This document shows positions 1 to 64,000 of a DNA stretch of 64,000 nt, in pieces. The translations under genes were made by a program, and so were the position numbers. The stretch lies in IMG/VR virus record IMGVR_UViG_3300022468_000772, positions 86,224 through 150,223 of that record. The stretch is one strand, 5' to 3'. The stretch comes from a virus. Its lineage: Duplodnaviria > Heunggongvirae > Uroviricota > Caudoviricetes. A model generated the notes under the pieces. That model did not search any database. It was not told where the DNA came from and saw nothing but the letters and a program-made list of their open reading frames with translations. Position 1 is the first letter of the stretch. The number at the start of each line of letters is the position of its first letter.

Positions 1-2
1 CT

Positions 3-185
3 ATCCAACAACTCGTTTCTTTGAACCTGATTCCAAAGACTGGCTACAAGATGGGTAAGGCATTCCCTGCCGGTTTTAAGCCTGCTGTTTCTGTCTCTAA
101 TGACATTTGGAAGAAGCTGCCTCTGTTTATTCAGGTGCGCTACGAATACAATCCTGTCAATGGTAGCCACATCTTTAAGGGATAA
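3..185 (+). CDS. 3' fragment of a gene starting upstream of the window (hypothetical protein)
   Basis: Frame open from the window edge to TAA at 183-185; no start codon in the window. Confidence 0.35.
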   Translation: MQQLVSLNLIPKTGYKMGKAFPAGFKPAVSVSNDIWKKLPLFIQVRYEYNPVNGSHIFKG

Positions 186-186
186 T

Positions 187-214
187 TTGACATACTGATC
201 TTTCATAGTAGAAT
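187..214 (+). promoter_or_regulatory. sigma70-type promoter upstream of the tRNA
   Basis: TTGACA (187-192), 16-nt spacer, TAGAAT (209-214), about 10 nt before the tRNA 5' end. Confidence 0.45.
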
Positions 215-224
215 TGATCTTGAT

Positions 225-300
225 GGGAGTTTAGTTAAGCGGTTATAACACAGAACTCATAATTCTGCAGTCTTGGGTTCGAATCCCGACGCTCCCACCA
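225..300 (+). tRNA. tRNA-Met (anticodon CAT; could be elongator Met or lysidine-modified Ile), CCA encoded
   Basis: Manual cloverleaf: acceptor GGGAGTT/CGCTCCC; D-stem GTTA/TAAC; anticodon stem CAGAA/TTCTG with loop CTCATAA; T-loop TTCGAAT; A73 then CCA at 298-300. Confidence 0.8.
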
Positions 301-312
301 TTTTAATTAACT

Positions 313-570
313 ATGAAAGAAAATATGAACTACACTCCACAAAATAACTACATCATTGTCCGTAAAGAGGCAGCAACTACAGCTACATCTTCTGGTATCA
401 TTCTTACTACAGCACAAGGTGCTGATAACGCTAAGGTTATTGCCGTTTCCGAAGATATCAAATCTGTTAATGTTGGCGACACACTGCTGATTCGTTGGTC
501 TAATGCTCTTAAAATCGATGGTGATTTGTATGCTGTTGACTTCAAAGAAGTCGTAACAAAGATTTGGTAA
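313..570 (+). CDS. GroES-like co-chaperonin (Cpn10 / T4 gp31 analogue)
   Basis: 85 aa. YIIVRKE...TSSGIILT...AKVIAV...VNVGDTLLI...KIDGDLYAV matches the GroES beta-barrel and mobile-loop layout. Confidence 0.5.
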   Translation: MKENMNYTPQNNYIIVRKEAATTATSSGIILTTAQGADNAKVIAVSEDIKSVNVGDTLLIRWSNALKIDGDLYAVDFKEVVTKIW

Positions 571-881
571 TCATGGGAATTTCAACAAGCGCTAGACTTA
601 TGGTTGGTTGTCAATATGACGAATTAACACAAACCCTTGATGATGAAGAACTTGAGCAACTGAATACTGATTTAAATGATGGTGTTTTAGATTACGCAAG
701 CCCTTGGTATGATGCTGATCGAGAAGACTGGTTTGTTGGTTATTGTGTTTCTAAGCAAACAGATGCTGATAAACTAGGTTTTTTGATTGGTGAGATTAAT
801 GTATCCACCAACGATTTTAAGAATCGATTTAAATCCGCATCACATCTGATTAAAATTAAGGCATGTGCTAATGTTATGTGA
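564..881 (+). CDS. hypothetical protein
   Basis: 105-aa ORF; start may be the M at 573; overlaps neighbours by 4-7 nt. Confidence 0.4.
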   Translation: MVIMGISTSARLMVGCQYDELTQTLDDEELEQLNTDLNDGVLDYASPWYDADREDWFVGYCVSKQTDADKLGFLIGEINVSTNDFKNRFKSASHLIKIKACANVM

Positions 882-889
882 AGGTTAAT

Positions 890-1378
890 ATGGCTAAAAT
901 ATTTTTTGATTCTGATGGCGTAGCTGCAGATATGGATGAATGGATTGACAATAATATGCCATCCATTCGTGGTATGGATGATGCTAACTTTTGGGGCGCA
1001 TTATCTGAGGTTCCAAATCTGTTCAGCAATTTTCCGCCACTGTATGGATTCCAGCAAGTGATTGACGCATGTTTGGATGCTGGTCATGATCTGGAATGGC
1101 TGACAGCGACTCCATATCCTACAAAACATTTATGTACTGCAGGTAATGACAAACGGAAATATCTCCATAAGTATTTCTTCCCTGCTCTTCCGGTTTCTAC
1201 TATCTCTGGTGGAAAGAACAAGGTAAATTTTCTCCACGTTTACCCCAAAGCAGTGTTGATTGATGATTACAAGCGTAACATCGATATGTGGAATGAAGCC
1301 GGTGGTATCGGTATTCTGCATGAGACTGGAAACACACAAAAAACTTTGGATATGTTGAAGATTCATGGCTTGATCTGA
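890..1378 (+). CDS. HAD-family 5'(3')-deoxyribonucleotidase-like nucleotidase
   Basis: IFFDSDGVAAD (HAD motif I DxDGV) and LIDDY (motif IV); RBS AAGG precedes the ATG at 890. Confidence 0.6.
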   Translation: MAKIFFDSDGVAADMDEWIDNNMPSIRGMDDANFWGALSEVPNLFSNFPPLYGFQQVIDACLDAGHDLEWLTATPYPTKHLCTAGNDKRKYLHKYFFPALPVSTISGGKNKVNFLHVYPKAVLIDDYKRNIDMWNEAGGIGILHETGNTQKTLDMLKIHGLI

Positions 1379-1641
1379 TATAATTTGTTTCATGCAAATA
1401 CATGAAATAACCTTTGGTCGATTCACAGATTATGTTTTGTTTATCATGGGCTTGAATGCTCGTGGTTACATTCATTTGAATGAGGGATTGACTAGACAAG
1501 CTATGAATCGTCTTGAACAAGAGAAAAGTTTTGTGACAAGTTTTGCAGGTCAAACAACGATGAAAATCAATTTTGTTGATGTATCAATCATCGACATGCA
1601 TAAAGAATTTAAAACAAGCGATAGAAAGAAATGGGGCCACA

Positions 1642-2061
1642 ATGAGCTTAATGGAACAGATCAAGCGTGATCAATTGGAATTTCGCAAGCAACGTCAATC
1701 GGTTGAAGTCAGTGTTCTGACTACACTGATTGGTGAGGCTTCGGCAATCGGTAAGAACAACGGTAATCGTGAAACTACCGATGCTGAAGTCATCGCACTG
1801 GTGAAGAAATTTCTGGATAACAATATTGCTACTATTAAACTATTAGCTATTGATAATACTCAGGTTGATGTGTTAAACACAGAAAATGCTGCTTTGCAGG
1901 TTTACTTGCCAAAGCAAATGTCTGAGCAAGAAATTCGTGATGCATTGGCGACATGTAGCAAGGAACTTGGAAAGATCATGGGACACTTTAAGAAGGCGTT
2001 CCCTGGCATGTATGATGGTACCCTTGTCTCTCGACTTGCTAAAGAATATGTAGCGAGTTAA
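1642..2061 (+). CDS. GatB/YqeY-domain protein
   Basis: MSLMEQIKRDQLEFRK ... GKIMGHFKKAFPGMYDGTLVSRLAKEYV matches the YqeY family; start taken at the internal M. Confidence 0.6.
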   Translation: MSLMEQIKRDQLEFRKQRQSVEVSVLTTLIGEASAIGKNNGNRETTDAEVIALVKKFLDNNIATIKLLAIDNTQVDVLNTENAALQVYLPKQMSEQEIRDALATCSKELGKIMGHFKKAFPGMYDGTLVSRLAKEYVAS

Positions 2062-2062
2062 T

Positions 2063-2284
2063 ATGAGTGAAGATGTTGCAATCTATGGGGTTAACAAATC
2101 CACAGGTGTTATGGAATTTTTAGGAAAAACATCAACACCACCAAGTATGAAACAACGAGAAATCGCTGTCGAATATTTTGGGAATTTTGAAGATGATGAT
2201 GGATCAGACGCAGAAATGATGTTTGGTGCATTGGAACAGTATCATAATTGGCTAGTCTCACAAGGTTGGAAAAAAGTTAATTAA
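2063..2284 (+). CDS. hypothetical protein
   Basis: 73-aa ORF tightly packed between yqeY-like and denV. Confidence 0.4.
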   Translation: MSEDVAIYGVNKSTGVMEFLGKTSTPPSMKQREIAVEYFGNFEDDDGSDAEMMFGALEQYHNWLVSQGWKKVN

Positions 2285-2685
2285 TGACCCGAATTAATTC
2301 AAATATTCCACCTTCGGAATTGACTAGAGTACATCTAGTTGCTGAACTGCGTGAAATCACTATGGTGCCTGCCAGTTTGAAACGTTCTTTGCGTACTAAA
2401 ACACCCAAAGACGTTTTGATTGGCATTCCTAAAAATTTCACATTAAATGCAGGTCATGTCAAGTTTTTCCATAACAAGTTAGGCTTTCTCCAGAAGCGCT
2501 TCCATGCACTGGCTGATGAAATGGAGCGGCGCGGTTATACACCTGATAGAAGCCGTGATGTTGCCTTTACAGGCTTCGATGAAGAGTGGATGAACGACTG
2601 GCAATCAACAAAGGTTGACGATGACATAGTTCGCGATAGAATAGCTCTTCGCATATCAGAAAAACCGCATCTGTATAAAGATTGA
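2284..2685 (+). CDS. denV: pyrimidine-dimer DNA glycosylase (endonuclease V)
   Basis: N-terminus MTRINSNIPPSELTRVHLVAELREI matches T4 EndoV [31 protein letters not shown] and LGFLQKR are conserved. Confidence 0.85.
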   Translation: MTRINSNIPPSELTRVHLVAELREITMVPASLKRSLRTKTPKDVLIGIPKNFTLNAGHVKFFHNKLGFLQKRFHALADEMERRGYTPDRSRDVAFTGFDEEWMNDWQSTKVDDDIVRDRIALRISEKPHLYKD

Positions 2686-2701
2686 CATAAGAAAGAATTA
2701 C

Positions 2702-3634
2702 ATGTTTGAAAATTTAGTTTGGGAACAACGCTATAGACCAAAGACTATTAGCGACACTATTTTGCCGCCATCCACCAAGAAAATGTTGAACGATATTATC
2801 AAGACCGGTAATATTCCCAATATGTTGTTTGCTGGCTCCGGTGGTATCGGTAAGACAACTGCAGCACGTGCTATTGCTGATGAAGTTGATGCAGAAATGC
2901 TTTACATTAACGCATCGCTTGAAGGTAATATCGATACGATCCGCACAACGCTCACACAGTTCGTGAGTACCGTTTCCATGGAAGACCGTCGCAAAATTGT
3001 TTTGCTTGATGAATCCGATTATCTCTCGAATTCCGCACAGCCTGCTTTACGTGGGTTTCTGGATGAATTCTCCAGTAATGCATCTTTCATTTTCACCTGC
3101 AACTTCCCACAGCGTATTATTGATCCGTTGATTTCTCGTTTGCAAGTTATCGACTTCAAATTTGCCAAGACCGAAAAGGTCGATGCAATGAAGCAGATGC
3201 TATCACGTGCGGAATATGTTCTCACAACCGAAGGCATCACCTATGATAAAAAGGCTGTCGCAACACTGGTTGGTAAGTATTTTCCTGATTTCCGTAAGAC
3301 TCTGGGCCAACTTCAGAAGTTCTCTACTTCCGGTGAGATTACATCCGATATCCTGAGTTTTGGGGATGGTTCTGACATTGATGAACTGATTGGCTACGTG
3401 AAGGATAAAAACTTCTCAAAATGCCGCCAGTGGGTCGCTAATAGCTCTCCAGACGCATCAACGTTCTATCGTGCTATCTACGACAAGCTGCTGCCTATTT
3501 TGGTACCTGCAAGCATTCCTCCTGTCATTTTGGCTATTGCTGAATCTCAGTATCGTGCAAGTGCTACAATCGATCCAGAAATCAACACGGTTGCTTTCCT
3601 GATCCAACTAATGTCAACAGCACAATTTAAATGA
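2702..3634 (+). CDS. 44: clamp-loader large subunit (RFC-like AAA+ ATPase)
   Basis: EQRYRPKTISD, Walker A GSGGIGKTT, LLDESD and SRLQVIDF are collinear with T4 gp44. Confidence 0.9.
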   Translation: MFENLVWEQRYRPKTISDTILPPSTKKMLNDIIKTGNIPNMLFAGSGGIGKTTAARAIADEVDAEMLYINASLEGNIDTIRTTLTQFVSTVSMEDRRKIVLLDESDYLSNSAQPALRGFLDEFSSNASFIFTCNFPQRIIDPLISRLQVIDFKFAKTEKVDAMKQMLSRAEYVLTTEGITYDKKAVATLVGKYFPDFRKTLGQLQKFSTSGEITSDILSFGDGSDIDELIGYVKDKNFSKCRQWVANSSPDASTFYRAIYDKLLPILVPASIPPVILAIAESQYRASATIDPEINTVAFLIQLMSTAQFK

Positions 3635-4083
3635 AATACACTAGATCGATATTAGGATTTTCTGGCGAGTATCGATTTCTTTCTAACTTCTACCCAATTG
3701 AGTTTGAAGTAGATGGTGAGTTGTATACATCATCAGAGCAATACTACATGGCTGCTAAATGTGCAGACCCTCTGGAACGTGCTAAGATAATGGCTTTCGA
3801 CAAACCAAGTCTAATCAAGAAATTGGGTAGCAAGGTTAAGCTGGTTGAAGGTTGGGATGATGGATTGCGCGACAAAGCGATGATGACTGCTTTGAAGGCT
3901 AAATTCTCGACCCACTTAAAAGGTAGTCTGTATATGACTACCGGTGCCTATCTAGAAGAAACCAATCATTGGAACGATACCTATTGGGGTGTCTGTGACG
4001 GTGTTGGTCAAAATAAATTAGGTCGCATGTTGATGTGGTTGCGTGACCATCATCTGTTTAAAAATTTCGAGGATTGTCCTTAA
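3631..4083 (+). CDS. NADAR / YbiA-like (DUF1768) domain protein
   Basis: FSGEYRFLSNFYPIEFEVDGELYTSSEQYYMAAK is the NADAR signature; ATGA overlap with gene 44 and 10-nt overlap with gene 62. Confidence 0.7.
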   Translation: MKYTRSILGFSGEYRFLSNFYPIEFEVDGELYTSSEQYYMAAKCADPLERAKIMAFDKPSLIKKLGSKVKLVEGWDDGLRDKAMMTALKAKFSTHLKGSLYMTTGAYLEETNHWNDTYWGVCDGVGQNKLGRMLMWLRDHHLFKNFEDCP

Positions 4084-4487
4084 TGCCCTCCCCATTTGAT
4101 TACGTAAAATCATTTACATCCACAAAGGTGAACCTGTATGAGACAGAATCACTTTTCATAAAGGATTATGTACCCTTTGTTGTCAATCGTGCCCTGTCAA
4201 ATGATCCTAGGTGCGCTTTATTCGTGGATGCCATAGCTACCTACCCAGACCTAGATAAAAAGCTGCAGCACGACTTCTATTTCTATGGCCTACCCAAGTT
4301 GAAGACTGGTAGCATGTGGACAAAGAAACAGGATGCCGAACTGAATATGGATCATGTCAAGATACTGGCAACTGATCTTAATGTATCGATAGAAAGAGCT
4401 ATTGAGCTACTACCTTTGATTGACGAAGAAGAATTGGTTAACTATGCCAAACTACAGGGTGGCAAAGTGGGTAAGCGCGGGAAATAG
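4074..4487 (+). CDS. 62: clamp-loader small subunit
   Basis: NRALSNDPRCALFVDAIATYP aligns with T4 gp62 ENALSQFPECMPAVYAM; position right after gene 44. Confidence 0.7.
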   Translation: MSLMPSPFDYVKSFTSTKVNLYETESLFIKDYVPFVVNRALSNDPRCALFVDAIATYPDLDKKLQHDFYFYGLPKLKTGSMWTKKQDAELNMDHVKILATDLNVSIERAIELLPLIDEEELVNYAKLQGGKVGKRGK

Positions 4488-4499
4488 TAGCATAAATAT

Positions 4500-4526
4500 G
4501 TTCATGTTAAACTCTATATCATGAAC
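4500..4526 (+). promoter_or_regulatory. hairpin in the regA 5' leader (possible translational operator)
   Basis: GTTCATG ... CATGAAC, 7-bp stem with AU-rich loop, 4 nt before the regA ATG. Confidence 0.25.
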
Positions 4527-4530
4527 TATT

Positions 4531-4926
4531 ATGTCAGAAAACTTTGAATACGGTGTTGAAATCACTCTTCCCAAACCAGACTCCTTTGCTATCATTGTCG
4601 AGTCATTGACTCGTATCGGCATCAAATCCAAAAAATCCAATACCCTGTATCAAAGCTGCAGTTTGCTTCATAGGCGTGGTAAGTATTACATCATGCACTA
4701 TAAGGAATTTTTCAAGATTGATGGTAAACATGCTGAGATTGATGAAGAAGATTTACGTAGGCGGAATGAGATTACCAAGCTACTTGCCAAATGGGGACTC
4801 TGTGTTATAGTTGATAAAGATTCGGTTGCACTGGCAACACCAGAAACTCCGATTGATATTATTCCATTCAAAGTTAAAAAAGAATGGGCATTAATTCCTA
4901 AATACACGGTAGGTAAAAAGAAATAA
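4531..4926 (+). CDS. regA: translational repressor of early genes RegA
   Basis: LTRIGI, LYQSC.LL...G.YYI.H.KE and KEW.L.PKYT.G are collinear with T4 RegA. Confidence 0.85.
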   Translation: MSENFEYGVEITLPKPDSFAIIVESLTRIGIKSKKSNTLYQSCSLLHRRGKYYIMHYKEFFKIDGKHAEIDEEDLRRRNEITKLLAKWGLCVIVDKDSVALATPETPIDIIPFKVKKEWALIPKYTVGKKK

Positions 4927-4941
4927 GGTGAAACAAATATT

Positions 4942-5391
4942 ATGATTGATGTGAAATTTTTAGAACAGTTTGTCAGTAAATTGGATTTAAAAAACCCAAC
5001 CTTGGATAACAACTTTTATATATCAAAGGTTCAGAAAATAGCGTCAACCAGACTTATTGGTATGAATTTACCAAGAATGAGCGGAAAGACTGATGCTCTT
5101 GAACAATATGCACTGACTCGATCTGCATTACGTTTTGATGGTGTTCGGTGTAGATTTGTAACCCGCTTTGGAAATGAAAGTTATTTTGATAATTCTTTCA
5201 CCATAGGTAGTTTCCGTGGGCAACGTAGCAACGGTTTGAAATATCAATGCTGTGTGGCTGACGAATTCAATCTTCATATGAGAAAAGAAGGGGTTAAAGA
5301 TTTTTTCTGGCAAACTATCATTGATCTAAATAATGCAAATATGTTGACCGATGATTTTTATATCCTATATCTTGGTACTGAATTAGTATGA
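4942..5391 (+). CDS. hypothetical protein
   Basis: 149-aa ORF. Confidence 0.4.
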   Translation: MIDVKFLEQFVSKLDLKNPTLDNNFYISKVQKIASTRLIGMNLPRMSGKTDALEQYALTRSALRFDGVRCRFVTRFGNESYFDNSFTIGSFRGQRSNGLKYQCCVADEFNLHMRKEGVKDFFWQTIIDLNNANMLTDDFYILYLGTELV

Positions 5392-5615
5392 TCGATGACG
5401 GAAAAGGCCCCATTAACCAGATGTTAGATTCTGCACCACCAAGAGTATTCGGTGGTCGGTTTTTAGTCAAAGGCTCGACCTTCGATAATGGTGTTGACAA
5501 ACCATCTATCATGATTATAGTTACTGATCTGATTGACAAAAACTTTAAGATCAAATTCTTTAAGGATGCTGAATCTGCTGCCAGCTACCTTAAACTTCTC
5601 GACGCAGCAAAATAA
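5388..5615 (+). CDS. hypothetical protein
   Basis: 75-aa ORF; ATGA overlap with the previous ORF. Confidence 0.35.
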   Translation: MIDDGKGPINQMLDSAPPRVFGGRFLVKGSTFDNGVDKPSIMIIVTDLIDKNFKIKFFKDAESAASYLKLLDAAK

Positions 5616-5629
5616 AAGGAAATATCATT

Positions 5630-5914
5630 ATGAGTATCGTGCAAACATCCCAAATCAACTTCCCTAACGATCCCGCAACCCTGAAGACCATTAAGGATGC
5701 ATTGTTTGAAATCAGCGCATCCATGACACGTGTAGAGGGTGAAAAAGATTTCCAGAAAGAAGCACTGAGTGATCTGGCTGAGAAAACCGAAGTGCCGGTC
5801 AAGTTTTTAAAGACATGTGCCTCCATTTACCATCGCCAGAATAAAGACCAAGTAGAAGGTGATAAAGAGGCAGTTTTTGAGCTTTATGACGCTATTTTTG
5901 GAGAGGCTTCTTAA
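5630..5914 (+). CDS. hypothetical protein
   Basis: 94-aa acidic ORF with RBS AAAGGAAAT. Confidence 0.4.
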   Translation: MSIVQTSQINFPNDPATLKTIKDALFEISASMTRVEGEKDFQKEALSDLAEKTEVPVKFLKTCASIYHRQNKDQVEGDKEAVFELYDAIFGEAS

Positions 5915-6836
5915 TAGCGTACCAACCTCTAAAAGGTACAACTTTATCTAAATGGTGGTTCATTTTAATAGGTGATCCACCATTTCTATATGATATTCGT
6001 AGTGCCGATTCTGGTAGACCATTTTCATTACAGTATTCGATAAAGTTACCGACTGCAGTGTGACGCAAAATACCAAGTTCATCAAAAATTTCAATAATCG
6101 AAGCAGTATTTGAGTTTGAACCTGATACCGCCAGTTTGTGATTTTCTTTATGTGTTTCTGACCATTCGTTAGGAATACCTATTTTAGAATCTGAGATTTT
6201 TTTTCTATGTTCTTGTGAAAGCGGCACACCTTTATTAGGATTTGAATATGATGGATTTAAATCAGACATCTTCTGATTTTTATTCCAAACAGGCTTTTCT
6301 TTGCGTGTCTTTTTAAATTTTTCGATTGTTTCTTCTGAATGTTTCTTACCTTTCATTCCAGAAACACGACCTTTGAGTGATGCACTTATCTTTTTCTTTG
6401 TTGCTTCCGAAGGCTTTCTACGTTTTTTGACACCTGCGCGAATATTTTCTAGTGCTGCTCCAGTTCTTTTTGGGTATTTCTTACCCTTTAATTTTGAAGC
6501 AACACCTTTGAGTGGATTATACTTTTCATCATATGCCATTTTTGATGCAAAGGCTCTGTTAATATAAAGTGGATTATTTGGAGCATTAACTGCTTTCTGC
6601 AACTTATTTTCTTTCTCTGTTGCCTCATCTCTCGTTTTAAATGTTTTTAAAATGATTGTTTTGAAAAGGTGAGGGCTTGTTGCTCTTTCTGAAGCCCAAA
6701 TGCTTTTAAACATTTTTGATGAAACACTACCGTTGTAGTTTTCATTTTGTATCCGGTTTACAGTTGTTGAGCCGATATAAAAAGGTGGAAGTTTGTTACC
6801 ACTATAGATAGTGAGATAGACGCAATAAATAGACAT
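5892..6836 (-). CDS. GIY-YIG homing endonuclease (Seg-like) with NUMOD3-type DNA-binding repeats
   Basis: IYCVYLTIY...FYIGST...R (GIY-x10-YIG-R); four repeats of S-E-x-x-K-K-I-S-x-S-x-K-G; opposite strand to flanking core genes. Confidence 0.75.
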   Translation of the reverse strand: MSIYCVYLTIYSGNKLPPFYIGSTTVNRIQNENYNGSVSSKMFKSIWASERATSPHLFKTIILKTFKTRDEATEKENKLQKAVNAPNNPLYINRAFASKMAYDEKYNPLKGVASKLKGKKYPKRTGAALENIRAGVKKRRKPSEATKKKISASLKGRVSGMKGKKHSEETIEKFKKTRKEKPVWNKNQKMSDLNPSYSNPNKGVPLSQEHRKKISDSKIGIPNEWSETHKENHKLAVSGSNSNTASIIEIFDELGILRHTAVGNFIEYCNENGLPESALRISYRNGGSPIKMNHHLDKVVPFRGWYAIKKPLQK

Positions 6837-6900
6837 GCTGATAGTTCCTTGTAAACTGTTAGAGGTCTTGGGTATTGGCGTACCGCGAAGACCATTTTTG

Positions 6901-6928
6901 TTGACTGTAGCGATTAGAGGGCTACAAT
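6901..6928 (+). promoter_or_regulatory. sigma70-like promoter for DNA polymerase gene 43
   Basis: TTGACT, 16 nt, TACAAT; followed by hairpin GTTTAC...GTAAAC and an AU-rich leader. Confidence 0.4.
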
Positions 6929-7001
6929 ATTATTTATTGTTTACGGAATGTCTACTCTGTAAACTTTGTGTAAAGTTTATGTAAAGGTGAAATAACTATT
7001 A

Positions 7002-9533
7002 ATGATCGAACAACAAATATATACACACGTTTCATCGCGATATGGAAAAATATTCTATCGTGGATATGAAATGAAGAATGGTAAAAAGGTTCGTGTACAT
7101 GGCAAGATTCCATTTTCTCCTACCATCTATCTTGAAACAGGTGAAGAGTCTGAATACAAGAGTATCTATGGTAAAAATCTGAAGCCAAAAAAGTTTGATA
7201 CCATTCCTGCAGCACGTGAGTATGTGAAGCAGTATAAGGATGTTCTCAAGCTGTACGGATATGAACCAAATCGTTGGCAGTATGAATTCATTGCCAAAAA
7301 CTATCCTAATCCAATGCAATCCATGGTGTCGGATTTGAAGGCTACAGGGTTCGATATTGAGACTCGTGTTGGGGTGAATGCGCCGCCGGGCGTACCTGAT
7401 CCCTACCTTGCCCTCGAAGAGATTACCCACATTGCTTTTGAGGATCATGCGACAGGTGAAATGGTCAGTTACACCACTGCACCTATCACCATCACAGAGC
7501 ATGAAGGCTGTAAACTGATTCGCTTCGATACTGAGGAAGAATTACTCGAAGCCATTATTCAATACATAGAGAAAGAAGACCCTGATATCATCTACGGTTT
7601 CTACTCCGAATTCTTTGATGTACCTTATCTTATCAACCGGATCAATCGGGTGTTGGGTGATGAAGTTGCAAATCGTCTGTCTCCATTTGGCATGATTGAC
7701 GAGCGTGAATACGAAGTGGATGAAGAGGTTCGTAAGGAATATACCATTGTTGGTAGAACACATTACGACATTCAAGCCATGTACCGAAAATTCGTTCTTC
7801 AGAAAGAAGAAAAGTACAGTTTGGATCATTTGGCAAAGGTGAATCTAGGCGTAGGTAAGCTGGAAAATCCATGCACGACATTCAAGCAGTTCAGTGAGTC
7901 CCCAGAGCATGTGAATCTGTTTGCACAGTACAACGTGATTGACACAAAACGTATGACACAGTTGGATAAGGCGAAGGGTCTGTTGGCTTTGGGTGTGATG
8001 CTGGCTTACACAATGAAATGCTCTTTTGAGGATGTGTATTCTCCGGTGCGGTATTGGGAGTGTAGTATCCAATCGATGCTGTTGAATGAGGGTAAGTTTG
8101 TTGCTATCAATCGGCAGAGCAATGGGAATGAGTCGATTCCGGGCGCGTATGTCTCAGAGCCAATTCCGGGCCTCTACGCATGGCTAATCTCCATCGATGC
8201 GGCATCGCTATACCCAAGCATTATGAAGGCTCTAAACCTGTCTCCCGAGACTCTGGTTGGTGTCAAGGATGGTGTCGATGTTGATCAACTTCTTTTGGGC
8301 AAAACACTCAAAGATTTTGGTATCACAGAAGACTATACACTGGCTGCTAACGGTGCCATGTTTAGAAAAGATGTGAAGGGTATCGTGCCACGTGTTGTTG
8401 ACTTTGCTCTGGGTGGTCGTAAGATTGCTAAGAACGAAATGTTGCGATTGAAGCAACTTTACGTTGATACCGGTGATGCGCAATACAAGGTTAAATCTGA
8501 CATTCAGAACGTGCTTCAGAACGCGCTTAAAACGGGCGCTAACAGTTTGTACGGAGTGTTCTTACAGCAAGGCTTCATGTTCTATGATCCTCGCCTTGGA
8601 AAGGCTATTACGCTGTCTGGTCAGTACATCATCATGAAGGTAGGTAGTCACTGTGATAAACGGTTCAATGAATTCTTCAAAACCGATAACCTGACATACA
8701 CTTTCTACAGCGATACCGATAGCTGCTACTTGAACATGCAGCCGGTGGTTGATAAGTATTGGAAGGATCAGCCCGACATGAAAATCGTGGATGCTCTGGA
8801 CAAGTTGATGGAAACAAAACTGCGACCATTTATCAACGAAGCTACTGATGAAATTGCAAGAGTGCAGAATCACTATGACAAGACCATCCACTTTAAACGT
8901 GAAGCAATTTCTTCTTCTGGTTTCTGGTGTGCAAAAAAGAAGTACGCTATCAAAGTGTATGACAACGAAGGTGTGCGATATCCAGAGGGTGATTACAAGA
9001 TCATGGGTATCGAAGTGGTGCGATCCAGTACACCACAGCTAGTGCGTGACAGATTGAAAGAAGCTGTTAAACTGATTATTGATGGCAAGTTGCAAGAGAC
9101 ACGAGATTTTGCAGCGGCTGTTAGAAAAGAGTTTGATGGATGCTCGGTTGCGGAGATTGCGTTTCCGGGTGGCGCTAACAATCTCGCCAAATGGCGTGAT
9201 CCTAACAAGATTTACAACAAGGGCACACCAATCGCTGCTAAGGCTTCTTTGCTCTACAACAAACTGTTGGCAGGTGTGGAGAATGGTCTTGAAAAATACG
9301 ATGCGATTGGTGAGGGTGACAAAATTAAGTTCATTTACATTGATGAACCTAATCCCATTAGAGAAAAAATCATCGGCTTCATAGATGACTTGCCGGTTGA
9401 ATTTGGTCTACACAAATACATTGATAGAGCAGTTCAATACGAGAAGACTTTTAAGAATCCGTTGAACAATATTTTTAAGGCTGTTGGTTGGCAATTGGAA
9501 GAGCAAGTAACGCTTGACGAGTTTTTTGGGTAG
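7002..9533 (+). CDS. 43: family B DNA polymerase
   Basis: 843 aa. Exo I FDIET, exo II YGFYSEFFDVPYL, DAASLYPS (motif A), KTGANSLYG (motif B), YSDTDS (motif C); collinear with T4 gp43. Confidence 0.92.
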   Translation: MIEQQIYTHVSSRYGKIFYRGYEMKNGKKVRVHGKIPFSPTIYLETGEESEYKSIYGKNLKPKKFDTIPAAREYVKQYKDVLKLYGYEPNRWQYEFIAKNYPNPMQSMVSDLKATGFDIETRVGVNAPPGVPDPYLALEEITHIAFEDHATGEMVSYTTAPITITEHEGCKLIRFDTEEELLEAIIQYIEKEDPDIIYGFYSEFFDVPYLINRINRVLGDEVANRLSPFGMIDEREYEVDEEVRKEYTIVGRTHYDIQAMYRKFVLQKEEKYSLDHLAKVNLGVGKLENPCTTFKQFSESPEHVNLFAQYNVIDTKRMTQLDKAKGLLALGVMLAYTMKCSFEDVYSPVRYWECSIQSMLLNEGKFVAINRQSNGNESIPGAYVSEPIPGLYAWLISIDAASLYPSIMKALNLSPETLVGVKDGVDVDQLLLGKTLKDFGITEDYTLAANGAMFRKDVKGIVPRVVDFALGGRKIAKNEMLRLKQLYVDTGDAQYKVKSDIQNVLQNALKTGANSLYGVFLQQGFMFYDPRLGKAITLSGQYIIMKVGSHCDKRFNEFFKTDNLTYTFYSDTDSCYLNMQPVVDKYWKDQPDMKIVDALDKLMETKLRPFINEATDEIARVQNHYDKTIHFKREAISSSGFWCAKKKYAIKVYDNEGVRYPEGDYKIMGIEVVRSSTPQLVRDRLKEAVKLIIDGKLQETRDFAAAVRKEFDGCSVAEIAFPGGANNLAKWRDPNKIYNKGTPIAAKASLLYNKLLAGVENGLEKYDAIGEGDKIKFIYIDEPNPIREKIIGFIDDLPVEFGLHKYIDRAVQYEKTFKNPLNNIFKAVGWQLEEQVTLDEFFG

Positions 9534-9542
9534 ACGATAAAT

Positions 9543-9573
9543 ATAAGCATGGTTACAGGTAGACCATGCTTAT
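9543..9573 (+). promoter_or_regulatory. perfect 11-bp stem hairpin after the gene 43 stop
   Basis: ATAAGCATGGT / ACCATGCTTAT around loop TACAGGTAG; no T-tract follows, so terminator function is uncertain. Confidence 0.35.
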
Positions 9574-9599
9574 TAATCAACACTACCAAAAGGAAACTT

Positions 9600-10499
9600 A
9601 TGTTTAGACTACTCGTTAAAACCCATAACAAAACGGGTTTAAATTATCTCTGCGTGACAGAGAAAGAAAATTATGAAAAGTATGCTGGCTCTGGTCTTTA
9701 CTGGAAGCGTCATATTAAAGAACATGGAAGCGACATAACTACTGTTGTTCTTTATGAATCTGAAACTAAAACACAAGATTTTATAGATACATGTCTATAC
9801 TACTCTACTATTTTAAATGTAGTTGAATCATCCGAATGGGCGAACCTAATACCTGAAAATGCTAATTCTGTTGGATATAGAAGTTCTTCTAATGAAGAAA
9901 CTATATTCAAGATAAAAAGTGGTTTAAAAAGATTTTATGAGTCTGAAGAATCTATCAAAACTCGTGATTCCATTTCCAAAAGAATGAAACATCTATGTTC
10001 CGATCCGGTATATAGAGAAGAGATGGCTTTACGTCGATCTGAATATGTTGCCAATATCGAAAATCGTGAGACAATATCTAAGCAAATGAAAGATTTTTGG
10101 AAAAATGCAGATTCAGAATTTAAACACTCGCATAGCGAGAAAACATCTATAGGCCGTTTGCTGATGTCTGAAGATGCTAAGAAATCTAGAGCAGACAAAA
10201 TCACAAAAAGTTTTGCTAATTCTGAAAAGAGAAAAGAATTTGAGCTAACGATGAAAACTGACAGATTGGGTGGCAAAAACCCATATGCTAGGCAAGTTTA
10301 TTATTATGGTAAAATTTTTGATACTCGAACATCTTTTTATGACTATATAAAATCAATAGGTGTAAGTAAAAATTCAGTTATTATGAAGCTCAGATATAAA
10401 ACCGATCCTGAATGCTATTTAGTAGATAGAGTTAACGATAGTCTCTCCAAAACTATCAACCAAACTAAGGAAATAAAATATGAATCCACTAATGAGTAA
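9600..10499 (+). CDS. second GIY-YIG (Seg-like) homing endonuclease
   Basis: GLNYLCVTEKENYEKYAGSGLYWKRHIKEHG fits GIY-x11-YIG-x-R-x-H; C-terminal NUMOD-like repeats; RBS AAAAGGAAA before the ATG at 9600. Confidence 0.6.
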   Translation: MFRLLVKTHNKTGLNYLCVTEKENYEKYAGSGLYWKRHIKEHGSDITTVVLYESETKTQDFIDTCLYYSTILNVVESSEWANLIPENANSVGYRSSSNEETIFKIKSGLKRFYESEESIKTRDSISKRMKHLCSDPVYREEMALRRSEYVANIENRETISKQMKDFWKNADSEFKHSHSEKTSIGRLLMSEDAKKSRADKITKSFANSEKRKEFELTMKTDRLGGKNPYARQVYYYGKIFDTRTSFYDYIKSIGVSKNSVIMKLRYKTDPECYLVDRVNDSLSKTINQTKEIKYESTNE

Positions 10500-11541
10500 A
10501 TTAATGAAAGCAACATCAGTTGTTGGAGCGTCTGTTTTAGCAGACTCTTCATTTTTTAATGCAAAAAATCAGGTCACAACAAGTATGCCGATTTTGAATG
10601 CAGCTTTTTCTGGAGAATTGGATGGTGGGTTTGCGCCGGGGATTACCGTTATCTCTGGTGAATCAAAAACATTTAAATCTGCATTGACATTGTTTTCTTT
10701 GAAAGCATATCTAGACAAATACGAAGACTCTGTTGGTATTATCTATGACAATGAATACGGTATTACACCAGCATATATCAAATCTTTTGGTATTGACCCT
10801 TCGCGAGTTATCCATATTCCCTTTGAGCATATCGAACAACTTAAATTTGATTTTGTTAAAAAACTGGAAGAGTTGAAGGCGGGTGATCATGTATTTTTTA
10901 TGGTTGACTCTATTGGTCAAGCAAGCTCTAAAAAAGAAGTTGAAGATGCTCATGATGAAAAATCCGTGGCTGATATGACTCGTGCCAAAGCTATTCGATC
11001 CTTTTTGCGACTTATTACTGTTCAATTAACAAAGAAAGAATTGCCTTGTTTCTTGATTAACCACGTGTATGTTGAAATCGGTGCCATGTATCCGAAGACG
11101 ATTATTCCGGGCGGCACTGCCATGACCTACGTTGCTAACCAAATTTTTGTGATTACAAAGTCACAAGAAAAAGGTAGTGATGGTGAAATTGAAGGTTGGC
11201 ATTTCAATATCAATATTCACAAATCACGAAGTGTAAAGGAAAAATCTAAGTTCACCTTTACAGTTATGTATGAGCAGGGTATTGTGCGGTATTCTGGTTT
11301 GTTAGACTTGGCTTTAGAATCTGGTCTTGTACAAAAACCAAAACAGGGTTGGTATGTTCTTGTAAACCCCGAGACAGGTGAATTGGGTGAAAAGAATTTC
11401 CGTGCAAAAGAGTTTGATACAGTGTATGCTCCTAAGCTGGTTAAAGAGACAAAATTTAAAGAATTTGTGAAAAATAGGTTTCAACTCACTGCTATGCACG
11501 TAGTAGATGCGGAGCCTGAAGCGGAAGATTTGGAAGACTAA
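10480..11541 (+). CDS. uvsX: RecA-like recombinase UvsX
   Basis: N-terminus MNPLMSKLMKATS aligns with T4 UvsX MSDLKSRLIKAST; Walker A GESKTFKS; DSIGQASSKKE.EDA...KSVADMTRAK conserved. Confidence 0.9.
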   Translation: MNPLMSKLMKATSVVGASVLADSSFFNAKNQVTTSMPILNAAFSGELDGGFAPGITVISGESKTFKSALTLFSLKAYLDKYEDSVGIIYDNEYGITPAYIKSFGIDPSRVIHIPFEHIEQLKFDFVKKLEELKAGDHVFFMVDSIGQASSKKEVEDAHDEKSVADMTRAKAIRSFLRLITVQLTKKELPCFLINHVYVEIGAMYPKTIIPGGTAMTYVANQIFVITKSQEKGSDGEIEGWHFNINIHKSRSVKEKSKFTFTVMYEQGIVRYSGLLDLALESGLVQKPKQGWYVLVNPETGELGEKNFRAKEFDTVYAPKLVKETKFKEFVKNRFQLTAMHVVDAEPEAEDLED

Positions 11542-11564
11542 CCACTTCTTTACAAAATGGGAAA

Positions 11565-11600
11565 GGGGCTTAGAATAAAACACTAAGCCCCCTTGTAGTT
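11565..11600 (+). terminator. rho-independent terminator-like hairpin between uvsX and gene 41
   Basis: GGGGCTTAG / CTAAGCCCC (9 bp), loop AATAAAACA, then TTGTAGTTTAT. Confidence 0.45.
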
Positions 11601-11621
11601 TATGCATAAGAAAGATAATGA

Positions 11622-13040
11622 ATGTCAGTTGAAAACTTGATCTTTTCCCAACTCCTGTCTAACGAAGAATACGCAAGAAAAGTGCTTCCTCATTTGAAAG
11701 AGGAATACATGTCCACTAACGAAGCAAAGATTTTTCTGAAAATCTATCACCGCTTCTTTTCGAAATACAACAAACCTCCAGCGAAGCAAAGCATGCTTCT
11801 GGAAATTGAAAAACTCAAGGCATCGGCTGACACATATCAGGCCATGGTTGAATTCGTTAACCACAAAGAAGAATTTACAGAAAGCCTCGAATACCTTGTA
11901 GATAAAACAGAAGAGTATTGCAAAGAACGTGCTTTGTACAATGCTCTGCGCGATAGCGTTTTGATCATGGATGGGTCGAACGCAAAAGAGTCACGCACAC
12001 CAGAAATGATCCCTAGTTTGCTCACTCAGGCACTGGCTGTCTGTTTTGATACTACCGTGGGTCACAACTATGGCGAAGATTATGAAGAGCGATATGAATA
12101 CTACCATGATGATGTAGCACGTATCCCTACAGGCATTCCATACATCGACAAGATCACACGTGGTGGATTCCCACGTAAAACATTGAACGTGTTGCTTGCG
12201 CCTCCGCACGGTGGTAAATCGTTTGCCATGGTGAACATGGCTGCTGGTGCATTGAAGCAAGGCCAAAACGTTTTGTACATCACAATGGAAATGGCTGAGA
12301 AAGAAATCGGCAAACGTTTCGATGTGAATTTGCTTGATGTTGACTTTGATATGCTTGAAGATATCCCGAAAGATATTTACATGAAGAAGATGGCGAAACT
12401 CAAAACATCTTCCAATGGCAAGCTGGTGATCAAAGAGTATGGCACTGGTATGGCTAGTGCGGCTAACTTCCGTCAGCTTTTGAGCGAACTGAAGACCAAG
12501 CAGAATTTTGTTCCTGACTTGATTGTCATCGACTACATGAATATCTGCGCATCCGAGTTTTACAAGACTGGTAGCAATCACAATTCATACACAATCGTTG
12601 GCTCTGTCGGTAAAGAATTACGCGCACTTGCAAAAGAGGCAGATGCTGCTATTCTGACTGCTACACAAACAAACCGTTCTGGTGTTGAATCAAGCGAACT
12701 GGACATGACCACAGTTTCTGACTCCGCATCTACAAGTATGATTGCTGACTTTTTGTTGGGTGTGATCAATACCGGCGAACTGCGTGATTTGAATCAAATT
12801 CTGTTTGTTCAGATCAAGAATCGCTACGATGGTGTAAGCACTCACACTAAGCACATCATGGGAACCACATATTCGAAAATGCAAATGTATGATTTGGATG
12901 AAAACGTTGAGAAATTCACTCCAAAGAAAGCTGCAGCGAATAAGTTAAATAAGAAACCAGACTCCATACCAGTTGATATGAGTCACACAATTAAACCAAC
13001 AACAGCGTCATTTGACGACTTCACATACGAAGATGAGTAA
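11622..13040 (+). CDS. 41: DnaB-like replicative helicase
   Basis: Collinear with T4 gp41; Walker A PPHGGKSF; IVIDYMNI; TATQTNRSG. Confidence 0.9.
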   Translation: MSVENLIFSQLLSNEEYARKVLPHLKEEYMSTNEAKIFLKIYHRFFSKYNKPPAKQSMLLEIEKLKASADTYQAMVEFVNHKEEFTESLEYLVDKTEEYCKERALYNALRDSVLIMDGSNAKESRTPEMIPSLLTQALAVCFDTTVGHNYGEDYEERYEYYHDDVARIPTGIPYIDKITRGGFPRKTLNVLLAPPHGGKSFAMVNMAAGALKQGQNVLYITMEMAEKEIGKRFDVNLLDVDFDMLEDIPKDIYMKKMAKLKTSSNGKLVIKEYGTGMASAANFRQLLSELKTKQNFVPDLIVIDYMNICASEFYKTGSNHNSYTIVGSVGKELRALAKEADAAILTATQTNRSGVESSELDMTTVSDSASTSMIADFLLGVINTGELRDLNQILFVQIKNRYDGVSTHTKHIMGTTYSKMQMYDLDENVEKFTPKKAAANKLNKKPDSIPVDMSHTIKPTTASFDDFTYEDE

Positions 13041-13770
13041 TCTAGGTACTTTTGCAGAATTAATGCAGCAAGCGGCTAAACAAAAGGCCGATAAATTAGC
13101 TGCGGAAAAGGCGCGGAGAGAAAAAGAAGTAGCGCCTTTGCTTTCGGAATTGTTTAAGACAGTTAAGGAAGCAAAGGATGTTGTCAACAAAGAAGTCGTG
13201 GAAAAGCACGAAAAAGTTGTTGAACTGGTTAAGAACCTTGAAACTAAGGTCGAGGAAGCCACCAAAACCACTCAGGAAGCGATTTCTGACGAAAGTGATA
13301 GCGAGGTACCAGAGCCTGATGAAAACGCTGTAATGCGCGTTATAAAGCAGCTTCAAAAAGACTTTGCGGCACTCAAGCAACATGTGGATGCTGCAAAGCA
13401 ACAGACTGCATCAGTTTCTTTTGGTGGTGGTGGTTCTGGTGAAGTTCAAATTACCCGAATGGATGACGTTGAAAAGGCCACTCCAAAAACAGGTGACACT
13501 CTTGTCTGGGATGAATCCTTGGGTAGGTTTGTTTACAAGCCAATAAATACATCAGAGGAAGATATGCCATACGCTAAACGTGTAGATTTTGTTAACGATA
13601 GCTTGATTTACAAAGGTGAAGCACCTGTTGGGTCGTTTGAAACTGATCCTGTCTGGAGAATTCACCGATTGGTTTTGTCACCGGATGGTGATTTAGTTGA
13701 AACATGGGCTAGTGGTGACGCTTCTTTTTCCTATTCATGGTCAGATAGAGCAACATACCCATATCAATAA
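13033..13770 (+). CDS. coiled-coil fibrous protein with C-terminal beta domain (possible fibritin or fibre-like)
   Basis: K/E-rich heptad region, a GGGGSG linker, then DTLVWDESLGRFVYKP...; ATGAGTAA overlap with the helicase stop. Confidence 0.35.
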   Translation: MSNLGTFAELMQQAAKQKADKLAAEKARREKEVAPLLSELFKTVKEAKDVVNKEVVEKHEKVVELVKNLETKVEEATKTTQEAISDESDSEVPEPDENAVMRVIKQLQKDFAALKQHVDAAKQQTASVSFGGGGSGEVQITRMDDVEKATPKTGDTLVWDESLGRFVYKPINTSEEDMPYAKRVDFVNDSLIYKGEAPVGSFETDPVWRIHRLVLSPDGDLVETWASGDASFSYSWSDRATYPYQ

Positions 13771-13772
13771 AA

Positions 13773-14780
13773 ATGTCAGATAATATACAATTACCAAATA
13801 GCCAGATCGTCGCAGCGACAGACGATGTTAATGGCGTACAGTTCCAACGAGTCAAGCTGGCTCTTGGTTCTGATGGTGTTCATGATGGTGATGTGAACAC
13901 ATTCAATCCATTACCGGTTAAGCTGGATGCTGCGTCACTTGCTGCTTTGGAAAATATCACAGTTCACGTTGATAATCCATCAAATGCAGGTTTAACTGAT
14001 GCACAGTTGAGAGCAGCACCACTCACAGTTTCTGTTGATAATCAGTATGGTTTGACCAATACTCAGTTGCGGTCTGCTCCAATCGAAGTGAATGTGATGT
14101 CGGTTGAGACACAGCCACTACCATCTGGTGCTTCTACAGAATTGACACTTGCTGGTCTGAAAACTGTTGTTGAAAACCTGAAGACAGTTATTGATACATT
14201 GAATGGTAAGATAACTGAAGTCAATACAAACGCAGTAACTGTGACCAATCCTACTGCGTTGGGATTAACAAATACTGAATTACGCTCTGCACCACTGGAT
14301 TTACCAACTGGCGCATCAACTGAATCAACACTTTCAGCATTGAAAACTGCTATTGATTCATTAAATGCGAAAGTGACTGCTGTTAATACTGGTGCAGTGA
14401 CGGTAACCAATCCAACTCCTGCAGGTCTAACGAATACTGAATTACGGGCTTCCGAAATTCCGGTTGCTGATATTATCACTCAGAGTATTTTGTATGACAT
14501 GGCTAATGTGACTGACGCTATTAAAGATATGTCTGATTCTATGCTTTACATGCAATCTGCCATTCTTGAAAAGATGGGAAGATTAGATAGATTTGATCGA
14601 ATGACTGTTCAAGTTTCTGATAGTGGTGGTAATGAAATTAACTCACCTTATTATGGTGTTTCATTGAATTTTGCTGGTGAATCAAGTGGCGGTAGATCAT
14701 ATTCAAGAATTTTTGAACCATTTCAATTCTCAAACGTTGGCGCAAATCATCTTTACAATCAATTAACAATTACAGGCTAA
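13773..14780 (+). CDS. tail-fibre-like protein with GLTNTELRSAP repeats
   Basis: Six or more copies of G-L-T-(D/N)-(A/T)-(Q/E)-L-R-(A/S)-A-P spaced by 10-30 aa; T/S/A/N-rich. Confidence 0.45.
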   Translation: MSDNIQLPNSQIVAATDDVNGVQFQRVKLALGSDGVHDGDVNTFNPLPVKLDAASLAALENITVHVDNPSNAGLTDAQLRAAPLTVSVDNQYGLTNTQLRSAPIEVNVMSVETQPLPSGASTELTLAGLKTVVENLKTVIDTLNGKITEVNTNAVTVTNPTALGLTNTELRSAPLDLPTGASTESTLSALKTAIDSLNAKVTAVNTGAVTVTNPTPAGLTNTELRASEIPVADIITQSILYDMANVTDAIKDMSDSMLYMQSAILEKMGRLDRFDRMTVQVSDSGGNEINSPYYGVSLNFAGESSGGRSYSRIFEPFQFSNVGANHLYNQLTITG

Positions 14781-14783
14781 GTC

Positions 14784-16481
14784 ATGGCAATCACTAATAA
14801 TTTAAGAAAACTGGTTCATCGCAAATCTTGGGAACTGGTAACACCAGCTGTTTCAAACACCGGCAATGGATCATTTGTAGACACTATTAAAGACCCGACA
14901 CATCCATTTTATAATATGGTGTTTTTTGTTAACGGTTCTTCCGGTATATATTTTTATGATGCCAATGAAGACGCTTGGCAACAGTTAATAAATTCCGGTA
15001 TCACTGGTGCATTTGCTAGTGGTTCATGTGGTGATATGCATGAAATTGGAACAATGGGCGGTGTCCCTGTTCAAACTGCTACTGCAGGAACAACTTCTAC
15101 TATTACAACCAATAGAACAATTGTCCGTTCCTTGGTAAATGCTAAAGTCCGTGTAATTGCCGGTGCCGGTATGGGTTATGAAGGTAAAGTATCAGCAAAT
15201 ACTATTGGTGCTAACGCTGTACTTACAGTAACTCCAGTATCTGGAACCGCCTTTAACTCAACAACTATGTTTGAGGTCTATTCTGGATCATTACAATTTT
15301 TTAATGCTGGATCAACTGCAGTTGGATATTCAATTTATGACATTGCAACCAATACATGGACAGCAAAATCTGTTACAGGGTTACCAACCGCATTCGGAAC
15401 TGATGGTCAATTAGTCACTACAACAAATATACCCGCTGCAATTATAAATGGTACTGCAACTGCTGGTGCATCAACTACAATCACAACCAATAAAACTCTA
15501 CTTCTCAATCAAGTTTCCAATTTTGCAATCCGTATTGTTTCAGGTACTGGTGCTGGTCAAACCAGAGTCATTGCATCTAACACTGCTGGTGCCAACTCGG
15601 TACTTACAACGTCATCTGCTACAACGGCACTTTCTGCAATGACTCGCGCAGCAACTGGTATTGTTACTGCCACTGTTGCTTCTGCGGCAGCACCAAATTT
15701 GATCCCCGGTCGTGGCTACACGATTACCGCAGCAACTGACGCAACTTTCAACGCAACATACACGATCCTTACCATTTCAGGCACAACTGTGACTATGTTG
15801 GGTTCCAATACTACAGTTCAAGCCACTGTTCAAACTGGTACTGGACAAGACACATGGATTACAAACCCTGATGCAACATCTGTGTATGCTATTGAAGGTG
15901 ATTATAATGCTACATATCTTGGTGGTAATGCTGCAGTAACACTTTACAAATATAATATTGGAGCCAATACATGGACAACTGTTGCTCCAAGTGCCGCACG
16001 TTCCGGTGCATCGGGTGCAGGGTTTACAATGGATGTTGTTAATTCAGTACCTAGTTGGACAGAAAGCACAATCGGAACGTCACTTCTTCAAACTGCCGGT
16101 ATTGTAAAACAAAATGGTCGCTATATATACTCACTCCGTGGCTCTGGCAGCGCTATTTTAGATGTATATGATATTGCTCTGAATACTTGGATTTCAAGTG
16201 TTTCATATGGTAACCAGACAGAAACATTCAATACTGGTTCTGTTTCATGGGAAGATGATTCTAAGCTGTATATTCAAAAAGAAGGTACAGGTCGTGTTTT
16301 CCAATTTGATATTGATAAAAATGAATTAACACCTTTTGCAACACTGGTTTATCCACAATCAACAACTTCTGCTGGTGACAAAATGTTTACCAAGAAATTT
16401 GTTGATGGTGCAAACTCTGTGAACTTCTTCTATTCTATGTTCCATTCACGTGGTGAAATGGTTCGTATGATGGTGATCTAA
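14784..16481 (+). CDS. T/S/G/A-rich beta-structure fibrous or adhesin-like protein with internal repeats
   Basis: Repeated units TAGTTSTITTNRTIV, TAGASTTITTNKTLL, VRVIAGAGMGYEGKVSANTIGANAVLTV and IRIVSGTGAGQTRVIASNTAGANSVLTT. Confidence 0.4.
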   Translation: MAITNNLRKLVHRKSWELVTPAVSNTGNGSFVDTIKDPTHPFYNMVFFVNGSSGIYFYDANEDAWQQLINSGITGAFASGSCGDMHEIGTMGGVPVQTATAGTTSTITTNRTIVRSLVNAKVRVIAGAGMGYEGKVSANTIGANAVLTVTPVSGTAFNSTTMFEVYSGSLQFFNAGSTAVGYSIYDIATNTWTAKSVTGLPTAFGTDGQLVTTTNIPAAIINGTATAGASTTITTNKTLLLNQVSNFAIRIVSGTGAGQTRVIASNTAGANSVLTTSSATTALSAMTRAATGIVTATVASAAAPNLIPGRGYTITAATDATFNATYTILTISGTTVTMLGSNTTVQATVQTGTGQDTWITNPDATSVYAIEGDYNATYLGGNAAVTLYKYNIGANTWTTVAPSAARSGASGAGFTMDVVNSVPSWTESTIGTSLLQTAGIVKQNGRYIYSLRGSGSAILDVYDIALNTWISSVSYGNQTETFNTGSVSWEDDSKLYIQKEGTGRVFQFDIDKNELTPFATLVYPQSTTSAGDKMFTKKFVDGANSVNFFYSMFHSRGEMVRMMVI

Positions 16482-16682
16482 TGCTTCTTATTTTACTTCA
16501 TAGCTTTTTCTCAAAGCCAACAAGAATAGCGAAACAGAGACTTCTAAAGACATTTTCTAGTCTCTCTATTGTTGTCTCCTATCCTGAAATAAAACTATAT
16601 AAACAATTTACAAAAAGTGACATAAAAGTGGGCTTGACAAAAGCCAAAATTGTACAAAAATACACATATATGCGAGTAGAAA

Positions 16683-16967
16683 TTGATTAATACTTTCGAA
16701 CCAAAATTGGTCGGTAACACGATCACAATGACCACTAAGTTTTACGATTCTGCGAACACAGAAGTGATTCCAGATAGCGTGACTCTAAAGTACAAGAAAC
16801 CAGATGGCACAGTGACAACTCAAGGTGTTTTGCTAGTTTCTGATAAATACTCTTCATCAGTCTTGCTGAATGTAGCAGGTATTTGGTACTTCAGGTGGGA
16901 AAGTTCTGGTAACTACGCATCGGCTGAAGAGTTTAGTGTCAACGTCAGACCTTCTGCTTTAGATTAA
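16683..16967 (+). CDS. hypothetical protein (small beta-rich, structural context)
   Basis: 94-aa ORF after a roughly 200-nt intergenic gap. Confidence 0.35.
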   Translation: MINTFEPKLVGNTITMTTKFYDSANTEVIPDSVTLKYKKPDGTVTTQGVLLVSDKYSSSVLLNVAGIWYFRWESSGNYASAEEFSVNVRPSALD

Positions 16968-17043
16968 ATAGATCAACATCATATTGTGGGTTTGCGCGAT
17001 TCACAGTATTTCATAATGCATAGCGCGATTAAAGGAATTAAAA

Positions 17044-17424
17044 ATGGCCGTAACTTACTCTTCTACTACAAAACAAAACCGCATGAATGCTGTTGTGACT
17101 ACTATTGGTGCCTCTGGTAAACTGAAGTTGTTCACTGCTGCTGATGCACTCTTGGCAACTTTCACTTTGGCTGCAACTGCTGGTACCGTTTCTGGTTCCA
17201 CTTTGACTTTCTCTGATGCTAACGGTGCAACTGCAGGTATCTTGAATACTACTGCTTCTGCTGCGGGTACAGCAACCAAAGCATCTATTACTACATCGGC
17301 TGATGTGGATGTGATTACTGGTTTGACAGTGGGAACTACTGGTACTGATTTGGTGTTGGATAACAACGTGTTGGCATCTTCACAGGCTATCACAATCAAC
17401 TCTGCAACTATCACTCACGCTTAA
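17044..17424 (+). CDS. T/A/G-rich structural protein
   Basis: 126 aa of low-complexity beta composition; RBS AAAGGAAT. Confidence 0.4.
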   Translation: MAVTYSSTTKQNRMNAVVTTIGASGKLKLFTAADALLATFTLAATAGTVSGSTLTFSDANGATAGILNTTASAAGTATKASITTSADVDVITGLTVGTTGTDLVLDNNVLASSQAITINSATITHA

Positions 17425-17430
17425 TAGATC

Positions 17431-17724
17431 ATGGCGTTTTCTACAGGTACAGCAACGATTGATTTTGGGGCCAATCCGGGCTCCAATGAAGCGTCTGTTG
17501 CTGTCACTGGTCAGAGTGGTATCTTAGGCACCTCAAAGGTCGAAGCCTTTGTGATGGCAGACGACACAACTTCAGACCACACAGCAAACGATCATCGTTA
17601 TCTTCCACAGTTTGTATCTTTCACTTGCTCTTCTCCGGTGGCAGGTGTTGGTTTCACAATCTATGGGCGTTCTATTCATAAAATGACAGGCACATATCAG
17701 ATTCGTTTTGTGTGGTCTGACTAA
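17431..17724 (+). CDS. hypothetical structural protein
   Basis: 97-aa ORF in the operon. Confidence 0.35.
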   Translation: MAFSTGTATIDFGANPGSNEASVAVTGQSGILGTSKVEAFVMADDTTSDHTANDHRYLPQFVSFTCSSPVAGVGFTIYGRSIHKMTGTYQIRFVWSD

Positions 17725-17734
17725 GGATTAATAA

Positions 17735-19237
17735 ATGGCATTAGATTCTAATATTCGTGGTGTATCTTCCGGCGTTGGTGCTGAAGTTGATGCATCAAAT
17801 CAACTGAAAGTTGCTTTGGGTACAGACCCAACAAAAGCAGGTTTTATTCGTAACGCTTGGCTGCGCGATTCAACAACTGCACGTGAGATGCGTGTAACAG
17901 AAGAGGGAGAAAGTTTCTCTGCGTCTGGTCGTCTTTTGTTCTATTCGGATTTCAACGGTGCCACACTTTTGAATAACCAATGGAACACTCAAGCAACTAC
18001 TATGGCTGTTGCTTTGTCTGGTGGTTTTGTTCGATTAAATTCAGGTTCTATTGTAACTACCAACACTGGTGTGGCAATTAACTCTGCTCGGACATTTTCA
18101 TTGGAAGATGGTATTCAGCTACGAATAAAAGCAAAGATTCGACATAGTAATGGTGCGATTGCTAATAAGCAGTTTGAATTTGGTGTTGGAATGTATCAAG
18201 TTGCCGCTAACCAAGCCGGTGCATCTACTGAATTTATTGGATTCCGTTGGACACAGGCTGGTAACTTGATTGGTGTTATTGAGTATTCTACCGGTGGCGC
18301 ACCTACTGCTCTCACTACTGGAACAACTATCAACGGTGGTGTACCTTTGAGTGATAACGTGTCTCGTGAGTATGAGATTGTTATTTCTACATCAAGGGTT
18401 GAATTCTATATTGATGGAGTTTATCAATCCACTATTGAAGAACCTGCGGATGGGCCAGGTTTACTGAAGGGTGCATCTTATCCTATATTGAATCGCTTGT
18501 TTATCACAACTGCGACTGCTCTAGCACCAGTGTTTGATATTAGTGATGTGACTGTTTTGAAAATCGGTGCTGAAGCTGATATTCCAATCAGCTATCGCCA
18601 AGCACTGATGGGTCGTCACTCGGCATATCCACAAACTGGTCTTACTGGTACTAACGGCAACACTGCTGTCGCTGTTGCTAATGCCACTGCTCCTACTGCC
18701 ACTGCCGGTTCTAACACTGCTGCTGCATCTACTGGATTGGGTGGTTACTATGCGCTGACTGCTACTAACATTGGTACAGCAAATAATAACACAATAATCA
18801 ATGCATTTCAAAATCCTGCAATTCCAATCACTGCTGGTGCAGGTACTCATGGTCGTAATTTGATTATCACCGGCATTCGTATTAGCCCAATGGTGGTTAC
18901 TACTGCATTGACTGGTGGCGGTGCTGTTTTGAACTGGTTTGTGGCTGTTGGTAATACTGCCGTATCATACGCAACAACAGACGCTGCAGGTACTACTGCA
19001 CTCGGTTCTAAGTCACCACGTATTATTCCATTGTCTGTTGTCGATAGCATTGCTGCTGCTGCTGCTGTCGGTGTTGTTGCTACTCGTGTGGGTGATAGTT
19101 ACTATGCTCTGGAAACACCTCTGGTGGTGCATCCGGGCGAGTTTATTTCCGTTGGTGTTAGAACCATTCAAGCAACTGCTGCCGTGACTGCTGGTGTTAT
19201 TAGTGGCGGTATCGGTTTCGGCGGTTATTGGGATTAA
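17735..19237 (+). CDS. large fibre or receptor-binding-like protein (possible concanavalin/LamG-like domain)
   Basis: 500 aa; N-terminal LLFYSDFNGATLLNNQW...GGFVRLNSG; T/A/G-rich C-terminus. Confidence 0.35.
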   Translation: MALDSNIRGVSSGVGAEVDASNQLKVALGTDPTKAGFIRNAWLRDSTTAREMRVTEEGESFSASGRLLFYSDFNGATLLNNQWNTQATTMAVALSGGFVRLNSGSIVTTNTGVAINSARTFSLEDGIQLRIKAKIRHSNGAIANKQFEFGVGMYQVAANQAGASTEFIGFRWTQAGNLIGVIEYSTGGAPTALTTGTTINGGVPLSDNVSREYEIVISTSRVEFYIDGVYQSTIEEPADGPGLLKGASYPILNRLFITTATALAPVFDISDVTVLKIGAEADIPISYRQALMGRHSAYPQTGLTGTNGNTAVAVANATAPTATAGSNTAAASTGLGGYYALTATNIGTANNNTIINAFQNPAIPITAGAGTHGRNLIITGIRISPMVVTTALTGGGAVLNWFVAVGNTAVSYATTDAAGTTALGSKSPRIIPLSVVDSIAAAAAVGVVATRVGDSYYALETPLVVHPGEFISVGVRTIQATAAVTAGVISGGIGFGGYWD

Positions 19238-19242
19238 TATAA

Positions 19243-21183
19243 ATGTCCCTGTTACTTGCAGGGTCGCAAGGCGGATCAGGTTCTGCAGTTAACGGGAACC
19301 TATCTGGTTTTGAGAGTGGAATAGATGTTTCGGCAATTGCGGGTAATACTTCAATTGCCGGTTCTTTTTCTGCAACTGAATCTGGTGTCGATTCGTCATC
19401 AATATCTGCGACTCTTTTAATATCATCTACAAGTTTCTCTGCATCCGAAATTGGTTCGGATAGTTTAACTGCGTCTGTTGCATTGATAGTTGCTGGTAGC
19501 ACAGTATTGACGGAAACTGGCAACGACACTGCGGTAATTTCTGCTAATGCAACAGCAACTGCATCAATTGCTATAAATGAAACTGGTTTGGACACAACAT
19601 CCGGTTCTGGTGTTGCTAACATTACTGGATCATTGATTTCAACAGACACTAATGATACTGCGACAATTTCCGGTGTGGTTCCTATTGTAGCAAATTTGGC
19701 TTCAAATGAAGCAGGAAATGATACACTTGCAGCTACAGGTTCGGTATTGATTTCTGCGTCATTGGCTGTATCCGAAGTTGGTTCTGATTCAGTATTAATG
19801 AGTGGTTCTGTTCCTGTCTCGGCTACTTTGGTAGCAACTGAAACAGGTAACGACACAATTTTTATTTCTGCTTCTCAAGTAGCTGTAGGTGTATTTTCTT
19901 CAAGTGAAACTGGTACTGATACTGTTACATCATCTGGTAATGTCATCATTGTGGGAACAATTACATCTAATGAAACTGGTGTTGATATCAGCACAATTTC
20001 TGGTGGTGTTTTAGTTACAGGTTCCGAAATTGGTATTGAAATTGGTAATGACACTGCAGCTTCTGGCGGATATGTTACTGCTACAGCTAGTGGAAATTGG
20101 CTTGAAACTGGTTCTGATAGTGCTGCTTCAAGTGGTGTGGTATTAGCACTTGGTAATATACTGACTAATGAAATCGGAAGTGATGTTGCAGCATTTTCTG
20201 GCTCCACTTCACCGGTAGATCGATTCGGTACAATGATCAGTAATGAATCTGGTGTTGACACTGCAGTTTCTACTGGTCTGGTATTTGTTTCTGGTTCTGC
20301 GGCTGGTACTGAAACTGACAGTGATTTGTTTGGTGTGACTGGCTCGGTAACTCCTGTTGGTTCGATGATTGCTACTGAAACCGGTAGTGACACATCAACT
20401 TTAATTGGCGTGGTTCCTGTGTCAGGAAATATCAATCAACTTGAAAGTGCTATTGATACACTTATTATTTCTGGTTCAGCTTTAGTCTCTGTTTCTTTTG
20501 CAGGTATTGAGACTGGCAATGATGCTATATTTGGTAATGGTAATGCATTTGTATTAGCATCAGCTTTCTTAAATGAAACAGGTACTGATACAATTAGTTC
20601 TTTTGGTGGTGTTTCTATCACCAGTAGCGGTTCGATGACAGAGATTGGTTCTGATTCCATTGCGTCATCTGGTTATTCTGTTTCATCTGGTTCTGTTGGT
20701 GCCGTTGAATCTGGCTCTGATTCTTCTGGAATTATTGGTGTTGTTTATACTGTTGGCAATTTGAGTGCTACTGAAACTGGTAGCGACACATTTAGCTTGT
20801 CAGGCACATTTACACCAATCAATGGTACAATTGTTGCAGTTTCTAACGGTGTTGATGGTTTTGTTTCCGTTGGAAATTCCAGAGTCTCAATTACTGCACT
20901 TATTCAAGAGTCTGCAAATGACAGTTTTTACTGCGAAGGAACATCTGGTAACTCAGGCAGAATGGAAGTCATCGAAAGTTCTGATACAATATCACCTTTG
21001 GAGTTGGCGGATGCCTACTACAGGGATGGTAGATCGATGACGATCAATAAATACATAGCAGGCGCGGGTAAGGTTTCTGGTGTTACTGGAACTCCCCACA
21101 CACCACAGATACAGCAGATTTTGGATGATATTTTCGAAGACCCAAGATCGTTTACCCCGAAGAAATATATAGGATTGAAATGA
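19243..21183 (+). CDS. tandem-repeat fibrous protein (about 27 copies of a 22-23-aa unit E-T/S-G-x-D-T/S)
   Basis: Units such as ETGNDTAVISANATATASIAIN and ETGSDSAASSGVVLALGNILTN repeat from about aa 40 to 540, then a unique C-terminal domain. Confidence 0.5.
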   Translation: MSLLLAGSQGGSGSAVNGNLSGFESGIDVSAIAGNTSIAGSFSATESGVDSSSISATLLISSTSFSASEIGSDSLTASVALIVAGSTVLTETGNDTAVISANATATASIAINETGLDTTSGSGVANITGSLISTDTNDTATISGVVPIVANLASNEAGNDTLAATGSVLISASLAVSEVGSDSVLMSGSVPVSATLVATETGNDTIFISASQVAVGVFSSSETGTDTVTSSGNVIIVGTITSNETGVDISTISGGVLVTGSEIGIEIGNDTAASGGYVTATASGNWLETGSDSAASSGVVLALGNILTNEIGSDVAAFSGSTSPVDRFGTMISNESGVDTAVSTGLVFVSGSAAGTETDSDLFGVTGSVTPVGSMIATETGSDTSTLIGVVPVSGNINQLESAIDTLIISGSALVSVSFAGIETGNDAIFGNGNAFVLASAFLNETGTDTISSFGGVSITSSGSMTEIGSDSIASSGYSVSSGSVGAVESGSDSSGIIGVVYTVGNLSATETGSDTFSLSGTFTPINGTIVAVSNGVDGFVSVGNSRVSITALIQESANDSFYCEGTSGNSGRMEVIESSDTISPLELADAYYRDGRSMTINKYIAGAGKVSGVTGTPHTPQIQQILDDIFEDPRSFTPKKYIGLK

Positions 21184-22046
21184 CAGTAATTAAAACAGTA
21201 ACAGAAGCATACATGCAAATGTATCAGATTATTTCTGAGGAACTACACCCAGAAATTAAATCTATTCTCGATTCTGAGAGTATTCCTACACATCAAATCT
21301 TCAAATCAGTTTCTAAGAAATTGAGTGATTTGGGTAAACAAGGTCAAGACTCTGGTATCGAGAATAGTAAGCCTAAGAAAGGTTCCTCTCGTGCTGTCTA
21401 CTTCCCAAAGGATCATAAAGAAATTACAGTTGATGGTACTAAGACCAAGACTCCAACTGCAATTAAAATTGCCTTTGAAGGTCAATTGGATAAACATCAC
21501 GGCGAAGATACTTTGTTAGGTCAGGATCAAAACCGTCTTGAATCTGATCATTACATCAATCGCCATTATGGTGTTTTGGGTCATGATGAAAATGGCAACT
21601 TCAAAACAAATCATGATGGTGTTTTGGCTCCAGTATTTGAATCACATGCAGAAGGTCATCATCTGGAAATGGGCCGAGTTGAAAAGTACAACGCTAAAGA
21701 CTTGGCTAACCATACAAAGAATAAAGAATTTCCAAAGGGTTTGACACATCATCAAATCATTGATTCAATGGAGTATGAACATAAGTGCGCTCATGGTCAG
21801 CATGCATTAGAACCAAAAGATCACGACAAGGTTATTGAACATCCATATGTCAGTAACATGGTTAGCATGATGCATGATTCGGGAATGCATCCGGGCGATC
21901 TTGATCCACGAAATATGGGTGTGTATGTTCACCCTGTAACTGGTCATCGTCATCCTGTTATTATCGACTATGGTTTCTCGAACGATATTGCCAAAAAATA
22001 TCGCAAAGCTCGCCATAATATGGCTTTCGGTAAAAATAACTGGTAA
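21180..22046 (+). CDS. His-rich protein-kinase-like fold protein
   Basis: GSSRAVYF (Gly loop), TAIKIAFEG (beta3 Lys), MHPGDLDPRNMGV (HxDxxxxN catalytic loop), IIDYGFS (DFG-like); His-rich insert. Confidence 0.35.
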   Translation: MTVIKTVTEAYMQMYQIISEELHPEIKSILDSESIPTHQIFKSVSKKLSDLGKQGQDSGIENSKPKKGSSRAVYFPKDHKEITVDGTKTKTPTAIKIAFEGQLDKHHGEDTLLGQDQNRLESDHYINRHYGVLGHDENGNFKTNHDGVLAPVFESHAEGHHLEMGRVEKYNAKDLANHTKNKEFPKGLTHHQIIDSMEYEHKCAHGQHALEPKDHDKVIEHPYVSNMVSMMHDSGMHPGDLDPRNMGVYVHPVTGHRHPVIIDYGFSNDIAKKYRKARHNMAFGKNNW

Positions 22047-22330
22047 TGAGCGCAGTAGCGTTACTGACATCAATTTGTACAGGTCATGGTGGGTTTCCAC
22101 CTAGACTTGCTACATCTGCATCCACTAATACTTTCATAGAAGGTATCGGTGTGCATTGTGTCGGTGATACATGGGCTGAACATAGTGATGGTCATTCATC
22201 ACATTCTTCTGTACTGGCTACAGGATCGCCCAAAACGTTCCTCAAAGGGCTTCCAATAGGTCGGGTAGGGGATGCTATAGCATGTGGTAGTTTAGTGGCT
22301 ACAGGAGCCAATAGGACAGAAATAGGATGA
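22046..22330 (+). CDS. PAAR-repeat spike-tip protein (T4 gp5.4-like)
   Basis: GIGVHCVGDTWAEH ... LKGLPIGRVGDAIACGS ... ATGANRTEIG: three PAAR-like (K/L)P(A/I)(A/G)RVGD units in 94 aa. Confidence 0.6.
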   Translation: MSAVALLTSICTGHGGFPPRLATSASTNTFIEGIGVHCVGDTWAEHSDGHSSHSSVLATGSPKTFLKGLPIGRVGDAIACGSLVATGANRTEIG

Positions 22331-23031
22331 CTAATTTAGTTTTAGAAGCGATGCGCGACGGTGGATTGTATAATCCTATTCGATCCGCAGTAACAAGTAA
22401 ATTGGGTTCATTTAGTATTCCAAGTGTTTCGGAATTACAAACCTTGGCTACAGGACAGAATTTGATTACAGGTTTACCAGTTCCACCTGCACCGGAGATT
22501 ACTGCAGCGCAAGAGGCTATTGTAAACTCATATAACAAAATCAATGAATTACTTGGTCATACGGATCGTCTGTCCGGTGTTGATTTGACAGGAAACACCA
22601 CTCTGGCAACGATTGCGAAGACTATGGGTGCAGCGCGTAACGCAAACGGTGAATTAAGTTGTAGCAGCGTTTTAGCAGCTTTTGGCGCACTTAATAAAGC
22701 AACTGAGTTTATCAAGAAAATCGAAGACTACATTCAGATGGTTGAAGACTTCAAACAGAATGTCGCTGCTAAAATTGTTGAAACTGTTGTTGGTGCTACC
22801 GCATTGGCTGCAGCCATAACCGAACAAATTGCTAACGATGTTGGTGCTTATGCGGCAGCACAGGTAAGACTGGCTGAAGAGTTTGTTGCAAATTCAATCG
22901 CATCACTTGTGCAGGATGAATGCACTGGTGCCATTCTAACAAATATCATGACGCAACAAATGAAAAATGTTGTTAATACACAAATTGAACAAACTGCTAC
23001 GGAATTAAGGAAAGCAAGATATGGATACTAA
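22327..23031 (+). CDS. hypothetical protein (Ala-rich, helical)
   Basis: 234-aa ORF overlapping the PAAR gene by ATGA. Confidence 0.4.
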   Translation: MTNLVLEAMRDGGLYNPIRSAVTSKLGSFSIPSVSELQTLATGQNLITGLPVPPAPEITAAQEAIVNSYNKINELLGHTDRLSGVDLTGNTTLATIAKTMGAARNANGELSCSSVLAAFGALNKATEFIKKIEDYIQMVEDFKQNVAAKIVETVVGATALAAAITEQIANDVGAYAAAQVRLAEEFVANSIASLVQDECTGAILTNIMTQQMKNVVNTQIEQTATELRKARYGY

Positions 23032-23353
23032 AGAAAAAGTCTTTCAGCGATTGGATCAAATCAAAGAAGAATGGGTTGGATTGGATCGCAATCCTGATGC
23101 AGAGACTGTCGCCCGTAACGATAAACTGCGTGATATATGGAAGAAAACTCTTTCAATGTCTCATGGTGAATACATGAAGAAAATGTCTCAACAAGCGAAT
23201 GCAAAAGACCCAAGTTCACATGCAGCTAAGGCTTTGCGAAGTGTTGTTGATCAGCATGAGGAAAACCCAGATGCTGATGCCGAAAACAAAAAGAAAGTTG
23301 CAAAAGGGTTAAAAGATGGCTCTCTTTCCCCTAAGCAAAACGTATATCAATAA
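23021..23353 (+). CDS. hypothetical protein
   Basis: 110-aa ORF, K/D/E-rich. Confidence 0.35.
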   Translation: MDTKEKVFQRLDQIKEEWVGLDRNPDAETVARNDKLRDIWKKTLSMSHGEYMKKMSQQANAKDPSSHAAKALRSVVDQHEENPDADAENKKKVAKGLKDGSLSPKQNVYQ

Positions 23354-23514
23354 AGAGGTTTGAACTTTTCGGAGTTCATAACCACCTTCTGGCCTTCTTG
23401 GAGATTGTGCATGTACTGTGCATACAACAAGAAGGCTTCATGCATTTTGGATTCAGGATATGTTGTTGTTACGGAATCTTTTTTGTTGAAGTGCAGGGTT
23501 ACAGAGATTTCCAT
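23347..23514 (-). CDS. small hypothetical protein (55 aa)
   Basis: ATG 7 nt after RBS AAAGGTG, directly downstream of a conserved promoter/leader copy; below the 60-aa ORF cutoff. Confidence 0.35.
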   Translation of the reverse strand: MEISVTLHFNKKDSVTTTYPESKMHEAFLLYAQYMHNLQEGQKVVMNSEKFKPLY

Positions 23515-23520
23515 TTGAAT

Positions 23521-23556
23521 CACCTTTTGAATTTCGATGATTGAATTATAGCACAG
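23521..23556 (-). promoter_or_regulatory. early promoter plus conserved leader motif (copy)
   Basis: rc: CTGTGCTATAATTCAATCATCGAAATTCAAAAGGTG. Confidence 0.5.
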
Positions 23557-23559
23557 TTT

Positions 23560-25194
23560 TTAAGAAAACAACCACTTTATAAATGGGTCGCCACCACCGC
23601 CGAATTTATTCAAATCCAGTTCATGTGGTTTTAAATCAATAGAATCTCTTCCATCATCAATAAAGCCAAATGGCAGCATGTTTTCATCAATGTATTGCTC
23701 TGTCCTTTTAGCCAGAATTGCTCGAATGTTTGTATCGGTCAATTCGGCAAAAAGAGGCTGCTTTGTCAACCAAGCAAACAACCACAAACAGGTCATCAAA
23801 TCATCGTTAATTTGTTCGTCTTCGGCAGCATATGATGCACCTTTCTGAGCGAAAACACCAAACTCTTGCAGAATTTTGTGGGAGTTGATAATCATCTGAT
23901 CCAGTTCGACAAGACCTTTCAAAGTTGCGCAGCCGATTGATTTAACTTTCTTTGTGGTACGAACGCCCGGATACCCTCTCCCCTCATTCAGAACATCCTT
24001 GTACGTGAAATACAAATTCTCATACTCAAACTCGTAGAACAAATTCGAAGAAACCATCTCACCTAGATCATTCACTTCGATCAACACATATGCATCATTA
24101 TAGCTCTTCGCCACGGTGTAAATCAGATACGGATAGCTCTCAGGTGAAATTTCGTTATCCTTGTAGATAGCAACAATCTTATATGGAATTGTAGTGATAT
24201 CGAACACCACAAACGCAGAATAATCCAAGTGGCGACCACGTGAAGTATCCACTGTAATAACGTAGCTATGACCTTTTTGAGGCTGTTCGAAATACTCCAA
24301 TTTATCCTTTACGAAAATTGGTTCTTGTGTTGTCAAACGAGTTAGTGTAGCACCATTCAAAAGTGTTTTACTCGAACCTTGGAACTGGCATTCAACTTCC
24401 TGCAAATACTTCAATTCACCCAATGTCTGAAGCTGATCCACACGCCATTTTTCATCACGTGTTGGGTTCTCATACCACTCAGCAGCAACAGGGAAAAATC
24501 CGTTGGTACCTTTCTCGGCTTCGACCCACATTTTGTGATAGTGGTTCAAACCTTTAGGGGTTGATGACAGATATATACGGGTGTCTTTACCAGACGAAAT
24601 TGTAGGGAAAACGGATGTGAAGAATTCTTCCGCAATGTTTGGCGGAATGAAGGCTGTTTCATCGATATACAGGGCAGATACGGAGAAACCACGGATCGCG
24701 TTTGGAGAGGTTGCTGCAGTGATGATGCCGCTACCGTTGGAGAGTTCGATGGAGCCTTTGTTCCACTCTTTCACGCCGGGCTGCATCCAGAATGGTAAAT
24801 TCTCATACGAGAATTGGATACGACTCAAAATTTCACGCGCCACCGCAGCCTTGTTAGCCATGATACCGACCAACTTCACATCATTGAAAATAATGAACCA
24901 CAGGAAGAATGCTGCAGTCGTTTGTGTCTTACCTTGCTGGCGACCAATCTTACAGATCACTTTACGGTTATTCACATAAGCGTCAATAATTCGCTCTTGG
25001 AATGGATACAACTGGAAAGGGATAACCCCACGATCCACGTGTACGATTTTTACATAGGTCTTGATAAAGTAAATTGGATCAGCAGCACATTTAGCCCATT
25101 CATCTAATTGCCATTGTGTGTAGTTCATGACTACGCCATGGTTCTTTAAATTCTTGTTGCCGTTGTAATATAAATTTTGATTCTGAGTTGCCAT
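23560..25194 (-). CDS. 17: terminase large subunit
   Basis: Collinear with T4 gp17: EWAKCAADPIYFIKTY, Walker A GRQQGKTQT, YIDETAF, nuclease-domain VDTSRGRHLDYSAFVVFD; start at the M of MATQNQ. Confidence 0.88.
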   Translation of the reverse strand: MATQNQNLYYNGNKNLKNHGVVMNYTQWQLDEWAKCAADPIYFIKTYVKIVHVDRGVIPFQLYPFQERIIDAYVNNRKVICKIGRQQGKTQTTAAFFLWFIIFNDVKLVGIMANKAAVAREILSRIQFSYENLPFWMQPGVKEWNKGSIELSNGSGIITAATSPNAIRGFSVSALYIDETAFIPPNIAEEFFTSVFPTISSGKDTRIYLSSTPKGLNHYHKMWVEAEKGTNGFFPVAAEWYENPTRDEKWRVDQLQTLGELKYLQEVECQFQGSSKTLLNGATLTRLTTQEPIFVKDKLEYFEQPQKGHSYVITVDTSRGRHLDYSAFVVFDITTIPYKIVAIYKDNEISPESYPYLIYTVAKSYNDAYVLIEVNDLGEMVSSNLFYEFEYENLYFTYKDVLNEGRGYPGVRTTKKVKSIGCATLKGLVELDQMIINSHKILQEFGVFAQKGASYAAEDEQINDDLMTCLWLFAWLTKQPLFAELTDTNIRAILAKRTEQYIDENMLPFGFIDDGRDSIDLKPHELDLNKFGGGGDPFIKWLFS

Positions 25195-25195
25195 A

Positions 25196-25230
25196 AAAAA
25201 AGCCCCGAGGCTTTCGACCAAGGGGCTTAC
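25196..25230 (-). terminator. rho-independent terminator after gene 32
   Basis: Minus strand: AGCCCC...GGGGCT stem followed by TTTTTTT. Confidence 0.5.
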
Positions 25231-25257
25231 ATAGTGAAAGTTAATAGTATTTAACTA

Positions 25258-26232
25258 TTAATCCTCAATCAGCGATTTAAAAAACTCGTCGTCATCACCA
25301 GCATCAGACATTGTTGGTACAGGTGGAGCCGACTTAGCTTTGGCAGGAGTTTCCTTAGCCTTAGATGGTGCTTCAGAGGCTTGTTTTGCAAGCCCTTCCA
25401 TTTCATCCAAAACGCCTTCTACGCCTTTTTCTTCAGGTGCAGCAGCCTTGGCCTTACCTTTACCTTTAGGATTGGATGCTACCTCTCCAGTGACCACCAG
25501 ATAACGTTGCTTCAGGTCATCGTAAGACTTGAATTTATCAGGTGCGATTTCAAGGTTAATGTCATACAGACCCTTGAACAATTCTTCAATCTTATCTTCA
25601 TCGCCTTCAAACAAAGGCTTACGCTTCAGGAATGTAGAACCGTCAAAGTTAGGAAACTTTTCAACGATGGTTTGCTTCAGAGAGAATGCAGCACCTTCGT
25701 AAGGATCGAAAGCATTAACTGCTTCAGCGGTTTCCATTTCTCCATCTTCGTTTTCTACAGCTTCAGGTTTAGCTGCGGCAACGATCTTGTCAAAAATAGT
25801 TTTGCCATATTTGAACAAGAAGACCTTACCGTTATTTTCTGGGTTTGCAGGGTCTTTCACAACCAGAATGTTGGAAATGTATTGCAGCTTACGCTTTTGA
25901 CGCTGAACAATTTTCTTGTTTGCATCAATACCAGTGTTCCAAAGCTCACGGTTCACTTCCGCAATGTAATCGGTTTCACCAATCGTGGAGAGAGAATTTT
26001 CGATATACCATTGTTGGGTACTTGGGTCTTTGAACGCATGGGAGTACATACGCACAAATGGGAAGTCTTCGATATTTTTAGAAGGCAAAAATCGGATAAT
26101 AGCAGAACCATTTCCTTCTTTGTCTTTGGTCAATTTCCAATAATTTTTAGAGTCTTCACTGTAATCCTTTTTCGCATTGACAGTATCAATTTGAGAAAGC
26201 AAAGAAGCGAAGTTCATTCCGAATTTAGACAT
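25258..26232 (-). CDS. 32: single-stranded DNA-binding protein
   Basis: [22 protein letters not shown] aligns with T4 gp32 [41 protein letters not shown] aligns with [19 protein letters not shown]; acidic C-tail. Confidence 0.92.
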   Translation of the reverse strand: [324 protein letters not shown]

Positions 26233-26300
26233 GTAATATTTCCTTAATGTATGTAGTATTAAAAAGTATGTTTAAGTGCCGGTACAATACATACCGGTCA
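26233..26300 (-). promoter_or_regulatory. gene 32 5' leader: hairpin plus AU-rich unstructured tract (candidate gp32 autoregulatory operator)
   Basis: mRNA: GACCGGUAUGUAUUGUACCGGC hairpin, then ACUUAAACAUACUUUUUAAUACUACAUACAUUAAGGAAAUAUUAC AUG. Confidence 0.35.
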
Positions 26301-26373
26301 CATGTATTTATGGGTAAAAATTTCCCCACAAATTAGTTTACTATTGACCTTTTATTTGTCAACAGTGATACAA

Positions 26374-26856
26374 TCACAAAGGTGGATTGCTCAATTCAGT
26401 AACGTCGATACCAACAAAGTTTGATAGGTCAGCTTTGTAATATGTGTCTGGGTTCTTTGCGATCTTGCCATTTGCATCAAAGACAGCCTTACCATCTTTG
26501 AATTTGGAATAGTTAGAGCCATTGATTTCATTCAGGCCACCGACGATATCCATACCTTGCAAGAAACCGGTACCGGATGCAGTAACGATTTGATCAACCA
26601 TGGCGTCAAGGAATTCCTTACGATCAGTGATAATAAATCCAGTTGCATTTTTCTTCAAGTGGTCGGCAATTCCAGTCAGCAAATCAATAGCTTGTGCGAT
26701 CTGGGTATCCACACCTTGAACGCGAATTGTTTCAAGCATTTCGACAAATTCTTCAACATGTACACCGAGTTGCACAGCTTGTTTTTTCTTGGTGATGGTT
26801 GATTGTGGGATTGCTTCTGCAAACCAGTTGATGGTGTTGAGTAGGGTGTTGGTCAT
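26374..26856 (-). CDS. MazG-like all-alpha nucleoside triphosphate pyrophosphohydrolase (possibly dCTPase-type)
   Basis: HVEEFVEMLE (EExxE) and AIDLLTGIADHL resemble MazG/HisE motifs; start at the M of MTNTLL. Confidence 0.35.
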   Translation of the reverse strand: MTNTLLNTINWFAEAIPQSTITKKKQAVQLGVHVEEFVEMLETIRVQGVDTQIAQAIDLLTGIADHLKKNATGFIITDRKEFLDAMVDQIVTASGTGFLQGMDIVGGLNEINGSNYSKFKDGKAVFDANGKIAKNPDTYYKADLSNFVGIDVTELSNPPL

Positions 26857-26863
26857 AATTTCC

Positions 26864-27097
26864 TTAGTTAAAGTTAAAGTTAGCCATATCAGAATAATCC
26901 TGATGCAGCAGAGGGGAATCGAAAGGGATATTTGTGAGTTCAACCGCTTCAGATTCAGTTCTAACGCTATGAAACGGTACTCGGGTATGATCTGTCCTAT
27001 TGAAGACAGAAAGGGCGTCTGGAAGGGTTTCACCCTCTTCCAGAGCATAATATGTTGTGTGAGTTTCTTTTACTACAATCGTGCGTACTTCATTCAT
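26864..27097 (-). CDS. hypothetical protein
   Basis: 77-aa ORF filling the gap in the minus-strand array. Confidence 0.35.
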   Translation of the reverse strand: MNEVRTIVVKETHTTYYALEEGETLPDALSVFNRTDHTRVPFHSVRTESEAVELTNIPFDSPLLHQDYSDMANFNFN

Positions 27098-27100
27098 TAA

Positions 27101-27385
27101 TCAAAAATTTCTTGGCAGTTGCCACCCTGTCACAGTAAACTGTGTAGCAGGGTCTTCTTCAAAGCAAAGACCTTTTGATTCTAAGTATGCTTGATTTTCG
27201 AGAGCGAGGTTAATAATAGCAGATGATACATCAAGAGGAAATCCTTGTCGAGTACCATCACGAGTATCACCCATAAGATGTTCCAGATATTCCTTTAGTC
27301 TAACAGTTCCCCACGACATGTCAACAAATTGCTGAATCTTGGGGTACTTGTCCAGTTTGACAAGCAAATGAGCAGGTGCAAACAT
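27101..27385 (-). CDS. hypothetical protein
   Basis: 94-aa ORF. Confidence 0.4.
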   Translation of the reverse strand: MFAPAHLLVKLDKYPKIQQFVDMSWGTVRLKEYLEHLMGDTRDGTRQGFPLDVSSAIINLALENQAYLESKGLCFEEDPATQFTVTGWQLPRNF

Positions 27386-27386
27386 T

Positions 27387-27767
27387 TCAGGTAAAGATTT
27401 CTTTCACTGTAAATGGAGCTAGACCCGACCAATCACGTTCTAGGTGCTGGATATATTCTTGCGATGGAACATCATTTTCAATAATTTGACCATAGAAACT
27501 TTTTGACTTTGGTACAAATGTATATGGTATACCGTCGCGATCAAGAATAACCCAACCAACAAGAGTGGTTTTATTGGATTCTCTCAGTTCTTCAATTTCT
27601 GCCTGCAATTCTTTCACCTTACCAATCGCAATGATAACATCAGCCAGAGTTTTAGAGAAATTTATGCCTTTGGCAAAAGAACCAGCTTTTACATTGTTTT
27701 CTAAGCATTCCGCAGATTTTTCCAGCGTAGCGATTAGAAAACTTAATATTTCTTTTTTATTTCCCAT
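27387..27767 (-). CDS. hypothetical protein
   Basis: 126-aa ORF; TAATG coupling with the upstream small ORF. Confidence 0.4.
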   Translation of the reverse strand: MGNKKEILSFLIATLEKSAECLENNVKAGSFAKGINFSKTLADVIIAIGKVKELQAEIEELRESNKTTLVGWVILDRDGIPYTFVPKSKSFYGQIIENDVPSQEYIQHLERDWSGLAPFTVKEIFT

Positions 27768-27943
27768 TACCGAGGCTGTGCCAAACGTGTACGCATGTTC
27801 GAAGGGTGCAGCAGGTATTTAGAACCCATAGCTTTCTTTGCTTCTTCAACACGCGCACGGTTGCGTTCCTGCAGTTCCTTCAAAGAGTCTGTATTGATAT
27901 TCACGTTAACATATTCGCCAAATGCATTGTAAAGAGTGATCAT
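27767..27943 (-). CDS. small hypothetical protein (58 aa)
   Basis: MITLYNAFGEYVNVNIN...; stop overlaps the downstream ATG. Confidence 0.3.
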   Translation of the reverse strand: MITLYNAFGEYVNVNINTDSLKELQERNRARVEEAKKAMGSKYLLHPSNMRTRLAQPR

Positions 27944-27965
27944 TTTGATTTCCTATCTAAAGTTA

Positions 27966-28115
27966 TTACCAGTGTCGGATGACGCCTGCTACGATTACCA
28001 AGTTAGTGATTATACTCGAAATAACAATGACTGAACGAATTGTTGCAATTTTATTTGCTTCGGAGTCATTGTTACCAGACTTCTCACCTAGGGCTTTCGC
28101 CCATAGTCTCCACAT
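27966..28115 (-). CDS. small C-terminally membrane-anchored protein (about 49 aa; coordinates approximate)
   Basis: MWRLWAKALGEKSGNNDSEANKIATIRSVIVISSIITNLVIVAGVIRHW; its ATG sits 4 nt after the vWA gene stop. Confidence 0.3.
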   Translation of the reverse strand: MWRLWAKALGEKSGNNDSEANKIATIRSVIVISSIITNLVIVAGVIRHW

Positions 28116-28118
28116 CGA

Positions 28119-30146
28119 TTAGACTTCCTTGTCAACCAATTCAGCAGTGGCCTTGATTTTCTTGGACAGACCGAAGTTCATTTCCAGAGTTGTATTTTCA
28201 TACGAACCCAAATCAGTGAACCACTTGCGACCCAAAATTACACCAAACTTGGCCTTGATGATCTTGTCACGCAGTGTAGCGATGTTACCCTTCAGGAGCT
28301 TTAGAGCAGTTTCGTTATCGGTCACAGGTGCCAAATCCTTCAGTACATTAGCAACCACTTCCTTAGAAGGGGTCAGGCTCTTGCCAGCAGCGATATCGGC
28401 TTCCACATCGGAGATTTTGGGGATGCTGTTCAGACCAGACAAACCAATCTCCAGTGCCTTAGCAACGTATGCATCGACACTTTCGCCTTTGACAGACTTG
28501 GGGGAAAACCCGCTTGGCGTCACACCATACTGTTTCAGGAACAAAGCACCTTCTGCACCGTACTTCTTAGCGAAGTCTTCGGAGAATTCAGGTTTCTCAA
28601 TTCGCGAATTCAGAATCTTCTGTGCAACACGCAATTTGTACAGGTCAAACTGCCATGTAAACATGTCTTTAGCGGTCACAGGAGCCGCCATGGAGCGATT
28701 GATGACAGGCATGTTGGATACATCGATCACATACGTTGCATTGATCTTGAAAGGCTCCAGAGGAATGCCATTTTGAACCAACAGATCGTATGTTGCTTTG
28801 GTCAACACCACAGGCAACTTCTTCACATTCACAATACCATCACGAATGATAGCATAGTTGCGCCAGATGAAACTTTCCACAGAGTTACCAAAGCCCAATT
28901 CATTGTCAGGCAGAGAAACAGTACCATCACGGCGAGTCAGGATCGACACGTTAGGCCGGTCTTCATCAAATTTCAATGTGCTGATAGCAGCCTTCACTTC
29001 ACCTTCTTTGGAAGAGAATTCTGGCTTGAAACCGCCTTCATCAGCCACCACTTCACGCTTGCCACCGATAGCATTGTAGCTGAATTCGGGGTGAGAAATG
29101 TGCAACAGGTTACCTTCGGTGTCTGCCAAATCCATCAACAAAGTCAGCACGTTGTATGCATTGGGGTCTTGCTTCAGCTTCAGATTGCGTGGCTTATCCT
29201 TGAACGGTTCGTAGTCACCAACAAAGGATACCACACGGTTGAAGTCTTGCTTTGAGAATGCATTCTGTACAACATTGAACAGAGATTCATCACCGATCAG
29301 ACCAGACAGTTCCAAAGCCTTGTCAGATTCACCACGTTGGATCAATGCACCCACCACTTGAACAGCAGCGAATTCATCTTCAACGGTTTCAATATCACCG
29401 GAACCTTGGAAGAAAGAGTAAGCAATGCAATTCGAGGGGAATGCTGCTTTACCGGATGCGTCAGGCTTGACAGTCACATAGCTTTGATCCATATGACCCA
29501 CAATCAGGGTGTCCAGAGGCAAACCTTCAACCACTTTGCGCTTACCAGAAGAACGAGTAGTCAAAGAACGTGTCAGAACGTCAGTATAGGATTGGAAGTC
29601 ACCAGCACCGATCATTTCACCACCCATTTCTTCAGCCATTTGGGTCAGGAAAGCATCATCGGCATAGTAGCCATAGGAAACCACCACAGAGCTTGCAACA
29701 TGGTCAGCGACCTTGGTACACACCTTGATGATTTCGGAGCGTGAGGATTGGTTTTCGCCACCGTCAGACATGAATGTCATGGATACTGGTCGGTCAGTGC
29801 TATCGATAGCCAACTGTACCACCTTTTCCAGAGGGTCTTTGAAACCGGTCAGGCCACGTGCAACCAAGAAACGGTCAATAGCGGTATTGACGCTTTGCAG
29901 GTCTTTGGCAGTCGAGATTTGCAGGTTTTCGAAGATGGTGCCGCAATCGCCACGTGAAGAGAACCAAATCAGTGTCAGCGTGTCTTCTGGTTCGACCAAT
30001 GTAGGCAGCTTGTTTTTCAGGTGATTGCGCAGCTTAGGTAGTTCGCCATACATGCTTCCAGAGCAGTCAACCACCACAATACGATGCATAGGAATGACAA
30101 CTGCTACTTCAGCCTTGTCTTCGAAATGTTTTGTCACAAGTTTCAT
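28119..30146 (-). CDS. large von Willebrand factor A (vWA) domain protein with long C-terminal extension
   Basis: VVVVDCSGSM (MIDAS DxSxS) at the N-terminus, then TLIWFSS...G and MSDGGEN; 675 aa from the M of MKLVTKH (RBS AAGGAAA). Confidence 0.6.
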   Translation of the reverse strand: MKLVTKHFEDKAEVAVVIPMHRIVVVDCSGSMYGELPKLRNHLKNKLPTLVEPEDTLTLIWFSSRGDCGTIFENLQISTAKDLQSVNTAIDRFLVARGLTGFKDPLEKVVQLAIDSTDRPVSMTFMSDGGENQSSRSEIIKVCTKVADHVASSVVVSYGYYADDAFLTQMAEEMGGEMIGAGDFQSYTDVLTRSLTTRSSGKRKVVEGLPLDTLIVGHMDQSYVTVKPDASGKAAFPSNCIAYSFFQGSGDIETVEDEFAAVQVVGALIQRGESDKALELSGLIGDESLFNVVQNAFSKQDFNRVVSFVGDYEPFKDKPRNLKLKQDPNAYNVLTLLMDLADTEGNLLHISHPEFSYNAIGGKREVVADEGGFKPEFSSKEGEVKAAISTLKFDEDRPNVSILTRRDGTVSLPDNELGFGNSVESFIWRNYAIIRDGIVNVKKLPVVLTKATYDLLVQNGIPLEPFKINATYVIDVSNMPVINRSMAAPVTAKDMFTWQFDLYKLRVAQKILNSRIEKPEFSEDFAKKYGAEGALFLKQYGVTPSGFSPKSVKGESVDAYVAKALEIGLSGLNSIPKISDVEADIAAGKSLTPSKEVVANVLKDLAPVTDNETALKLLKGNIATLRDKIIKAKFGVILGRKWFTDLGSYENTTLEMNFGLSKKIKATAELVDKEV

Positions 30147-30377
30147 AATTAAAGTTTCCTTTGTTGTTGAGTTTAATATTCTACCACGGTTTTTTGGTTT
30201 GTACAGTGCGTTCGTCAAACAGTTTTTAGGTCTATACCAAAATGCTTTTCTAGATCATTACTGATGATGTCAACTCCGTAATTATCAGCATGTACAAAAA
30301 CACATTCCTGAATAAGTAGTTTTGCAAACTCATTTTGTTCAGGTGTAAATTCGATATTCGCAATTAGAGCAATCTTC

Positions 30378-30806
30378 TCAATTGGTGTCAGCATTTATAA
30401 CTTCTTTCAAGAAATTATGACCAGTAATACACCCAATCATAAACCAATTTTCGCCACTAAAACTCTCCACAGTTGTTTGCTGTAGCAATTTATTAAACAT
30501 GAAATTAATAGTGATATCGGAAATTTCAGTATTCACTCGACGCAATTTTGCTTCTGCATTCAATGCTCTTTCGCGTGACCAGTTCGCGTCTTCCCTCCAC
30601 CGAGATAATTCGGTTTGAGTTTCTTTCAGTTTTGCTTCTGCTTCGAGGGCACGTTTTTTCCAGATATCCAAATCTTCACGCGCACCTTCATATGCCAGAG
30701 ACATATCGGGTTTGGTTGCAATGCACCTTTCGCAACTACCACAGTTGTTGCCGAGTGCCCAACAGCCTCTGCAGACTGCACCTTTGTATACATTTTGATT
30801 AGGCAT
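30378..30806 (-). CDS. zinc-ribbon (4 Cys) plus coiled-coil protein
   Basis: CRGCWALGNNCGSCERC at the N-terminus; heptad-rich middle. Confidence 0.4.
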   Translation of the reverse strand: MPNQNVYKGAVCRGCWALGNNCGSCERCIATKPDMSLAYEGAREDLDIWKKRALEAEAKLKETQTELSRWREDANWSRERALNAEAKLRRVNTEISDITINFMFNKLLQQTTVESFSGENWFMIGCITGHNFLKEVINADTN

Positions 30807-31059
30807 TTTTATCTTCCTGCATTTTGTCTAGAACCAGACGGATATCGCTCTGAACACCTATCGGCGCAAAGAATACCCACATGTTATGAGTTTTAGATAG
30901 GTTACCGGTGATCCAATCCACATTCTCGCGATAGAAAAAGTTTTGATTGAGGTAATCAAGACGTTCTTTGTCTCGCTCATACACTCGCACCTTTTCTCGT
31001 GGAACGAGCATGGTATTGATATCCTTGATATCACCCGTAATTTCGTAAAGTGTTTTCAT
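30799..31059 (-). CDS. hypothetical protein
   Basis: 86-aa ORF. Confidence 0.4.
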   Translation of the reverse strand: MKTLYEITGDIKDINTMLVPREKVRVYERDKERLDYLNQNFFYRENVDWITGNLSKTHNMWVFFAPIGVQSDIRLVLDKMQEDKNA

Positions 31060-31085
31060 TTTTCCTCGCTATTTTCTTGTATCAA

Positions 31086-31511
31086 TTACATGCAACGCCA
31101 CATCATAACACACCATTGTGTATCAGTTACATCGACTGGTGCATACAGCGCACCTTCTCCATCCCAACCATCTTGATCATGCAAAGGGTGTTCAAAAGAT
31201 GCACGTTTGAATTTTACCACAACACCAGTGATGTTGGAAGTGATTTCCAATTCATCGGGCCAAGAACCGCCATCATAGTGAAAAGACATCACCTTGATTT
31301 TCTTGTTCAGTTTTGCATCAGCCATGTTCAACTTTTCAACAGTTTTCTTTGGTGCTGATTCAATCATTTTCTGTGCAATCTTTTCCAGTGTACGAATTTC
31401 TGTGGAGTAGAAGTCGTTCATCTGATCAACCGAACCAACACGGACATCTTCACCGTTGATTTTGGCCCAAACTTCGGTTTGCATGTTGGCGGCTGGCTTT
31501 TGGAAGATCAT
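31086..31511 (-). CDS. hypothetical protein
   Basis: 141-aa ORF downstream of a promoter/leader copy. Confidence 0.45.
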   Translation of the reverse strand: MIFQKPAANMQTEVWAKINGEDVRVGSVDQMNDFYSTEIRTLEKIAQKMIESAPKKTVEKLNMADAKLNKKIKVMSFHYDGGSWPDELEITSNITGVVVKFKRASFEHPLHDQDGWDGEGALYAPVDVTDTQWCVMMWRCM

Positions 31512-31520
31512 GTTAATTTA

Positions 31521-31556
31521 CCTCTTTTGCGTTTCGATGGAAGAATTATAACATAG
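31521..31556 (-). promoter_or_regulatory. early promoter plus conserved leader motif (copy)
   Basis: rc: CTATGTTATAATTCTTCCATCGAAACGCAAAAGAGG; lies immediately after the terminator. Confidence 0.5.
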
Positions 31557-31580
31557 AAAAAGGCCCCGAAGGGCCTTTTG
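31557..31580 (-). terminator. bidirectional rho-independent terminator
   Basis: AAAA AGGCCCCGAAGGGCCT TTTT. Confidence 0.6.
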
Positions 31581-31594
31581 CAATCTTTTTGAGA

Positions 31595-32392
31595 TTATTT
31601 GCCAATATTCATTACTGACATACCATGTGGAATCAGAATTGTCTGAACTTTTCCGTTTGAAACTGCTTCCGCTACCTTCAAATTGGCTTGAGCATTCATG
31701 TAAGCAATGCTTTGTCCAGAGTTCGATGCCAGTGCAGCCATACGCTCAGATTCCAGCTTTGCCAACTTGACTTCGTTTTCCTTGATCTTCAATTCGTTTT
31801 GGCTACGCACAAATTCAGTAGCAGAGGCCAAGATTTGATCATTAGGGACAACACTTCGAACTTGAACCACGGTCAGTGTCAATGACGAGTTCAATTTCTC
31901 ACGACTCAATTGATCATTAACTTCTGCCAAGATTTCTGCTTCCATCTTTTGGCGATTGTCTGCGACTTCAAGTGACTTGTAGTTACGAACCACTTTGTAT
32001 GCGGCATTTGTTACCAACACATTCATGTAGTCATACATCAGCAAGGTGTCACCATCATCACGTGCGTGGAACGACTTGCTCTTGGTCGAATACAACTCAG
32101 CAACAGAACTTGGATTGATACTGTAAACAACAGTCATGTCGAAGTCTTTCAGTGGAGAGTTATCCGCTGTCATGGGAGTTTTGTCATTGATCTTGATGGT
32201 CAAGTCTTTGACAGGGAAAGTCAAAACATGTCCAACCAAAGTTTGATTCCAAGAACCGGGAGGTAGTTCAGCACCTTGAATCTGTTTGGATGCATCTACC
32301 CGAACGCCAACCTCGCCTGTTTCGATACGGGTACAACCAGTCATCAAGACAGAAGCTGCCATCACCAAACCAATCAAAATTTTCTTCATCAT
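31595..32392 (-). CDS. SPFH (band-7 / HflK/C / prohibitin-like) domain lipoprotein
   Basis: Signal peptide plus lipobox LMTGC; SPFH core TADNSPLKDFDMTVVYSI ... LTLTVVQVRSVVP... then a coiled-coil tail. Confidence 0.65.
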   Translation of the reverse strand: MMKKILIGLVMAASVLMTGCTRIETGEVGVRVDASKQIQGAELPPGSWNQTLVGHVLTFPVKDLTIKINDKTPMTADNSPLKDFDMTVVYSINPSSVAELYSTKSKSFHARDDGDTLLMYDYMNVLVTNAAYKVVRNYKSLEVADNRQKMEAEILAEVNDQLSREKLNSSLTLTVVQVRSVVPNDQILASATEFVRSQNELKIKENEVKLAKLESERMAALASNSGQSIAYMNAQANLKVAEAVSNGKVQTILIPHGMSVMNIGK

Positions 32393-32406
32393 ATAAATTT
32401 TCCTTT

Positions 32407-32577
32407 AAAAAAGAATTACAAAACCACTAACAAAAAGAACCGCTGCAACGATTGTAAGAATGATCTTAAAGAATCGTTGACCAATGAATTGTAGCACAGT
32501 TTTATGGTTGTTGTTCAGAAAAGTGATCAAAAAATAAAAACCAGCCACAACCAACCCAATAAACACAAACATCTTAA
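32407..32577 (-). CDS. small two-TM membrane protein (56 aa; approximate)
   Basis: MFVFIGLVVAGFYFLITFLNNNHKTVLQFIGQRFFKIILTIVAAVLFVSGFVILF, immediately upstream of the SPFH gene. Confidence 0.3.
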
Positions 32578-32783
32578 TCACTATATTTTCTCCATTTCTT
32601 CAAACATGTGTGGCAGGTATAATCCCTCCAATAACTATTACGTTCAAAATAATTACCTGTATCTGCACCGAATGTATGCGTTTTATTAAAATGTTCGCAA
32701 GACTCTTGAATTGTCTTAATCCGATCATTCAGAATAGAAATTTGAGCCTGCAGTTCAGGGACAGACATCTTTTTAATTTTCAT
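32574..32783 (-). CDS. small Cys-containing protein (putative Zn-binding)
   Basis: CEHF...CHTCLKKW; start uncertain (ORF extends to 32831). Confidence 0.3.
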   Translation of the reverse strand: MKIKKMSVPELQAQISILNDRIKTIQESCEHFNKTHTFGADTGNYFERNSYWRDYTCHTCLKKWRKYSD

Positions 32784-33045
32784 ATTCTGATTTCCAATAC
32801 TCTTCGGGCAGAGGGAATTCCCAGAACCCATACTCGCTCACTTTACCATACCCACATGTTGTATTACCTTCGATATCGGAGCTATAACTTGGGTTGTGTC
32901 CACGCTTATAAAGAGAGATAGCAACATTCTTGGCTGTGTCAGAAACAATACGCCGACCAATCGAGATTTCTTGGCGTAACTCTTTTTCATACAGTTGCCG
33001 CGCACGTTCACAAATCAAAGCAACCAACTGTTCTTCTGTCATCAT
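32773..33045 (-). CDS. hypothetical protein
   Basis: 90-aa ORF; ATGA overlap with the cd gene. Confidence 0.4.
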   Translation of the reverse strand: MMTEEQLVALICERARQLYEKELRQEISIGRRIVSDTAKNVAISLYKRGHNPSYSSDIEGNTTCGYGKVSEYGFWEFPLPEEYWKSEYEN

Positions 33046-33488
33046 ACACTTGTTTCCTTGTAATGTTGAAAATAGATAAATTTACCCATCTTGTCTAATA
33101 CTTCATTATGCAGTCGATATTCTTCTTTGAAGATAGCCTGACGGATACCAGCCTGAATCATACGAGAGCAGCATTTAATACATGGTGACAAGGTAGTAAT
33201 CATTATAGCATGCTCTAGAGGAAGGCCACGCTTCGCAGCATGTAACATAGCATTTTCTTCTGCATGGATAACAGTGTCCAGAGTTTTAAGTTCTGTCTTA
33301 TCAGCAGACAGTACAACAACCTCTTCGCAGCAGTTGTCAGCACCATTATGCGTACCGTTATATCCTGTAGAGATTATCCGACCAAAGCTGTCAACAATTA
33401 CTGCACCCACCTTACTTCGAACCGCATGGGATCGTTCGGCGGATGCAGATGCTACTTTGAAAAGAAATGGTAGCTCTTTTTCAAGCAT
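33042..33488 (-). CDS. cd: dCMP deaminase
   Basis: HAEENAM (HxE zinc motif) and SPCIKCC (PCxxC) of the cytidine/dCMP deaminase fold. Confidence 0.8.
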   Translation of the reverse strand: MLEKELPFLFKVASASAERSHAVRSKVGAVIVDSFGRIISTGYNGTHNGADNCCEEVVVLSADKTELKTLDTVIHAEENAMLHAAKRGLPLEHAIMITTLSPCIKCCSRMIQAGIRQAIFKEEYRLHNEVLDKMGKFIYFQHYKETSV

Positions 33489-33498
33489 TCTTATTCAT

Positions 33499-33609
33499 TT
33501 AAAAATATTTTAGAACACAGGCAACAATAATTGCGATTGCTGCTATATAAACAATACCCTTTACAAGGGCTTTTGTGGCACGTGCCTCTTCTTCATCATA
33601 CCAATCCAT
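33499..33609 (-). CDS. small single-TM protein (36 aa)
   Basis: MDWYDEEEARATKALVKGIVYIAAIAIIVACVLKYF. Confidence 0.25.
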   Translation of the reverse strand: MDWYDEEEARATKALVKGIVYIAAIAIIVACVLKYF

Positions 33610-34042
33610 TTTTATCCTCCCATGGTAATACAGGGTCAGCGATCCAGCGCCGACGCATACGATCCATTGCCTCTGCAGGCACATTGTGAATAGAACCGAA
33701 AGAGCCATGCACGGAAATCACTTGCGGGATAATTCCAAGTTGCAGTGCAATTTCAAAGTAAGGGTTCAGTTCACGCTGAGTAGTGAAAGTGTTGGATACA
33801 ACAACACTCCAACCTTCTTGCAGCTTTTGCGCCACATTAGACTCACACCAGTGATGTGCAGCACCGAGCTTATTCAGGTCGAAGTTGTAGTTACCTTGCT
33901 TGTCATAGAAGTACATGTCAGCTTCATAATGACGCCATCCACCATCCATAGCAATCTTTCGGGCAATGGTACTTTTACCCGAGCCCGGCAAACCCCTCAC
34001 AATCACAAAGTAGGGTTTGGTCTTACCATCCGATGCTTGCAT
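33596..34042 (-). CDS. P-loop kinase (candidate polynucleotide 5'-kinase)
   Basis: Walker A VRGLPGSGKST directly at the N-terminus, as in the T4 Pnk kinase domain; 148 aa. Confidence 0.5.
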   Translation of the reverse strand: MQASDGKTKPYFVIVRGLPGSGKSTIARKIAMDGGWRHYEADMYFYDKQGNYNFDLNKLGAAHHWCESNVAQKLQEGWSVVVSNTFTTQRELNPYFEIALQLGIIPQVISVHGSFGSIHNVPAEAMDRMRRRWIADPVLPWEDKNGLV

Positions 34043-34238
34043 AATAAATTTCCTTCTTGTAGTTGAAAGCAGCACGAACTGCTTCTGGATATACGACATA
34101 CCACAAATTGTCCAATGCAGACATTGTGGTTCCACGAACTGTGCAACGACCTTTACTGTCTGTCTCACGCATCAACTCTTTGTGCATTGCTTCAATGATT
34201 TGTTCGCCAATTTTGATTGCGTCAGACTTAGTGATCAT
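34023..34238 (-). CDS. hypothetical protein
   Basis: 71-aa ORF. Confidence 0.35.
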   Translation of the reverse strand: MITKSDAIKIGEQIIEAMHKELMRETDSKGRCTVRGTTMSALDNLWYVVYPEAVRAAFNYKKEIYYASIGW

Positions 34239-34269
34239 TTTGAACCTCGTTTGAATTTAGATGTATGGA

Positions 34270-35232
34270 TTATACACCAATTTTGTACGGTTTCAAAATA
34301 TCTGTCTTATTTTCCACAAACAAGAAGTCATCCAAGAAATCTCGTTTCACTTCAGACAGTCGCAAATAATTAAGTGACGCATATTCACGAAACCAGCCGG
34401 ATGTCAGAGTCGTACAAATCTTCTGCAACGCTTTCCGGTACAGTTCTTGCATGTAATCACCATCAAATCCAACACCATCTTCCCGATAGCGGTTAATTCG
34501 AATACTTTTGCGGTAAGGCAAATACCCACGCTCCAAAGCAATCACCCAAGCCTCTTCCATGACACATGCATCTTTGACAGCATCAGGTGCATTCTCAAAC
34601 AGATCACCAGATGATAAAACTTCACCCTTAGCGATATGCATATACGCAGGCTTTTCGCCTATAGCAATAGCAGCATGAATTGAGTCATGATCATAGATAT
34701 ATTGTACACCATCATTCGAAAAGAATTCAGATTTACTGACATTCAGTTTGATAGGTGGTCGATTATATGTCTCTTTCTCTCGCAACTCCAGAATCTGTTT
34801 CAGCGGTTCAGAAACTCTAGACTTGTACTGCTTTGACATGTAGGTTTTCAGCTTCTCCATATTTTTATGGAAATGCATAGAATCCCGATACCGGTGTGAT
34901 TCACGGATAACATACATCAAGCTAAGTGGTGCCACATTATAAAGTTTTTCAGGATTCCCTACAGAATCCATCAAATCAAGAATTGCAGCACCAGAAGAAC
35001 CTTTGAAAGCCAGTTCAACTTCGATAATACTAATCTTGTTTGTTTCGTGTTTGACCCGAATAACAAGATGGTTGCTGCTAATCGGATATTGTTCGATGAT
35101 CTTTCCACCAAAGCCATCGAGTAATTGCTTCACAGCATTAGGCCGAACAATAAAATCCCAATCCCGATTTTCATCGATATCGAAATAGTTGTATTCAGCA
35201 CGTGATCCGATTAGAACAGCAGTATTTTTCAT
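34270..35232 (-). CDS. putative pol-beta-superfamily nucleotidyltransferase-fold protein
   Basis: LIGSRAEYNYFDIDENRDWDFIV fits hG[GS]-x7-DxD, with a later IIEVELA acidic strand; 320 aa with a helical C-terminal domain. Confidence 0.3.
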   Translation of the reverse strand: MKNTAVLIGSRAEYNYFDIDENRDWDFIVRPNAVKQLLDGFGGKIIEQYPISSNHLVIRVKHETNKISIIEVELAFKGSSGAAILDLMDSVGNPEKLYNVAPLSLMYVIRESHRYRDSMHFHKNMEKLKTYMSKQYKSRVSEPLKQILELREKETYNRPPIKLNVSKSEFFSNDGVQYIYDHDSIHAAIAIGEKPAYMHIAKGEVLSSGDLFENAPDAVKDACVMEEAWVIALERGYLPYRKSIRINRYREDGVGFDGDYMQELYRKALQKICTTLTSGWFREYASLNYLRLSEVKRDFLDDFLFVENKTDILKPYKIGV

Positions 35233-35690
35233 TAGTAACCTGACGAAGACCAGTATTGATCCGAGTTATTGTAAGAAGATGTAGTGGAGTCACCGAAGTT
35301 ATAAGAGAAGCCCACATAAACAATTTTTGGATCGACGCTGTTAACCAGACGCTCAATTTCGCTTTCCAGACTATTCAGTTGGTTGCGAATTTCAGAAAGT
35401 CGAACGTTGACTGCAGCAGCCTTTTCTTGTTCTTTATCTTCCTTGCGCGCCTTTTCTTCAGCAATACGCTGTGCTTCCTTACGGGCTTGCTCTTTGCGCT
35501 CTTCTTCCTTACGGGCTTCTTCAGCCTTATCCGCTTCCTGCTTCAGTTTAGCGCGGCGTTGTTTTTCGGCATTGGCAGTTTTCAACAAAGCAGCAATCGC
35601 TTTGTCGTTCAATTGGCTCATATCCAATTCAACATCCTGAAGAGTAGATGCGGAAGTGGTGAGTTGCGAAGTTGTTCTACGAGTTACCAT
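35232..35690 (-). CDS. K/E-rich coiled-coil protein
   Basis: EKQRRAKLKQEADKAEEARKEEERKEQARKEAQRIAEEKARKEDKEQEK. Confidence 0.4.
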   Translation of the reverse strand: MVTRRTTSQLTTSASTLQDVELDMSQLNDKAIAALLKTANAEKQRRAKLKQEADKAEEARKEEERKEQARKEAQRIAEEKARKEDKEQEKAAAVNVRLSEIRNQLNSLESEIERLVNSVDPKIVYVGFSYNFGDSTTSSYNNSDQYWSSSGY

Positions 35691-35714
35691 TTCAGTTTCC
35701 TTAAATTAAATGCA

Positions 35715-36284
35715 TCAGTCTCCGTGATGCGTTGACCTTGTTTCAAATTGGAGACACTTACGAATTTCTTCCAGAGAATATGGTTTCATATCCCCTGCAG
35801 CACGTGTATCAATACCAACATCCATACACTTTCCGGTGTTTGGCTGTTGATAGTTTGAATGCCGATGACCATGCAGATGTGTTGAACCGTATCTTGACGA
35901 ATCCCATGATTCAATCGGGAAATGACACAGGATGTAAGAAGTCTTCCCAATCTTCAATTTCTTGTAGTCTTGGATAGACGCAAACACGCCCATGAATCGC
36001 AATTCGCTTTCATCATCATGGTTACCGAGAATCAGATGATGGTTGCAATGATCAGAAATCCGGCGCAGCAGCTTTTTGGTTTCATCATATTTGCCAAAGG
36101 TAATGTCGCCCAGATTCCACAGGTCGCCACCCTCTGGAACGGTGTTAATCACATTATAAATGATCAGTTCATTCATTTCTTCGAGGGTCGAACCCTTACG
36201 CGAGAATGGGCAGAATTGCTGAATTCTTTTATGGAAAAGATGCCAATCCGAAGTGAAGTATGGTTGTTGTTCAATTTTATTCAT
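35715..36284 (-). CDS. calcineurin-like metallophosphoesterase
   Basis: TSDWHLFH (DxH), LGDITF (GDxx), LGNHDD (GNHD/E), HGHRH; start at the M of MNKIEQQ. Confidence 0.6.
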   Translation of the reverse strand: MNKIEQQPYFTSDWHLFHKRIQQFCPFSRKGSTLEEMNELIIYNVINTVPEGGDLWNLGDITFGKYDETKKLLRRISDHCNHHLILGNHDDESELRFMGVFASIQDYKKLKIGKTSYILCHFPIESWDSSRYGSTHLHGHRHSNYQQPNTGKCMDVGIDTRAAGDMKPYSLEEIRKCLQFETRSTHHGD

Positions 36285-36291
36285 ATGTTGA

Positions 36292-36597
36292 TTATACACC
36301 AAAAATCTTGTTGTATTCACTTTTTGAAATTTTTTTGTAGTAGCCATGTTCAGAAAGTGATACATATTCCCCATTTAAAATTTTCTCTCTTAGGGGTTTA
36401 AACAATTCCTCAACAGTGAATTCCTCATATGCGCGATATTGTACCATATCATGAGCATCCTGTAATGTTATCTCATTTTTTGCCATACATTCTCGCGTTA
36501 AAGCACCAATAAATGATTGAACAATTAGTAATGTAGTTTGATCTAAACGTGATCCAACAACCTTTTTGTCAAATTCTTCGCGGAGTCTTGACTCCAT
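36292..36597 (-). CDS. hypothetical protein
   Basis: 101-aa ORF. Confidence 0.4.
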   Translation of the reverse strand: MESRLREEFDKKVVGSRLDQTTLLIVQSFIGALTRECMAKNEITLQDAHDMVQYRAYEEFTVEELFKPLREKILNGEYVSLSEHGYYKKISKSEYNKIFGV

Positions 36598-36598
36598 T

Positions 36599-36916
36599 TC
36601 AAGACTCCAAAACTTTAATCATGTGATCAACCCAAGCGTGGCGGTATGCTTGACGCTTTTCATACGTGCTAAGGTCGATATCTTTATTAAGATATAACCA
36701 TCCAGTAATAAACATTTCACCTTTAAGTTGTTTTCGAATCCAACCTTTAACCAATGCCTTTGATATTACATCACAATCCGTGTCATCAACTGCCCAACAT
36801 ACATATATTTGCTTGTCACTTTTTATGTCGAAGAAATTTCCAGATAATAGTTTTTTCTTCGCTTCCTTCAAGCATTGAGCCATAGCCAAATGTTGTTCAC
36901 GTGTTAAATTTGCCAT
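36599..36916 (-). CDS. hypothetical protein
   Basis: 105-aa ORF. Confidence 0.4.
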   Translation of the reverse strand: MANLTREQHLAMAQCLKEAKKKLLSGNFFDIKSDKQIYVCWAVDDTDCDVISKALVKGWIRKQLKGEMFITGWLYLNKDIDLSTYEKRQAYRHAWVDHMIKVLES

Positions 36917-36923
36917 AATAGCC

Positions 36924-37859
36924 TCACAGAGTAGAGTTCAACAGATTGCGCATGTATTCCAGACGGTCTTGCTCAGGCATTACCTTAAACAATTCATCAT
37001 TACGCAGTTTTTCAATCAGAGGATAAAATTCTTCCTCAACACGAGCCATGTTCAGTGCCATGATATCAGCCTTACGAGCCACCATCTTTTGGAACAGGTA
37101 AGCCTTAGACTTGATCTTGATCATTTCACCTTTAGTGTAGTTGAAGATCACATAACCTTCATGTGGTGCCTCACGTGCCATTTTCACAGCATCTACGAAC
37201 CGCATATCAGGAATAGGGTCATACCACTCAGACACTTCAGCATACTTTGCAATTTCTTGAAAAGCAGAATCACCATAGGTCAGCATCAATCGTGCATTGT
37301 CGAACGAATAGAATTCGGTACCTTGGTAAATAATTGAGAGTAGATAAGCACCATACTTTTCAGGAATGATGTGTGGATCGTCAGGATGGCAAATCTCAAA
37401 CATATAGGTAGTTTCAGGGCACAGGGTTGATGGATCAATATCCTTCAGATACGTTTCGGCATATCCAACAAAATCAGAATCCAGAGAGCCAGTAGTACCA
37501 ATGAGCAGCTTACCGTTGTAAACACTCAAGGATGCCATGAATCCATTCACCTTGCGAGAAACACCCACAAATGTCCGTGGATGCCAGTCTACACCAGCAC
37601 CGTTTTCTTGGTAGTTGTAGATTTTCTTGAATGGTAATTGAACCACATTGAAATCAGCATCCACAACCAAACCACGGCAGTGACGCAGCATTTCGTTTTG
37701 ATCCCACAAATTGTTGAAAAATACACGACGAGTGTACTTCAGTACAGACAGACCTTGATAGCGCTTAGACTCTTTACGAGTCACCAGACGAGGATTGTTC
37801 AGAACGAATTCTTTGAGATTTTCACGGTCAATACCGTAGTTGTGCGAAGTGAGTTCCAT
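36924..37859 (-). CDS. rnlA: RNA ligase 1 (T4 Rnl1 / gp63-like)
   Basis: LRHCRGLVVD aligns with T4 LECRGIMFE; LPFKKIYNY with RPMEKFFNL; motif I SRKVNGFMASLSVYNGKLLIGTTGS with [24 protein letters not shown]. Confidence 0.7.
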   Translation of the reverse strand: MELTSHNYGIDRENLKEFVLNNPRLVTRKESKRYQGLSVLKYTRRVFFNNLWDQNEMLRHCRGLVVDADFNVVQLPFKKIYNYQENGAGVDWHPRTFVGVSRKVNGFMASLSVYNGKLLIGTTGSLDSDFVGYAETYLKDIDPSTLCPETTYMFEICHPDDPHIIPEKYGAYLLSIIYQGTEFYSFDNARLMLTYGDSAFQEIAKYAEVSEWYDPIPDMRFVDAVKMAREAPHEGYVIFNYTKGEMIKIKSKAYLFQKMVARKADIMALNMARVEEEFYPLIEKLRNDELFKVMPEQDRLEYMRNLLNSTL

Positions 37860-37864
37860 GATTT

Positions 37865-37900
37865 ACCTTTCGAGTTTCGATAAACGAATTATAACACATG
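37865..37900 (-). promoter_or_regulatory. early promoter plus leader motif (copy)
   Basis: rc: CATGTGTTATAATTCGTTTATCGAAACTCGAAAGG. Confidence 0.5.
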
Positions 37901-37903
37901 TTT

Positions 37904-38113
37904 CTAGCGTTTTACAACGGGGACACAAAATTCCTCAGTTTGCCTCTTTGCTAAAAACTGAGACTGTCCAGCAGGAATTTTTGTTTCGCATTCTTGCTTT
38001 GTTGGGTATATCTCTACATAAGTCGGTACACAAAATCGTGTACATGCAACAAAAATAAGTGCCCAACCCATATCAGAACAGAAACTTGTCTGGTGAACCG
38101 TTTTTGTAATCAT
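37904..38113 (-). CDS. small Cys-rich hypothetical protein
   Basis: 69-aa ORF. Confidence 0.3.
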   Translation of the reverse strand: MITKTVHQTSFCSDMGWALIFVACTRFCVPTYVEIYPTKQECETKIPAGQSQFLAKRQTEEFCVPVVKR

Positions 38114-38657
38114 TCCAATTTGTGGGAGTTACTTGAATGGAATGCTTACGTTTATACCAAACGTTGTCGAGTTCGCGCCATGCAGGAACATCCAGTTGAT
38201 AGAAAACACGTTCACCGGCAAATACCTTGTCTTCAACGATTTGCATCCGTGGCTTCTCCACAAGACCAAGCAATTCAATCACCACTTCCTTCGGAATATT
38301 GATTTTGACATCACCGAATTTATTGGTAATCTGAAGGTTTCCGCCATCAAGAGCTACAGTTGCTTTAGACACTCCATAAAAATCCGACTCAACTTCAACT
38401 TCAAATGTCTTGACTGTAGCATCGTCATAAACAATTTCCGGTTCTGGTTCGACATAATCTTCGAACATCACAGAATTGTAGTAACCATTAATACCTTGGA
38501 AGTATACATCGGTACTGCTACTATGAACTACCGTGTGATCCACTGTGTAAACTTGACCTTTTACAAATCCGTTTGCACGTGCATAGTCTTTTTCACACTT
38601 GTATCCACCTTCATCAAGGTAGACAACCTTGTCACCACTTTTTGCCCAGATGTTCAT
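38073..38657 (-). CDS. hypothetical protein
   Basis: 194-aa ORF. Confidence 0.45.
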   Translation of the reverse strand: MNIWAKSGDKVVYLDEGGYKCEKDYARANGFVKGQVYTVDHTVVHSSSTDVYFQGINGYYNSVMFEDYVEPEPEIVYDDATVKTFEVEVESDFYGVSKATVALDGGNLQITNKFGDVKINIPKEVVIELLGLVEKPRMQIVEDKVFAGERVFYQLDVPAWRELDNVWYKRKHSIQVTPTNWNDYKNGSPDKFLF

Positions 38658-38798
38658 ATTTTTTACTCCATTTTGTTAATTTCAGAAACAGACCTTCTAC
38701 CAAGACGATAGCGAGAATCCAGAAAGCCATAAAGACCGACACAAAGCCGACAACAATTATGCCAACGATAAAATAAACCAGATCAAACAATGTTCGCA

Positions 38799-39059
38799 TC
38801 ATACCACACGTTTACTGAATGGTTTTGAATTTGAAGTTTTGAATAATTCGAGTCGAGTTTTTGCCTCTTCCAAAGTTGCGAAAGATGCGAATTCATGTAT
38901 ATAGGATTTTCCGTACCACCAATAATTATCGTTCTGAGACATCTTGGAAGTCAGATAACTCCACCCAATATCGTTCAATTTTCGAATAACAAATTCACCA
39001 CTCCGCAACTGTGCGATATGTGGCTTGAATGGGTTGTAAAAGAATTTAAATAATTTCAT
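38799..39059 (-). CDS. hypothetical protein
   Basis: 86-aa ORF, Trp/Tyr-rich. Confidence 0.4.
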   Translation of the reverse strand: MKLFKFFYNPFKPHIAQLRSGEFVIRKLNDIGWSYLTSKMSQNDNYWWYGKSYIHEFASFATLEEAKTRLELFKTSNSKPFSKRVV

Positions 39060-39060
39060 C

Positions 39061-39306
39061 TTAACCGCTCTTTAAAAGTTGTTCATGATAGGCTTCGCGC
39101 AAAAGTTTTTGACCCTTCTTAGTCACTCTCCATGTCTTTTCGCCAATTAGCCCCAATTGTACCATAATCATTGTGATAGTGTGACCACAATGATATCCGA
39201 CAGCACGTTTAAACACTGAAGCATTCAAAAGTTCGCGTTTATCAGCACCACCAAAGTTTGTGTTGCGGAAAGCTAATTCCAATTCTTCGTCAGAGACTAT
39301 AGACAT
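39061..39306 (-). CDS. hypothetical protein
   Basis: 81-aa ORF. Confidence 0.4.
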   Translation of the reverse strand: MSIVSDEELELAFRNTNFGGADKRELLNASVFKRAVGYHCGHTITMIMVQLGLIGEKTWRVTKKGQKLLREAYHEQLLKSG

Positions 39307-39742
39307 AAATTTTTAAATCCTGTTTTTGCCACTTATCAAACATTGGTTCGATCTTACTCCAATCACACCCACCAAGACCGCACCCGATTTTAGGAATGAC
39401 AATTGTATTGAACATCTTCATGACGAATGCGAGATTACTTTCAATAGCTTCATAAGAAGCATACTGCTTTCCATCTTTTCCGTAGAATTCCTGAGTGATT
39501 GCAGACGCGAGATAGATGTCTGTTTTATAGTCTTTTGATAAAGAGCAGTCTCCGAGTCCAAGACCTGAAGCAAGATCGTCCACGTAATGTTTGAATGCTT
39601 TTGGATATCTTTCTTTAAACTCTTTAGCAACACCGCTACCCATGACACCTTGTTTGTTGCAACCATGCATGAATACTTTTCTTCCGTGGTCTTTGGAAAA
39701 ATCATGATCAAACATGTTACCTTTACGATATTCAATCTGCAT
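39290..39742 (-). CDS. macro-domain (ADP-ribose binding/processing) protein
   Basis: VFMHGCNKQGVMGSGVAKEFKERYP (compare VNAAN...GGGVAGAI) and IPKIGCGLGGCDW (compare IPxIGTGIxG); 150 aa. Confidence 0.6.
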   Translation of the reverse strand: MQIEYRKGNMFDHDFSKDHGRKVFMHGCNKQGVMGSGVAKEFKERYPKAFKHYVDDLASGLGLGDCSLSKDYKTDIYLASAITQEFYGKDGKQYASYEAIESNLAFVMKMFNTIVIPKIGCGLGGCDWSKIEPMFDKWQKQDLKIYVYSL

Positions 39743-40118
39743 AATCTTCGTCTGTGTATTCTTGAATAGCTCGGTTAATTTCAGCCTGCAAATTGCGCAG
39801 TCGTTTCATTACCGATTCGTTTACCAAATCTTCAAGTGGTTTATCCATTTTCTTGAATACGGTATCATTGACCATGCTACGAACTGTCTGTTCGCTAACC
39901 TTTGTCAACTCTTCCCGCACGGCTGCTTCGATACCATCGACACCCGCAAAATGATGTGCCATTGTGTAATTTTTTGCCTGTAAGTTGGCTTCATTCTTTA
40001 CAGCGTCTTGGAAAGCTGTGAATGTCTCATTCTGCGCAATAGCAGTAATCATCTTATGCAACAGACGATTTGCGATATCTTCTTTATCCTTATCGGACAA
40101 TTCAATTTGAATGTTCAT
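39732..40118 (-). CDS. hypothetical protein
   Basis: 128 aa from the M of MNIQIEL; RBS AAGAGG. Confidence 0.4.
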   Translation of the reverse strand: MNIQIELSDKDKEDIANRLLHKMITAIAQNETFTAFQDAVKNEANLQAKNYTMAHHFAGVDGIEAAVREELTKVSEQTVRSMVNDTVFKKMDKPLEDLVNESVMKRLRNLQAEINRAIQEYTDEDYAD

Positions 40119-40335
40119 TTTTATACCTCTTAAACAATACACCACCTGAACAATTTTCTACAAAAACTCCAATTGCTACAAATTCGCGTACTACCGGCAC
40201 CAAAGCCGTTAAAACCATTGCAAAAAAATCATATACATTAATATCACTTTTTTTTCGTTGAAAATGTACAAAAATAGCCGCCATAACTGGAATCCCAACC
40301 AACCAATAAAGAAAAAACATGATGCTTCCTTTCAA
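40102..40335 (-). CDS. small membrane protein
   Basis: Two hydrophobic helices, FFLYWLVGIPVMAAIFVHF and AMVLTALVPVV. Confidence 0.35.
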   Translation of the reverse strand: MKGSIMFFLYWLVGIPVMAAIFVHFQRKKSDINVYDFFAMVLTALVPVVREFVAIGVFVENCSGGVLFKRYKNEHSN

Positions 40336-40613
40336 AAAGAGTTTACAAATTCACGGAGTCGTTGCATTGCTTCTACTCCGCGCTGCATGACAGGATCAAA
40401 TTCCATTTTCTTCTTGTGAACTAATCGGATAATTGCTTCAGCGGAAACTTGTTGATGTTCTGTTAGGTCGTGATTGATACCAAAGTACATCAGAGCAACG
40501 GCTTTTGCACCGTTTTGAACTTGCTCATGTGTTGTTCCTGGTTCATTTGCCATTTTGAAGAATTCTCCGCTCTGCTTGTAGAATTCGTCGTATGTTACGC
40601 TGAATGTGGTCAT
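40332..40613 (-). CDS. hypothetical protein
   Basis: 93-aa ORF. Confidence 0.4.
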   Translation of the reverse strand: MTTFSVTYDEFYKQSGEFFKMANEPGTTHEQVQNGAKAVALMYFGINHDLTEHQQVSAEAIIRLVHKKKMEFDPVMQRGVEAMQRLREFVNSF

Positions 40614-40622
40614 GGATAATCC

Positions 40623-40862
40623 TTAGACGTTGATCTGAATATCGAAGCCATCAATTGTAGCACACAAACCAGTGGCGCATGCAGTAATGTCATCGCTATT
40701 GCGCATACGTTCAAGTTCAGCGAGGGCTTTCTGCACAGCAAGGTTAAAGAATACCGCACTACCTACACCGTCACGAATTTGCGCAACTGTAGTGTAGAAC
40801 GATACTTTGCCCGTGATGATTCGAACTTGGCGAGTCTTGGAGAATTTAAATGGTTTTGTCAT
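40623..40862 (-). CDS. hypothetical protein
   Basis: 79-aa ORF downstream of a promoter copy. Confidence 0.4.
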   Translation of the reverse strand: MTKPFKFSKTRQVRIITGKVSFYTTVAQIRDGVGSAVFFNLAVQKALAELERMRNSDDITACATGLCATIDGFDIQINV

Positions 40863-40871
40863 GTGTTAGTA

Positions 40872-40907
40872 CCTCTTTTGTGTTTCGATGGGAGAATTAT
40901 AACACAG
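40872..40907 (-). promoter_or_regulatory. early promoter plus leader motif (copy)
   Basis: rc: CTGTGTTATAATTCTCCCATCGAAACACAAAAGAGG. Confidence 0.5.
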
Positions 40908-40909
40908 TT

Positions 40910-41578
40910 TTAAAACATGTTGTAATATTCTCCAATATTTTTATTTGCCTTTTCTTCCCACATTTCGCGACCAGCCGATGTACGATAGATGTATTTGCGT
41001 TTGTGCCCCACAAACATCTGTAGAAAATTTGCCGACTTCTTATAGTTTTCTTTGGTCAACTCAGCGCCATTTTCCAAAATGATGTTTTCTTGATTGGTGA
41101 GAAAAACGCTCCACTCAGCAGCCAAAGAAGAAAGATCGGCATCGAGTAAAGCATTGAATTCATCAGGGACACTGATATCCATATCCCAATCACGTTGAAC
41201 ATGAACTTCGAGTGAAGTTTTTTCGATGTACTCTTGTGCGCAGTTTACCACATTCTTTTCGTATTCGGAAAAGGGTGATTGTTTGTTCAGGTCACGTGCA
41301 AAAATTCCAAGAAGAGTAGCAGAACACCGTTCATTAGCATCACTACCTGCCATTGGAAAGTAAACCAGATCATGATATGCAGCCGCCAGCAAAACGGTAG
41401 GTGATCTGTATCCGATAGACACGAGTGCATCAATCACATTTTGTGCATGTGTCGCGTTGTGGTATGGTGTTGCATGGCGCAGACGTTGCTCATGATATGC
41501 ATTGCCAAACGAATTGAACAATGTCAGGATGTTCGGTGCGTCTTTGAAAAATTGGTTTGTTTTTGTCATGATGGTCAT
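40910..41578 (-). CDS. HD-domain metal-dependent phosphohydrolase
   Basis: YHNATHAQNV ... LLAAAYHDLVY (H...HD signature). Confidence 0.5.
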   Translation of the reverse strand: MTIMTKTNQFFKDAPNILTLFNSFGNAYHEQRLRHATPYHNATHAQNVIDALVSIGYRSPTVLLAAAYHDLVYFPMAGSDANERCSATLLGIFARDLNKQSPFSEYEKNVVNCAQEYIEKTSLEVHVQRDWDMDISVPDEFNALLDADLSSLAAEWSVFLTNQENIILENGAELTKENYKKSANFLQMFVGHKRKYIYRTSAGREMWEEKANKNIGEYYNMF

Positions 41579-41581
41579 GGT

Positions 41582-41791
41582 TTATACCAGTTTAGAGAGG
41601 TAGTGTTTTTCGACCCATTCGCGCTGGCTTTGAACCATATCACGATCAAGTGGATCACCTTTGCGACCCATGGAAGACTTTTTATTTGTCTTCAGGTTGT
41701 AGTACCAGAAAGTCTGCTTGGTTTTGGTAAATCCGTAAACAGTCTCAATGACTTCGATTACGTCTGTATCAGAAAACCGGATTTGCAGCAT
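41582..41791 (-). CDS. hypothetical protein
   Basis: 69-aa ORF downstream of a promoter copy. Confidence 0.4.
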   Translation of the reverse strand: MLQIRFSDTDVIEVIETVYGFTKTKQTFWYYNLKTNKKSSMGRKGDPLDRDMVQSQREWVEKHYLSKLV

Positions 41792-41800
41792 ATTTGGATA

Positions 41801-41836
41801 CCTCTTTTGTGTTTCGTTAAACGAATTATACCACAG
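41801..41836 (-). promoter_or_regulatory. early promoter plus leader motif (copy)
   Basis: rc: CTGTGGTATAATTCGTTTAACGAAACACAAAAGAGG. Confidence 0.5.
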
Positions 41837-42225
41837 ATTCTTTTGGTACCAACAAAATAAAAGTTGTACTCATGCTGCAGGCCCGTAGAGGTCTTCGTAC
41901 TTTCTCTCTAACCACTCCACATCTTCAATCGTTGTGGGGTTGGCTGCTTCGATAAATTCTTGCAGTGTCGGCTGTGTCGGGAAAATATTCTTCAAAATAG
42001 CAAGTAAGTTCATTTTGATTTCTTTCTGTTGTTAATAAACAATGGCAAAACCTTTACCTCTGTTCTTTTTCTCTTCATATTCATCATCATCCATACTAAT
42101 GTCTTTCCTTTTGTTTTTCGTGAAGGAGAAGCGTCTTTAAAAATTCCAGTTCACTAATCTGAACTGGAATTTCCGAAACCTTTTGACCTTCAATCAAAGA
42201 TTGAAGATATTCCAGTGCAGACATT

Positions 42226-43275
42226 TTAGTACCCCCGCTTTAGCAAATAACTGTTGGAAACTGACTTAAAGGTAAAGCGATCACCCTTGTTTGACTTAAA
42301 TACAACACCTTCGCGCATCAGATTCTTCAGATCACCGATTCGGCTAGGCTCAGAAGCTGCATAGTTCAGGAAATCATCAGAAGTCATTCCACGGATATCA
42401 AAATCCGTTTCCAATACTGGCACGGTCTTGATTTGCAAAAAGTCAGCCAATGCCTGCATTTCTTTTGGTGTGTAGTATTTCTGTGCATCAATGTCATAAA
42501 CATCGAACAGACGGTATTCCCACGCACCTAGATTGTAGTAGTTGCCCTGGACAGCAGGCCCGATTGTTTCGAACTGCAGTGCAATATTAGGACAGAAACT
42601 AGCCAGCTTCTCTTTTAGATTATTAGCGAAAGCAGGCTGCGTGAAAGGTGAATTCATGATCACATCTTGATCTTCCAGCTTCAGGCGCAGGTTGCGAGAG
42701 CAGATACCAAAATCACCGTCACGTTGGAAAACAGTCACAGAGGAACCTTCAGCCTTTTCTTCGATAGTGAAAGTGGCATCGGGGTTCTTTTCCAGATAGT
42801 TTTCCACGGAACGCATGAAGTTCTGAATACGTTCTTGGTCGGTCTTTGGAATGAAGCTAGGGAATGAACCCATGGCATTCACAGGTACACGCTCTGGCTC
42901 TGGTTCCCACTTGATGATACCAAGCAGTTCCGTAACATCTAGACCTTCAACGAATTGTGTTGGATCATTGAATTCTGCAGGAATAGGTAGCAGCAAACCT
43001 TGACTCAGTGCGCCTTTCAGCTTGATGGTCTTCAGACGCTCACCGTCGATACCCTTGTAGTTCTTGGGGTATTTGTCGGCTTTGGTCAAGAATGGTGCAA
43101 TAGTGTTTGGCATCCATGAGTCACACTCACAGTAGACAACCAAGTCACCAACAGCGTACTTGTCCTTCTGGTCAATCACGCGCCACCCACCGATCCGATA
43201 CTGCACAATGCGGTCAGCACCTTCGATGGCAATTACTTCTTCAATTCGTGCAATATATGCAAGTTTACGTGTCAT
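42226..43275 (-). CDS. ATP-dependent RNA ligase, Rnl5-like (N-terminal OB-like domain plus adenylyltransferase)
   Basis: N-terminus MTRKLAYIARIEEVIAIEGADRIVQYRIGGWRVIDQKDKYAVGDLVVY parallels NgrRnl MGVRKLATIR...PIAGAEAIECCHVDGWTCVIKKGEFKQGD; motif I EEKAEGSS (KxxG). Confidence 0.5.
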   Translation of the reverse strand: MTRKLAYIARIEEVIAIEGADRIVQYRIGGWRVIDQKDKYAVGDLVVYCECDSWMPNTIAPFLTKADKYPKNYKGIDGERLKTIKLKGALSQGLLLPIPAEFNDPTQFVEGLDVTELLGIIKWEPEPERVPVNAMGSFPSFIPKTDQERIQNFMRSVENYLEKNPDATFTIEEKAEGSSVTVFQRDGDFGICSRNLRLKLEDQDVIMNSPFTQPAFANNLKEKLASFCPNIALQFETIGPAVQGNYYNLGAWEYRLFDVYDIDAQKYYTPKEMQALADFLQIKTVPVLETDFDIRGMTSDDFLNYAASEPSRIGDLKNLMREGVVFKSNKGDRFTFKSVSNSYLLKRGY

Positions 43276-43286
43276 ATTCGTTTCCT

Positions 43287-43589
43287 TTATTGGCAGCTAT
43301 ATACCTGTTTCACCTTAGTGACAGACTTTTTTGTGGGATTGAAAGAACCTTGATACCAACGCGAGTCGGATGCCAGCACGTTGCCGACAACAGCTTCACT
43401 CTTTGGGAGAACCGCTCCGAAGCATTGCTCACCCATTTTGTCTTGAATATGTTTAAACGGATCAAGACTCCAGCGACTCAGCTTGTTACAAAGTTGAACG
43501 TTGCAGGTCTGCGGAATTTGAGCAAAAGCCGATGTAGTTGCAAAAGCAGCAACTACCAAAGCCATAATAACGCGAGTTTTCATTTTCAA
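43287..43589 (-). CDS. small secreted Cys-containing protein
   Basis: Signal peptide MKTRVIMALVVAAFATTSAFA; four Cys in the mature part. Confidence 0.45.
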   Translation of the reverse strand: MKMKTRVIMALVVAAFATTSAFAQIPQTCNVQLCNKLSRWSLDPFKHIQDKMGEQCFGAVLPKSEAVVGNVLASDSRWYQGSFNPTKKSVTKVKQVYSCQ

Positions 43590-43591
43590 TT

Positions 43592-43625
43592 CCTTTTAAG
43601 TTTCGGTAGATGAATTATACCACAA
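43592..43625 (-). promoter_or_regulatory. early promoter plus leader motif (copy)
   Basis: rc: TTGTGGTATAATTCATCTACCGAAACTTAAAAGG. Confidence 0.45.
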
Positions 43626-43968
43626 TTTCTGGGCCGTAGTATTGTCCGGTATAAACAATTTCAGTTCTAGGCTCACGTTTGGAGTAAAGATTTGGAAATT
43701 CTTTGATGTTATCTAAGTGTTTACGAAAATAAACCTTTTGTGGCTCATCTTCGGTATGCCACCACAAACATTTATCATCATCCTCGGGGTCTAGCCAGTA
43801 GCCATCCGCCAATTTGATTCTGTTTTCAAAACTAGCAATCCTGTATTCTGTGGTTTCATCCCAAGTTGGTGTCGTTGCGGCCAACCATGCACCTGTTAGC
43901 TCACACTGATATTCGATCACCGCACCATCAGCCCATGCCTTGATCAATTGTCGATGTTTATTTGCCAT
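43615..43968 (-). CDS. hypothetical protein
   Basis: 117-aa ORF, Trp-rich. Confidence 0.4.
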   Translation of the reverse strand: MANKHRQLIKAWADGAVIEYQCELTGAWLAATTPTWDETTEYRIASFENRIKLADGYWLDPEDDDKCLWWHTEDEPQKVYFRKHLDNIKEFPNLYSKREPRTEIVYTGQYYGPEIVV

Positions 43969-43971
43969 GGT

Positions 43972-44298
43972 TTAGTCTTTCTTGACAGGAATAACAGGAG
44001 TATTCAATATTGCAAACAGTGCGTCAAAGGTTCCGCGCAAAAGATTTGGTGCAGAAACAAACACAGCTTTTAGCAAATTTACAACAGGTGTTACTGTCTG
44101 CAGAGTGTAAAGAACAATATCACCAACAGTGTAACGTGAATAGTTTCGAGTGCGTTCATTAATATCACTGCGAATATCGATGTACGATTGTTTAATCGCA
44201 TCAATTGCAGTAATCACCAGCGGAACCCAATACAGCAGGATGCCGAGTAGAGAGTTAAATTCAAAATCCAATATAAATTTGGGGATATATTCAGTCAT
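43972..44298 (-). CDS. membrane protein
   Basis: Two hydrophobic segments. Confidence 0.4.
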   Translation of the reverse strand: MTEYIPKFILDFEFNSLLGILLYWVPLVITAIDAIKQSYIDIRSDINERTRNYSRYTVGDIVLYTLQTVTPVVNLLKAVFVSAPNLLRGTFDALFAILNTPVIPVKKD

Positions 44299-44548
44299 TT
44301 TTCTTTCCTTTTATAACGGTGAAATCTAAGTTTATTACTCTGTTCAAAACATGCTTGTTGTCTAAAACCCACGACATGTTGAGAATTGGTAACAAAGATA
44401 TAGCAGTAGCTAACAATATCTCAAAAAACGTGATATCTTTTCCACGTTCATGCTCTTCTTTGAATTCAACATAACAGATGATAGCTGAGAATATAACAGG
44501 CACCACATAGAAAAGAAAAGCGGTTAAGCCAATAAGAAATAGTAGCAT
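44291..44548 (-). CDS. membrane protein
   Basis: Three hydrophobic segments in 85 aa. Confidence 0.4.
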   Translation of the reverse strand: MLLFLIGLTAFLFYVVPVIFSAIICYVEFKEEHERGKDITFFEILLATAISLLPILNMSWVLDNKHVLNRVINLDFTVIKGKKND

Positions 44549-44578
44549 ATGGTTTTCCTTTTTAATTCAATTAATTGA

Positions 44579-44854
44579 TTATAACAAAGAAATTTCTTTT
44601 TCGATCATAGTCTTTGCCAGTTCGATATCTTTTTGATTCAGACATTCCAATATCTCACGAAGCACCACCTGACCCGTTTTTGCAACACAACGTGCAACGA
44701 CAGGATCAAACTTACCAAGGTGAAGGCGAAACCATCCACGCTCATACAGATTGAATTCTGTAGCCATGGGCAGAGGCAACCCACGAGAGCGGCATGTATG
44801 CTCTACCAAGTTGCCAAATTGCATGTGGATGTTTTCTAGTTTACCGTCTTTCAT
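44579..44854 (-). CDS. hypothetical protein
   Basis: 91-aa ORF. Confidence 0.4.
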   Translation of the reverse strand: MKDGKLENIHMQFGNLVEHTCRSRGLPLPMATEFNLYERGWFRLHLGKFDPVVARCVAKTGQVVLREILECLNQKDIELAKTMIEKEISLL

Positions 44855-45045
44855 GATACCAAGCCCATGATAATACCCCAGATAGGGAAAAAGACGCCAA
44901 TGATGCGAGAAACCAACAGAATACTATATTCTTCTGTTTTGAATGCAGCCACAATTCGAAGTATGTTTGTAATGTAGAGTAGAACCAGAGCAACCAGAAC
45001 CAGCACTATGATACCCACTCCGACCATGCCAAAAAATTCGTTCAT
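44851..45045 (-). CDS. small membrane protein
   Basis: Two hydrophobic helices in 64 aa. Confidence 0.35.
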   Translation of the reverse strand: MNEFFGMVGVGIIVLVLVALVLLYITNILRIVAAFKTEEYSILLVSRIIGVFFPIWGIIMGLVS

Positions 45046-45542
45046 TGCACACCCAACACTTTCTTTTCTTCGTCGGTCAACTTACTGATTGCTGTATTGC
45101 GGATTTCGCGAACACGAGCAGCTTCGGCTTCAGCCGCACGTTTTGATTCAAGCATTTGTTCCAGTATGATTTTTAACTGCTCAAAATCGTGTTCAAATTG
45201 TTCAAAATCTTTTTTTGTATAACCACACAGCAATTTTGAAAAACAGATATTGTTAAAATCACCCCACAGGTAATAAAAGATATCTAGAGAATCGAAATCA
45301 ATCGAATCTTTTTCCGACCAGTTATAATCACCGATATGTGGCGCACCAGCTTGAACTGCAATAAACTGCATATGTTTTGCAGTTTCCAAAAGATTCAAAA
45401 CCATAGATGGGCGATTTTTCTCAAATTCAGCTTGCTCTTGTTGCTGTCGCAAAATATTTTTCTGACGATTTTCTTCATCGACCCGCTTACGTTCAGTACG
45501 TGCTGCAGCCAATTCTTCGGGAGTTTTCTTTGTACGAGCCAT
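45042..45542 (-). CDS. hypothetical protein
   Basis: 166-aa ORF downstream of a promoter copy. Confidence 0.45.
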   Translation of the reverse strand: MARTKKTPEELAAARTERKRVDEENRQKNILRQQQEQAEFEKNRPSMVLNLLETAKHMQFIAVQAGAPHIGDYNWSEKDSIDFDSLDIFYYLWGDFNNICFSKLLCGYTKKDFEQFEHDFEQLKIILEQMLESKRAAEAEAARVREIRNTAISKLTDEEKKVLGVQ

Positions 45543-45548
45543 GAGATA

Positions 45549-45582
45549 CCTTTCGTGTTTCGATAAACGAATTATATCAGAA
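45549..45582 (-). promoter_or_regulatory. early promoter plus leader motif (copy)
   Basis: rc: TTCTGATATAATTCGTTTATCGAAACACGAAAGG. Confidence 0.45.
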
Positions 45583-45584
45583 AT

Positions 45585-46382
45585 TTAAACTTCTACAACT
45601 TCAATCGAGAAATATTTTGGTAGTGTCTCATAAATCACATATCCACGTGGGTTGCTAAGAATCCGAGTACCGTGAATGAAGTAATCAACCGGAAAGTGTG
45701 TATGACCATGAATCCAAACACTAGGCCATCCAGCACTGATTACATCTTCCATATCGGTACAGCAATAGAATGGTGTCAAACGTGTAATATTTGACTCCGA
45801 GCGATAATGTGGTGCATGATGTGTAAAAACAACACGATTCTTCATGCCAGTATTGTGATCAGTCAAACGCTCATATAAAAAGTTTTTATGCTCGTAATGC
45901 TTTTCAATACCTTTTACTGGTGTAAATGTACTTTCATCAATTTCCCTGTAATCATTCATTGCATTACCAGAGATAATAGCCATTGGATCAGATTTGTTCA
46001 AATCTGTCCAGAGAGTGGCACCAATTAGATGACAGTCACCTTCCATATGCTCAAGCATTTCTCCAAAGTCGATATTTGTAATACCAGCCTCTCGGAAATA
46101 ATCGTAAACAATATTTTTTGCTTCGAAGAATGAGGAACCGTAATACTCGTGATTCCCAGAAATCCAAAGGACACGTTTGTATTTGGTTGAAACACGATCT
46201 AAGAAATCTCGAATGCTGTGACTCATATATGTGTCGTACATACCGGGTCGAAGAAAACGTATTTCGCCCACATCACCAGCCAGAATCAAAACATCCGCCT
46301 CTGGAAATTCAAAGTCGGTTGGTATGCCTGCAGTTTTATCAATGTCCAAATGCAGGTCTGAACAATAAGCAATTTTAATCAT
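45585..46382 (-). CDS. calcineurin-like metallophosphoesterase (second copy)
   Basis: YCSDLHLD (DxH), LAGDVGE (GDxxE), ISGNHEYY (GNHE), GHTH. Confidence 0.6.
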   Translation of the reverse strand: MIKIAYCSDLHLDIDKTAGIPTDFEFPEADVLILAGDVGEIRFLRPGMYDTYMSHSIRDFLDRVSTKYKRVLWISGNHEYYGSSFFEAKNIVYDYFREAGITNIDFGEMLEHMEGDCHLIGATLWTDLNKSDPMAIISGNAMNDYREIDESTFTPVKGIEKHYEHKNFLYERLTDHNTGMKNRVVFTHHAPHYRSESNITRLTPFYCCTDMEDVISAGWPSVWIHGHTHFPVDYFIHGTRILSNPRGYVIYETLPKYFSIEVVEV

Positions 46383-46385
46383 AAT

Positions 46386-46682
46386 TTACCAACTAATAGG
46401 CATGTAGAGTTTAAACCGGTTACGAAAGTATTCAGTGTATTGAACGATTGACATTTCAAGCCCCTCGTCTACCGAAGGGTCGTTCTCAAAGATAACATGG
46501 GTGCAGTTACCCTCTTTAATAAATACATTACCTTTTTCTTCGTCAATCACCAACGATTTTGGAGAAATCATTTCACCATCAAATGCGATAACCATATTTG
46601 AACCACGATGTTCAGCAGCATTTTTCAGGTCTGTTGCAAGACGAATAGCGTTTTTGACACGTGCAGCATAATATTTTGACAT
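46386..46682 (-). CDS. hypothetical protein
   Basis: 98-aa ORF in the tightly coupled array. Confidence 0.4.
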   Translation of the reverse strand: MSKYYAARVKNAIRLATDLKNAAEHRGSNMVIAFDGEMISPKSLVIDEEKGNVFIKEGNCTHVIFENDPSVDEGLEMSIVQYTEYFRNRFKLYMPISW

Positions 46683-46691
46683 TCGACTTCC

Positions 46692-46973
46692 TTATGGTGC
46701 TGGTTTCAATACAGCTTCATTTTCGATTGCCATATTATAACACGCCAAATGGTACTCACGCAGAAATTTTTCTATATCAATTGAGTTAGAACGCAGAAAA
46801 TCGAATGGTCGAACTTTCAATGCGAAACTGCCGCCATATGATGCTTCGCCATCATCCATATATGCGCCTTTGACACTCTGAATGCAAATGATCCTACGCA
46901 ACTTGCGAATTTCTCTCTGGTAATCTTCTGGTGAATAATATCCATCAGGATCGTTACCGTAGTCAATTTCCAT
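46692..46973 (-). CDS. hypothetical protein
   Basis: 93-aa ORF. Confidence 0.4.
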   Translation of the reverse strand: MEIDYGNDPDGYYSPEDYQREIRKLRRIICIQSVKGAYMDDGEASYGGSFALKVRPFDFLRSNSIDIEKFLREYHLACYNMAIENEAVLKPAP

Positions 46974-46974
46974 T

Positions 46975-47268
46975 TTAACCCTCTCTCACTCGATAAACGA
47001 TTGACTCACGAACAGGCAACTTCTGTTGCAGCTTGCGAATGTGGTGTTCCATTTCTTCAACCAGTTCAGGATAAGTGGTTACACCATAGAAATGACACAA
47101 TTGAGGGTCTGGTTCCGGTGTCATCTTAGTGACAATATCATGCCCTTGAAGTTTATTCACTTCCATCTGTGCAGTGGCTAATACAGTGACACATCCACTG
47201 TCATCCTGTTTCATGACAGTAGTGAATAATTTGCCATCACTGATGGTGGCTCCAATATGTAAACTCAT
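46975..47268 (-). CDS. hypothetical protein
   Basis: 97-aa ORF. Confidence 0.4.
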   Translation of the reverse strand: MSLHIGATISDGKLFTTVMKQDDSGCVTVLATAQMEVNKLQGHDIVTKMTPEPDPQLCHFYGVTTYPELVEEMEHHIRKLQQKLPVRESIVYRVREG

Positions 47269-47312
47269 TTAAACACCTTATCACATTTTGAAATATCATT
47301 GCTGCACCGATG

Positions 47313-47636
47313 TCACAATGTTTGTGTAGGATCGCATTTTGTCTCGCACAATCCAACATTGCATTCTTCGAGAGAATCCAAGAATTGATCCATTTCATCC
47401 CAACCCTGCCATGCGGCAACTGCACCCAATTGCTCTACAACTCCCCAACCCTCTTTGACATTCGAAGACATCCACCTTTGGAGTTTACGGTACCGCAATG
47501 CATCAGTCTCTAGAGTCTCGACAGTCTGCTTGTCAAAGAGTGGTTCCCATGCTTTAGCAAAAGGTCGTTCACCATTTACAGGTATACAAAATTGTTCCGC
47601 AGCAGGAACCCAATAAACTACAGGTTTAATTTTCAT
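47313..47636 (-). CDS. hypothetical protein
   Basis: 107-aa ORF. Confidence 0.4.
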   Translation of the reverse strand: MKIKPVVYWVPAAEQFCIPVNGERPFAKAWEPLFDKQTVETLETDALRYRKLQRWMSSNVKEGWGVVEQLGAVAAWQGWDEMDQFLDSLEECNVGLCETKCDPTQTL

Positions 47637-47962
47637 GCTGATAGACCGTCCTCGTTAACGAGAGCAAGATTCAAATCCAAGTCAGTCACATCGTCTTCGT
47701 CCAGTGGCTCAGGCTTGATAGGCGTCAACCATGTGTCAGGCAGATATGCATAGTCAGATTTACCGTATTGTGTCTCGATAGACTTGGAATCAGATGTCAC
47801 GTGCCACCAGTGATCAGTCGTGTGAGCAACCAATAACTGGTCAATGATAATCTCGCCTTCAATAAAGTAGCCAAGATATTTGCTACAGTTCACCACGCGA
47901 CCAATATTTTCTGGTCGTAGAGCCTTGTTAATAAAGGCCAGATCACCCTGTTTACACCGCAT
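47633..47962 (-). CDS. hypothetical protein
   Basis: 109-aa ORF with ATGA coupling. Confidence 0.4.
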   Translation of the reverse strand: MRCKQGDLAFINKALRPENIGRVVNCSKYLGYFIEGEIIIDQLLVAHTTDHWWHVTSDSKSIETQYGKSDYAYLPDTWLTPIKPEPLDEDDVTDLDLNLALVNEDGLSA

Positions 47963-48227
47963 TTACATCCCCTGTTGTGGAGTAAAGAATAGGCAATCCG
48001 TCTGCAGCATAAATCCCATCTGGATCGTAGGTATGCGTTTTTGCAAGGCGTTGGAAAGCCACAGTATTGTTTTCCAATCCTACTTTTGCCATGACTACCT
48101 GATTCGCAATACCGACATGGCTTGGTTCACGATGGAAATATAGATCACCAGATTCATCAGAGTTAGCAATTTGACTTGCGAAAATCTTGTGAATCAAGGG
48201 AACGTTAAGTGCAGACAGTTGTTTCAT
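47952..48227 (-). CDS. hypothetical protein
   Basis: 91-aa ORF. Confidence 0.4.
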   Translation of the reverse strand: MKQLSALNVPLIHKIFASQIANSDESGDLYFHREPSHVGIANQVVMAKVGLENNTVAFQRLAKTHTYDPDGIYAADGLPILYSTTGDVNAV

Positions 48228-48608
48228 TTATGGTCTTCCGTTATTTTTGGCCCAAGAATAAAAATGTTTGGGGAAATTACATTCTACCACATGTGTGTCA
48301 ATATCTTCACACTTCATGATTTCCAGCGTCTTGCGGTAGTATGTAATTTTGTCGATTTCAACTTTGTATTTTGACAGATAGTTTTCAGCAATATTCAATT
48401 CATCGAAAATTTCATCGAACGGCGAATATTCATATTTGCCAAAGGATTTCCATCCAAACTTCTTGAACAGAATTTTATACCAAAAAGACTTTTCATGCAA
48501 CTCTTGGTTTTTTCGCATGAAAGCATTTGTGTCATCGATGACCTTTTGATGTGCAGCAGCACGATCATTCAAAAAATCAAGATAGTCTTTTAAAAAAACA
48601 TTGTTCAT
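48228..48608 (-). CDS. hypothetical protein
   Basis: 126-aa ORF. Confidence 0.4.
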   Translation of the reverse strand: MNNVFLKDYLDFLNDRAAAHQKVIDDTNAFMRKNQELHEKSFWYKILFKKFGWKSFGKYEYSPFDEIFDELNIAENYLSKYKVEIDKITYYRKTLEIMKCEDIDTHVVECNFPKHFYSWAKNNGRP

Positions 48609-48865
48609 ACTTTTACCTCAAAAGAGATTACAGAATCCTTACGGAAAGAGCGCCATGCACTGTTCTGGTAGTCATAAACAGCCACAATTGCAGGCCCATT
48701 CAGTTTGAAGTCATCCTTACCCTCTTGTGGTACGTCACCAGACTTACGAGAACAGTGCATAGTGCGATTTGTTCCTCGCTTGGTAGAGAATGTCACGTAG
48801 ACATCTTTAAACGATTCTAGAGCGTTTTGGAGGCTTTCGATCAAGGCTTCATTTTTCATTTTCAT
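48605..48865 (-). CDS. hypothetical protein
   Basis: 86-aa ORF. Confidence 0.4.
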   Translation of the reverse strand: MKMKNEALIESLQNALESFKDVYVTFSTKRGTNRTMHCSRKSGDVPQEGKDDFKLNGPAIVAVYDYQNSAWRSFRKDSVISFEVKV

Positions 48866-49202
48866 TTTCCTTTAATTTTCTTTTGAGTGATGCAATTTGG
48901 GCTTTATAGCCACTTATTTCGTATTGCAGATTTCCAACTTCCTTCTGCAATTGACGAATCGTTTCCGGTGACATGTCATAGTCTTCGACCAGCATAACAG
49001 GCTTTTCTGGATTGATAAACAGTTTACCATTGTCCCAATCAAAGCCTGCATTTATGCTGACGACACTAACAATCGGAGTTCCACCTATTGTAGCATGTAA
49101 TTTCTTGACTGGAATGACAACTTCTAAACTATCTCGTTTCCATGAACTGCATATTTCCAGCACACGTTCCAGACGTGTCAAAAAATCAGATGCATTTAGC
49201 AT
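48849..49202 (-). CDS. hypothetical protein
   Basis: 117-aa ORF with a C-terminal coiled coil. Confidence 0.4.
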   Translation of the reverse strand: MLNASDFLTRLERVLEICSSWKRDSLEVVIPVKKLHATIGGTPIVSVVSINAGFDWDNGKLFINPEKPVMLVEDYDMSPETIRQLQKEVGNLQYEISGYKAQIASLKRKLKENENEK

Positions 49203-49543
49203 AGGTATGGCGCGTTTGGATCATCCCAACGCCTGATAGGATGGTCAAATGGTCTATATGGCAGAGGATCAACAGGCACTTTCTTTTTTGGAGGGAATAA
49301 CTTATTGATATCATCAAGAGTCAAACCCTGTTGTTTAGGCGCGGGAGTTTTCGGATCATCCTTTTTGACAGGGTTCAGGATATTCCCGAGAGAAATCCAA
49401 AGATCACGTGCGTCATCCATGGACAGGTTGTGTACAACACCATCCAACTCAATTGTTACTGTAGCTTTTACCGACATATAAGTTCCCCTGTAATATCTTC
49501 TAATATAACTTCGATTGTTTCCATCATTACTTGATTTCATCAA
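49196..49543 (-). CDS. hypothetical protein
   Basis: 115-aa ORF. Confidence 0.4.
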   Translation of the reverse strand: MMKSSNDGNNRSYIRRYYRGTYMSVKATVTIELDGVVHNLSMDDARDLWISLGNILNPVKKDDPKTPAPKQQGLTLDDINKLFPPKKKVPVDPLPYRPFDHPIRRWDDPNAPYLC

Positions 49544-50939
49544 ATGAATTTGCTTCCAGCTTGTCGTGGCGCACCTTCTCGAAACGTGGCAAGAAAAGAG
49601 AGTAAACGGTAGAGTCGCGTTTGAGAATCTTTTCGTTGTAGGTCAATTCCACGATGGAGCCAAGATTGATTTCAGTATCACCTGGATATGCCTCATACGT
49701 CATCCACAAAGACTCACCACTTGGGCTTGTACCTGCAGCAAGACTATATTCAACACACTTATTGAAGATATTGGCAGTGATTTCAGCACGTAGCTTCAGT
49801 GTGAAACCAGACATATTCACGACTACTTTATCATCGCGGGATGTCATTGTCAAAGAGCCAACATAACCTTCAAACTCACCTTGACCATCAATGTATCCAG
49901 TGACTTTCAATTCGCAGGTTTCTTCAGCCTTCATCTTCAAGATTTTCTTGGAACGACGGTCTTCCCACAATACGGAAGAGTCTTTCAGCATTGCACCTTC
50001 CTCACCAGCATCACGGTACTTTTGGTAGATTGCCTGTGCTTCTTCCAGACTGTAAACAACATCATGTTCAATTGGTCGGATCAAAGGTTTGACATTTTCG
50101 TCAGAAACAAAACGTAATAGTTGACTAAAACGTTCTGCCGCATCCAGCATACATTTTTCGCCACCAAAGAAAACTTCTTCATGAATGACATCCCATGACA
50201 CGGCAACCATGCGCAGAGATTCTTCTTTCGACAGCGTACCTTTGATAGCCTTCGAGCAAATGCCGTTACCGGTCTTACGATCTTCAAATTTACCATTAGG
50301 CTTCAGTACCATCAACTCAGCATCAAAAACGCGCCCAACGCATTCTGGTGCGTTTAGGAGTGCATCGAAGCGACCATGCAGATCAAGAATGTTTCCAGCA
50401 CGAGAATAAATCGTAACAGAATCTTCCTGCACGTGGATAGAGATACGCAGACCATCAGACTTGCGTTCAACGATAACACCACGTTTCCAATCTAGCGCAT
50501 CAGCCAGCTTTTGGCTATATGGGGAAGCCAGCAGGTTTGGATGTTCAGGAATCAGTTTGGGCCAAACATCGTTAGCAGAAGAATCAACACCACAACCGGT
50601 TTTCTTCTTCAGAATTCGCTGGAGAACTTCTGCATCATCTGGATGAACAATACTAAGTGTATTAGCGATTACATCACGAGCAGCATGACCAGTGATCTTT
50701 CTGGTAGCAATCAGTTCATCTAATTCTTTCATTGCCAGAAATAAGGGGTACCATTGACCTGTTGTTGCTGTAGATTCAAATACAATCTCTTTCTTTTGGA
50801 AGAAATTGATGCGCGGATGCAAACACAGACGGAAAAAGTCTTTCAGATCAACATTGTCTTTATGCTGAGTCATGATAGCAACCTTTTCCTTCTTAGAACG
50901 TGTTGCATCGATTTGATTTAGGATTTCGAGGATTGTCAT
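49527..50939 (-). CDS. 30: ATP-dependent DNA ligase
   Basis: N-terminus MTILEILNQIDATRSKKEK aligns with T4 gp30 MILKILNEIASIGSTKQKQ; motif I ERKSDGLR (KxDG); 470 aa. Confidence 0.85.
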   Translation of the reverse strand: MTILEILNQIDATRSKKEKVAIMTQHKDNVDLKDFFRLCLHPRINFFQKKEIVFESTATTGQWYPLFLAMKELDELIATRKITGHAARDVIANTLSIVHPDDAEVLQRILKKKTGCGVDSSANDVWPKLIPEHPNLLASPYSQKLADALDWKRGVIVERKSDGLRISIHVQEDSVTIYSRAGNILDLHGRFDALLNAPECVGRVFDAELMVLKPNGKFEDRKTGNGICSKAIKGTLSKEESLRMVAVSWDVIHEEVFFGGEKCMLDAAERFSQLLRFVSDENVKPLIRPIEHDVVYSLEEAQAIYQKYRDAGEEGAMLKDSSVLWEDRRSKKILKMKAEETCELKVTGYIDGQGEFEGYVGSLTMTSRDDKVVVNMSGFTLKLRAEITANIFNKCVEYSLAAGTSPSGESLWMTYEAYPGDTEINLGSIVELTYNEKILKRDSTVYSLFLPRFEKVRHDKLEANSFDEIK

Positions 50940-50952
50940 TGTTTGTTCTTTC

Positions 50953-51336
50953 TCAATATGAAACTTCACCGGCTCGATCAAAGTATTTCTTGCCAGTTTT
51001 CTTTGCATCGATAGTATACACGATTTTCCTGCGCCAGTCGCCTGATTTGATATCTTTTTCAGTCACAAACTGATTCGGTTCCCAATGATGATACTTTTTA
51101 TAGCAACGCTCAATATCAACCATGTCTTCATCGGTCAGTTGCGCGTCTTTGTTGTTTGTGTCTATGCGCTTTTCATAGAGGCATCCCTTTTTCATACCCT
51201 CAAAAGAGTATTTGTAAAGAGGCATAGCAGTAACACCATCAACAGGCATCACATCACCAACAATCCCATTCCAGATAGTGATTTCTGGATTACCTTTGAT
51301 CTTGGAAAGAATCTCGATTAGTTTATTCTTTCTCAT
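50953..51336 (-). CDS. hypothetical protein
   Basis: 127-aa ORF. Confidence 0.4.
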   Translation of the reverse strand: MRKNKLIEILSKIKGNPEITIWNGIVGDVMPVDGVTAMPLYKYSFEGMKKGCLYEKRIDTNNKDAQLTDEDMVDIERCYKKYHHWEPNQFVTEKDIKSGDWRRKIVYTIDAKKTGKKYFDRAGEVSY

Positions 51337-51719
51337 AGATTCTTTTCGATGAAGTCAGCCATTTGGTTGAAGGTGTGTGGGATAAATTGACCACCACCAT
51401 CGTTACGCATCCAAAGATGTGCAACCATATTGTCGAGTCTATCTACACAGATATATTTGTTGTAGATACCAGCCCATTTCAGAACTGCGACTGGCGGCAA
51501 TACTGAAGAACCACCATAATTATAAAAATCTTTTCCCTTTACAGAATCCTTGATCAAATGATTGTTTGGATTCTCTTGAGCATGGATATTGCACAGGACA
51601 CCGAGACAACAGAAGTTGTTATTCCTATCGCGCAAGTGGCCTCTACCTTGTTTGTAGTCACCAGAGCGCAGTGCTTTGACCCAAAGGTCTTTGACTTTTT
51701 TATTCATACGTTTTGGCAT
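51333..51719 (-). CDS. hypothetical protein
   Basis: 128-aa ORF containing a CCLGVLC motif. Confidence 0.4.
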   Translation of the reverse strand: MPKRMNKKVKDLWVKALRSGDYKQGRGHLRDRNNNFCCLGVLCNIHAQENPNNHLIKDSVKGKDFYNYGGSSVLPPVAVLKWAGIYNKYICVDRLDNMVAHLWMRNDGGGQFIPHTFNQMADFIEKNL

Positions 51720-51730
51720 GTTGTTTTTCT

Positions 51731-52384
51731 TTATTGTGTTGCTTGCCAGCGACGGAAGTTTTCTTCGGCCTTCTTATTGTACTCGACAAAAGCGCCAGTG
51801 TATAGATTTTCCCATGTTTGGAAACTAACTTTGATACCCTCTTCTACACTCCAGATGTCGGCAAACATTGTTTCATCGACAGCAGGTGTGTACACAAATG
51901 TGGTGCAATAAAAATCTCGTCCATCACCACCAACCACAATCTCGCTGAAGATGGGTACGAACAATTCAGAACGCAGGTTCAGACCAGTTTCTTCAGCAGT
52001 CTCACGCACGATGGCTTGATGGATAGTCTCACCAGCGTCTTGTTTACCGCCCGGCAGCGCAAGAATATCCGTGTTTCGGCGTGTTGTTGTCAACACCTTA
52101 CCGGATGTGCTATGAATGATCACGGCTGCAGAGTTAGCGAGTGTACGCTTACTTGTATCTACATAAGTTTGTTGAGGGATAGCCGGTGTCTCAGATTTAG
52201 CCAAGACAAAGTAGACTTCAATATTGTCTTCGCGCTGAAAATCTGCGCATGCGATACCTTCACAAAAGTTTTTTCTTTCACCAGTAGTATCAAAATGACA
52301 GATACTACATGGATTTGGTGTGCTTCCAACGACAATTGGGATTACTTTAACTCCACCCCAAGTTTCAACAGCTAAATTTTTCAT
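51731..52384 (-). CDS. Nudix hydrolase with N-terminal Cys cluster
   Basis: Nudix box GGKQDAGETIHQAIVRETAEETGL (Gx5Ex7REUxEExGU); N-terminal CSICH...CEGIAC. Confidence 0.75.
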   Translation of the reverse strand: MKNLAVETWGGVKVIPIVVGSTPNPCSICHFDTTGERKNFCEGIACADFQREDNIEVYFVLAKSETPAIPQQTYVDTSKRTLANSAAVIIHSTSGKVLTTTRRNTDILALPGGKQDAGETIHQAIVRETAEETGLNLRSELFVPIFSEIVVGGDGRDFYCTTFVYTPAVDETMFADIWSVEEGIKVSFQTWENLYTGAFVEYNKKAEENFRRWQATQ

Positions 52385-52398
52385 ATTTCTCTCCAAAA

Positions 52399-52424
52399 GA
52401 AAAGGCACCGGTTAGGATGCCTTT
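52399..52424 (-). promoter_or_regulatory. hairpin plus U-tract in the Nudix 5' leader, after the TAXI gene stop
   Basis: Minus strand: -10-like TGTGATATAAT, then AAAGGCATCCTAACCGGTGCCTTT + TCTTTT, then RBS GGAGAG and the ATG. Confidence 0.3.
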
Positions 52425-52442
52425 ATTATATCACAATTTTGA

Positions 52443-53357
52443 TTACTTCTTAGCTGCTACTGTAGGCAACTGGTACATGGGCCACTTGGCTTCTGCACCC
52501 ACAACCACTTTTGTCCATGCAGCATGAGTACCAGTGGTTTCTGCCAATTCAGGAGCCTTCGCATTGAAACATGCACGGAACTTGGACAGAGCTTCAACCA
52601 TCTTGGGTGTCTTGTACTCTCGTACCACCAGAATGGCATCTGTAGACACAGTGGTGATGCCGGTAGAACCCATGTTGGTGTAGTTCAGAGTCGAAGGCTT
52701 GTATACATTCTTCAACTTAGCAATCATTGGTTCAGGAATACTCAACAGCTTATGTGCCTTGTTCAGGGTCTTCAAGTTATCCATGGGTTGACCACCAACA
52801 AACAAGGCAGCGGCAGCAGTTCCAGCATTCACAGCTTCAATTGCAGCTTTGGCATCAGCAACTTCCACCACGTTGAAATTGATTTCTGTCTGAAGACGAA
52901 TTACTTGGGCAGTGATATAAGAACCACCAGACGCCACGACAGTTCGCCCTGCAAGGTCATTGATGGTATTAAAGACCACTTGTTTACCGCCAAACCCCAT
53001 AACACCGCCTTCTTTTCCTGCACCTGCTGCAAGTGCAACTAGATGCACCTGTTCAGGATGCAGGGTCACCAAGGTCTTGATGTTGCTCAAGTCTTCAGTG
53101 TTTCCACGGAACTTGATCACATCGGTTTGCACGAATGCGCCTTGAACTTCATTTCCAGTCAGACGATCCATATTCTGCATAGAACCGGAAGAGTTCAATT
53201 CCTGCAGTTGAATGTCGTTGGCACATACATTGCCGATTTCCTTAGCCATGCGGGAGTATGTCGCACCGGCACCACCAGTGGATACCTTGAAGGTATTTTG
53301 AGCCAGCACCGAGAATGCAGCAGCACCGAGAATGATAGCGAGAATGAATTTTTTCAT
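52443..53357 (-). CDS. secreted periplasmic solute-binding protein, TAXI (TRAP-associated) family-like
   Basis: Signal peptide MKKFILAIILGAAAFSVLAQ; FKVSTGGAGATYSRMAKEIGNV resembles the TAXI N-terminal TGGTGGxYY motif; 304 aa, typical SBP size. Confidence 0.45.
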   Translation of the reverse strand: MKKFILAIILGAAAFSVLAQNTFKVSTGGAGATYSRMAKEIGNVCANDIQLQELNSSGSMQNMDRLTGNEVQGAFVQTDVIKFRGNTEDLSNIKTLVTLHPEQVHLVALAAGAGKEGGVMGFGGKQVVFNTINDLAGRTVVASGGSYITAQVIRLQTEINFNVVEVADAKAAIEAVNAGTAAAALFVGGQPMDNLKTLNKAHKLLSIPEPMIAKLKNVYKPSTLNYTNMGSTGITTVSTDAILVVREYKTPKMVEALSKFRACFNAKAPELAETTGTHAAWTKVVVGAEAKWPMYQLPTVAAKK

Positions 53358-53389
53358 GATGTTAATTTCCTTTTCAGTTTCAGATTGAT

Positions 53390-53533
53390 TTAGAGAGACA
53401 GTGCTTTCAATGCTGCGTCATTGTTAGCGGGAGCCACAGAAGGTACGCTTGGCGACGAGTCTTTCTCGAAGACAACTGCCAAGCCGCAGACCACAAGAAT
53501 AACCAAAATAGAACCAATGATTCGAGCTTTCAT
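53390..53533 (-). CDS. small secreted or lipo-peptide (47 aa)
   Basis: MKARIIGSILVILVVCGLAVVFEKD...; sits between a promoter copy and the TAXI gene. Confidence 0.3.
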   Translation of the reverse strand: MKARIIGSILVILVVCGLAVVFEKDSSPSVPSVAPANNDAALKALSL

Positions 53534-53541
53534 TTCAATTT

Positions 53542-53576
53542 CCTTTTGTTGTTTAGAAGACCAGATTATATCACCG
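53542..53576 (-). promoter_or_regulatory. early promoter plus leader motif (degenerate copy)
   Basis: rc: CGGTGATATAATCTGGTCTTCTAAACAACAAAAGG. Confidence 0.4.
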
Positions 53577-53855
53577 TTTGGTGGTAACTTTTGTCTCGGA
53601 GCGAATATTGTTGAAAATAAATGCCAAGATCAAGTACACAACAAATGCTTCCCAGAATGTGATTTCTCGGCTAAAGCCAAAGATACCAACTACCACAATA
53701 CTCCATGCATGCATAGTCAGCCAAGCCATGACGGATGCAATAGCAGCCGCAATCGCCAGAACTATGCTAAACGCGCCGATGTAGACAGCCGCTAAAGCAC
53801 CCAGATTCCCCCACTTCCAAGAGTTGTTTTTCCAGTATTTTTTGAACTTTTCCAT
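53571..53855 (-). CDS. membrane protein (2-3 TM)
   Basis: Hydrophobic stretches LGALAAVYIGAFSIVLAIAAAIASVMAWL and IVVVGIFGF. Confidence 0.45.
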   Translation of the reverse strand: MEKFKKYWKNNSWKWGNLGALAAVYIGAFSIVLAIAAAIASVMAWLTMHAWSIVVVGIFGFSREITFWEAFVVYLILAFIFNNIRSETKVTTKR

Positions 53856-53856
53856 T

Positions 53857-54588
53857 TTAAGCCTTCACTTTCGTTTGTACATCCAAGGTGGTGCCCATAA
53901 AGGTAGGGCTAGGGTCATTTTCGATTTGCTCAATTGTAATTGCATCTGCAACTTCCATTTCAGCACATGCACTCGCAAGGGATTCATAGATTGCGTCATA
54001 TGAAGTATCTGCTTTCAGCTTTTCATATACATCACCGACATCACCTGCCGCTGCATCTGCAGCATGAAACGCTTGAGCAACATCCCAATATGCCTTCATT
54101 TCTTCCAGTGTTTCTTCTGCCTTCACAATTCTATCACTCATATTGTCAAGAGCAACTTTTTTCTTTTCGACTTTTTTCGCCAATAGTTCTTTCTTTTGAG
54201 CAAACTCGGCAGCACGTGCAGGATATCGCTTCACTAGCCCATCAAACTTTCTAAATGCTGTATCCCTTGCAGCAACAGCATTCACGGTTCCTTCCTTGGC
54301 ACCTTCAAATGCTTTCTTTGAATCAATGATCAGATTGGTCAGTGTTTCAATCGGATTTGCTTTGGCTTCAGCAACGATGGATTTGATCTTCCAGTTTGCC
54401 AGCTTCATAGAAACCCATGGAGCAGCGTTAACAGCTACCAGACCGATTACAGCAGCAGCAATCAAGCCCACCATACCAGTGACGACTGTGAAGATGATTG
54501 GAGCCACTACAAAGGCTGCGATTGCGATCAAACCAACTTTGAAGATGGTGTTGTATTTTGCGCGTTTTTGTTCGACAATGTTTGACAT
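53857..54588 (-). CDS. membrane-anchored coiled-coil protein
   Basis: Two N-terminal TM helices, then a long Ala/Lys/Glu-rich helical cytoplasmic domain. Confidence 0.45.
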   Translation of the reverse strand: MSNIVEQKRAKYNTIFKVGLIAIAAFVVAPIIFTVVTGMVGLIAAAVIGLVAVNAAPWVSMKLANWKIKSIVAEAKANPIETLTNLIIDSKKAFEGAKEGTVNAVAARDTAFRKFDGLVKRYPARAAEFAQKKELLAKKVEKKKVALDNMSDRIVKAEETLEEMKAYWDVAQAFHAADAAAGDVGDVYEKLKADTSYDAIYESLASACAEMEVADAITIEQIENDPSPTFMGTTLDVQTKVKA

Positions 54589-54589
54589 T

Positions 54590-54997
54590 TTATTTCCTTA
54601 AAGATTTAGGGGTTGGTGGATTGAATTTCAGGTTGAATTCTGTGGCGATATATTGAAGACCTTCTGCCCATTCAATGGTAAGAAATTTACGGTATTTTGT
54701 TGCACTGATTTTAACAGCATTGCCATCATGTAATCGCTGAAGATTGCGAAGGAAAGTTTCTACTTCTGCAGTAACTTCGATTCCGCTTTTCTCCAGTGCA
54801 GCATGGACATCAATGTCAGTTGAAAGTTTTTGTTCCAAACCATCATAATAAAATTCATCTTTGATAAGACATCCAACAGCACACATTGTACCATTAGGGC
54901 CACGATAAAGACAAACTTTACCTTCTTTGGATTGCTTATTCTGAGTCAACAGGTGTGTAGTAACCTTGTCAAAAATTTCTTGGATTGTCAATGACAT
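54590..54997 (-). CDS. hypothetical protein
   Basis: 135-aa ORF. Confidence 0.4.
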   Translation of the reverse strand: MSLTIQEIFDKVTTHLLTQNKQSKEGKVCLYRGPNGTMCAVGCLIKDEFYYDGLEQKLSTDIDVHAALEKSGIEVTAEVETFLRNLQRLHDGNAVKISATKYRKFLTIEWAEGLQYIATEFNLKFNPPTPKSLRK

Positions 54998-55104
54998 TTT
55001 CTATTCCTTACCAATTTTGATGATGCGATAACGCTTACCCCAGATGTTCAAATAAAGACCTGCCCATCTGAACATTTTTGGTGATTGCCAAACGAATGGA
55101 TTCT

Positions 55105-55353
55105 TCATACTCGAACCCACTTCGGATAAATCTCACCGGCTTCAATTATACCACGGTATTCTGGTATTAGTTGTCCTACAGGGCAATAATCAAAATCTTT
55201 ATGAATGGCTACATATTCGATCTTGCCAGTGGCAAAGTTTTCCTGTGCCCGTAGAACAAACATACCATGGAATAGGTTTGACCCCTCACCCTCATGCAAA
55301 GTTCGCACGAAATCTTGAGGCAGTTCAAACCGACCAAATTTACGCATCGTCAT
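55105..55353 (-). CDS. hypothetical protein
   Basis: Start chosen at an internal M to limit overlap with the upstream gene. Confidence 0.35.
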   Translation of the reverse strand: MTMRKFGRFELPQDFVRTLHEGEGSNLFHGMFVLRAQENFATGKIEYVAIHKDFDYCPVGQLIPEYRGIIEAGEIYPKWVRV

Positions 55354-55531
55354 ATTTTTGCTCTTTTTTATTTTTTCGATTGTCATCAACAATCATGGTA
55401 TTACCAATTATCTTTATTGGGGCTTCCATGGCAAGTTCCATAGCAGCCTGTACCATTAGGTATTGGTTTGGTTTAGCTTGTAATGGCATATCAACAATTT
55501 TCAAACTATCAGGTGTTGCGATCAGTTTCAT
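55340..55531 (-). CDS. hypothetical protein (64 aa)
   Basis: MKLIATPDSL...; RBS GGAG; downstream of a promoter copy. Confidence 0.35.
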   Translation of the reverse strand: MKLIATPDSLKIVDMPLQAKPNQYLMVQAAMELAMEAPIKIIGNTMIVDDNRKNKKEQKYDDA

Positions 55532-55763
55532 GTTTAACTCCGTAAATTGTGGTAATAAGATTATAACACGATTTGATGGTTTGGGTTTGGGCATCATATT
55601 GCTTTTGTGTCAAATAACGCTTCAAACCCATACAGCTATCTTTCAGAACATATGATGGCTGCTTTGCATACATGTCGTTGATCAACAGAAGACCAGCTTT
55701 AACCTTTTCTTCTGCAGGCTTCTTCGATTCGAAAATAAGCCTTAGATCATTCAGCGTAGTCAT
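55509..55763 (-). CDS. hypothetical protein
   Basis: 84-aa ORF. Confidence 0.35.
   Translation of the reverse strand: MTTLNDLRLIFESKKPAEEKVKAGLLLINDMYAKQPSYVLKDSCMGLKRYLTQKQYDAQTQTIKSCYNLITTIYGVKHETDRNT
55539..55570 (-). promoter_or_regulatory. early promoter -10 (partial leader copy)
   Basis: rc: CGTGTTATAATCTTATTACCACAATTTACGGAG. Confidence 0.35.
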
Positions 55764-55984
55764 CAGTAGCCCTTGTTGATATGCTGATCAATAGTTGCGT
55801 ATTGAAGAGCAGAACAGTCGATCCACACAGGCGATGGTCGGCGTGTGATACCAACAGTATTGGGAACCATTTCTTGGATGCGAACATCACCACCCTTTTG
55901 GATTTCAACCACTTCGTAAATGGTTGCTTCGGGGCTGGAGTTGGTTACAACTTGGTCGCCAATTTTGATTTGATTGATTTTCAT
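55763..55984 (-). CDS. hypothetical protein
   Basis: 73-aa ORF. Confidence 0.35.
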   Translation of the reverse strand: MKINQIKIGDQVVTNSSPEATIYEVVEIQKGGDVRIQEMVPNTVGITRRPSPVWIDCSALQYATIDQHINKGY

Positions 55985-56260
55985 TTAAGCCTCCAAAATA
56001 ATTACATCTTCAAAATCGAGAAGTGTTGTGCTTTCTACAAGATCACCGGCATTAAATCCTGATTGAACAAATCTTGAAGCCCACTTAATTTCCAACTGGT
56101 AAATCCAACGTCCCAACGTATTCCATTCATCTTTGTCACGTGAACACATGTGGTAACCGATCACATAACCAATGTGTTCACCGGAGTGAGAAACCACCAT
56201 TGTGCCAAGTTTGAACTTCAGTAGTTGGGCACGAATTTCTGGTGTGAGAGATTGTTTCAT
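55985..56260 (-). CDS. hypothetical protein
   Basis: Start at the M of MKQSL with RBS AAAGGTAGC. Confidence 0.4.
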   Translation of the reverse strand: MKQSLTPEIRAQLLKFKLGTMVVSHSGEHIGYVIGYHMCSRDKDEWNTLGRWIYQLEIKWASRFVQSGFNAGDLVESTTLLDFEDVIILEA

Positions 56261-56270
56261 TTTGCTACCT

Positions 56271-56498
56271 TTAAATGAGTGAATATGTGTAGTTGGTATT
56301 ACCAACTTGATTGTTCCAACTCTCGATAATCATCTTTGCTGCAGAAAACCTTACACTACCGTCATCAGCTACGATAACAGAAGGATGTTGCCGAAATTGA
56401 ATTTGTCGGAATTTTTCAACGCGAGTGACAATTTTTCCATCGAAACACTTAGCGTTGACTTTGTATCCGGCAACTCGTGGCTCACGTTGAATTTTCAT
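56271..56498 (-). CDS. hypothetical protein
   Basis: 75-aa ORF downstream of a promoter copy. Confidence 0.4.
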   Translation of the reverse strand: MKIQREPRVAGYKVNAKCFDGKIVTRVEKFRQIQFRQHPSVIVADDGSVRFSAAKMIIESWNNQVGNTNYTYSLI

Positions 56499-56506
56499 AT
56501 TCAGTA

Positions 56507-56543
56507 CCTCTTTTGTGTTTCGATGGGATGAATTATAACACAG
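56507..56543 (-). promoter_or_regulatory. early promoter plus leader motif (copy)
   Basis: rc: CTGTGTTATAATTCATCCCATCGAAACACAAAAGAGG. Confidence 0.5.
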
Positions 56544-56547
56544 AAAA

Positions 56548-56585
56548 CGGGGGAATTTTCTTTATTTTCGAAAATTCCCCGTTTT
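56548..56585 (-). terminator. rho-independent terminator-like hairpin (bidirectional)
   Basis: GGGGAATTTT / AAAATTCCCC stem around loop CTTTATTTTCG; T-runs on both sides. Confidence 0.5.
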
Positions 56586-56589
56586 ATTT

Positions 56590-57573
56590 TTAAGCTGCCA
56601 GAGCCAGCATGTCTTCCAGCACTTCGGTCTTCAGATCATCACCCTTACCGAAAGAGCTATCCATGAACTTGCGACCAGCATCCACCTTGCGAACACCGTA
56701 GTGGTCTTGGAATTCAGTCACAGCATTCAGCACGTTGTATGCAGTGTTGGGAGCGAATTCTGCACCACGACCACCCTTAAACAGGGACATCAAAGATGCC
56801 ACAGTCTTCACAGCACCCCAAGTTTGGTCTTCGGCTGTCTTGTTCTTGTCGTAGAACTTGTTCACGAAGTATGCGTTAGCATCCATGTCGCTGATTTCGA
56901 CAGTAGCCAGCTTCTTCATGTTGTCAGCAAACTTGCCCCAACCGTCAGAAATCAAGCCCATGTCCAGCTTAACTTGGGTAGCATCCCAAGTGGAGCGGTG
57001 AGTCACTTTCACCAGATTCTTGCTATTTTCACCGATAGCAGCAGTCAGAGTGTTTTGGCACACTGTGCGGGTAGAAACAACCTTGGCGATGGTAGCCAGA
57101 GTACCGTCGATAGAGGTAGCCAACAAAAGTTGACCATTGATGGTATCACCGGAAACAGTCTCGAAACCGTTGCCCAGATCAGCAGTTGCCCAGAAACGGC
57201 GACCACCCATGATGGTACCAGCAGCAGACAGCTTCAAACCATGGATGCCAACCAGATCAGAGAAGAAGTCGATCACTTGAGCAGGCTGAACAATCTTGTA
57301 GTCAGAACCAACCACAGACATTGCTTCGGAACTGTCGGAACGGAACAACACTTTCTTGTCATCCATGGTTTTGGTTTCCAGACCGGCTTGGTACATGACT
57401 TGGCTGGAGAAAACTTCCCAATCCATACCAGCTTCAGTCTTCCACTGATCCAGAGTCATGTCGTCAGACATTGCTTGGCCCAACGAATGCCAAATTTCTT
57501 TGCGACCTTCTTCGCCGCCTGCGAATGCGAACTCTACTTTGCCGTCTTTACGAATAGTCAAATTGTGGGACAT
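56590..57573 (-). CDS. DUF932-family (phage/plasmid-associated) protein
   Basis: N-terminus MSHNLTIRKDGKVEFAFAGGEEGRKEIWHSLGQAM resembles the M-x-H-N-L...PWHGLG start of DUF932/TIGR03299 proteins; about 330 aa as for the family. Confidence 0.4.
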   Translation of the reverse strand: MSHNLTIRKDGKVEFAFAGGEEGRKEIWHSLGQAMSDDMTLDQWKTEAGMDWEVFSSQVMYQAGLETKTMDDKKVLFRSDSSEAMSVVGSDYKIVQPAQVIDFFSDLVGIHGLKLSAAGTIMGGRRFWATADLGNGFETVSGDTINGQLLLATSIDGTLATIAKVVSTRTVCQNTLTAAIGENSKNLVKVTHRSTWDATQVKLDMGLISDGWGKFADNMKKLATVEISDMDANAYFVNKFYDKNKTAEDQTWGAVKTVASLMSLFKGGRGAEFAPNTAYNVLNAVTEFQDHYGVRKVDAGRKFMDSSFGKGDDLKTEVLEDMLALAA

Positions 57574-57580
57574 GATAAAT

Positions 57581-57638
57581 TACCTTTCGATTTAAGTTAA
57601 ATTCTGCATCGTTTGCAGTGATTGAATTATAACACAGT
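57581..57638 (-). promoter_or_regulatory. early promoter plus extended leader (copy)
   Basis: rc: CTGTGTTATAATTCAATCACTGCAAACGATGCAGAATTTAACTTAAATCGAAAGGTA. Confidence 0.45.
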
Positions 57639-57725
57639 TTTTAGCGTTAAACAAAATTATTTTAAAAATCTTTTGTCTCAATCACCGCATCGCTACAGTA
57701 ATCGTATTGTACCACACATTTTTTC

Positions 57726-57926
57726 TTATTTACAAGAATATTCAACAAAATTAACTATAGCAGATGCCAGAAGCATCACAAACCCGAAAATAACTGTGAC
57801 CAAAGCGGGTACAGTCATGATATCACCTCTACTGAATTCGAAAATTTTCATCAGAAAGAATCCACCCCATAGCTCTACAAATGCTGCTACAAAGGACAGA
57901 ATAGCGTATTTCAAATGTTTATTCAT
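57726..57926 (-). CDS. small membrane protein
   Basis: Two hydrophobic helices in 66 aa. Confidence 0.4.
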   Translation of the reverse strand: MNKHLKYAILSFVAAFVELWGGFFLMKIFEFSRGDIMTVPALVTVIFGFVMLLASAIVNFVEYSCK

Positions 57927-58162
57927 AGCGGGTTACACGCATCTTCTGCATCCTGTTTTAAATGTTCAATGATGACCTTTAGACTTTCGATTTGTTTTTC
58001 CAACTGATTCGTAGTGTCACAATATGTTGTAAATTTGACCCACTCACCTTCTCTGTCGTGATTCATCTTTACATCAGCAGATGGATGCTCACTGTCCCAC
58101 CCATATTGCTCATATACAAGATATGCATGTGGATTAAACCGCTGTACCATCATTTTCTCCAA
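57923..58162 (-). CDS. hypothetical protein
   Basis: 79-aa ORF. Confidence 0.4.
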   Translation of the reverse strand: MEKMMVQRFNPHAYLVYEQYGWDSEHPSADVKMNHDREGEWVKFTTYCDTTNQLEKQIESLKVIIEHLKQDAEDACNPL

Positions 58163-58325
58163 AAACAGCCTTTACGACTTCAGCATGCCAAATTACTGCT
58201 TCTTTCTCAAATATTTTACGCAATTTATATCTAAACTCAGGGTCGGTAAAGTCAACGTCTTCTATATTAACATCTTTACTTGTGATTGTCGTTTTAAATC
58301 CAATACCGATGATAGTTAACACCAT
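58134..58325 (-). CDS. hypothetical protein
   Basis: 63-aa ORF. Confidence 0.3.
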   Translation of the reverse strand: MVLTIIGIGFKTTITSKDVNIEDVDFTDPEFRYKLRKIFEKEAVIWHAEVVKAVFGENDGTAV

Positions 58326-58702
58326 AACAAATAGCTTTTGAACTTTTCGTATTGTACCATGAAATCTTTGAATTCTTGAGATTCTCTCACACCTTTTTTG
58401 CTGATCAGGTCATGTACCTCTTTATGTACGTATTCTGGCATGTATTCCATTTTTGAATAATCTTGATACGCTTTCAACACAGTGCGAACAATTTCTGGAG
58501 TGATGGAAGGAGTAACCACCAAACGAAATTCTGGATCATCAGCGAAAAAATATGATGGTGAATCTTTAAAATCGCTTTCCCATTTACACCATACTTCAGT
58601 ATCGCCACTAGCATTCACAAGAACTTCTGTGACAACACCGCGATCTGTGACTATACCATCTTCAACTTGCTCAACTTTATCACCGACTTTGTATTCGCTC
58701 AT
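58316..58702 (-). CDS. hypothetical protein (paralogue of 61495..61872)
   Basis: MSEYKVGDKVEQ...ITPEIVRTVLKAYQD parallels MTTEYSVGDKVAY...ITKEIVEVILKAFVT. Confidence 0.45.
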   Translation of the reverse strand: MSEYKVGDKVEQVEDGIVTDRGVVTEVLVNASGDTEVWCKWESDFKDSPSYFFADDPEFRLVVTPSITPEIVRTVLKAYQDYSKMEYMPEYVHKEVHDLISKKGVRESQEFKDFMVQYEKFKSYLLWC

Positions 58703-58738
58703 GATTTTTCCTTAAAAAGGTTTTGCACACGTTTCATT

Positions 58739-59260
58739 TCAAACCTCGATTTTCGATTGATTAACTTGACGCGCAGACATGCGGTATTTGGCACCGGTAT
58801 CAACATCAGTGACATACCAGCCACGACGACCAACATTTTCATCAAGTTTGTACTTGGAATTGTTGTAGGAAATAACTGTACCAACATTCATTTTCACTTT
58901 GGCTTTCTTGTCTGCGTGATATTCACGAACCTTTTCACGCCACTTCAAAGCATATCCACCCTCACCTTCGAGTTCGCTTGCTTGGCTCAGAAGACTCAGA
59001 GGACAGTCGTAGTGGTATGGGCCAGAAAATTCATCCATAGACTTGTAGCCCCAACCCATGTTGCGACCACCACCCATCATCAGACCCAACCAGATGTATT
59101 TCTTGCCGGTAGCAATGGTTTCCACCAAGCCCCAGAAGTGATTACCCACGACACGACTGTCAACCAGACGATACCCCTCAGAGAAAAACTTATCGCTGCG
59201 GAAACGTGCCACTTGATCAGCACGTTTGAAACCTGTAGACATCGCGAAAGAGTAACCCAT
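58739..59260 (-). CDS. hypothetical protein
   Basis: 173-aa ORF downstream of a promoter copy. Confidence 0.45.
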   Translation of the reverse strand: MGYSFAMSTGFKRADQVARFRSDKFFSEGYRLVDSRVVGNHFWGLVETIATGKKYIWLGLMMGGGRNMGWGYKSMDEFSGPYHYDCPLSLLSQASELEGEGGYALKWREKVREYHADKKAKVKMNVGTVISYNNSKYKLDENVGRRGWYVTDVDTGAKYRMSARQVNQSKIEV

Positions 59261-59268
59261 GTTTATTT

Positions 59269-59302
59269 CCTTTTGAATTTCGATGAATGAATTATAGCAT
59301 AG
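59269..59302 (-). promoter_or_regulatory. early promoter plus leader motif (copy)
   Basis: rc: CTATGCTATAATTCATTCATCGAAATTCAAAAGG. Confidence 0.5.
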
Positions 59303-59642
59303 ATTTTTCTTGATTTATCTTATCTGAGATAAATTTTAAAAAATCGTTGTCATTCAGTTTGTCATTTTTCCTTTGAATTTCGTACAACTCAGTGCCTGTA
59401 AAACCATATTTTATCAATTTCATAAGGATACGCTGGATCGTGCCATTTGAAGATTGAATGTTTAACGTCATGCTTCCAGTGCGATCTAGATAATCCAATT
59501 CATTTTCATCCAACAAGCAACCTAGTGCGCAGTAGCATAATTGATCTTTTTCATAGTTGAACCGGCGATAAAAATATGATACTCTGTTCCCACTCAGGGT
59601 AAGTTCCAAAATTTTCTTGAGTGCTTCGATTTTAGTTGACAT
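59292..59642 (-). CDS. hypothetical protein
   Basis: 116-aa ORF. Confidence 0.4.
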   Translation of the reverse strand: MSTKIEALKKILELTLSGNRVSYFYRRFNYEKDQLCYCALGCLLDENELDYLDRTGSMTLNIQSSNGTIQRILMKLIKYGFTGTELYEIQRKNDKLNDNDFLKFISDKINQEKSML

Positions 59643-60684
59643 TGTTAATTACCTCTTTCATTTGCTTCAAACGTTCTTCGATGGTTCCGGTAAGAATTGT
59701 GTATTCTAACCCAAAATCCTGCAAAACATCACAGTAATAATTATGAACACTCTGACGGAAGTTTTCATCACGGCGTGTTCCATCCTGATCAAATGGGATA
59801 TCTGGAACACAGATAAAGATATGCGCGTAACGATGCATGTCTTGAAAGTTGTATGACCTTAGAAAACGGTCTACACGACCAAATATAACCTCAGAATAAA
59901 CGGAAGTAGTAACCGAACATGTGTCACAGATCACAAAGTCTTTACTCGTGTCATAGGCTCGTTGAGCAGCAATGTATTCCTGTTGGCGTTGAACCTCTGC
60001 AATTTGGCGCATATTTTTGAACACGAGTTTACCATCGGTTTGTTCCCACAATTCGCGACCATATTCAAAGACAGGCACAATATCAAATTTCTTAGAAGCA
60101 CGTTGCACGATGGTTGTCTTTCCAGAAGATTCGCCACCGAGGATCAGAATGCGCGGAATAAAGGTAGCAAACACTTCTGGATGCACCCAATCTTCGATAT
60201 CACGGTAGTTCTTTTCAATCATTTCACGCAGCATTGTACCGGATACTTTGTTCACTTCGCGGTCTTCATCAACCATAGAGAACTGGCATTCTGGAGAAAT
60301 TGTTCCAGCCAACATATAACCATATGACTCAGAAGCAAAAACAACATCAACACCATCACCATCAGGGAAATATTCTCTGATCTTGTCACGGCAGAATTCA
60401 CGATGGATGAATGCCGGTTCGTCATCAAGTGGAATTGAATCAATTTCTGGATTCAATACAACTGCTTCCAGACGCCCAGAATCAATTTCATTCTTGTAAA
60501 TTGTGTCGAGCCAGTATTGGCGTGTCGTGCTGTCACAGCCGAAGAATTCTTCAGATGTGTAGCTCAAAACAAACACTTGTTCGCAGCGTTCCAGTGCAGT
60601 TTCGATCACATATTGATGCCCTTTGTGCAGTGGTGCAAATTTACCAACCACAAAGCCACGTTTGAATTCTTTATTTGTTGTCAT
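59632..60684 (-). CDS. nadR: NadR-like bifunctional NMN adenylyltransferase / ribosylnicotinamide kinase
   Basis: N-terminal (H/T)xGH nucleotidyltransferase motif VGKFAPLHKGHQ; C-terminal Walker A GGESSGKTT as in NadR RNK domains; 350 aa, no HTH. Confidence 0.65.
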   Translation of the reverse strand: MTTNKEFKRGFVVGKFAPLHKGHQYVIETALERCEQVFVLSYTSEEFFGCDSTTRQYWLDTIYKNEIDSGRLEAVVLNPEIDSIPLDDEPAFIHREFCRDKIREYFPDGDGVDVVFASESYGYMLAGTISPECQFSMVDEDREVNKVSGTMLREMIEKNYRDIEDWVHPEVFATFIPRILILGGESSGKTTIVQRASKKFDIVPVFEYGRELWEQTDGKLVFKNMRQIAEVQRQQEYIAAQRAYDTSKDFVICDTCSVTTSVYSEVIFGRVDRFLRSYNFQDMHRYAHIFICVPDIPFDQDGTRRDENFRQSVHNYYCDVLQDFGLEYTILTGTIEERLKQMKEVINNVN

Positions 60685-60687
60685 ATT

Positions 60688-60870
60688 TTAATCACCACGT
60701 TTTAACAGGTTTCGAATCTCATAGATGCGTTGCTCTATTCCTCTGCGAACCATATCAGCTTCAGCACTTCCACCGATAGCATCATTCTGGCGTTCTAGGA
60801 ATTTCAGAGCGCGTTGCATGGCTACTACATGTGTTTTGGTTATTCCGAGTTTCGGTTCAGCAGAGTTCAT
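60688..60870 (-). CDS. hypothetical protein
   Basis: 60-aa ORF downstream of a promoter copy. Confidence 0.3.
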   Translation of the reverse strand: MNSAEPKLGITKTHVVAMQRALKFLERQNDAIGGSAEADMVRRGIEQRIYEIRNLLKRGD

Positions 60871-60876
60871 CTGGTA

Positions 60877-60904
60877 CCTTTACTTCAACTAGATTATACC
60901 ACAG
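60877..60904 (-). promoter_or_regulatory. early promoter -10 (copy)
   Basis: rc: CTGTGGTATAATCTAGTTGAAGTAAAGG. Confidence 0.4.
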
Positions 60905-61475
60905 ATTCCAGTCGTTGAATCTTCCGCCACTGGAAATAAGAGACAATTGCGTTGATCCAGAAGAAACCATACAGGATCGAAGTCAGATACAACTCACGTG
61001 ACCAGAACAAAGGTACGCTGATAGTGTTCACAATCAACCAAATACCCCAAGATTCAATACGCTTGCGCATCAGCATAAATTGACCAACAACACTCATTGT
61101 CAGTACAACAGAGTCTACAAAGGGTGCATAGGCGTCTGTAAACTTGTGCAGGAGCATTCCATAAGCGACAGCAACCAAAATTGCCGATACCAGATACGTC
61201 ACAAGTTGGTCAGATGGTGTATTGGTGATCTTGAGTACACCATTGTCGTTCTTTGCATTCCAGCCGATCCAGCCAATCACGCCTGTGATCAGGAAGAATA
61301 CCTGCAGAGTCGCATCCGCATATAGCTGGTTGTTGAAAAACAACACACCGAACAAAGCAGACGAAACAATACCTGTCCACCAAGTGTGGATGTTATTGCG
61401 ACCAGCCAAAAAGATACACAATGCAGTCATGATGTTGGCTGCAAGTTCGAGGGGTGTCCAAGTAAAAATGTTCAT
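60894..61475 (-). CDS. pnuC: PnuC-like nicotinamide riboside transporter
   Basis: Polytopic membrane protein; LYADATLQVFFLITGVIGWIGW matches the PnuC signature LYA...LQ.FF...YGWY.W; adjacent to nadR as in bacteria. Confidence 0.6.
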   Translation of the reverse strand: MNIFTWTPLELAANIMTALCIFLAGRNNIHTWWTGIVSSALFGVLFFNNQLYADATLQVFFLITGVIGWIGWNAKNDNGVLKITNTPSDQLVTYLVSAILVAVAYGMLLHKFTDAYAPFVDSVVLTMSVVGQFMLMRKRIESWGIWLIVNTISVPLFWSRELYLTSILYGFFWINAIVSYFQWRKIQRLESVV

Positions 61476-61494
61476 GATAAATTTCCTTTTGATT

Positions 61495-61872
61495 TCAGTT
61501 AGTTTCAAATTTAGATTTCAATCGCAGGTATTCTGCATACTCAGGGTCATTATCTCGCTTGATAGTTGCAATAGTTTTTTCAACAACACTATCGGTGATA
61601 AAAGAACTATTATAGCTCATGACAGTGGTAACAAACGCTTTGAGAATCACTTCAACAATTTCTTTGGTGATTTCTGGCTTTACAGCGTGTTCCAGAATAG
61701 ATGCGGATTCATCATCCACTTCAAACCATGTCTCTTCGCCATAATTTATACTTGTCTTTGTATCCCATAACGCCCAAATTTTATGCCTATCGATACGAGT
61801 GACTGTACCTGTATCTATATTGGTAGGCATCTTGTAAGCTACTTTGTCACCTACACTATATTCTGTTGTCAT
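61495..61872 (-). CDS. hypothetical protein (paralogue of 58316..58702)
   Basis: See paralogue entry at 58316..58702. Confidence 0.45.
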   Translation of the reverse strand: MTTEYSVGDKVAYKMPTNIDTGTVTRIDRHKIWALWDTKTSINYGEETWFEVDDESASILEHAVKPEITKEIVEVILKAFVTTVMSYNSSFITDSVVEKTIATIKRDNDPEYAEYLRLKSKFETN

Positions 61873-61873
61873 A

Positions 61874-62092
61874 TCAATCTTTCAAGTTAAATGGAGTTTG
61901 ATCAATAGAAGAAATTGTTTCGTTCACGAATTCCACAGCGATTTCCATGGATTCTGCATCATCTTCGAGTTTATTCACATAAAGACCGGATAAGGTGCTT
62001 TCTGGAATGTAGTAGTAGCCACGACCACGAACCAGACGTTCGGTGCGACCAGACTTCTTCAGGAGTTTGTTAATAGTGGCAAGTGTTCCCAT
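61874..62092 (-). CDS. hypothetical protein
   Basis: Start at the M of MGTLATINK, immediately after a promoter copy at 62093-62110. Confidence 0.35.
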   Translation of the reverse strand: MGTLATINKLLKKSGRTERLVRGRGYYYIPESTLSGLYVNKLEDDAESMEIAVEFVNETISSIDQTPFNLKD

Positions 62093-62110
62093 GATTGAAT
62101 TATACCACAG
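62093..62110 (-). promoter_or_regulatory. early promoter -10 (copy)
   Basis: rc: CTGTGGTATAATTCAATC then ATG. Confidence 0.4.
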
Positions 62111-62351
62111 TTTCGACTTTTTCATAGAATTCAATACCGCGCCAGCCGCCACCAACAAGGGCCATGTCACCATCAATCTTTTTTACGATACCTGTCCAGA
62201 TACCACCATGACCAGTGTGCATGAGATACTTACCATCAACCAATTGTTCAGGTAAGTAACGGCAGACGACTTTTCCGTAAGTTGGGTTATATCCAACCAT
62301 CTTGTCACCACGGATTGCAACGGTATCACCAACTTGGATTTGAGCCATCAT
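62100..62351 (-). CDS. hypothetical protein
   Basis: 83-aa ORF downstream of a promoter copy. Confidence 0.4.
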   Translation of the reverse strand: MMAQIQVGDTVAIRGDKMVGYNPTYGKVVCRYLPEQLVDGKYLMHTGHGGIWTGIVKKIDGDMALVGGGWRGIEFYEKVETVV

Positions 62352-62355
62352 TTTA

Positions 62356-62389
62356 CCTTTTGAATTTCGATAATTGAATTATACCACGG
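62356..62389 (-). promoter_or_regulatory. early promoter plus leader motif (copy)
   Basis: rc: CCGTGGTATAATTCAATTATCGAAATTCAAAAGG. Confidence 0.5.
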
Positions 62390-62390
62390 T

Positions 62391-62903
62391 TTATTCGTCG
62401 CGGTTAATAATTTCAAACATTTTCCAAAACAAAGGAAAATCAGAAGCACGTTTCAATGTTGGCATCATCAGACGCTTCTCTGGAAAGTACGTGCCATAGG
62501 CAAACTTCGGATCGTAGCGTTCAATCGACTTGGTGTTGTCGAAAATATCGCAAATACGAATCTCTAGAACATCGCGAAATTGATCAGAAAGCCACTGTCG
62601 GTCAATAGCTTGACGAGTAGCGCGATTGCCATCTTCTGGCTTTGATGGATTTGTCATGCCTTTGACCATGCGCAACACATCATTACCAAAGGCAGCAATA
62701 TCTTTTTCTGGGCAATTAGTATCTTCCAATACGTCATGCATCCATGCTGCGCAGATTTGATCTTCGGTGCCGCCATTGTCTCGAATCAGTTTTGCAACTG
62801 CAGCGGGATGAACGATGTAAGGTTCACCTGTGTACTTACGTACTTGATGTTGGTGCCAAAATGTGGCGAGTTCACGTGCCCGTTTTATTTTTAGAGTTTT
62901 CAT
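62391..62903 (-). CDS. small alarmone hydrolase (SpoT/Mesh1-like HD-domain (p)ppGpp hydrolase)
   Basis: YIVHPAAVAKLI ... ICAAWMHDVLEDT matches the RelA/SpoT HD motif Y..HP..VA..L...AALLHDVVEDT; 170 aa. Confidence 0.6.
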   Translation of the reverse strand: MKTLKIKRARELATFWHQHQVRKYTGEPYIVHPAAVAKLIRDNGGTEDQICAAWMHDVLEDTNCPEKDIAAFGNDVLRMVKGMTNPSKPEDGNRATRQAIDRQWLSDQFRDVLEIRICDIFDNTKSIERYDPKFAYGTYFPEKRLMMPTLKRASDFPLFWKMFEIINRDE

Positions 62904-62905
62904 AA

Positions 62906-63148
62906 TTAAAGAATTGCGAGAATGTCAGATGGAAGCATATGTGGGTGTGGATTACTATCACACCGGAGAATCCAATTATCAGGTTTGTCCAACGCTACGA
63001 CGATGCGACCTCTCCCAGAAAAAGTTGACACCAACCAATTTTGCTTATACCAATAGAAATGATCCTCAAAACAAACAATTGTGCCATCGCCCAATTTGGT
63101 TTTGACACGTTCACCGAGGCGTAGTGTTTTGATGATGTTTTTGTTCAT
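62906..63148 (-). CDS. hypothetical protein
   Basis: 80-aa ORF downstream of a promoter copy. Confidence 0.4.
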   Translation of the reverse strand: MNKNIIKTLRLGERVKTKLGDGTIVCFEDHFYWYKQNWLVSTFSGRGRIVVALDKPDNWILRCDSNPHPHMLPSDILAIL

Positions 63149-63152
63149 TCTT

Positions 63153-63187
63153 CACCTTTTGAATTTCGATGGATGATTATAGCACAG
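63153..63187 (-). promoter_or_regulatory. early promoter plus leader motif (copy)
   Basis: rc: CTGTGCTATAATCATCCATCGAAATTCAAAAGGTG. Confidence 0.5.
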
Positions 63188-63194
63188 TTTTATT

Positions 63195-63926
63195 TTACAA
63201 ATCTTCTTCATGAACGTTTGTCGGATAGTGACCAGTAATATGAGCGTCCCATACGTTGATCATATCACCATTATGATCTTGATATCGCTGCGGTTTGTGA
63301 TGAATTCGCAACTCATGACCACGGTGAAGAAGAATTTCTTTTTCACCTGGATTGAAACTGTGTTTCATCATAGAAATCGCATGTGTCCCCTTTGGTACAT
63401 GAATGCGTAACATATGTCTAGCAGTGTCTTCATCACCAATCTTTATAGCTCCATGTTTTTCATCATCTGGATGTGGATACTGTAAAGACGCAAATCCTGC
63501 AGCCTGCTTAATACTCGTTGATGTGGATGTGTATGCTGGCATATGAACATCCACATGTGATTCACCTTCAGCCTTGTTTTTCATGTGCTGACTAGGCGAC
63601 CAGTTAATACCCGAGTACACATGAAAATCTTTTTTGGTCTTATGTTTTTCCAAAACTTTATCCAAATGCTCTACACTCTTGGAAGCAGATTCTTTCCAAG
63701 AGTGTCCATTGTGGTAATTAATAAGTGGTAAATTTGTTGGCTTACTATCATCAGCATAATCACTCAAAACTACCTTTTCTGGTTCGGAAATTTTTTTCTG
63801 ATCTACTTTATTTTCTGAATGAATTTCAGTGTGTTCAGCTTGACTACGCTCAACATCATCCGCCATACGACCTTCTGACAAAGACTTTTTCTTGTCGTCT
63901 TTTAACTTAGAAGCCTTCTCAGTCAT
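63195..63926 (-). CDS. putative ADP-ribosyltransferase-like protein (Alt/Mod-like); frame stays open to the window end, so the gene may start beyond 64000
   Basis: K/E/D-rich N-terminus; FHVYSG ... AYTSTSTS ... PGEKEILLHRG resembles the (R/H)-STS-ExE order of R-S-E class ARTs. Confidence 0.3.
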   Translation of the reverse strand: MTEKASKLKDDKKKSLSEGRMADDVERSQAEHTEIHSENKVDQKKISEPEKVVLSDYADDSKPTNLPLINYHNGHSWKESASKSVEHLDKVLEKHKTKKDFHVYSGINWSPSQHMKNKAEGESHVDVHMPAYTSTSTSIKQAAGFASLQYPHPDDEKHGAIKIGDEDTARHMLRIHVPKGTHAISMMKHSFNPGEKEILLHRGHELRIHHKPQRYQDHNGDMINVWDAHITGHYPTNVHEEDL

Positions 63927-64000
63927 TGTCAGGCTATGTTTACCGTGACCAACAAATACCGATGGTAATTTAAGGCTACGCGCTTTTTTCTTCTCGTATT

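Follow-up and report, generated by a model that had tools for sequence, protein, structure and literature searches.

A YbiA-type NADAR gene is conserved between the clamp-loader genes 44 and 62 of uncultured T4-like phages

The clamp-loader operon

The DNA analysed here (hereafter the window) is a stretch of 64,000 nucleotides from an uncultured T4-like phage (IMG/VR record IMGVR_UViG_3300022468_000772, positions 86,224 to 150,223), in which family searches gave the order gp44-NADAR-gp62-regA on one strand. The gene 44 homologue (2702..3634, + strand) encodes the large (AAA+) clamp-loader subunit of 310 aa and was recognised by Gp44_lid (9.7e-16), AAA (4.9e-14) and phrog_168 (2.6e-100); its best phage match is gp44 of Synechococcus phage BUCT-ZZ01, with 50% identity. 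The gene 62 homologue (4083..4487, +) encodes the small subunit of 134 aa (Phage_clamp_A PF16790, 2.6e-8; phrog_225, 7.4e-20). It is followed in the same orientation by the gene for the translational repressor RegA (4531..4926, +; PF01818, 2.9e-37; phrog_242, 3.4e-46), which might conceivably also exert control over the genes discussed here. Genes 44 and 62 neither abut nor overlap directly, since a gene of 453 nt for a stand-alone, YbiA-type NADAR protein of 150 aa (3631..4083, +) intervenes.

At the upstream junction, the start of the NADAR gene and the stop of gene 44 share the sequence ATGA (3631..3634, +), an overlap that is also found in the relatives L091, L093 and L097 and that takes the form TAATG in L001. 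As no ribosome-binding site is evident for NADAR alone and its start lies across the gene 44 stop, translation of NADAR probably proceeds by termination-reinitiation from gene 44. NADAR in turn may relay translation to gene 62, in that its own C-terminal codons (..FEDCP) contain a GAGGA Shine-Dalgarno sequence for that gene (4069..4073, +; found likewise in L001-L003 and L091), and its stop overlaps the probable gene 62 start by 1 nt in the sequence TAATG (4081..4085, +). The in-frame ATG at 4083 is the most likely start of gene 62, because all relatives begin gp62 with M-x-SPFD. An earlier note on this DNA had described the NADAR gene as coupled at both ends. Its ATGA overlap with gene 44 stands, but the 10-nt overlap that it gave for gene 62 presumes a TTG start at 4074, and the M-x-SPFD start of the relatives points to the ATG and the TAATG overlap instead. 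A literature search on the translational coupling of T4 genes 44 and 62 yielded nothing directly usable.

With respect to transcription, a sigma-70-like promoter candidate (TTGACG-16-TAGAAT, 10/12 matches; 2615..2642, +) is located some 60 nt ahead of gene 44, in the 3' end of denV. It has to be regarded as a candidate only, because the number of promoter-like sequences across the region (29 found, 22 expected from shuffles) is not above expectation. An internal NADAR promoter was rejected on the same count, since gene 44 contains weak 9/12 matches only. No terminator was found on the + strand between gene 44 and regA.

A NADAR protein with retained catalytic residues

The ORF of 150 aa with a NADAR signature is present exactly as the earlier note had stated, and the motifs quoted there, FSGEYRFLSNFYP and EQYYMAAK, are both found in it. 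The HMM search proposed in the note returned a significant match to PF08719 (E=4e-19, residues 13-139), with 69.9 bits as compared to a gathering cut-off of 35.1 bits, and phrog_1017 matched at 1.5e-38; judged by these profiles, the family match is far above chance level. Structure prediction, also suggested there, gave the same picture. The AF2 model (pLDDT 93.5, pTM 0.87) was matched by Foldseek to E. coli YbiA (2b3w, TM 0.82) and to PnNADAR from Phytophthora (8bau, TM 0.81), each with probability 1.00, with no significant match besides these two. The same structures were retrieved from the PDB by sequence (YbiA 2.2e-15, 8bau 2.5e-10; profile match to YbiA 1.3e-29), and no other solved NADAR matched even at E<=1.

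The catalytic Glu, for which the note had asked, is retained together with the Lys and the second Glu, and all three are invariant or nearly so among 26 homologues. Glu36 (3736..3738, +) corresponds by alignment to E43 of PnNADAR and E36 of T4 AdfN, an enzyme that is inactivated by the E36A exchange (PMC11257639), and is invariant. Lys43 (3757..3759, +), which corresponds to PnNADAR K50 and T4 AdfN K43, is nearly invariant (>=90%); it is replaced by Asn in one member of the clade described below (P0013/L094). Glu110 (3958..3960, +) aligns with PnNADAR E125 and does not vary across the homologues. A Glu at this position is the YbiA type, whereas T4-type phage NADARs have a His, and in DarT1-linked NADARs the Glu is functionally replaced by an Asp (PMC11543638). 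The D-T-Y-W stretch Asp116-Trp119 (3976..3987, +) aligns with PnNADAR D130 and W133, which contact ADP-ribose (PMC11543638), and both D116 and W119 are invariant among the 26 homologues. The window gene hence encodes a NADAR-family protein with retained catalytic residues.

Conservation of the gene order in relatives

The order gp44-NADAR-gp62-regA was found in at least nine distinct uncultured contigs (L001-L003, of which L009, L010, L095 and L096 are duplicates, and L091, L093, L094, L097, L098 and L107), with NADAR identities of 48-92%. In a gp44 tree, the NADAR carriers form one clade, across which gp44 identity falls to 59%, whereas a sister clade lacks the gene and has 44 and 62 overlapping directly (ATGA). 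Start/stop overlaps are kept at both junctions within the carrier clade, as ATGA, TAATG, TTGA or overlaps of 8-14 nt. The arrangement thus is not a recent accident. A recent horizontal acquisition was also considered on the basis of composition and discarded, since the GC content of the gene (40.8%) gives no signal against that of the window (40.9%). Identity with a known phage was rejected, since a megablast search of positions 2600-4600 against 50,697 phage records had no match, and the tblastn hits of the NADAR protein (703) all were below 60% identity.

As dS was saturated (1.7 or more, or undefined) in the comparison of the window with L001, we used dN values rather than dN/dS ratios. In the operon, dN is lowest for NADAR (0.043), followed by regA (0.056), gp44 (0.099) and gp62 (0.13). 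This lowest dN, together with the retention of the catalytic residues across a diverged clade, argues for selection on the NADAR protein itself.

The 44/62 junction as an insertion site

The earlier note had taken genes 44 and 62 to be adjacent in most relatives. This holds for T4, where they are spaced by 1 nt, for BUCT-ZZ01, where they are adjacent, and for the sister clade, but not for the wider relatives. Both genes were present at 68 IMG/VR loci, which include five close relatives bearing the NADAR insert. They are adjacent at only 8 of these loci, and at the other 60 they are separated by 165-2863 nt of other ORFs, a Dam methyltransferase among them. The junction therefore commonly accepts cargo in related phages, which weakens the exceptional status of the insert, and the position of NADAR may say little about its function. 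Also, cultured T4-like phages place related NADARs elsewhere: in ACP17, the NADAR gene is at 1.7 kb and gp44 at 74 kb, and in Bhz51 they are at 97 kb and 20 kb, respectively.

These observations could be taken to mean that NADAR is an accessory gene in a permissive junction, retained there because its removal would disturb the translation of gene 62, such that its position is meaningless and its benefit perhaps marginal. It indeed may be gene 62, and not NADAR, for which the start/stop overlaps are kept. However, dN is lower for NADAR than for the other three genes of the operon, and all catalytic residues have been kept while gp44 of the clade diverged to 59% identity, which makes such an explanation highly improbable.

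Relationship to characterised NADARs

The closest characterised homologue of the window protein is AdfN-Bas32 (bas32_0066) from Escherichia phage IrisVonRoten/Bas32, a validated anti-DarTG1 DNA ADP-ribosylglycohydrolase (Nat Commun 2025; PMC11257639, PMC11825919), with 39% identity over 137 residues (E=3e-27). Both are single-domain proteins of about 150 aa, and they share the motifs E..K, E-x-N-x-W-x-D-x-Y-W-G-V-C and G-x-N-x-L-G. Both also match PADLOC PDC-M42C and lie just under the curated cut-off of TIGR02464, the family of riboflavin-intermediate N-glycosidases (73.7 bits; the window protein scores 71.3). The Bas32 gene is carried by a lytic phage and, similar to the window gene, is situated among early genes for nucleotide and DNA metabolism. 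Its phage belongs to the Demerecviridae, though, while that of the window is T4-like, and the gene comes after a small hypothetical one, with RNase H and thymidylate synthase nearby, instead of lying inside the clamp-loader operon.

AdfN of T4 (gp30.3, PF08010 Phage_30_3) has a NADAR fold, comes from a T4-like phage and shares the E36/K43 numbering of the window protein. It removes ADP-ribose from DNA and is needed for growth on DarTG1 hosts (PMC11257639). However, it carries a His in place of Glu110 (PMC11543638), is encoded at another locus, in the gene 30 / alt region, and appears to be specialised for hydroxymethylated DNA. We rejected orthology with it, because the window protein has no PF08010 match, reaches only E=0.023 over 40 residues in BLASTP and has a Glu rather than a His at position 110. 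The two genes are independent acquisitions.

E. coli YbiA resembles the window protein in having the core NADAR domain without extensions and the YbiA-type Glu. It is a riboflavin-intermediate N-glycosidase, whereas the window protein falls below the equivalog cut-off for this activity. YbiA is a LexA-regulated host gene of the dinG-ybiB operon, and its product hydrolyses G-ADPr in vitro; neither YbiA nor T4 gp30.3 rescued uninfected cells from DarT1 toxicity despite their in vitro activity (PMC11125620). DarG1 is of the same superfamily, with the same predicted chemistry on DNA containing guanine-ADPr, but the window gene has no adjacent DarT1, and its protein lacks the N-terminal extension and has the Glu rather than the functional Asp. 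A DarG1-type antitoxin thus was rejected, because the neighbours are gp44 and gp62 without an adjacent ART, the NADAR core begins at about residue 7, and the solved structures that matched are those of YbiA and 8bau. A comparable setting is that of the NADAR gene linked to the sigma70 operon of E. coli (rpsU-dnaG-rpoD), which likewise is stand-alone and located in a conserved core replication/transcription operon, and whose product is a G-ADPr hydrolase that partially rescues DarT1 toxicity (PMC11125620). This gene, however, is bacterial and chromosomal, and its partners are primase and a sigma factor instead of the clamp loader.

The near-threshold TIGR02464 score invites the question whether the protein acts on small molecules, be it as a riboflavin-intermediate N-glycosidase like classical YbiA, or on soluble ADP-ribose derivatives or immune signals in conjunction with phage NAD+ salvage genes. 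The window indeed encodes an NMN adenylyltransferase, PnuC and a Nudix hydrolase, and Iyer et al. suggested that phage NADARs act mainly on soluble ADPr derivatives (PMC9503650). Nonetheless, the anti-DarTG1 enzyme of Bas32 is equally below the equivalog cut-off, the NAD+ genes lie about 55 kb from NADAR, which is tied to replication genes, and all phage NADARs tested to date hydrolyse G-ADPr in DNA (PMC11825919, PMC11125620). Furthermore, no riboflavin genes were seen with family libraries in the part of the window's ORFs that was scanned. We therefore consider a small-molecule role very unlikely.

Possible function of the window NADAR

Phage NADARs have recently been recognised as an enzymatic counter-defence against toxin-antitoxin systems that ADP-ribosylate DNA, and T4 gp30.3/AdfN, AdfN-Bas32 and AdfN-Bas60 all reverse guanine ADP-ribosylation and thereby act against DarT1 (PMC11257639, PMC11825919). 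The explanation that we favour, with somewhat better than even confidence, is that the window gene encodes an active stand-alone NADAR, vertically inherited at the 44/62 junction, that removes ADP-ribose from guanine in phage DNA and thereby counters a DarT1-type defence. An ancestral T4-like phage would have gained the gene at this junction and passed it on vertically since. The protein would be made early, alongside the replication proteins, and its likeliest task would be the removal of ADP-ribose from guanine in the phage DNA. Since ADP-ribosylation of guanine on ssDNA is the lesion set by DarT1-type toxins, this might allow the phage to replicate in hosts that are so defended. Expression together with the replisome fits such a role, because DarT1 targets guanines in ssDNA and blocks phage replication (PMC11543638, PMC11825919). 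The earlier note had come to the same suggestion. It is well founded insofar as the role is established for phage NADARs and the window protein has 39% identity to one of them, but for the window gene itself the role is a putative one. The idea thus is reasonable, but already known for phage NADARs and not new.

As to what speaks against this assignment, neither a DarT nor another ADP-ribosyltransferase was seen, and the protein is of the YbiA type; the exchange of Lys43 in L094 also has to be mentioned here. Elsewhere in the 64 kb, HMM and tblastn searches found no second NADAR, gp45 clamp, Alt-like ART or TAGT glycosyltransferase.

The physiological substrate of the window NADAR may also differ, because NADARs reverse RNA-G-ADPr (PMC11833690) and C-ADPr (PMC12945103) as well. 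It is conceivable that the same chemistry serves another target, such as guanosine-ADPr in RNA, cytidine-ADPr or a modification set by toxins other than DarT (YarT-, pierisin/ScARP- or Rhs-type), and that DarT1 is not the natural opponent. Removal of RNA G-ADPr was seen with all NADARs tested and that of cytidine-ADPr with those of the YbiA type, to which the window protein belongs by its Glu110; YbiA also is its best solved-structure match. Moreover, the DarT-unrelated ART YarT has a YbiA-like antitoxin (PMC11125620), and PADLOC PDC-M42C and NCBIfam NF053876 describe more candidate defence systems that bear a NADAR. Yet the Bas32 enzyme, as the closest characterised homologue, acts against DarTG1 in vivo (PMC11825919), and NADAR lies in a DNA replication operon, 30-40 kb from the RNA-repair genes of the window. 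Another target is therefore unlikely, though not far-fetched, and we retain the removal of ADP-ribose from guanine in phage DNA as the preferred reading.

The window gene adds a phage NADAR to a counter-defence class that is already known, and the novelty is confined to its conserved position in the clamp-loader operon; a literature search combining "NADAR" and "clamp loader" found no paper describing the gp44-NADAR-gp62 arrangement. The locus widens the class to an uncultured T4-like branch and to the YbiA/Bas32-like subtype, but the kind of biology is not new. With NADAR long fixed within an operon that probably is translationally coupled, it would illustrate how an inserted gene becomes a link in a coupling chain, and it is a natural setting in which to ask whether de-ADP-ribosylation coincides in time with replication or is physically tied to it.

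In the strongest form of such a tie, NADAR would be a functional replisome accessory that is made in constant proportion to the clamp loader by way of the relay from 44 via NADAR to 62, and that frees the ssDNA template at the fork of ADP-ribosyl-guanine, perhaps with its C-terminal tail (..HHLFKNFEDCP) bound to the clamp or clamp loader. The ratio of gp44 to gp62 might then likewise depend on the insert. We regard this reading as decidedly unlikely. The tail was not adopted as a clamp-binding motif other than as speculation; it is conserved in the closest sub-clade only, and this conservation is explained at the DNA level, because the FED codons double as the Shine-Dalgarno sequence of gene 62.

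Results

The 150-aa ORF at 3631..4083 (+), which the earlier note had placed between the clamp-loader genes 44 and 62 and had read as a NADAR gene from motifs that are indeed present in its sequence, begins with ATG and matches PHROG 1017 with E=1.5e-38. Upstream of it lies gp44, the clamp-loader AAA+ subunit (2702..3634, +; Gp44_lid, AAA and DNA_pol3_delta2; phrog_168, 2.6e-100), and it is followed on the same strand by gp62 (Phage_clamp_A, 2.6e-8; phrog_225, 7e-20) and regA (4531..4926, +), with the DNA polymerase (7002..9533) beyond. The NADAR start overlaps the TGA of gene 44 as ATGA at 3631-3634, as had been described. However, the 10-nt overlap given for NADAR and gene 62 rests on a TTG at 4074. 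Because gp62 opens with M-x-SPFD in every relative, its probable start is the in-frame ATG at 4083, which gives a 1-nt TAATG overlap instead. Directly upstream of gene 44, denV, encoding a pyrimidine-dimer glycosylase (2284..2685, +; PF03013), occupies the place held by the sliding-clamp gene 45 in T4, in phage BUCT-ZZ01 and in the relative contig L094, and no gp45 came up in the 64-kb window when two gp45 queries were run by tblastn.

The profile search and structure prediction called for in the earlier note both identify the family. The ORF matches PF08719 significantly (E=4e-19; 69.9 bits, gathering cut-off 35.1), and a search of solved structures returns E. coli YbiA (2b3w, E=2.2e-15) and the ADP-ribose complex of the Phytophthora NADAR, PnNADAR (8bau, E=2.5e-10). 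With a profile of 26 homologues, these matches improve to 1.3e-29 and 5.6e-21, respectively, and no further NADAR chain appears among the solved structures even at E<=1. The AlphaFold2 model built from the 26-homologue alignment is a confident NADAR fold (pLDDT 93.5, pTM 0.87), for which Foldseek finds YbiA (TM 0.82) and 8bau (TM 0.81) as the sole significant matches in the PDB. In the HMMER alignment of the window protein to 8bau, E36, K43, E110, D116 and W119 correspond to PnNADAR E43, K50, E125, D130 and W133, which are the ADP-ribose-contacting and catalytic residues (Schuller et al., PMC11543638). The catalytic Glu, whose loss had been named as an argument against the assignment, is kept as E36; it is invariant among homologues, as are E110, D116 and W119, and K43 is nearly so. 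By every measure of sequence and structure, the window protein belongs to the NADAR superfamily.

The residue at the E125 position is Glu in the YbiA type and His in T4-type phage NADARs, and antitoxins linked to DarT1 rely on an Asp close by (PMC11543638). The window protein carries the YbiA-type Glu signature, yet it falls below the cut-off of the riboflavin-N-glycosidase equivalog TIGR02464 (71.3, just under 73.7), as does its closest characterised relative (66.3). The latter is the NADAR of Escherichia phage IrisVonRoten (39% identity over 137 residues, E=3e-27), whose locus tags (bas32_) identify it as BASEL phage Bas32, and the window NADAR is homologous to AdfN-Bas32. Each of the two proteins also matches PDC-M42C, a candidate in PADLOC, and has a weak match to the NCBIfam 'NADAR family anti-phage protein'. 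Orthology to T4 gp30.3 (AdfN-T4) was rejected, as the similarity is marginal (E=0.023) and PF08010 gives no match. Likewise, the protein is not a DarG1 antitoxin, because no DarT adjoins it and the N-terminal extension is absent.

Megablast of the operon region against 50,697 GenBank phage records gave no match, and no cultured phage shares more than 50% identity in gp44 (best Synechococcus phage BUCT-ZZ01, then Acidovorax ACP17, Stenotrophomonas DLP_6 and Methylophilales Melnitz); the window therefore belongs to a T4-like phage that is divergent and uncultured. The order gp44-NADAR-gp62-regA was found again in the IMG/VR contigs L001-L003 (NADAR 91-92% identical to the window), L097 (56%), L098 (50%) and L107 (48%), and in the Logan contigs L091 (74%), L093 (57%) and L094 (51%). 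The other 70-odd best IMG/VR relatives of the NADAR (at most 50% identity) lie in unrelated contexts, many of them on jumbo-phage contigs, and a 61%-identical homologue, P0006, is also outside the 44/62 context. Neighbour-joining of gp44 groups the NADAR carriers into a single clade, whose gp44 is 59-87% identical to that of the window. In its sister clade (L011, L014, L015 and L020; gp44 about 60%) genes 44 and 62 overlap directly as ATGA or are a few nt apart, and the insert-free BUCT-ZZ01 branches outside both clades. The simplest history is a single insertion exactly at the junction of the 44 stop and the 62 start, with the gene inherited vertically thereafter. The comparison of the window with L001, in which synonymous sites have reached saturation, gives NADAR a smaller non-synonymous distance (0.043) than any of the other three operon genes (regA 0.056, gp44 0.099, gp62 0.13), and the NADAR protein itself is therefore under strong purifying selection. 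NADAR and the whole window have equal GC content.

In L094, the NADAR (P0013, 5001..5438) has Asn where the catalytic Lys43 is expected, and an extra 87-aa ORF of no recognised family lies between it and gene 44. This NADAR may have degenerated or been re-purposed, or the assembly may be in error here.

The 44/NADAR junction reads ATGA in the window, L091, L093 and L097, and TAATG in L001-L003, while the NADAR/62 junction is TAATG in the window, L093 and L097, ATGA in L001-L003 and L107, TTGA in L091 and an overlap of 8-14 nt in L098 and L094. No Shine-Dalgarno sequence precedes the NADAR start. Gene 62 has one (GAGGA, 4069-4073), well spaced from the ATG at 4083 and encoded, in the window's sub-clade, by the final NADAR codons (FEDCP). 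From gene 44 to regA there is no terminator-like site on the + strand. Gene 44 is preceded, at about 60 nt, by a reasonable sigma-70-like candidate, though promoter-like matches in this region are no commoner than in shuffles; the best promoter-like site in the scanned 7.2 kb (1-7200) is TTGACA-16-TAGAAT at 187..214, directly followed by a tRNA-Met (CAT) gene (225..300, +). We infer that NADAR would be translated via reinitiation from gene 44 and that gene 62 would then receive its ribosomes from NADAR. The T4 genes 44 and 62 are reportedly translationally coupled, and gene 44 is reportedly a RegA target. The overlaps may be kept owing to the need of gene 62 for coupling, and not to NADAR.

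An insert at this junction is more common than the earlier note had taken it to be. In T4 the two genes abut (1 nt apart). Among 68 IMG/VR loci that have both genes and whose gp44 shares 38% identity or more with that of the window (5 of them close relatives with the NADAR insert), only 8 have genes 44 and 62 adjacent; in the other 60, mostly cyanophage-like, 165-2863 nt separate them. In many cyanophage-like loci (L021-L088) the interval holds recurrent families of small ORFs without recognised function, and one family, present in 27 loci, is a D12-class Dam methyltransferase (PF02086, E=3e-30; e.g., L024 2867..3733). The 44/62 junction is thus a recurrent accessory-gene site, and what sets the window apart is which gene is carried there and how tightly it is coupled to both neighbours. 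In two cultured T4-like phages, a related NADAR is found far from gp44 (Acidovorax ACP17: 1.7 kb and 74 kb; Bhz51: 97 kb and 20 kb, respectively). As a separate observation, gene 44 is in two pieces about 1.1 kb apart in L067, L070 and L071 (IMG/VR), perhaps through the insertion of an intron, intein or endonuclease.

Discussion

DarT1 ADP-ribosylates guanine in ssDNA, and NADARs undo this modification (PMC11543638). Johannesman, Carlson and LeRoux found T4 gp30.3 (AdfN) to be a DNA ADP-ribosylglycohydrolase that is both required and sufficient for growth on DarTG1 cells. In their work, phages sensitive to DarTG1 were rescued by the NADARs of Bas32 and Bas60, which are unrelated to gp30.3 and which also neutralised DarT1 when no phage was infecting (PMC11257639; PMC11825919, Nat Commun 2025). 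The anti-DarT1 role that the earlier note had proposed is therefore a function already established for the phage NADAR class. Since it is established for the class and shown in the nearest tested relative, we regard repair of guanine-ADP-ribosylated DNA as counter-defence as the likeliest role of the window protein, and lean towards it by somewhat more than an even chance.

This role comes with several caveats. Despite their in vitro activity, neither E. coli YbiA nor T4 gp30.3 rescues DarT1 toxicity in uninfected cells, and a YbiA-like protein is the antitoxin of YarT, a non-DarT ART (PMC11125620). Furthermore, NADARs also remove ADP-ribose from RNA guanosine (PMC11833690), YbiA-type NADARs remove it from cytidine (PMC12945103), and Iyer et al. 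favoured soluble ADP-ribose derivatives as substrates of phage NADARs (PMC9503650). By tblastn, no Alt-like ART was detected in the window. A nicotinamide-nucleotide adenylyltransferase (59632..60684), a PnuC-like NMN transporter (60894..61508) and a Nudix hydrolase (51731..52408) suggest that the phage also counters NAD+-depleting defences, and there is an RNA-repair-like set of two RNA ligases (Rnl1-like and Rnl2-like PHROGs; 33596..34168, 36924..37859), a PNK-like ATPase (42226..43275) and two phosphoesterases (35715..36374, 45585..46382), as well as an ATP-dependent DNA ligase (49527..51008). Because these NAD+ salvage, Nudix and RNA-repair genes are all on the - strand, 30-57 kb from NADAR, and NADAR sits among replication genes, its placement modestly favours a DNA-directed role.

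That NADAR is a genuine replisome accessory acting at the fork seems improbable to us. The sole hints of it are co-translation and the conservation of the C-terminal tail, and the latter is equally accounted for by the ribosome-binding site of gene 62. The E. coli NADAR within the rpsU-dnaG-rpoD operon offers a loose analogue of the genomic context (PMC11125620). In the available literature on NADAR and 'clamp loader' the present arrangement is not described, and the AdfN paper is silent on it. The novelty is contextual, namely the clade-wide, apparently translationally coupled residence of a NADAR in the clamp-loader operon.

Some further features of the region may be added. A GIY-YIG/NUMOD3 homing-endonuclease gene (5892..6836, -, 313 aa) lies between a DsbA-like ORF (5630..5914) and the DNA polymerase, with overlapping 3' ends; a 72%-identical copy is present in L001-L003, and L091 lacks one at this site. 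A 316-aa ORF (9549..10499, +) situated between the DNA polymerase and uvsX has no Pfam or PHROG match, and the ORF in the same position in L091, where the DNA polymerase is called in shorter pieces, matches PF20286 (divDNApol) weakly. Near the replication operon, genes for a TAGT-family glycosyltransferase (PF20691) and for NT5C/CTP-transferase-like proteins occur in L093 (916..1908) and L094 (8388..9176), a hint of hypermodified DNA in the NADAR-carrying clade; the 64-kb window itself yielded no homologue of TAGT. Lastly, a 699-aa ORF with a VWA domain (28119..30218, -) strongly matches phrog_2426, a family of unknown function (4e-120).

Follow-up and report, generated by a model that had tools for sequence, protein, structure and literature searches.

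Repeated putative extended -10 promoter and leader cassettes upstream of small accessory genes in an uncultivated T4-like phage

In the window (the whole stretch of DNA that was analysed, 64 kb), a cassette of about 45 bases, made up of a promoter, a short leader and a ribosome-binding site, is found 5' of many small accessory genes. The source phage is a deep-branching, uncultivated T4-like myovirus and a distant relative of phage T4. The cassettes are on the minus strand between 23.5 and 63.2 kb, where they occupy gaps of 40-55 nt separating small genes on the same strand. Judged by their sequence, they are probably extended -10 promoters for the main sigma factor of the host, joined to a standard translation start, and resemble the PeSL "mobile regulatory cassettes" (PMC2839356, PMC4122927). 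The PeSL cassettes are described as junctions for the gain, loss and swapping of ORFs, and the cassettes in the window are proposed to act likewise. Regulatory cassettes of this kind are already known in T4-like phages; the form found here is new.

The motif TGNTATAATTC occurs 12 times (0.17 expected) and ATCGAAAYNCAAAAG, with one mismatch or fewer, 10 times (0.18 expected), in every case on the minus strand. Exact matches to TGnTATAAT (TGNTATAAT) number 21 on the minus strand and one on the plus strand. Seventeen of the 21 are 16-52 nt 5' of a start codon having a Shine-Dalgarno-like sequence, with the upstream stop codon inside or just 5' of the -10. ATCGAAA (one mismatch or fewer) is found 5-7 nt 3' of 12 of the 21, compared with a background of 0.97% per position. 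The full architecture is TGnTATAAT, 6 (5-7) nt, ATCGAAA(C/T)N(C)AAAAGG, 6-9 nt and ATG.

An earlier note on this DNA reported at least 17 copies of a fused promoter and leader. A minus-strand TGnTATAAT element is present at all 17 of its coordinates, which refer to the Shine-Dalgarno end of a copy and not to its -10 (Table 1). The joint presence of promoter and leader holds for 12 full copies, defined as profile-HMM matches with E <= 2.5e-7, one of which (34245-34286) is absent from the earlier list. Two further copies are partial (57631 and 62104, E about 5e-4), and about six consist of the extended -10 only. In the latter, the leader is different or decayed (44583, 53570, 55565 and 60898, together with 52430 and 55150, which the earlier list did not contain). 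The general pattern stands: promoter-like extended -10 elements precede genes on the same strand, with a short leader and Shine-Dalgarno sequence leading to the ATG, and are conserved in related phages.

Table 1. Cassettes, related elements, terminator-like hairpins and regA in the window. E-values are profile-HMM values unless a family is named.
Feature	Positions	Strand	First T of TATAAT	Gene served	E or MFE
regA (translational repressor)	4531..4926	+			PF01818 E=2.9e-37
Full cassette, TGTGCTATAAT-TCAATC-ATCGAAATTCAAAAGG	23521..23562	-	23550	55-aa ORF (23347-23514)	E=2.5e-11
Full cassette	31521..31558	-	31550	141-aa ORF (31086-31511)	E=5.8e-10
Terminator-like hairpin AAAAGGCCCTTCGGGGCCTTTT, abuts cassette 31521-31558	31558..31579	-			MFE -16.6 kcal/mol
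Full cassette, GGTGTATAAT-CCATAC-ATCTAAATTCAAACGAGG	34245..34286	-		71-aa ORF (34023-34238)	E=2.5e-7
Full cassette	37865..37906	-	37893	RnlA-like RNA ligase 1 gene (36924-37859)	E=2.7e-10
Full cassette	40872..40912	-	40901	79-aa ORF (40623-40862)	E=2.2e-11
Full cassette, leader AACGAAAC...	41801..41840	-	41830	69-aa ORF (41582-41791)	E=2.6e-10
Full cassette, leader ACCGAAACTTAAAAGG	43592..43631	-	43619	98-aa ORF (43287-43583)	E=8.8e-10
Degenerate copy, TGTTATAAT-CAATTA-ATTGAATTAAAAAGG	44556..44586	-	44583	85-aa ORF (44291-44548)	
Full cassette	45548..45587	-	45576	166-aa ORF (45042-45542)	E=4.2e-9
Extended -10 TGATATAAT, then terminator-like hairpin, then ATG	52401..52433	-		NUDIX gene	
Extended -10, decayed leader CTGGTCTTCTAAACAACAAAAGG	53542..53579	-	53570	47-aa ORF	E=2.4
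Extended -10, unrelated leader	55539..55575	-	55565	63-aa ORF (55340-55531)	
Full cassette	56507..56546	-	56537	75-aa ORF (56271-56498)	E=1.9e-9
Terminator-like hairpin AAAACGGGGAATTTTC...AAAATTCCCCCGTTTT	56544..56585	-			MFE -18.4 kcal/mol
Extended -10 + TCAATC, hairpin CTGCAAACGATGCAG, AAATCGAAAGG, ATG	57574..57643	-	57631	DUF932 gene	E=8.6e-4
Full cassette	59269..59307	-	59296	173-aa ORF (58739-59260)	E=2.9e-10
Extended -10, short unrelated leader	60877..60909	-	60898	60-aa ORF (60688-60870)	
Half-cassette, leader-like TGAAATCAAAAGGAAAT, no -10	61476..61495	-		PnuC gene	
Extended -10 + TCAATC, then ATG at once	62091..62114	-	62104	72-aa ORF (61874-62092)	E=3.4e-4
Full cassette	62355..62395	-	62383	83-aa ORF (62100-62351)	E=5.4e-10
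Full cassette, 5-nt spacer	63153..63192	-	63181	80-aa ORF (62906-63148)	E=2.7e-9

The stop codon of the upstream gene is 7-13 nt 5' of the -10 hexamer and in five cases is the TAA within TATAAT itself, as at 34245..34286 (upstream gene 34270-35232), 43592..43631 and 59269..59307. The first cassette begins 9 nt past the stop codon of the large terminase gene, and the last is just downstream of an ADP-ribosyltransferase gene. Direct placement behind a terminator hairpin, said to apply to several copies, is clear in two cases only, 31550 and 56537. The second of these hairpins is 3' of the DUF932 gene and abuts cassette 56507-56546. ORFans predominate among the genes served. Of ten promoter-proximal ORFs, six have no family match in PHROG and three match families of unknown function only.

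TGnTATAAT is the textbook extended -10 element of primary sigma factors, and at extended -10 promoters the primary-sigma RNA polymerase binds without -35 contact. A scan for canonical -35/-10 promoters found no excess over shuffled sequence (34 versus 45.6; 46 versus 44.7). The suggested likeness to T4 early promoters is only loosely borne out: early promoters of the T4 type combine a conserved -35 (GTTTAC) with an A-rich UP-like region (PMC1524935), but the aligned copies here carry no information at -35. In T4-like genomes, early promoters are found before novel ORFs (PMC1524935).

From the consensus and from what is known of extended -10 promoters, the host primary-sigma RNA polymerase, to which the cassette -10 is assumed to be matched, would bind cTGTGnTATAAT without touching a -35. 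The fixed spacing of 6 +/- 1 nt suggests that transcription would start at the A of ATCGAAA. The transcript would open with an A/C-rich leader of 20-27 nt, predicted to be unstructured, that ends in AAAGG or AAAGAGG 6-9 nt 5' of the AUG. Any ORF behind a cassette would then be expressed from infection onward, as gene content suggests: like T4-type early promoters, the cassettes serve mainly small ORFans along with accessory enzymes. Promoter activity, start site and timing of expression are read here from sequence and gene content.

It is improbable that the elements belong to another temporal class that depends on a factor encoded by the phage, whether as activator-assisted middle promoters, as late promoters recognised by a gp55-type sigma, or as sites for a phage RNA polymerase. 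The T4 late consensus TATAAATA occurs zero times in the 64 kb window, which leaves the other promoter classes of the lineage undefined. A separate promoter-like class in the window, TTGACA-N16-TAGAAT, has a -35 and lies 5' of replication genes, which makes two timings plausible. However, the element at the cassettes has the textbook primary-sigma form, there is no conserved -30 box matching a MotA-type site, TATAATTC and TATAAATA have three mismatches over eight positions, and the genes served encode accessory enzymes or are ORFans, with no structural genes among them.

The leader was previously described as invariant. This applies to TC-N4-ATCGAAA(C/T), a specific conserved block that covers approximately -6 to +8, counted from the predicted start, but not to AAAAGG, a generic Shine-Dalgarno context that is also found at genes of this phage without a promoter. 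The spacing of the ATCGAAA block from the -10 is fixed, whereas that from the AUG varies. On the minus strand, 10 of 24 ATCGAAA heptamers follow TATAAT at 5-7 nt, compared with none of eight on the plus strand, so the leader is tied to the promoter. No full leader copy in the window is without an upstream TATAAT. The leader is not needed for promoter function, since the elements at 52430, 53570, 55150 and 57631 are without it and persist in relatives. The first of these has no ATCGAAA leader and is kept in L025, as is the second, where the profile-HMM matches the -10 part only; the long leader variant at 57574..57643 is kept in L025 and L028. The leaders have a mean predicted MFE of -3.8 kcal/mol and a mean z-score of +0.68 against shuffles; in 48 other genes, the translation initiation regions have an MFE of -5.5 kcal/mol on average. 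Most predicted folds leave the first ~13 nt unpaired, and no Rfam family matches the leader.

A translational operator for RegA, as the earlier note had proposed for the leader (AUCGAAACACAAAAGAGG RNA), is very improbable. The gene is present, as that note had stated, and it is intact. T4 RegA represses about 30 early mRNAs at single-stranded sites (PMC3014915), with which the predicted lack of structure in the leaders would agree. Known RegA sites, however, overlap the AUG or are immediately 5' of it, are AU-rich (SELEX ligand AAAAUUGUUAUGUAA) and do not share a clear consensus (PMC3014915). The block in the window instead precedes the Shine-Dalgarno sequence at 12-19 nt from the AUG, whose surroundings are not conserved. 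In T4, 44, 62 and regA are the classic RegA targets. The window's genes for gp44, gp62, RegA and gp43, all on the plus strand, are without the motif, which is absent from the whole plus-strand replication gene block. Promoter-less internal genes also lack the block, except for the half-cassette before PnuC. No regA homolog is present in the fetched stretches of a second phage group (L013-L019, below), which is weak evidence because the contigs are partial. A RegA operator is thus disfavoured, because the block is fixed to the -10 and not to the AUG and because the classic target genes lack the motif.

The same cassette is found in relatives with DNA ligases 85, 75 and 62% identical, always on the gene strand. 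Copies on the gene strand and on the other strand number 13 and 0 in L025, 11 and 0 in L026, and 10 and 0 in L028; L031 has further copies. Cassette 23521..23562 has an orthologous copy at L003 12169, and 56507..56546 has orthologous copies at L025 4231, L028 5740 and L031 502. IMG/VR and metagenome contigs contain the same ~40 nt at 85-97% identity despite flanks without detectable nucleotide similarity to the window.

In several places, homology between genomes ends exactly at the cassette edge, and some ORFs between two copies in one genome are absent from another. Where the window has the single copy 31521..31558, the relative L003 has two copies around two extra small ORFs. ORF166 (45042-45542) is between two copies in L025 and absent in L028, where one copy remains. 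At the 40901 copy, the window, L025 and L028 align almost without differences up to and including the Shine-Dalgarno sequence, beyond which they diverge: the window has no extra ORF, and L025 and L028 have one of 61 aa or 109 aa. At 41801..41840, the upstream sequence of L025 is unrelated until 8 nt before TATAAT, and the 44556..44586 copy is missing in L025 together with its ORF. Overall, 23 of 58 indel breakpoints are near a cassette. This is well above an estimated 8-17%, roughly, for random positions, but not clearly above the ~26-33% estimated for ORF-sized indels breaking at random gene junctions. The role in recombination is therefore argued from single clean cases. By these examples, and short of statistical proof, near-identical copies of 40-50 bp would act as homologous recombination junctions through which ORFs are added, removed or swapped.

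Scattered copies of about 45 bp at mosaic junctions might also be expected of a selfish or neutral dispersed repeat without a regulatory role, for instance a miniature mobile element or a homing-element scar. Cassette presence likewise varies between orthologous genes; PnuC has a half-cassette in the window and a full cassette at its L010 ortholog. A repeat of this kind is nevertheless extremely unlikely. The copies have no terminal inverted repeats or target-site duplications, and they share the orientation of the flanking genes in all genomes examined. They close with a Shine-Dalgarno sequence at a functional spacing from an ATG, and their best-conserved positions are the -10 and the ribosome-binding site.

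The conservation from +1 to +8 exceeds, to our knowledge, any known requirement of sigma-70-type promoters. Across copies from unrelated contexts, the information in ATCGAAA is about equal to that of the -10 hexamer. In the expression-cassette reading, conservation of AUCGAAAY may reflect common descent with copy-to-copy exchange, together with selection for efficient initiation, promoter escape and an open 5' end; this is its least certain part. The copies form linked subtypes (ACAAAAGAGGTA, TTCAAAAGG and NCGAAAGGTA), which points to descent and not to site-by-site selection.

A less likely, though possible, explanation is that a global regulator distinct from RegA acts through the block (ATCGAAAY, perhaps with YCRAAAG; ATCGAAAC) as its dedicated cis-element. 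The block might be an RNA tag at the 5' end that a phage or host protein binds or cleaves to control how stable the mRNA is, how it is processed or when its translation is shut off; a stability or processing element was also suggested in the earlier note. Alternatively, it might be a DNA operator over the start site that turns the promoters off after the early period. The high information content of ATCGAAA would fit, as would the predicted accessibility of the single-stranded leader and the TTGACA-N16-TAGAAT class, which has no conserved transcribed region. The orthologous copies at 23550 and L003 12169 differ in the spacer and at positions 8-10 but share the extended -10, ATCGAAA and AAAAGG. 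The second phage group, only distantly related, has a TTTACT-N17-TATAAT promoter with a -35 box and the same ATCGAAAYNNRAAAGG start 5 nt past the -10, at a density of 3-4 copies per 10 kb. This shared start hints at a specific function beyond that of an expression cassette. Coliphage Seurat has TGTGCTATTAT-N6-ATCGAAACACAACAGAGG 5' of one gene. However, the L013-L019 match came from searching for that very pattern, and the one in Seurat, with E=0.03, is confined to a single site per genome, so that chance could account for it. No candidate factor was identified, and several conserved promoters of the class are without the block. In L032, a more distant T4-like relative with 47% ligase identity, the extended -10 elements have a different repeated start, TGAGACTTCAA, as expected of copy-and-paste spread within a lineage.

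At 62091..62114, the ATG occupies the usual position of the ATCGAAA start, and the 72-aa ORF is, from its sequence, a candidate for a leaderless mRNA.

A minus-strand unit of about 45 nt, in which an extended -10 element (TGnTATAAT) is followed by an ATCGAAA(C/T) leader, a Shine-Dalgarno sequence and an ATG, recurs in the window far above chance, which confirms the observation. In pattern counts over the window, TGNTATAATTC is seen 12 times against 0.17 expected, and ATCGAAAYNCAAAAG, with at most one mismatch, is seen 10 times against 0.18 expected. The pattern TGNTATAAT has 21 minus-strand sites, all exact and all between 23.5 and 63.2 kb, versus a single plus-strand site. Most of the 21 sites read TGTGn, and at 12 of them ATCGAAA (at most one mismatch) lies 5-7 nt 3' of the site, against a background of 0.97% per position. 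A profile HMM trained on the copies of the window gives a cleaner census: with E <= 2.5e-7 taken as complete, 12 copies have the full promoter and leader. Two copies, named like all others here by the window position of the first T in TATAAT, are partial: 57631 has a hairpin within the leader, and at 62104 an ATG stands where the leader would begin. About six sites (44583, 52430, 53570, 55150, 55565 and 60898) have the extended -10 element with another or a decayed leader. The earlier note had listed 17 copies by positions that fall at the end of the Shine-Dalgarno sequence. All 17 carry the extended -10 element and are real sites, but the list overlooked a complete copy at 34245-34286.

The copies occupy gaps of 40-55 nt between same-strand ORFs. 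The stop codon of the preceding gene lies 7-13 nt 5' of TATAAT, and in five cases it is the TAA within TATAAT. TATAAT itself is exact in 12 of 12 full copies and is preceded by a weak A-tract and cTGTG. The -35 region of the aligned copies holds approximately 0 bits of information, and a -35 match of 4/6 is attained in only four copies. A canonical -35/-10 scan of the window finds no excess over shuffled sequence (34 vs 45.6 and 46 vs 44.7). On the 3' side, TATAAT is followed by TC, four weakly conserved and mainly pyrimidine bases, and then ATCGAAA(C/T). The distance from the -10 element to ATCGAAA is 6 nt, except for one copy with 5 and one with 7. This fixed spacing of 6 +/- 1 nt places the conserved A at the canonical start position, which is consistent with a predicted transcription start (+1) 6-8 nt 3' of the -10 element and independent of a -35 element.

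In every full copy, AAAGG or AAAGAGG lies 6-9 nt 5' of the ATG. The AAAAGG/AAAAGAGG that follows ATCGAAA is also present as Shine-Dalgarno context at promoter-less genes of the same phage. It is thus generic, and the cassette-specific conserved block extends from approximately -6 to +8. The deduced 5' UTR of 20-27 nt is predicted to be unstructured. Its mean MFE is -3.8 kcal/mol, compared with -5.5 in 48 control initiation regions, and its mean z-score against shuffles is +0.68. Structure prediction finds no conserved RNA structure in the leader, which is less structured than shuffled and control sequences. Rfam 15 at gathering score gives no family on the cassette, and its sole match in the window is tRNA-Met. 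The reverse complement of the leader, as a possible antisense partner, is found nowhere else on either strand of the window. A strong terminator hairpin lies directly 5' of only two copies, 31550 (-16.6 kcal/mol) and 56537 (-18.4 kcal/mol); upstream folds at the other 18 sites range from -2 to -13 kcal/mol and are without a T-run.

The best-supported reading is that the cassettes are -35-independent extended -10 promoters for the host primary sigma factor, each welded to a standard leader, short and open, plus a ribosome-binding site, and that they serve mainly early-type accessory genes and ORFans. The promoter and leader proposed in the earlier note are backed by both sequence and comparative evidence. 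Bacterial extended -10 promoters (TGn, or TRTGn, the "-16 region") have the consensus cTGTGnTATAAT and do not require a -35 element. The window consensus is likewise cTGTGnTATAAT, and the likely start, as in bacteria, is a purine 7 nt further on. We know of no common transcribed region among the bacterial examples, whereas the window promoter is welded to one particular leader.

The cassettes match neither of two other T4 promoter classes. T4 middle promoters have a MotA box (TGCTTtA) centred at -30; the aligned copies hold no information 5' of -22 and thus no MotA box. The -10 sequence of T4 late promoters, TATAAATA, occurs on neither strand of the 64-kb window, and a late-promoter reading was rejected. 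The shorter ATAAATA occurs seven times on the plus strand and twice on the minus strand, no more than a rough expectation of approximately 14 per strand, and its sites include positions before regA (4492) and gp32 (26311).

In T4 and T4-like phages, early promoters combine a conserved -35 (GTTTAC/TTGACA) with an A-rich UP-like region (PMC1524935; PMC2988021), and they stand before novel ORFs in T4-like genomes (PMC1524935). The window cassettes resemble them in having many copies per genome, in being more uniform than host promoters, in standing before early-type and novel ORFs, in favouring pyrimidines just 5' of the start and in sharing a genome with an ADP-ribosyltransferase gene. They differ in that the -35 and UP-like regions carry no information and the -10 element is extended by TG.

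The window belongs to an uncultivated T4-like myovirus, and among isolated phages no DNA polymerase exceeds 41% identity to its own. A Megablast search of isolated phages with 8 kb of window sequence gives no match, and sensitive blastn and tblastn give only distant T4-like and cyanophage matches; the window therefore has no annotated close relative. The plus strand at 1-23.3 kb forms a replication core with genes for clamp-loader gp44, gp62, RegA, gp43, UvsX and gp41, and the motif is absent from all replication-core genes of this strand. The minus strand at 23.3-64 kb contains genes for the large terminase, gp32, two RNA ligases, DNA ligase, NUDIX, DUF932, NadR-like, PnuC and ADP-ribosyltransferase proteins, together with dozens of small ORFs. 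All cassette copies lie within this minus-strand block of small ORFs. Among 10 cassette-proximal ORFs compared with PHROG, six are unmatched, three fall in families without a known function, and the tenth encodes an RnlA-like RNA ligase. The cassette map gives probable early transcription units for this uncultivated, deep-branching T4-like lineage, and, when genomes of the clade are annotated, the motif serves well to mark where small ORFs truly start.

Coordinates of genes, promoter-like sites and atypical copies in the window
Feature	Position	Strand	Remark
TTGACA-N16 site	187-214	+	
tRNA-Met	225-297		sole Rfam 15 match
TTGACA-N16 site	2615-2642	+	
Clamp-loader gene 44	2702-3634	+	no motif copy
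NADAR-domain gene	3631-4083	+	between clamp-loader genes 44 and 62
Gene 62	4083-4487	+	no motif copy
regA	4531-4926	+	no motif copy
GIY-YIG/NUMOD3 homing-endonuclease gene	5892-6836	-	just upstream of DNA polymerase gene, opposite strand
TTGACA-N16 site	6901-6928	+	
TTGACA-N16 site	11549-11576	+	
TTGACA-N16 site	26335-26362	-	
ORF166	45042-45542	-	166 aa
NUDIX gene	51731-52384		
Extended -10 with hairpin before NUDIX gene	52401-52433	-	kept in L025 (8593)
Long leader of DUF932 gene	57574-57643	-	kept in L025 (2085) and L028 (4650)
NadR-like kinase domain	59632-60684		
PnuC transporter	60894-61475		
72-aa ORF	61874-62092		
Extended -10 with ATG at predicted start	62091-62114	-	
ADP-ribosyltransferase	63195-63926		

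The earlier note had also proposed that the leader is an operator for the RegA repressor. Genes 44, 62 and regA are classic RegA targets in T4. A regA gene is present, and the leader shares with RegA operators a predicted single-stranded position in the 5' regions of early mRNAs, but the genes for gp44, gp62, RegA and gp43 are without the motif and nothing in the sequence comparison supports the idea. The conserved block is locked to the -10 element and not to the AUG. It ends before the Shine-Dalgarno sequence and 12-19 nt short of the AUG, whose surroundings are not conserved, and a full copy without a promoter is never found. Known RegA sites in T4 and RB69 overlap the AUG or directly precede it, are AU-rich and have no clear consensus, with AAAAUUGUUAUGUAA as the SELEX ligand (PMC3014915). 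In contrast, the window block lies 5' of the Shine-Dalgarno sequence, contains C and G and is strongly conserved.

The same cassette is found by pattern scans in IMG/VR and JGI metagenome contigs. In four loci (L001, L002, L004 and L006), nucleotide similarity to the window is limited to the cassette of approximately 40 nt, at 85-97% identity. Graded relatives were collected via the DNA ligase, with amino acid identities of 85% (L025 and L026), 75% (L028), 62% (L031), 47% (L032) and 43% (L033). The cassette is present in L025, L026, L028 and L031, always on the gene strand, with counts on the gene and other strand of 13/0 in L025, 11/0 in L026 and 10/0 in L028. L032 has extended -10 elements but a different repeated start, TGAGACTTCAA, and L033 has no such elements. 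Orthologous copies keep the extended -10 element, ATCGAAA and AAAAGG; the spacer and leader positions 8-10 vary. Neither the RNA ligase nor the DUF932 protein retrieved related loci from IMG/VR, and exact-sequence look-ups of four window proteins found nothing. A genome-contig scan gave one match each in Mucilaginibacter and in a Bacteroidota single-cell assembly. Both are judged to be chance, since they are without TG, Shine-Dalgarno sequence and ATG, and they give no clue to the host.

Several cassettes coincide with mosaic junctions between these genomes. At copy 31550, the window has a single copy where the relative L003 has two copies with two extra small ORFs between them. ORF166 lies between two copies in L025 and is missing from L028, where one copy is left; the window has ORF166 without the second copy. 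At copy 40901, three genomes are near-identical from -30 through the Shine-Dalgarno sequence, after which the similarity stops abruptly: one has no additional ORF, and the other two carry an inserted ORF of 61 aa or 109 aa. At copy 41830, the L025 sequence is unrelated from 8 nt upstream of TATAAT. The PnuC gene has a leader-like half-cassette in the window and a full cassette at its ortholog in L010. Of 58 indel breakpoints, 23 are no more than 30 nt from a cassette, which is well above random positions but not clearly above the approximately 26-33% estimated for random gene junctions. With gene junctions as the null, a global preference of breakpoints for cassettes is not robust. A role of the cassettes in recombination is illustrated by individual sequence comparisons and not proved by the statistics.

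The closest known system is the PeSL (promoter-early stem-loop) cassette of T4-like phages. PeSLs are mobile regulatory cassettes made up of a stem-loop, a sigma-70 promoter, a Shine-Dalgarno sequence and an ATG, which mediate modular shuffling and are described from RB49/phi1, T4/PST and KVP40/nt-1; mini-circles from recombination between copies are a PeSL criterion (Arbiol et al. 2010, PMC2839356; Comeau et al. 2014, PMC4122927). Like PeSLs, the window cassettes are short, conserved, intergenic and often repeated, lie in variable regions of a T4-like genome always in gene orientation, have a sigma-70-type promoter, and carry at the 3' end a Shine-Dalgarno sequence with the start codon of a small ORF that is often an ORFan. 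In both, some ORFs lie between two copies in one genome and are missing from a close relative, and half-cassettes exist. Unlike PeSLs, the window cassette has an extended -10 element (TRTGn) instead of a -35 box some 17 nt before the -10, and the defining upstream stem-loop or terminator is found at only 2 of approximately 20 copies. In most window copies the preceding stop codon is inside or beside the -10 element, and the first eight transcribed bases are strongly conserved, which is unreported for PeSLs. The window cassette appears to work alike. Two defining features are nevertheless missing: the -35 box is lacking throughout, and most copies have no stem-loop. The cassette is therefore set apart as a variant and is not filed as a member. 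The PeSL concept, in which repeated promoter cassettes also serve as recombination points where accessory genes are shuffled, would extend to a lineage in which the build differs: there is no -35 element, the stem-loop is usually lacking and the stop codon lies within the -10 element.

The tightly conserved transcript start is the sole feature beyond present explanation. To our knowledge, no promoter needs the degree of conservation seen from +1 to +8. A doubtful explanation, considered improbable here, is that AUCGAAAY (+1 to +8), instead of merely resulting from copying, is a dedicated tag on a whole class of early messages for a trans-acting factor, read as an RNA 5' end or as a DNA operator at the start site and common to two distant phage groups with different promoters, presumably via the same host machinery. 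The second group (L013-L019; GC 44%) has PhoH, DNA ligase, thymidylate synthase and dCMP deaminase genes. Its promoter (ATTTTACTTTTATT...TATAAT, spacer 17 nt) lacks the TG and is unlike that of the window, yet the same ATCGAAAYNNRAAAGG start lies 5 nt 3' of the -10 element, with 3-4 copies per 10 kb. A tag is also favoured by a single site before gene 54 of Escherichia phage Seurat (L035; KM236243.1 40478-40512), TGTGCTATTAT-ACATAC-ATCGAAACACAACAGAGG, at E=0.03. This site (TGTGCTATTAT-N6-ATCGAAACACAACAGAGG) is kept in most of 97 matching phage records, chiefly Seurat-like coliphages. The TTGACA-N16-TAGAAT promoter-like class of the window, which is without a conserved transcribed region, points the same way. 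Against a tag, leader subtypes are linked, the repeated start of L032 differs, and promoters of the class without the block persist in relatives. If the block were a recognition element, the conserved transcript start would offer a simple, testable way into how early phage messages are globally controlled. AUCGA also opens the A1 transcript of phage T7, which is a curiosity and not evidence.

The repeated cassette of L013-L019 (IMG/VR contigs such as 3300003277_000168) reads ATTTTACTTTTATT-N8-GG-TATAAT-AACTT-ATCGAAA...AAAGGAAAGAAAAATG, and the transcribed part is what it has in common with the window cassette.

The window's own second promoter-like class has the form TTGACA-N16-TA(G/T)A(A/G)T, with no TG extension and no conserved transcribed region. 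Its sites lie before the tRNA-Met and the gp44, gp43, gp41 and gp32 genes. Four of the five are intergenic, and the gp44 site is at the 3' end of the preceding ORF. These sites suggest that the window has two promoter classes with different gene sets.

The window also contains an NAD/ADP-ribose accessory set: the ADP-ribosyltransferase, the PnuC transporter, the NadR-like kinase domain, the NUDIX protein and the NADAR protein. NADAR domains are linked to the reversal of ADP-ribosylation. At promoters that favour NAD capping, position -1 is preferably a purine and +2 preferably G or C. The cassettes instead have a pyrimidine and U at these positions, which speaks against a link to the NAD-related genes by NAD capping.

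The homing-endonuclease gene is missing from two strain-level relatives (L020 and L021) whose RegA is identical. In L028 (15333-17444), an opposite-strand 263-aa ORF interrupts the RNA ligase gene, leaving separate ORFs for the OB-fold and the ligase; the flank of the interrupting ORF resembles window positions 6825-6952, beside the homing endonuclease. An IS605 OrfB/TnpB-type gene is present in the accessory-gene region of the distant relative L033 (293-1564).

Three copies are atypical downstream of the -10 element. Before the 72-aa ORF, the arrangement is TGGTATAAT-TCAATC-ATG, with the start codon exactly where ATCGAAA normally begins, which would give a leaderless mRNA. The long leader of the DUF932 gene has a 5-bp hairpin (CTGCA-AACGA-TGCAG) at its predicted 5' end, followed by AAATCGAAAGG, and the entire leader is kept in three genomes. 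Before the NUDIX gene, the extended -10 element is followed immediately by a terminator-like hairpin with a T-run and then by the gene start; the hairpin might stabilise the 5' end or act as an attenuator.

Follow-up and report, generated by a model that had tools for sequence, protein, structure and literature searches.

A free-standing Q-type macro-domain protein in a T4-like phage, a possible AdfM-type DNA de-ADP-ribosylase

A stand-alone macro-domain protein is encoded in the 64,000-nt stretch of phage DNA analysed here (the window), and this protein belongs to the ALC1-like/TARG1 class of macro domains. The interpretation that we rank first, above a role of the Adpp type, is that of an AdfM-type enzyme de-ADP-ribosylating DNA, to which we give slightly less than an even chance. 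The ORF is far beyond chance expectation, and its product is a real, well-folded macro-domain protein. It is a member of a very common phage family, for homologues of which an anti-DarT role has already been published in 2025-2026.

The macro-domain gene and its phage

The gene under study is the following:

39290..39742, minus strand: stand-alone macro-domain protein (ATG start, 150 aa; Q-type, PHROG 335)

An earlier note on this DNA, made from the sequence alone, had described an ORF of 150 aa at 39290-39742 with two macro-domain motifs. Both were borne out, with GCNKQGVMGSGVAKEF found exactly as quoted at residues 27-42, and the strand can now be given as minus. The macro ORF is overlapped by its 5' neighbour by 11 nt and by its 3' neighbour by 17 nt, which places the gene within a compact run of genes read in the same direction. 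The profile search that the earlier note had proposed matched positions 2-115 of the 118-position PF01661 (Macro) profile at E=6.6e-11, and the score of 42.6 bits exceeds the curated gathering score of 22. The match to the PHROG 335 profile ('phosphatase') had E=6.6e-36. The macro domain spans the entire 150-aa protein, so 'stand-alone' is the right description. Fold prediction, which the earlier note had set as the check on its own claim, gave a macro domain: the AlphaFold2 model (pLDDT 94.2, pTM 0.89) predicts a three-layer alpha/beta macro fold for the product of 39290..39742, and the best fold matches in a structure search with this model were all macro domains.

The nearest solved neighbours are BT1257, DarG, Poa1p, TARG1 and SCO6735. 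The closest neighbours by both structure and sequence are TARG1, DarG, Poa1p and SCO6735, and not the MacroD, PARG or viral nsP3 types. Where the earlier note had left the choice between MacroD, DarG-like and other clades, the protein can thus be placed in the ALC1-like/TARG1 class, but it is not DarG-like in mechanism, having Gln84 and no DarT-binding domain. By sequence, it falls into the Q-type branch of PHROG 335, an assemblage made up of Tk.4/AdfM, Adpp and SCO6735-like proteins.

The window contains T4-like phage genes (gp32, gp43-type polymerase, RegA, and clamp-loader). Among cultured phages, this phage has no close relative: no isolate has a DNA polymerase sharing more than 41% identity with its own, and megablast of positions 38000-41000 against 50,697 phage records gave no match. 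The macro gene is located in a run of ~40 kb consisting mostly of small minus-strand genes, including gp32, DNA ligase, RNA ligases, and dCMP deaminase. The earlier note had called this an early-gene array. The minus-strand run is there; however, sigma-70-like promoter matches were not enriched (18 observed vs 16.0 +/- 4.2 in shuffles), and since the promoter/terminator scan does not exceed the shuffled expectation, early expression is something that we infer. The best promoter match and the NADAR gene that the earlier note had invoked, which does exist, are given below:

41825..41852, minus strand: best sigma-70-like promoter match (10/12, extended -10 TG), upstream of the macro block, a weak candidate
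3631..4083, plus strand: NADAR-domain protein of 150 aa (PF08719, E=4e-19; phrog_1017, E=1.5e-38)

The NADAR protein shares 39% identity with NADARs of T5-like phages, of which AdfN(Bas32) was shown to be active (PMC11825919), and it is a candidate AdfN-like anti-DarT1 factor.

The identical macro protein is on record in 10 metagenomic contigs, the longest of 198 kb, and 841 homologues were found. An exhaustive HMMER scan of 1.84 billion cluster representatives yielded 6,874 matches with E<=1e-3, of which 1,199 had E<=1e-10; almost all of these relatives are about 150 aa long. According to tblastn, the family is present in 1,425 of the 50,697 phage records, and about 41% of myoviruses carry macro domains (PMC9503650), so a stand-alone phage macro domain is ordinary. 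In the PHROG scan, T4 Tk.4 (E=1.3e-65), Gary Adpp, PhiKZ AdfM, and the macro protein of Vibrio phage RYC were all assigned to PHROG 335, as was the query. PHROG membership therefore does not discriminate function.

Active site, subclass, and phylogeny

Three segments of the protein form or adjoin the putative ADP-ribose pocket:

39626..39667, minus strand: loop 1 of the ADP-ribose pocket, residues 26-39, HGCNKQGVMGSGVA (family and reference alignments)
39461..39499, minus strand: residues 82-94, ITQEFYGKDGKQY, with Gln84 and a lengthened 'mobile loop' bearing Lys89 and Lys92 (MAFFT)
39359..39397, minus strand: loop 2 (diphosphate-binding), residues 116-128, IPKIGCGLGGCDW (alignments)

Reference macros came from annotated phage records (PhiKZ gp104, T4 and PP01 Tk.4, and others), PDB alignments, and Table S1/S4 of the aRES preprint, and conservation was read from a family alignment (A1) of 52 sequences. 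Both Gly-rich binding loops and the conserved Asn are present in the query and invariant across the family. In loop 1, the invariant residues are H26, G27, N29, Q31, M34, S36, G37, and A39; T83, G88, P117, G120, G122, and W128 are also invariant, and Q84 and E85 are conserved in >=90% of the family. N29 aligns with DarG N22 and PhiKZ AdfM N23, and H26 with Poa1p H23 and SCO6735 H24. The loop-1 motif GVMGxG (GVMGSG in the query) matches DarG and PhiKZ AdfM exactly, while Tk.4 and Gary Adpp differ there. In the MAFFT alignment, Gln84 aligns with the catalytic Lys (DarG K80, TARG1 K84) and Gly125 with the catalytic Asp125 of TARG1, and the loop after Gln84 (ITQ84EFYGK89DGK92QY) is ~4 residues longer than that of DarG. 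The residue numbering of the TARG1 sequence used agrees with PMC9411070.

The alignments split the class in two. K-type proteins (DarG, PhiKZ gp104, and TARG1) have a catalytic Lys in PTK/ITK followed by a short loop; in Q-type proteins, Gln replaces this Lys and the loop is longer. The query belongs with the latter, as do T4 Tk.4 (YTQFQPG), Gary Adpp (YGQYHW), SCO6735 (IGQHGMK), and all NARP1-associated macros in the reference alignment. With Q84, H26, N29, and a long loop carrying K89 and K92, the protein fits the SCO6735-like (Q-type) subclass in every sequence feature checked. The isoelectric points of the reference macros range from 4.8 to 9.9, with no pattern by function.

Two more specific identities were tried and rejected. 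The query is not a DarG2: the catalytic Lys (K80 of Taq DarG, in the FPTK motif) is replaced by Gln84, the 150-aa protein has no C-terminal DarT-binding domain, and NCBIfam NF048014 gave 56.6 bits vs a cut-off of 250, matching profile positions 1-146 of 338. A DarG-like mechanism falls on the same three points. In addition, no DarT-like neighbour was detected by Pfam and PHROG scans within +/-6 kb of the macro gene. The Lys84-Asp125 dyad of TARG1/OARD1 is likewise absent, Gln84 and Gly125 standing in its place.

The query scored as follows against the reference proteins:

RYC NARP1 macro: 74.7 bits
PAK_P1 NARP1 macro: 66.2 bits
Tk.4 (PP01): 55.1 bits (31% identity, blastp E=5.6e-14)
SCO6735: 51.6 bits
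PhiKZ AdfM: 48.1 bits
Gary Adpp: 43.5 bits

These pairwise scores do not decide between AdfM and Adpp. In a bootstrapped NJ tree of 48 sequences, the query formed a clade with proteins of Pseudomonas phage Astolliot and Escherichia phage ELP-22 and grouped with SCO6735 and RYC-type macros, while T4 Tk.4 and Gary Adpp fell into one loose group. AdfM-type and Adpp-type proteins intermixed and every deep node had <30% bootstrap, so the substrate is not readable from sequence. The AdfM and Adpp functions are thus inseparable by sequence, active-site residues or phylogeny, and annotation as 'anti-DarTG2' or as 'ADPR-1P phosphatase' by homology only is consequently unsafe. For PHROG 335, to which most genomes give the label 'phosphatase', two different functions have by now been published, AdfM and Adpp. 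Conceivably, the Q-type macros are bifunctional and neutralise aRES-derived ADPR-1''-P as well as DarT2 adducts by hydrolysis at C1''.

Proposed function and alternatives

As an AdfM-type enzyme, the protein is predicted to be a free-standing, catalytically competent hydrolase of the ALC1-like/TARG1 class. Loop 1 (H26-G-C-N29...G-V-M-G-S-G) and loop 2 (I-G-C-G-L-G-G) would form the cleft for the ADP-ribose adduct, which would be cleaved by hydrolysis at C1'' of the distal ribose. Because there is no catalytic lysine, a SCO6735-type mechanism is proposed, in which Gln84 would position the substrate and the water network. Produced during infection as an orphan 'antitoxin-like' counter-defence enzyme, the protein may strip the thymidine ADP-ribose left by a host DarT2-type toxin off single-stranded phage DNA, allowing replication to proceed; the NADAR protein (3631-4083) would do likewise for the guanine adducts of DarT1, as in phage T4. 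That the substrate is thymidine-ADPr on DNA, and which defence system is countered, we infer.

According to previous studies, thymidine-ADPr is hydrolysed by DarG, TARG1, SCO6735, and TARG1-like panel members, not by MacroD-type proteins, and among the macro classes, cleavage of thymidine-linked ADP-ribose has been demonstrated for the ALC1-like/TARG1 class alone (PMC9411070; PMC12879935). In T4, tk.4 was the single significant match of HIDEN-SEQ transposon sequencing on a DarTG2 host and was named adfM, and its clean deletion sensitises T4 on the DarTG2 host; the evidence for the anti-DarTG2 role of Tk.4 is genetic only (10.1101/2025.11.20.689424). T4 30.3, a NADAR protein, is adfN and acts against DarTG1 (10.1101/2025.11.20.689424; PMC11825919). 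We place the AdfM type first because no NARP1 genes were seen among the scanned ORFs of the window or near the macro gene in nine sampled relatives, a NADAR gene is present, the phage is T4-like, loop 1 reads GVMGSG, and the class has dT-ADPr activity; the context favours it slightly. The best-scoring reference, a NARP1-operon macro of Vibrio phage RYC (33% identity), counts against it. The anti-DarT idea of the earlier note survives in its class and its logic, with T4 Tk.4 as a precedent, but a DarG-like mechanism finds no support, and the Adpp alternative had been missed. Its suggestion that the macro and NADAR proteins together cover thymine and guanine has an exact published precedent in T4 (adfM + adfN). 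If the AdfM reading is true, a deeply divergent T4-like phage carries the two-enzyme kit of T4, which would speak for DNA ADP-ribosylation by DarT toxins as a widespread and old pressure on large myoviruses.

A role of the Adpp type is possible but clearly less probable. The protein would then dephosphorylate soluble ADP-ribose-1''-phosphate made by RES-domain NAD+ phosphorylases (e.g. aRES) to ADP-ribose, which would detoxify ADPR-1''-P or feed NAD+ reconstitution. In Vibrio phage Gary, the Poa1p-like macro Adpp (KNV71_gp137), whose gene is flanked by Adps and Namat, turns ADPR-1''-P into ADPR, and with its help NARP1 defeats the NAD+ phosphorylase aRES; ~15% of NARP1 operons carry an Adpp-type macro gene (10.64898/2026.01.28.702374). 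This protein, for which both the ADPR-1P phosphatase activity and the role against aRES have been demonstrated, is itself a Q-type macro of PHROG 335, and the query has a Poa1p-like macro domain, as Adpp (NARP1-AP) does. The best reference match of the query, in Vibrio phage RYC, is encoded between Namat and Adps, and its top PDB sequence match is the ADPR-1''-P phosphatase Poa1p; however, S30 and F152 of Poa1p are not kept (V33 and G124 in the query), and identity to Gary Adpp is only 29%, with a score below those of Tk.4 and SCO6735. The phage does invest in NAD+ restoration through a NadR-like and PnuC pair of NARP3 architecture (59632-61475), but NARP3 uses imported nicotinamide riboside, not ADPR. 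The operon context also counts against this role: what defines Adpp is that it is encoded within the Adps-Adpp-Namat operon, since only Adps can use the ADPR that it produces, and neither Adps nor Namat was found among the scanned ORFs of the window (64 kb of the ~198-kb genome, with ~134 kb outside) or within +/-8-10 kb of the macro gene in the contexts of nine relatives (41-64% identity).

The neighbourhood of the macro gene contains several genes related to RNA end processing:

33596..34099, minus strand: P-loop kinase (AAA_33, polynucleotide-kinase-like; PF13671, E=1.4e-10; phrog_2071 and phrog_505, 'polynucleotide kinase')
34270-35232: DUF7277/7275 protein
35715..36374, minus strand: calcineurin-like metallophosphoesterase, a candidate RNA end-healing enzyme (PF00149; phrog_547, E=1.5e-48)
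36924..37859, minus strand: T4 gp63/Rnl1-like RNA ligase (phrog_562, E=3.7e-43)
40910..41578, minus strand: HD-type phosphohydrolase (phrog_19425, E=2.5e-11)
42226..43275, minus strand: RNA ligase with N-terminal PHA02142 OB fold (PF09414, E=1.4e-21; PF21189, E=3.2e-21; phrog_968)

The DUF7275/7277 neighbour had no PDB sequence match, and its single-sequence AlphaFold2 model reached a pLDDT of 41. The overlapping 81-aa downstream ORF was considered as a family-wide partner and discarded, being conserved only in the 64%-identity relative. In the closest cultured homologues (Astolliot and ELP-22), the neighbourhoods are almost all annotated as 'hypothetical protein'.

We regard it as unlikely that the protein is an RNA-repair accessory working with the flanking RNA ligases, kinase, and phosphoesterases instead of in DNA or NAD+ counter-defence, but the link is retained in view of the two RNA ligase genes on either side of the macro gene and of one relative with a fused HAD_SAK domain. 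In one variant, the protein would clear ADPR-1''-P/ADPr>p arising from NAD+-dependent, possibly KptA-independent, 2'-phosphate removal; in another, it would take ADP-ribose placed by host toxins or RNA-targeting ADP-ribosyltransferases off RNA ends or bases, so that the ligases could reseal them. The macro subfamily concerned reads HGCNAQGVMGSG...ITQEFYG. An island of ~10 kb around the gene holds the kinase, metallophosphoesterase, Rnl1-like ligase, HD phosphohydrolase, and OB-fold RNA ligase listed above, and relatives with 64%, 45%, and 43% protein identity still have a ligase gene in the neighbourhood of the macro gene. The pairing of OB-fold RNA ligase and macro gene recurs in relatives L003, L006-8, and L024; the HD phosphohydrolase has a syntenic ortholog in L003, and RNA_lig_T4_1 takes the position of the Rnl1-like ligase in L006-8. 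Every ligase-adjacent case, however, is a T4-like phage in which gp32 and dCMP deaminase are also close by, so that the arrangement may have been inherited rather than kept by a functional link, and five of the nine sampled contexts have no RNA ligase nearby. Ten longer relatives were scanned for fused domains, and one was informative, a fusion of HAD_SAK_2 ('Swiss Army Knife RNA repair' phosphatase) with Macro, 46% identical to the query macro and located on a 2-kb contig; it is the only such fusion among the 150 best representatives. The recurrent RNA-ligase adjacency and the HAD_SAK fusion point to RNA-related work, against the AdfM reading. An RNA-repair role of phage macros was proposed earlier on comparative grounds, some of them being thought to clear KptA-made ADPR-1''-P during RNA repair (PMC7824862; PMC9503650). 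That pathway needs KptA/Tpt1 or a sirtuin plus a 2H enzyme (PMC9503650), none of which was found among the scanned ORFs of the 64-kb window. It is very unlikely that the macro protein partners the ADP-ribosyltransferase (ART) of the phage itself (63195-63926, ADPrib_exo_Tox family; PF03496, E=2.9e-16), reversing or limiting its protein or RNA ADP-ribosylation as a self-immunity or timing device. This ART is encoded within the same window, SCO6735 and TARG1 de-modify proteins too (PMC9411070), and phage ART-macro and sirtuin-macro pairs have been described (PMC9503650), but it lies 23 kb from the macro gene in a separate operon, no ART adjoins the macro gene in any sampled context, and T4 has three ARTs, yet its tk.4 phenotype appears only on DarTG2 (10.1101/2025.11.20.689424). 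Least probable of all is a non-catalytic binder (sponge) of ADP-ribose-derived immune signals such as those of Thoeris, although macro domains do bind ADPr derivatives, one of them serving as the sensor of type II Thoeris ThsA. The Migulavirinae preprint deals with the ThsA macro domain, not with phage macros.

Comparison with known macro-domain systems

PhiKZ gp104 (chimallivirus AdfM; Cell Rep 2026) is a DarG2-like macro of the K-type and clears DNA of DarT2 adducts (PMC13309987). The query resembles it in its orphan anti-defence logic and shares with it and with DarG2 the ALC1-like macro fold, the GVMGxG loop 1, and the conserved Asn. Unlike the query, PhiKZ gp104 and DarG2 keep the catalytic Lys (K78/K80) in a FPTK motif followed by a short loop, and DarG2 also has a C-terminal DarT-binding domain and adjoins DarT. 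AdfB of ICP1 was dropped as a comparator, since it is a 77-aa DarT binder and not a macro domain.

Adpp and Poa1p share with the activity proposed for the query a chemistry at ribose C1''. The query is like Gary Adpp in being a Q-type macro of PHROG 335 and like Poa1p in keeping His23 (H26), whereas yeast Poa1p has Ser at the position of Gln84.

Among bacterial proteins, SCO6735 of Streptomyces coelicolor (PDB 5E3B) matches the query in Gln84, the long Lys-bearing loop, H26, and N29, although its Lys34 corresponds to Ser36 and its Val25 to Gly27. Although both TARG1 catalytic residues are missing from SCO6735, it is an efficient thymidine-ADPr hydrolase, in which Gln85 is indispensable and the longer loop, with Lys89 and Lys94, contributes to activity on DNA (PMC9411070). 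SCO6735 and BT1257 (PDB 2FG1/2AFC), each about 30% identical to the query, are bacterial housekeeping or damage-inducible proteins and not phage genes.

T4 Tk.4 differs from the query in its short loop after Gln, in 'NCFHTMGSG' in loop 1, and in its neighbourhood, which consists of vs/regB/tk instead of RNA ligases. Like Tk.4, the query is a free-standing macro of ~150 aa from a T4-like phage, assigned to PHROG 335 and encoded in a genome that also carries a NADAR gene, and the two proteins have in common the HGCN...TQ...IGxG signature, in which Gln stands where DarG has Lys.

NADAR and other ADP-ribose and nucleotide enzymes

Besides the macro-domain protein, the window encodes a NADAR protein, whose gene is flanked by two clamp-loader genes, and three further enzymes:

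2702-3634, gp44-like clamp-loader gene
3631-4083 (+), NADAR protein
4083-4487, gp62-like clamp-loader gene
51731-52384 (-), Nudix hydrolase (PF00293, E=1.5e-11)
62391-62903 (-), HD_4 (SpoT/RelA-type) hydrolase (E=1e-13)
63195-63926 (-), ADP-ribosyltransferase, exoenzyme family, 243 aa (PF03496, E=2.9e-16)

The NADAR protein shares 39% identity with its NADAR counterparts in T5-like phages and 47% with a NADAR of an uncultured 595-kb phage, and it is a candidate AdfN-type factor against DarT1 (AdfN is the T4 30.3 NADAR, which acts against DarTG1). The ADP-ribosyltransferase, for which no PHROG match was obtained, may be an Alt/Mod-like enzyme for host takeover. The Nudix and HD_4 proteins are predicted to be additional processors of nucleotides or ADPr derivatives; like the macro gene, both of their genes are located in the presumed early region.

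RNA-repair-like island and macro-domain relatives

Six genes were named in an RNA-repair-like island:

33596-43275 (-), P-loop kinase, DUF7277/7275 protein, metallophosphoesterase, Rnl1-like ligase, HD phosphohydrolase and OB-fold RNA ligase

The DUF7277/7275 protein carries an N-terminal GS...DxD pattern reminiscent of Pol-beta nucleotidyltransferases; a PDB sequence search with it returned no match, and AF2 single-sequence prediction gave no usable model. In a 306-aa metagenomic protein (P0251, L021:565-1485, on a 2-kb contig), HAD_SAK_2 is fused to a macro domain that is 46% identical to the query. HAD_SAK_2 is a phosphatase domain of the "Swiss Army Knife RNA repair" type.

L022 (P0091 context) encodes a macro relative in which Arg replaces the conserved Gln (NAITREFYG). 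Its gene adjoins a Sequestin-domain gene, with a NADAR gene 1.8 kb downstream, and together these possibly form a small anti-defence cluster.

Accessory genes and the NadR-like and PnuC-like pair

Other genes of the window are as follows:

225-300 (+), tRNA-Met (CAT) gene
1579-2061 (+), YqeY/GatB-like protein (PF09424, E=8.8e-10)
5892-6836 (-), ORF of about 315 aa
9549-10499 (+), ORF of about 315 aa
28119-30146 (-), VWA-domain protein, 675 aa, beside gp32 and syntenic in relatives
31595-32392 (-), SPFH/Band-7 protein with a signal-like N-terminus
56590-57573 (-), DUF932 protein
59632-60684 (-), NadR-like NMN adenylyltransferase/ribosylnicotinamide kinase (AAA_28, E=1.6e-27; phrog_3462, E=2.1e-41)
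60894-61475 (-), PnuC-like transporter (PF04973, E=1.2e-49)

The first two, near the window start, are accessory functions tied to translation. The two ORFs of about 315 aa, on opposite strands, bracket the DNA polymerase gene and look like homing endonucleases by position and sequence. The VWA-domain, SPFH/Band-7 and DUF932 genes are unusual accessory genes for this phage. Finally, the NadR-like gene adjoins the PnuC-like gene. A two-gene NAD+-restoring counter-defence, NARP3, was recently reported (PMC13464706), and the NadR-like and PnuC-like pair has the same two-gene architecture.
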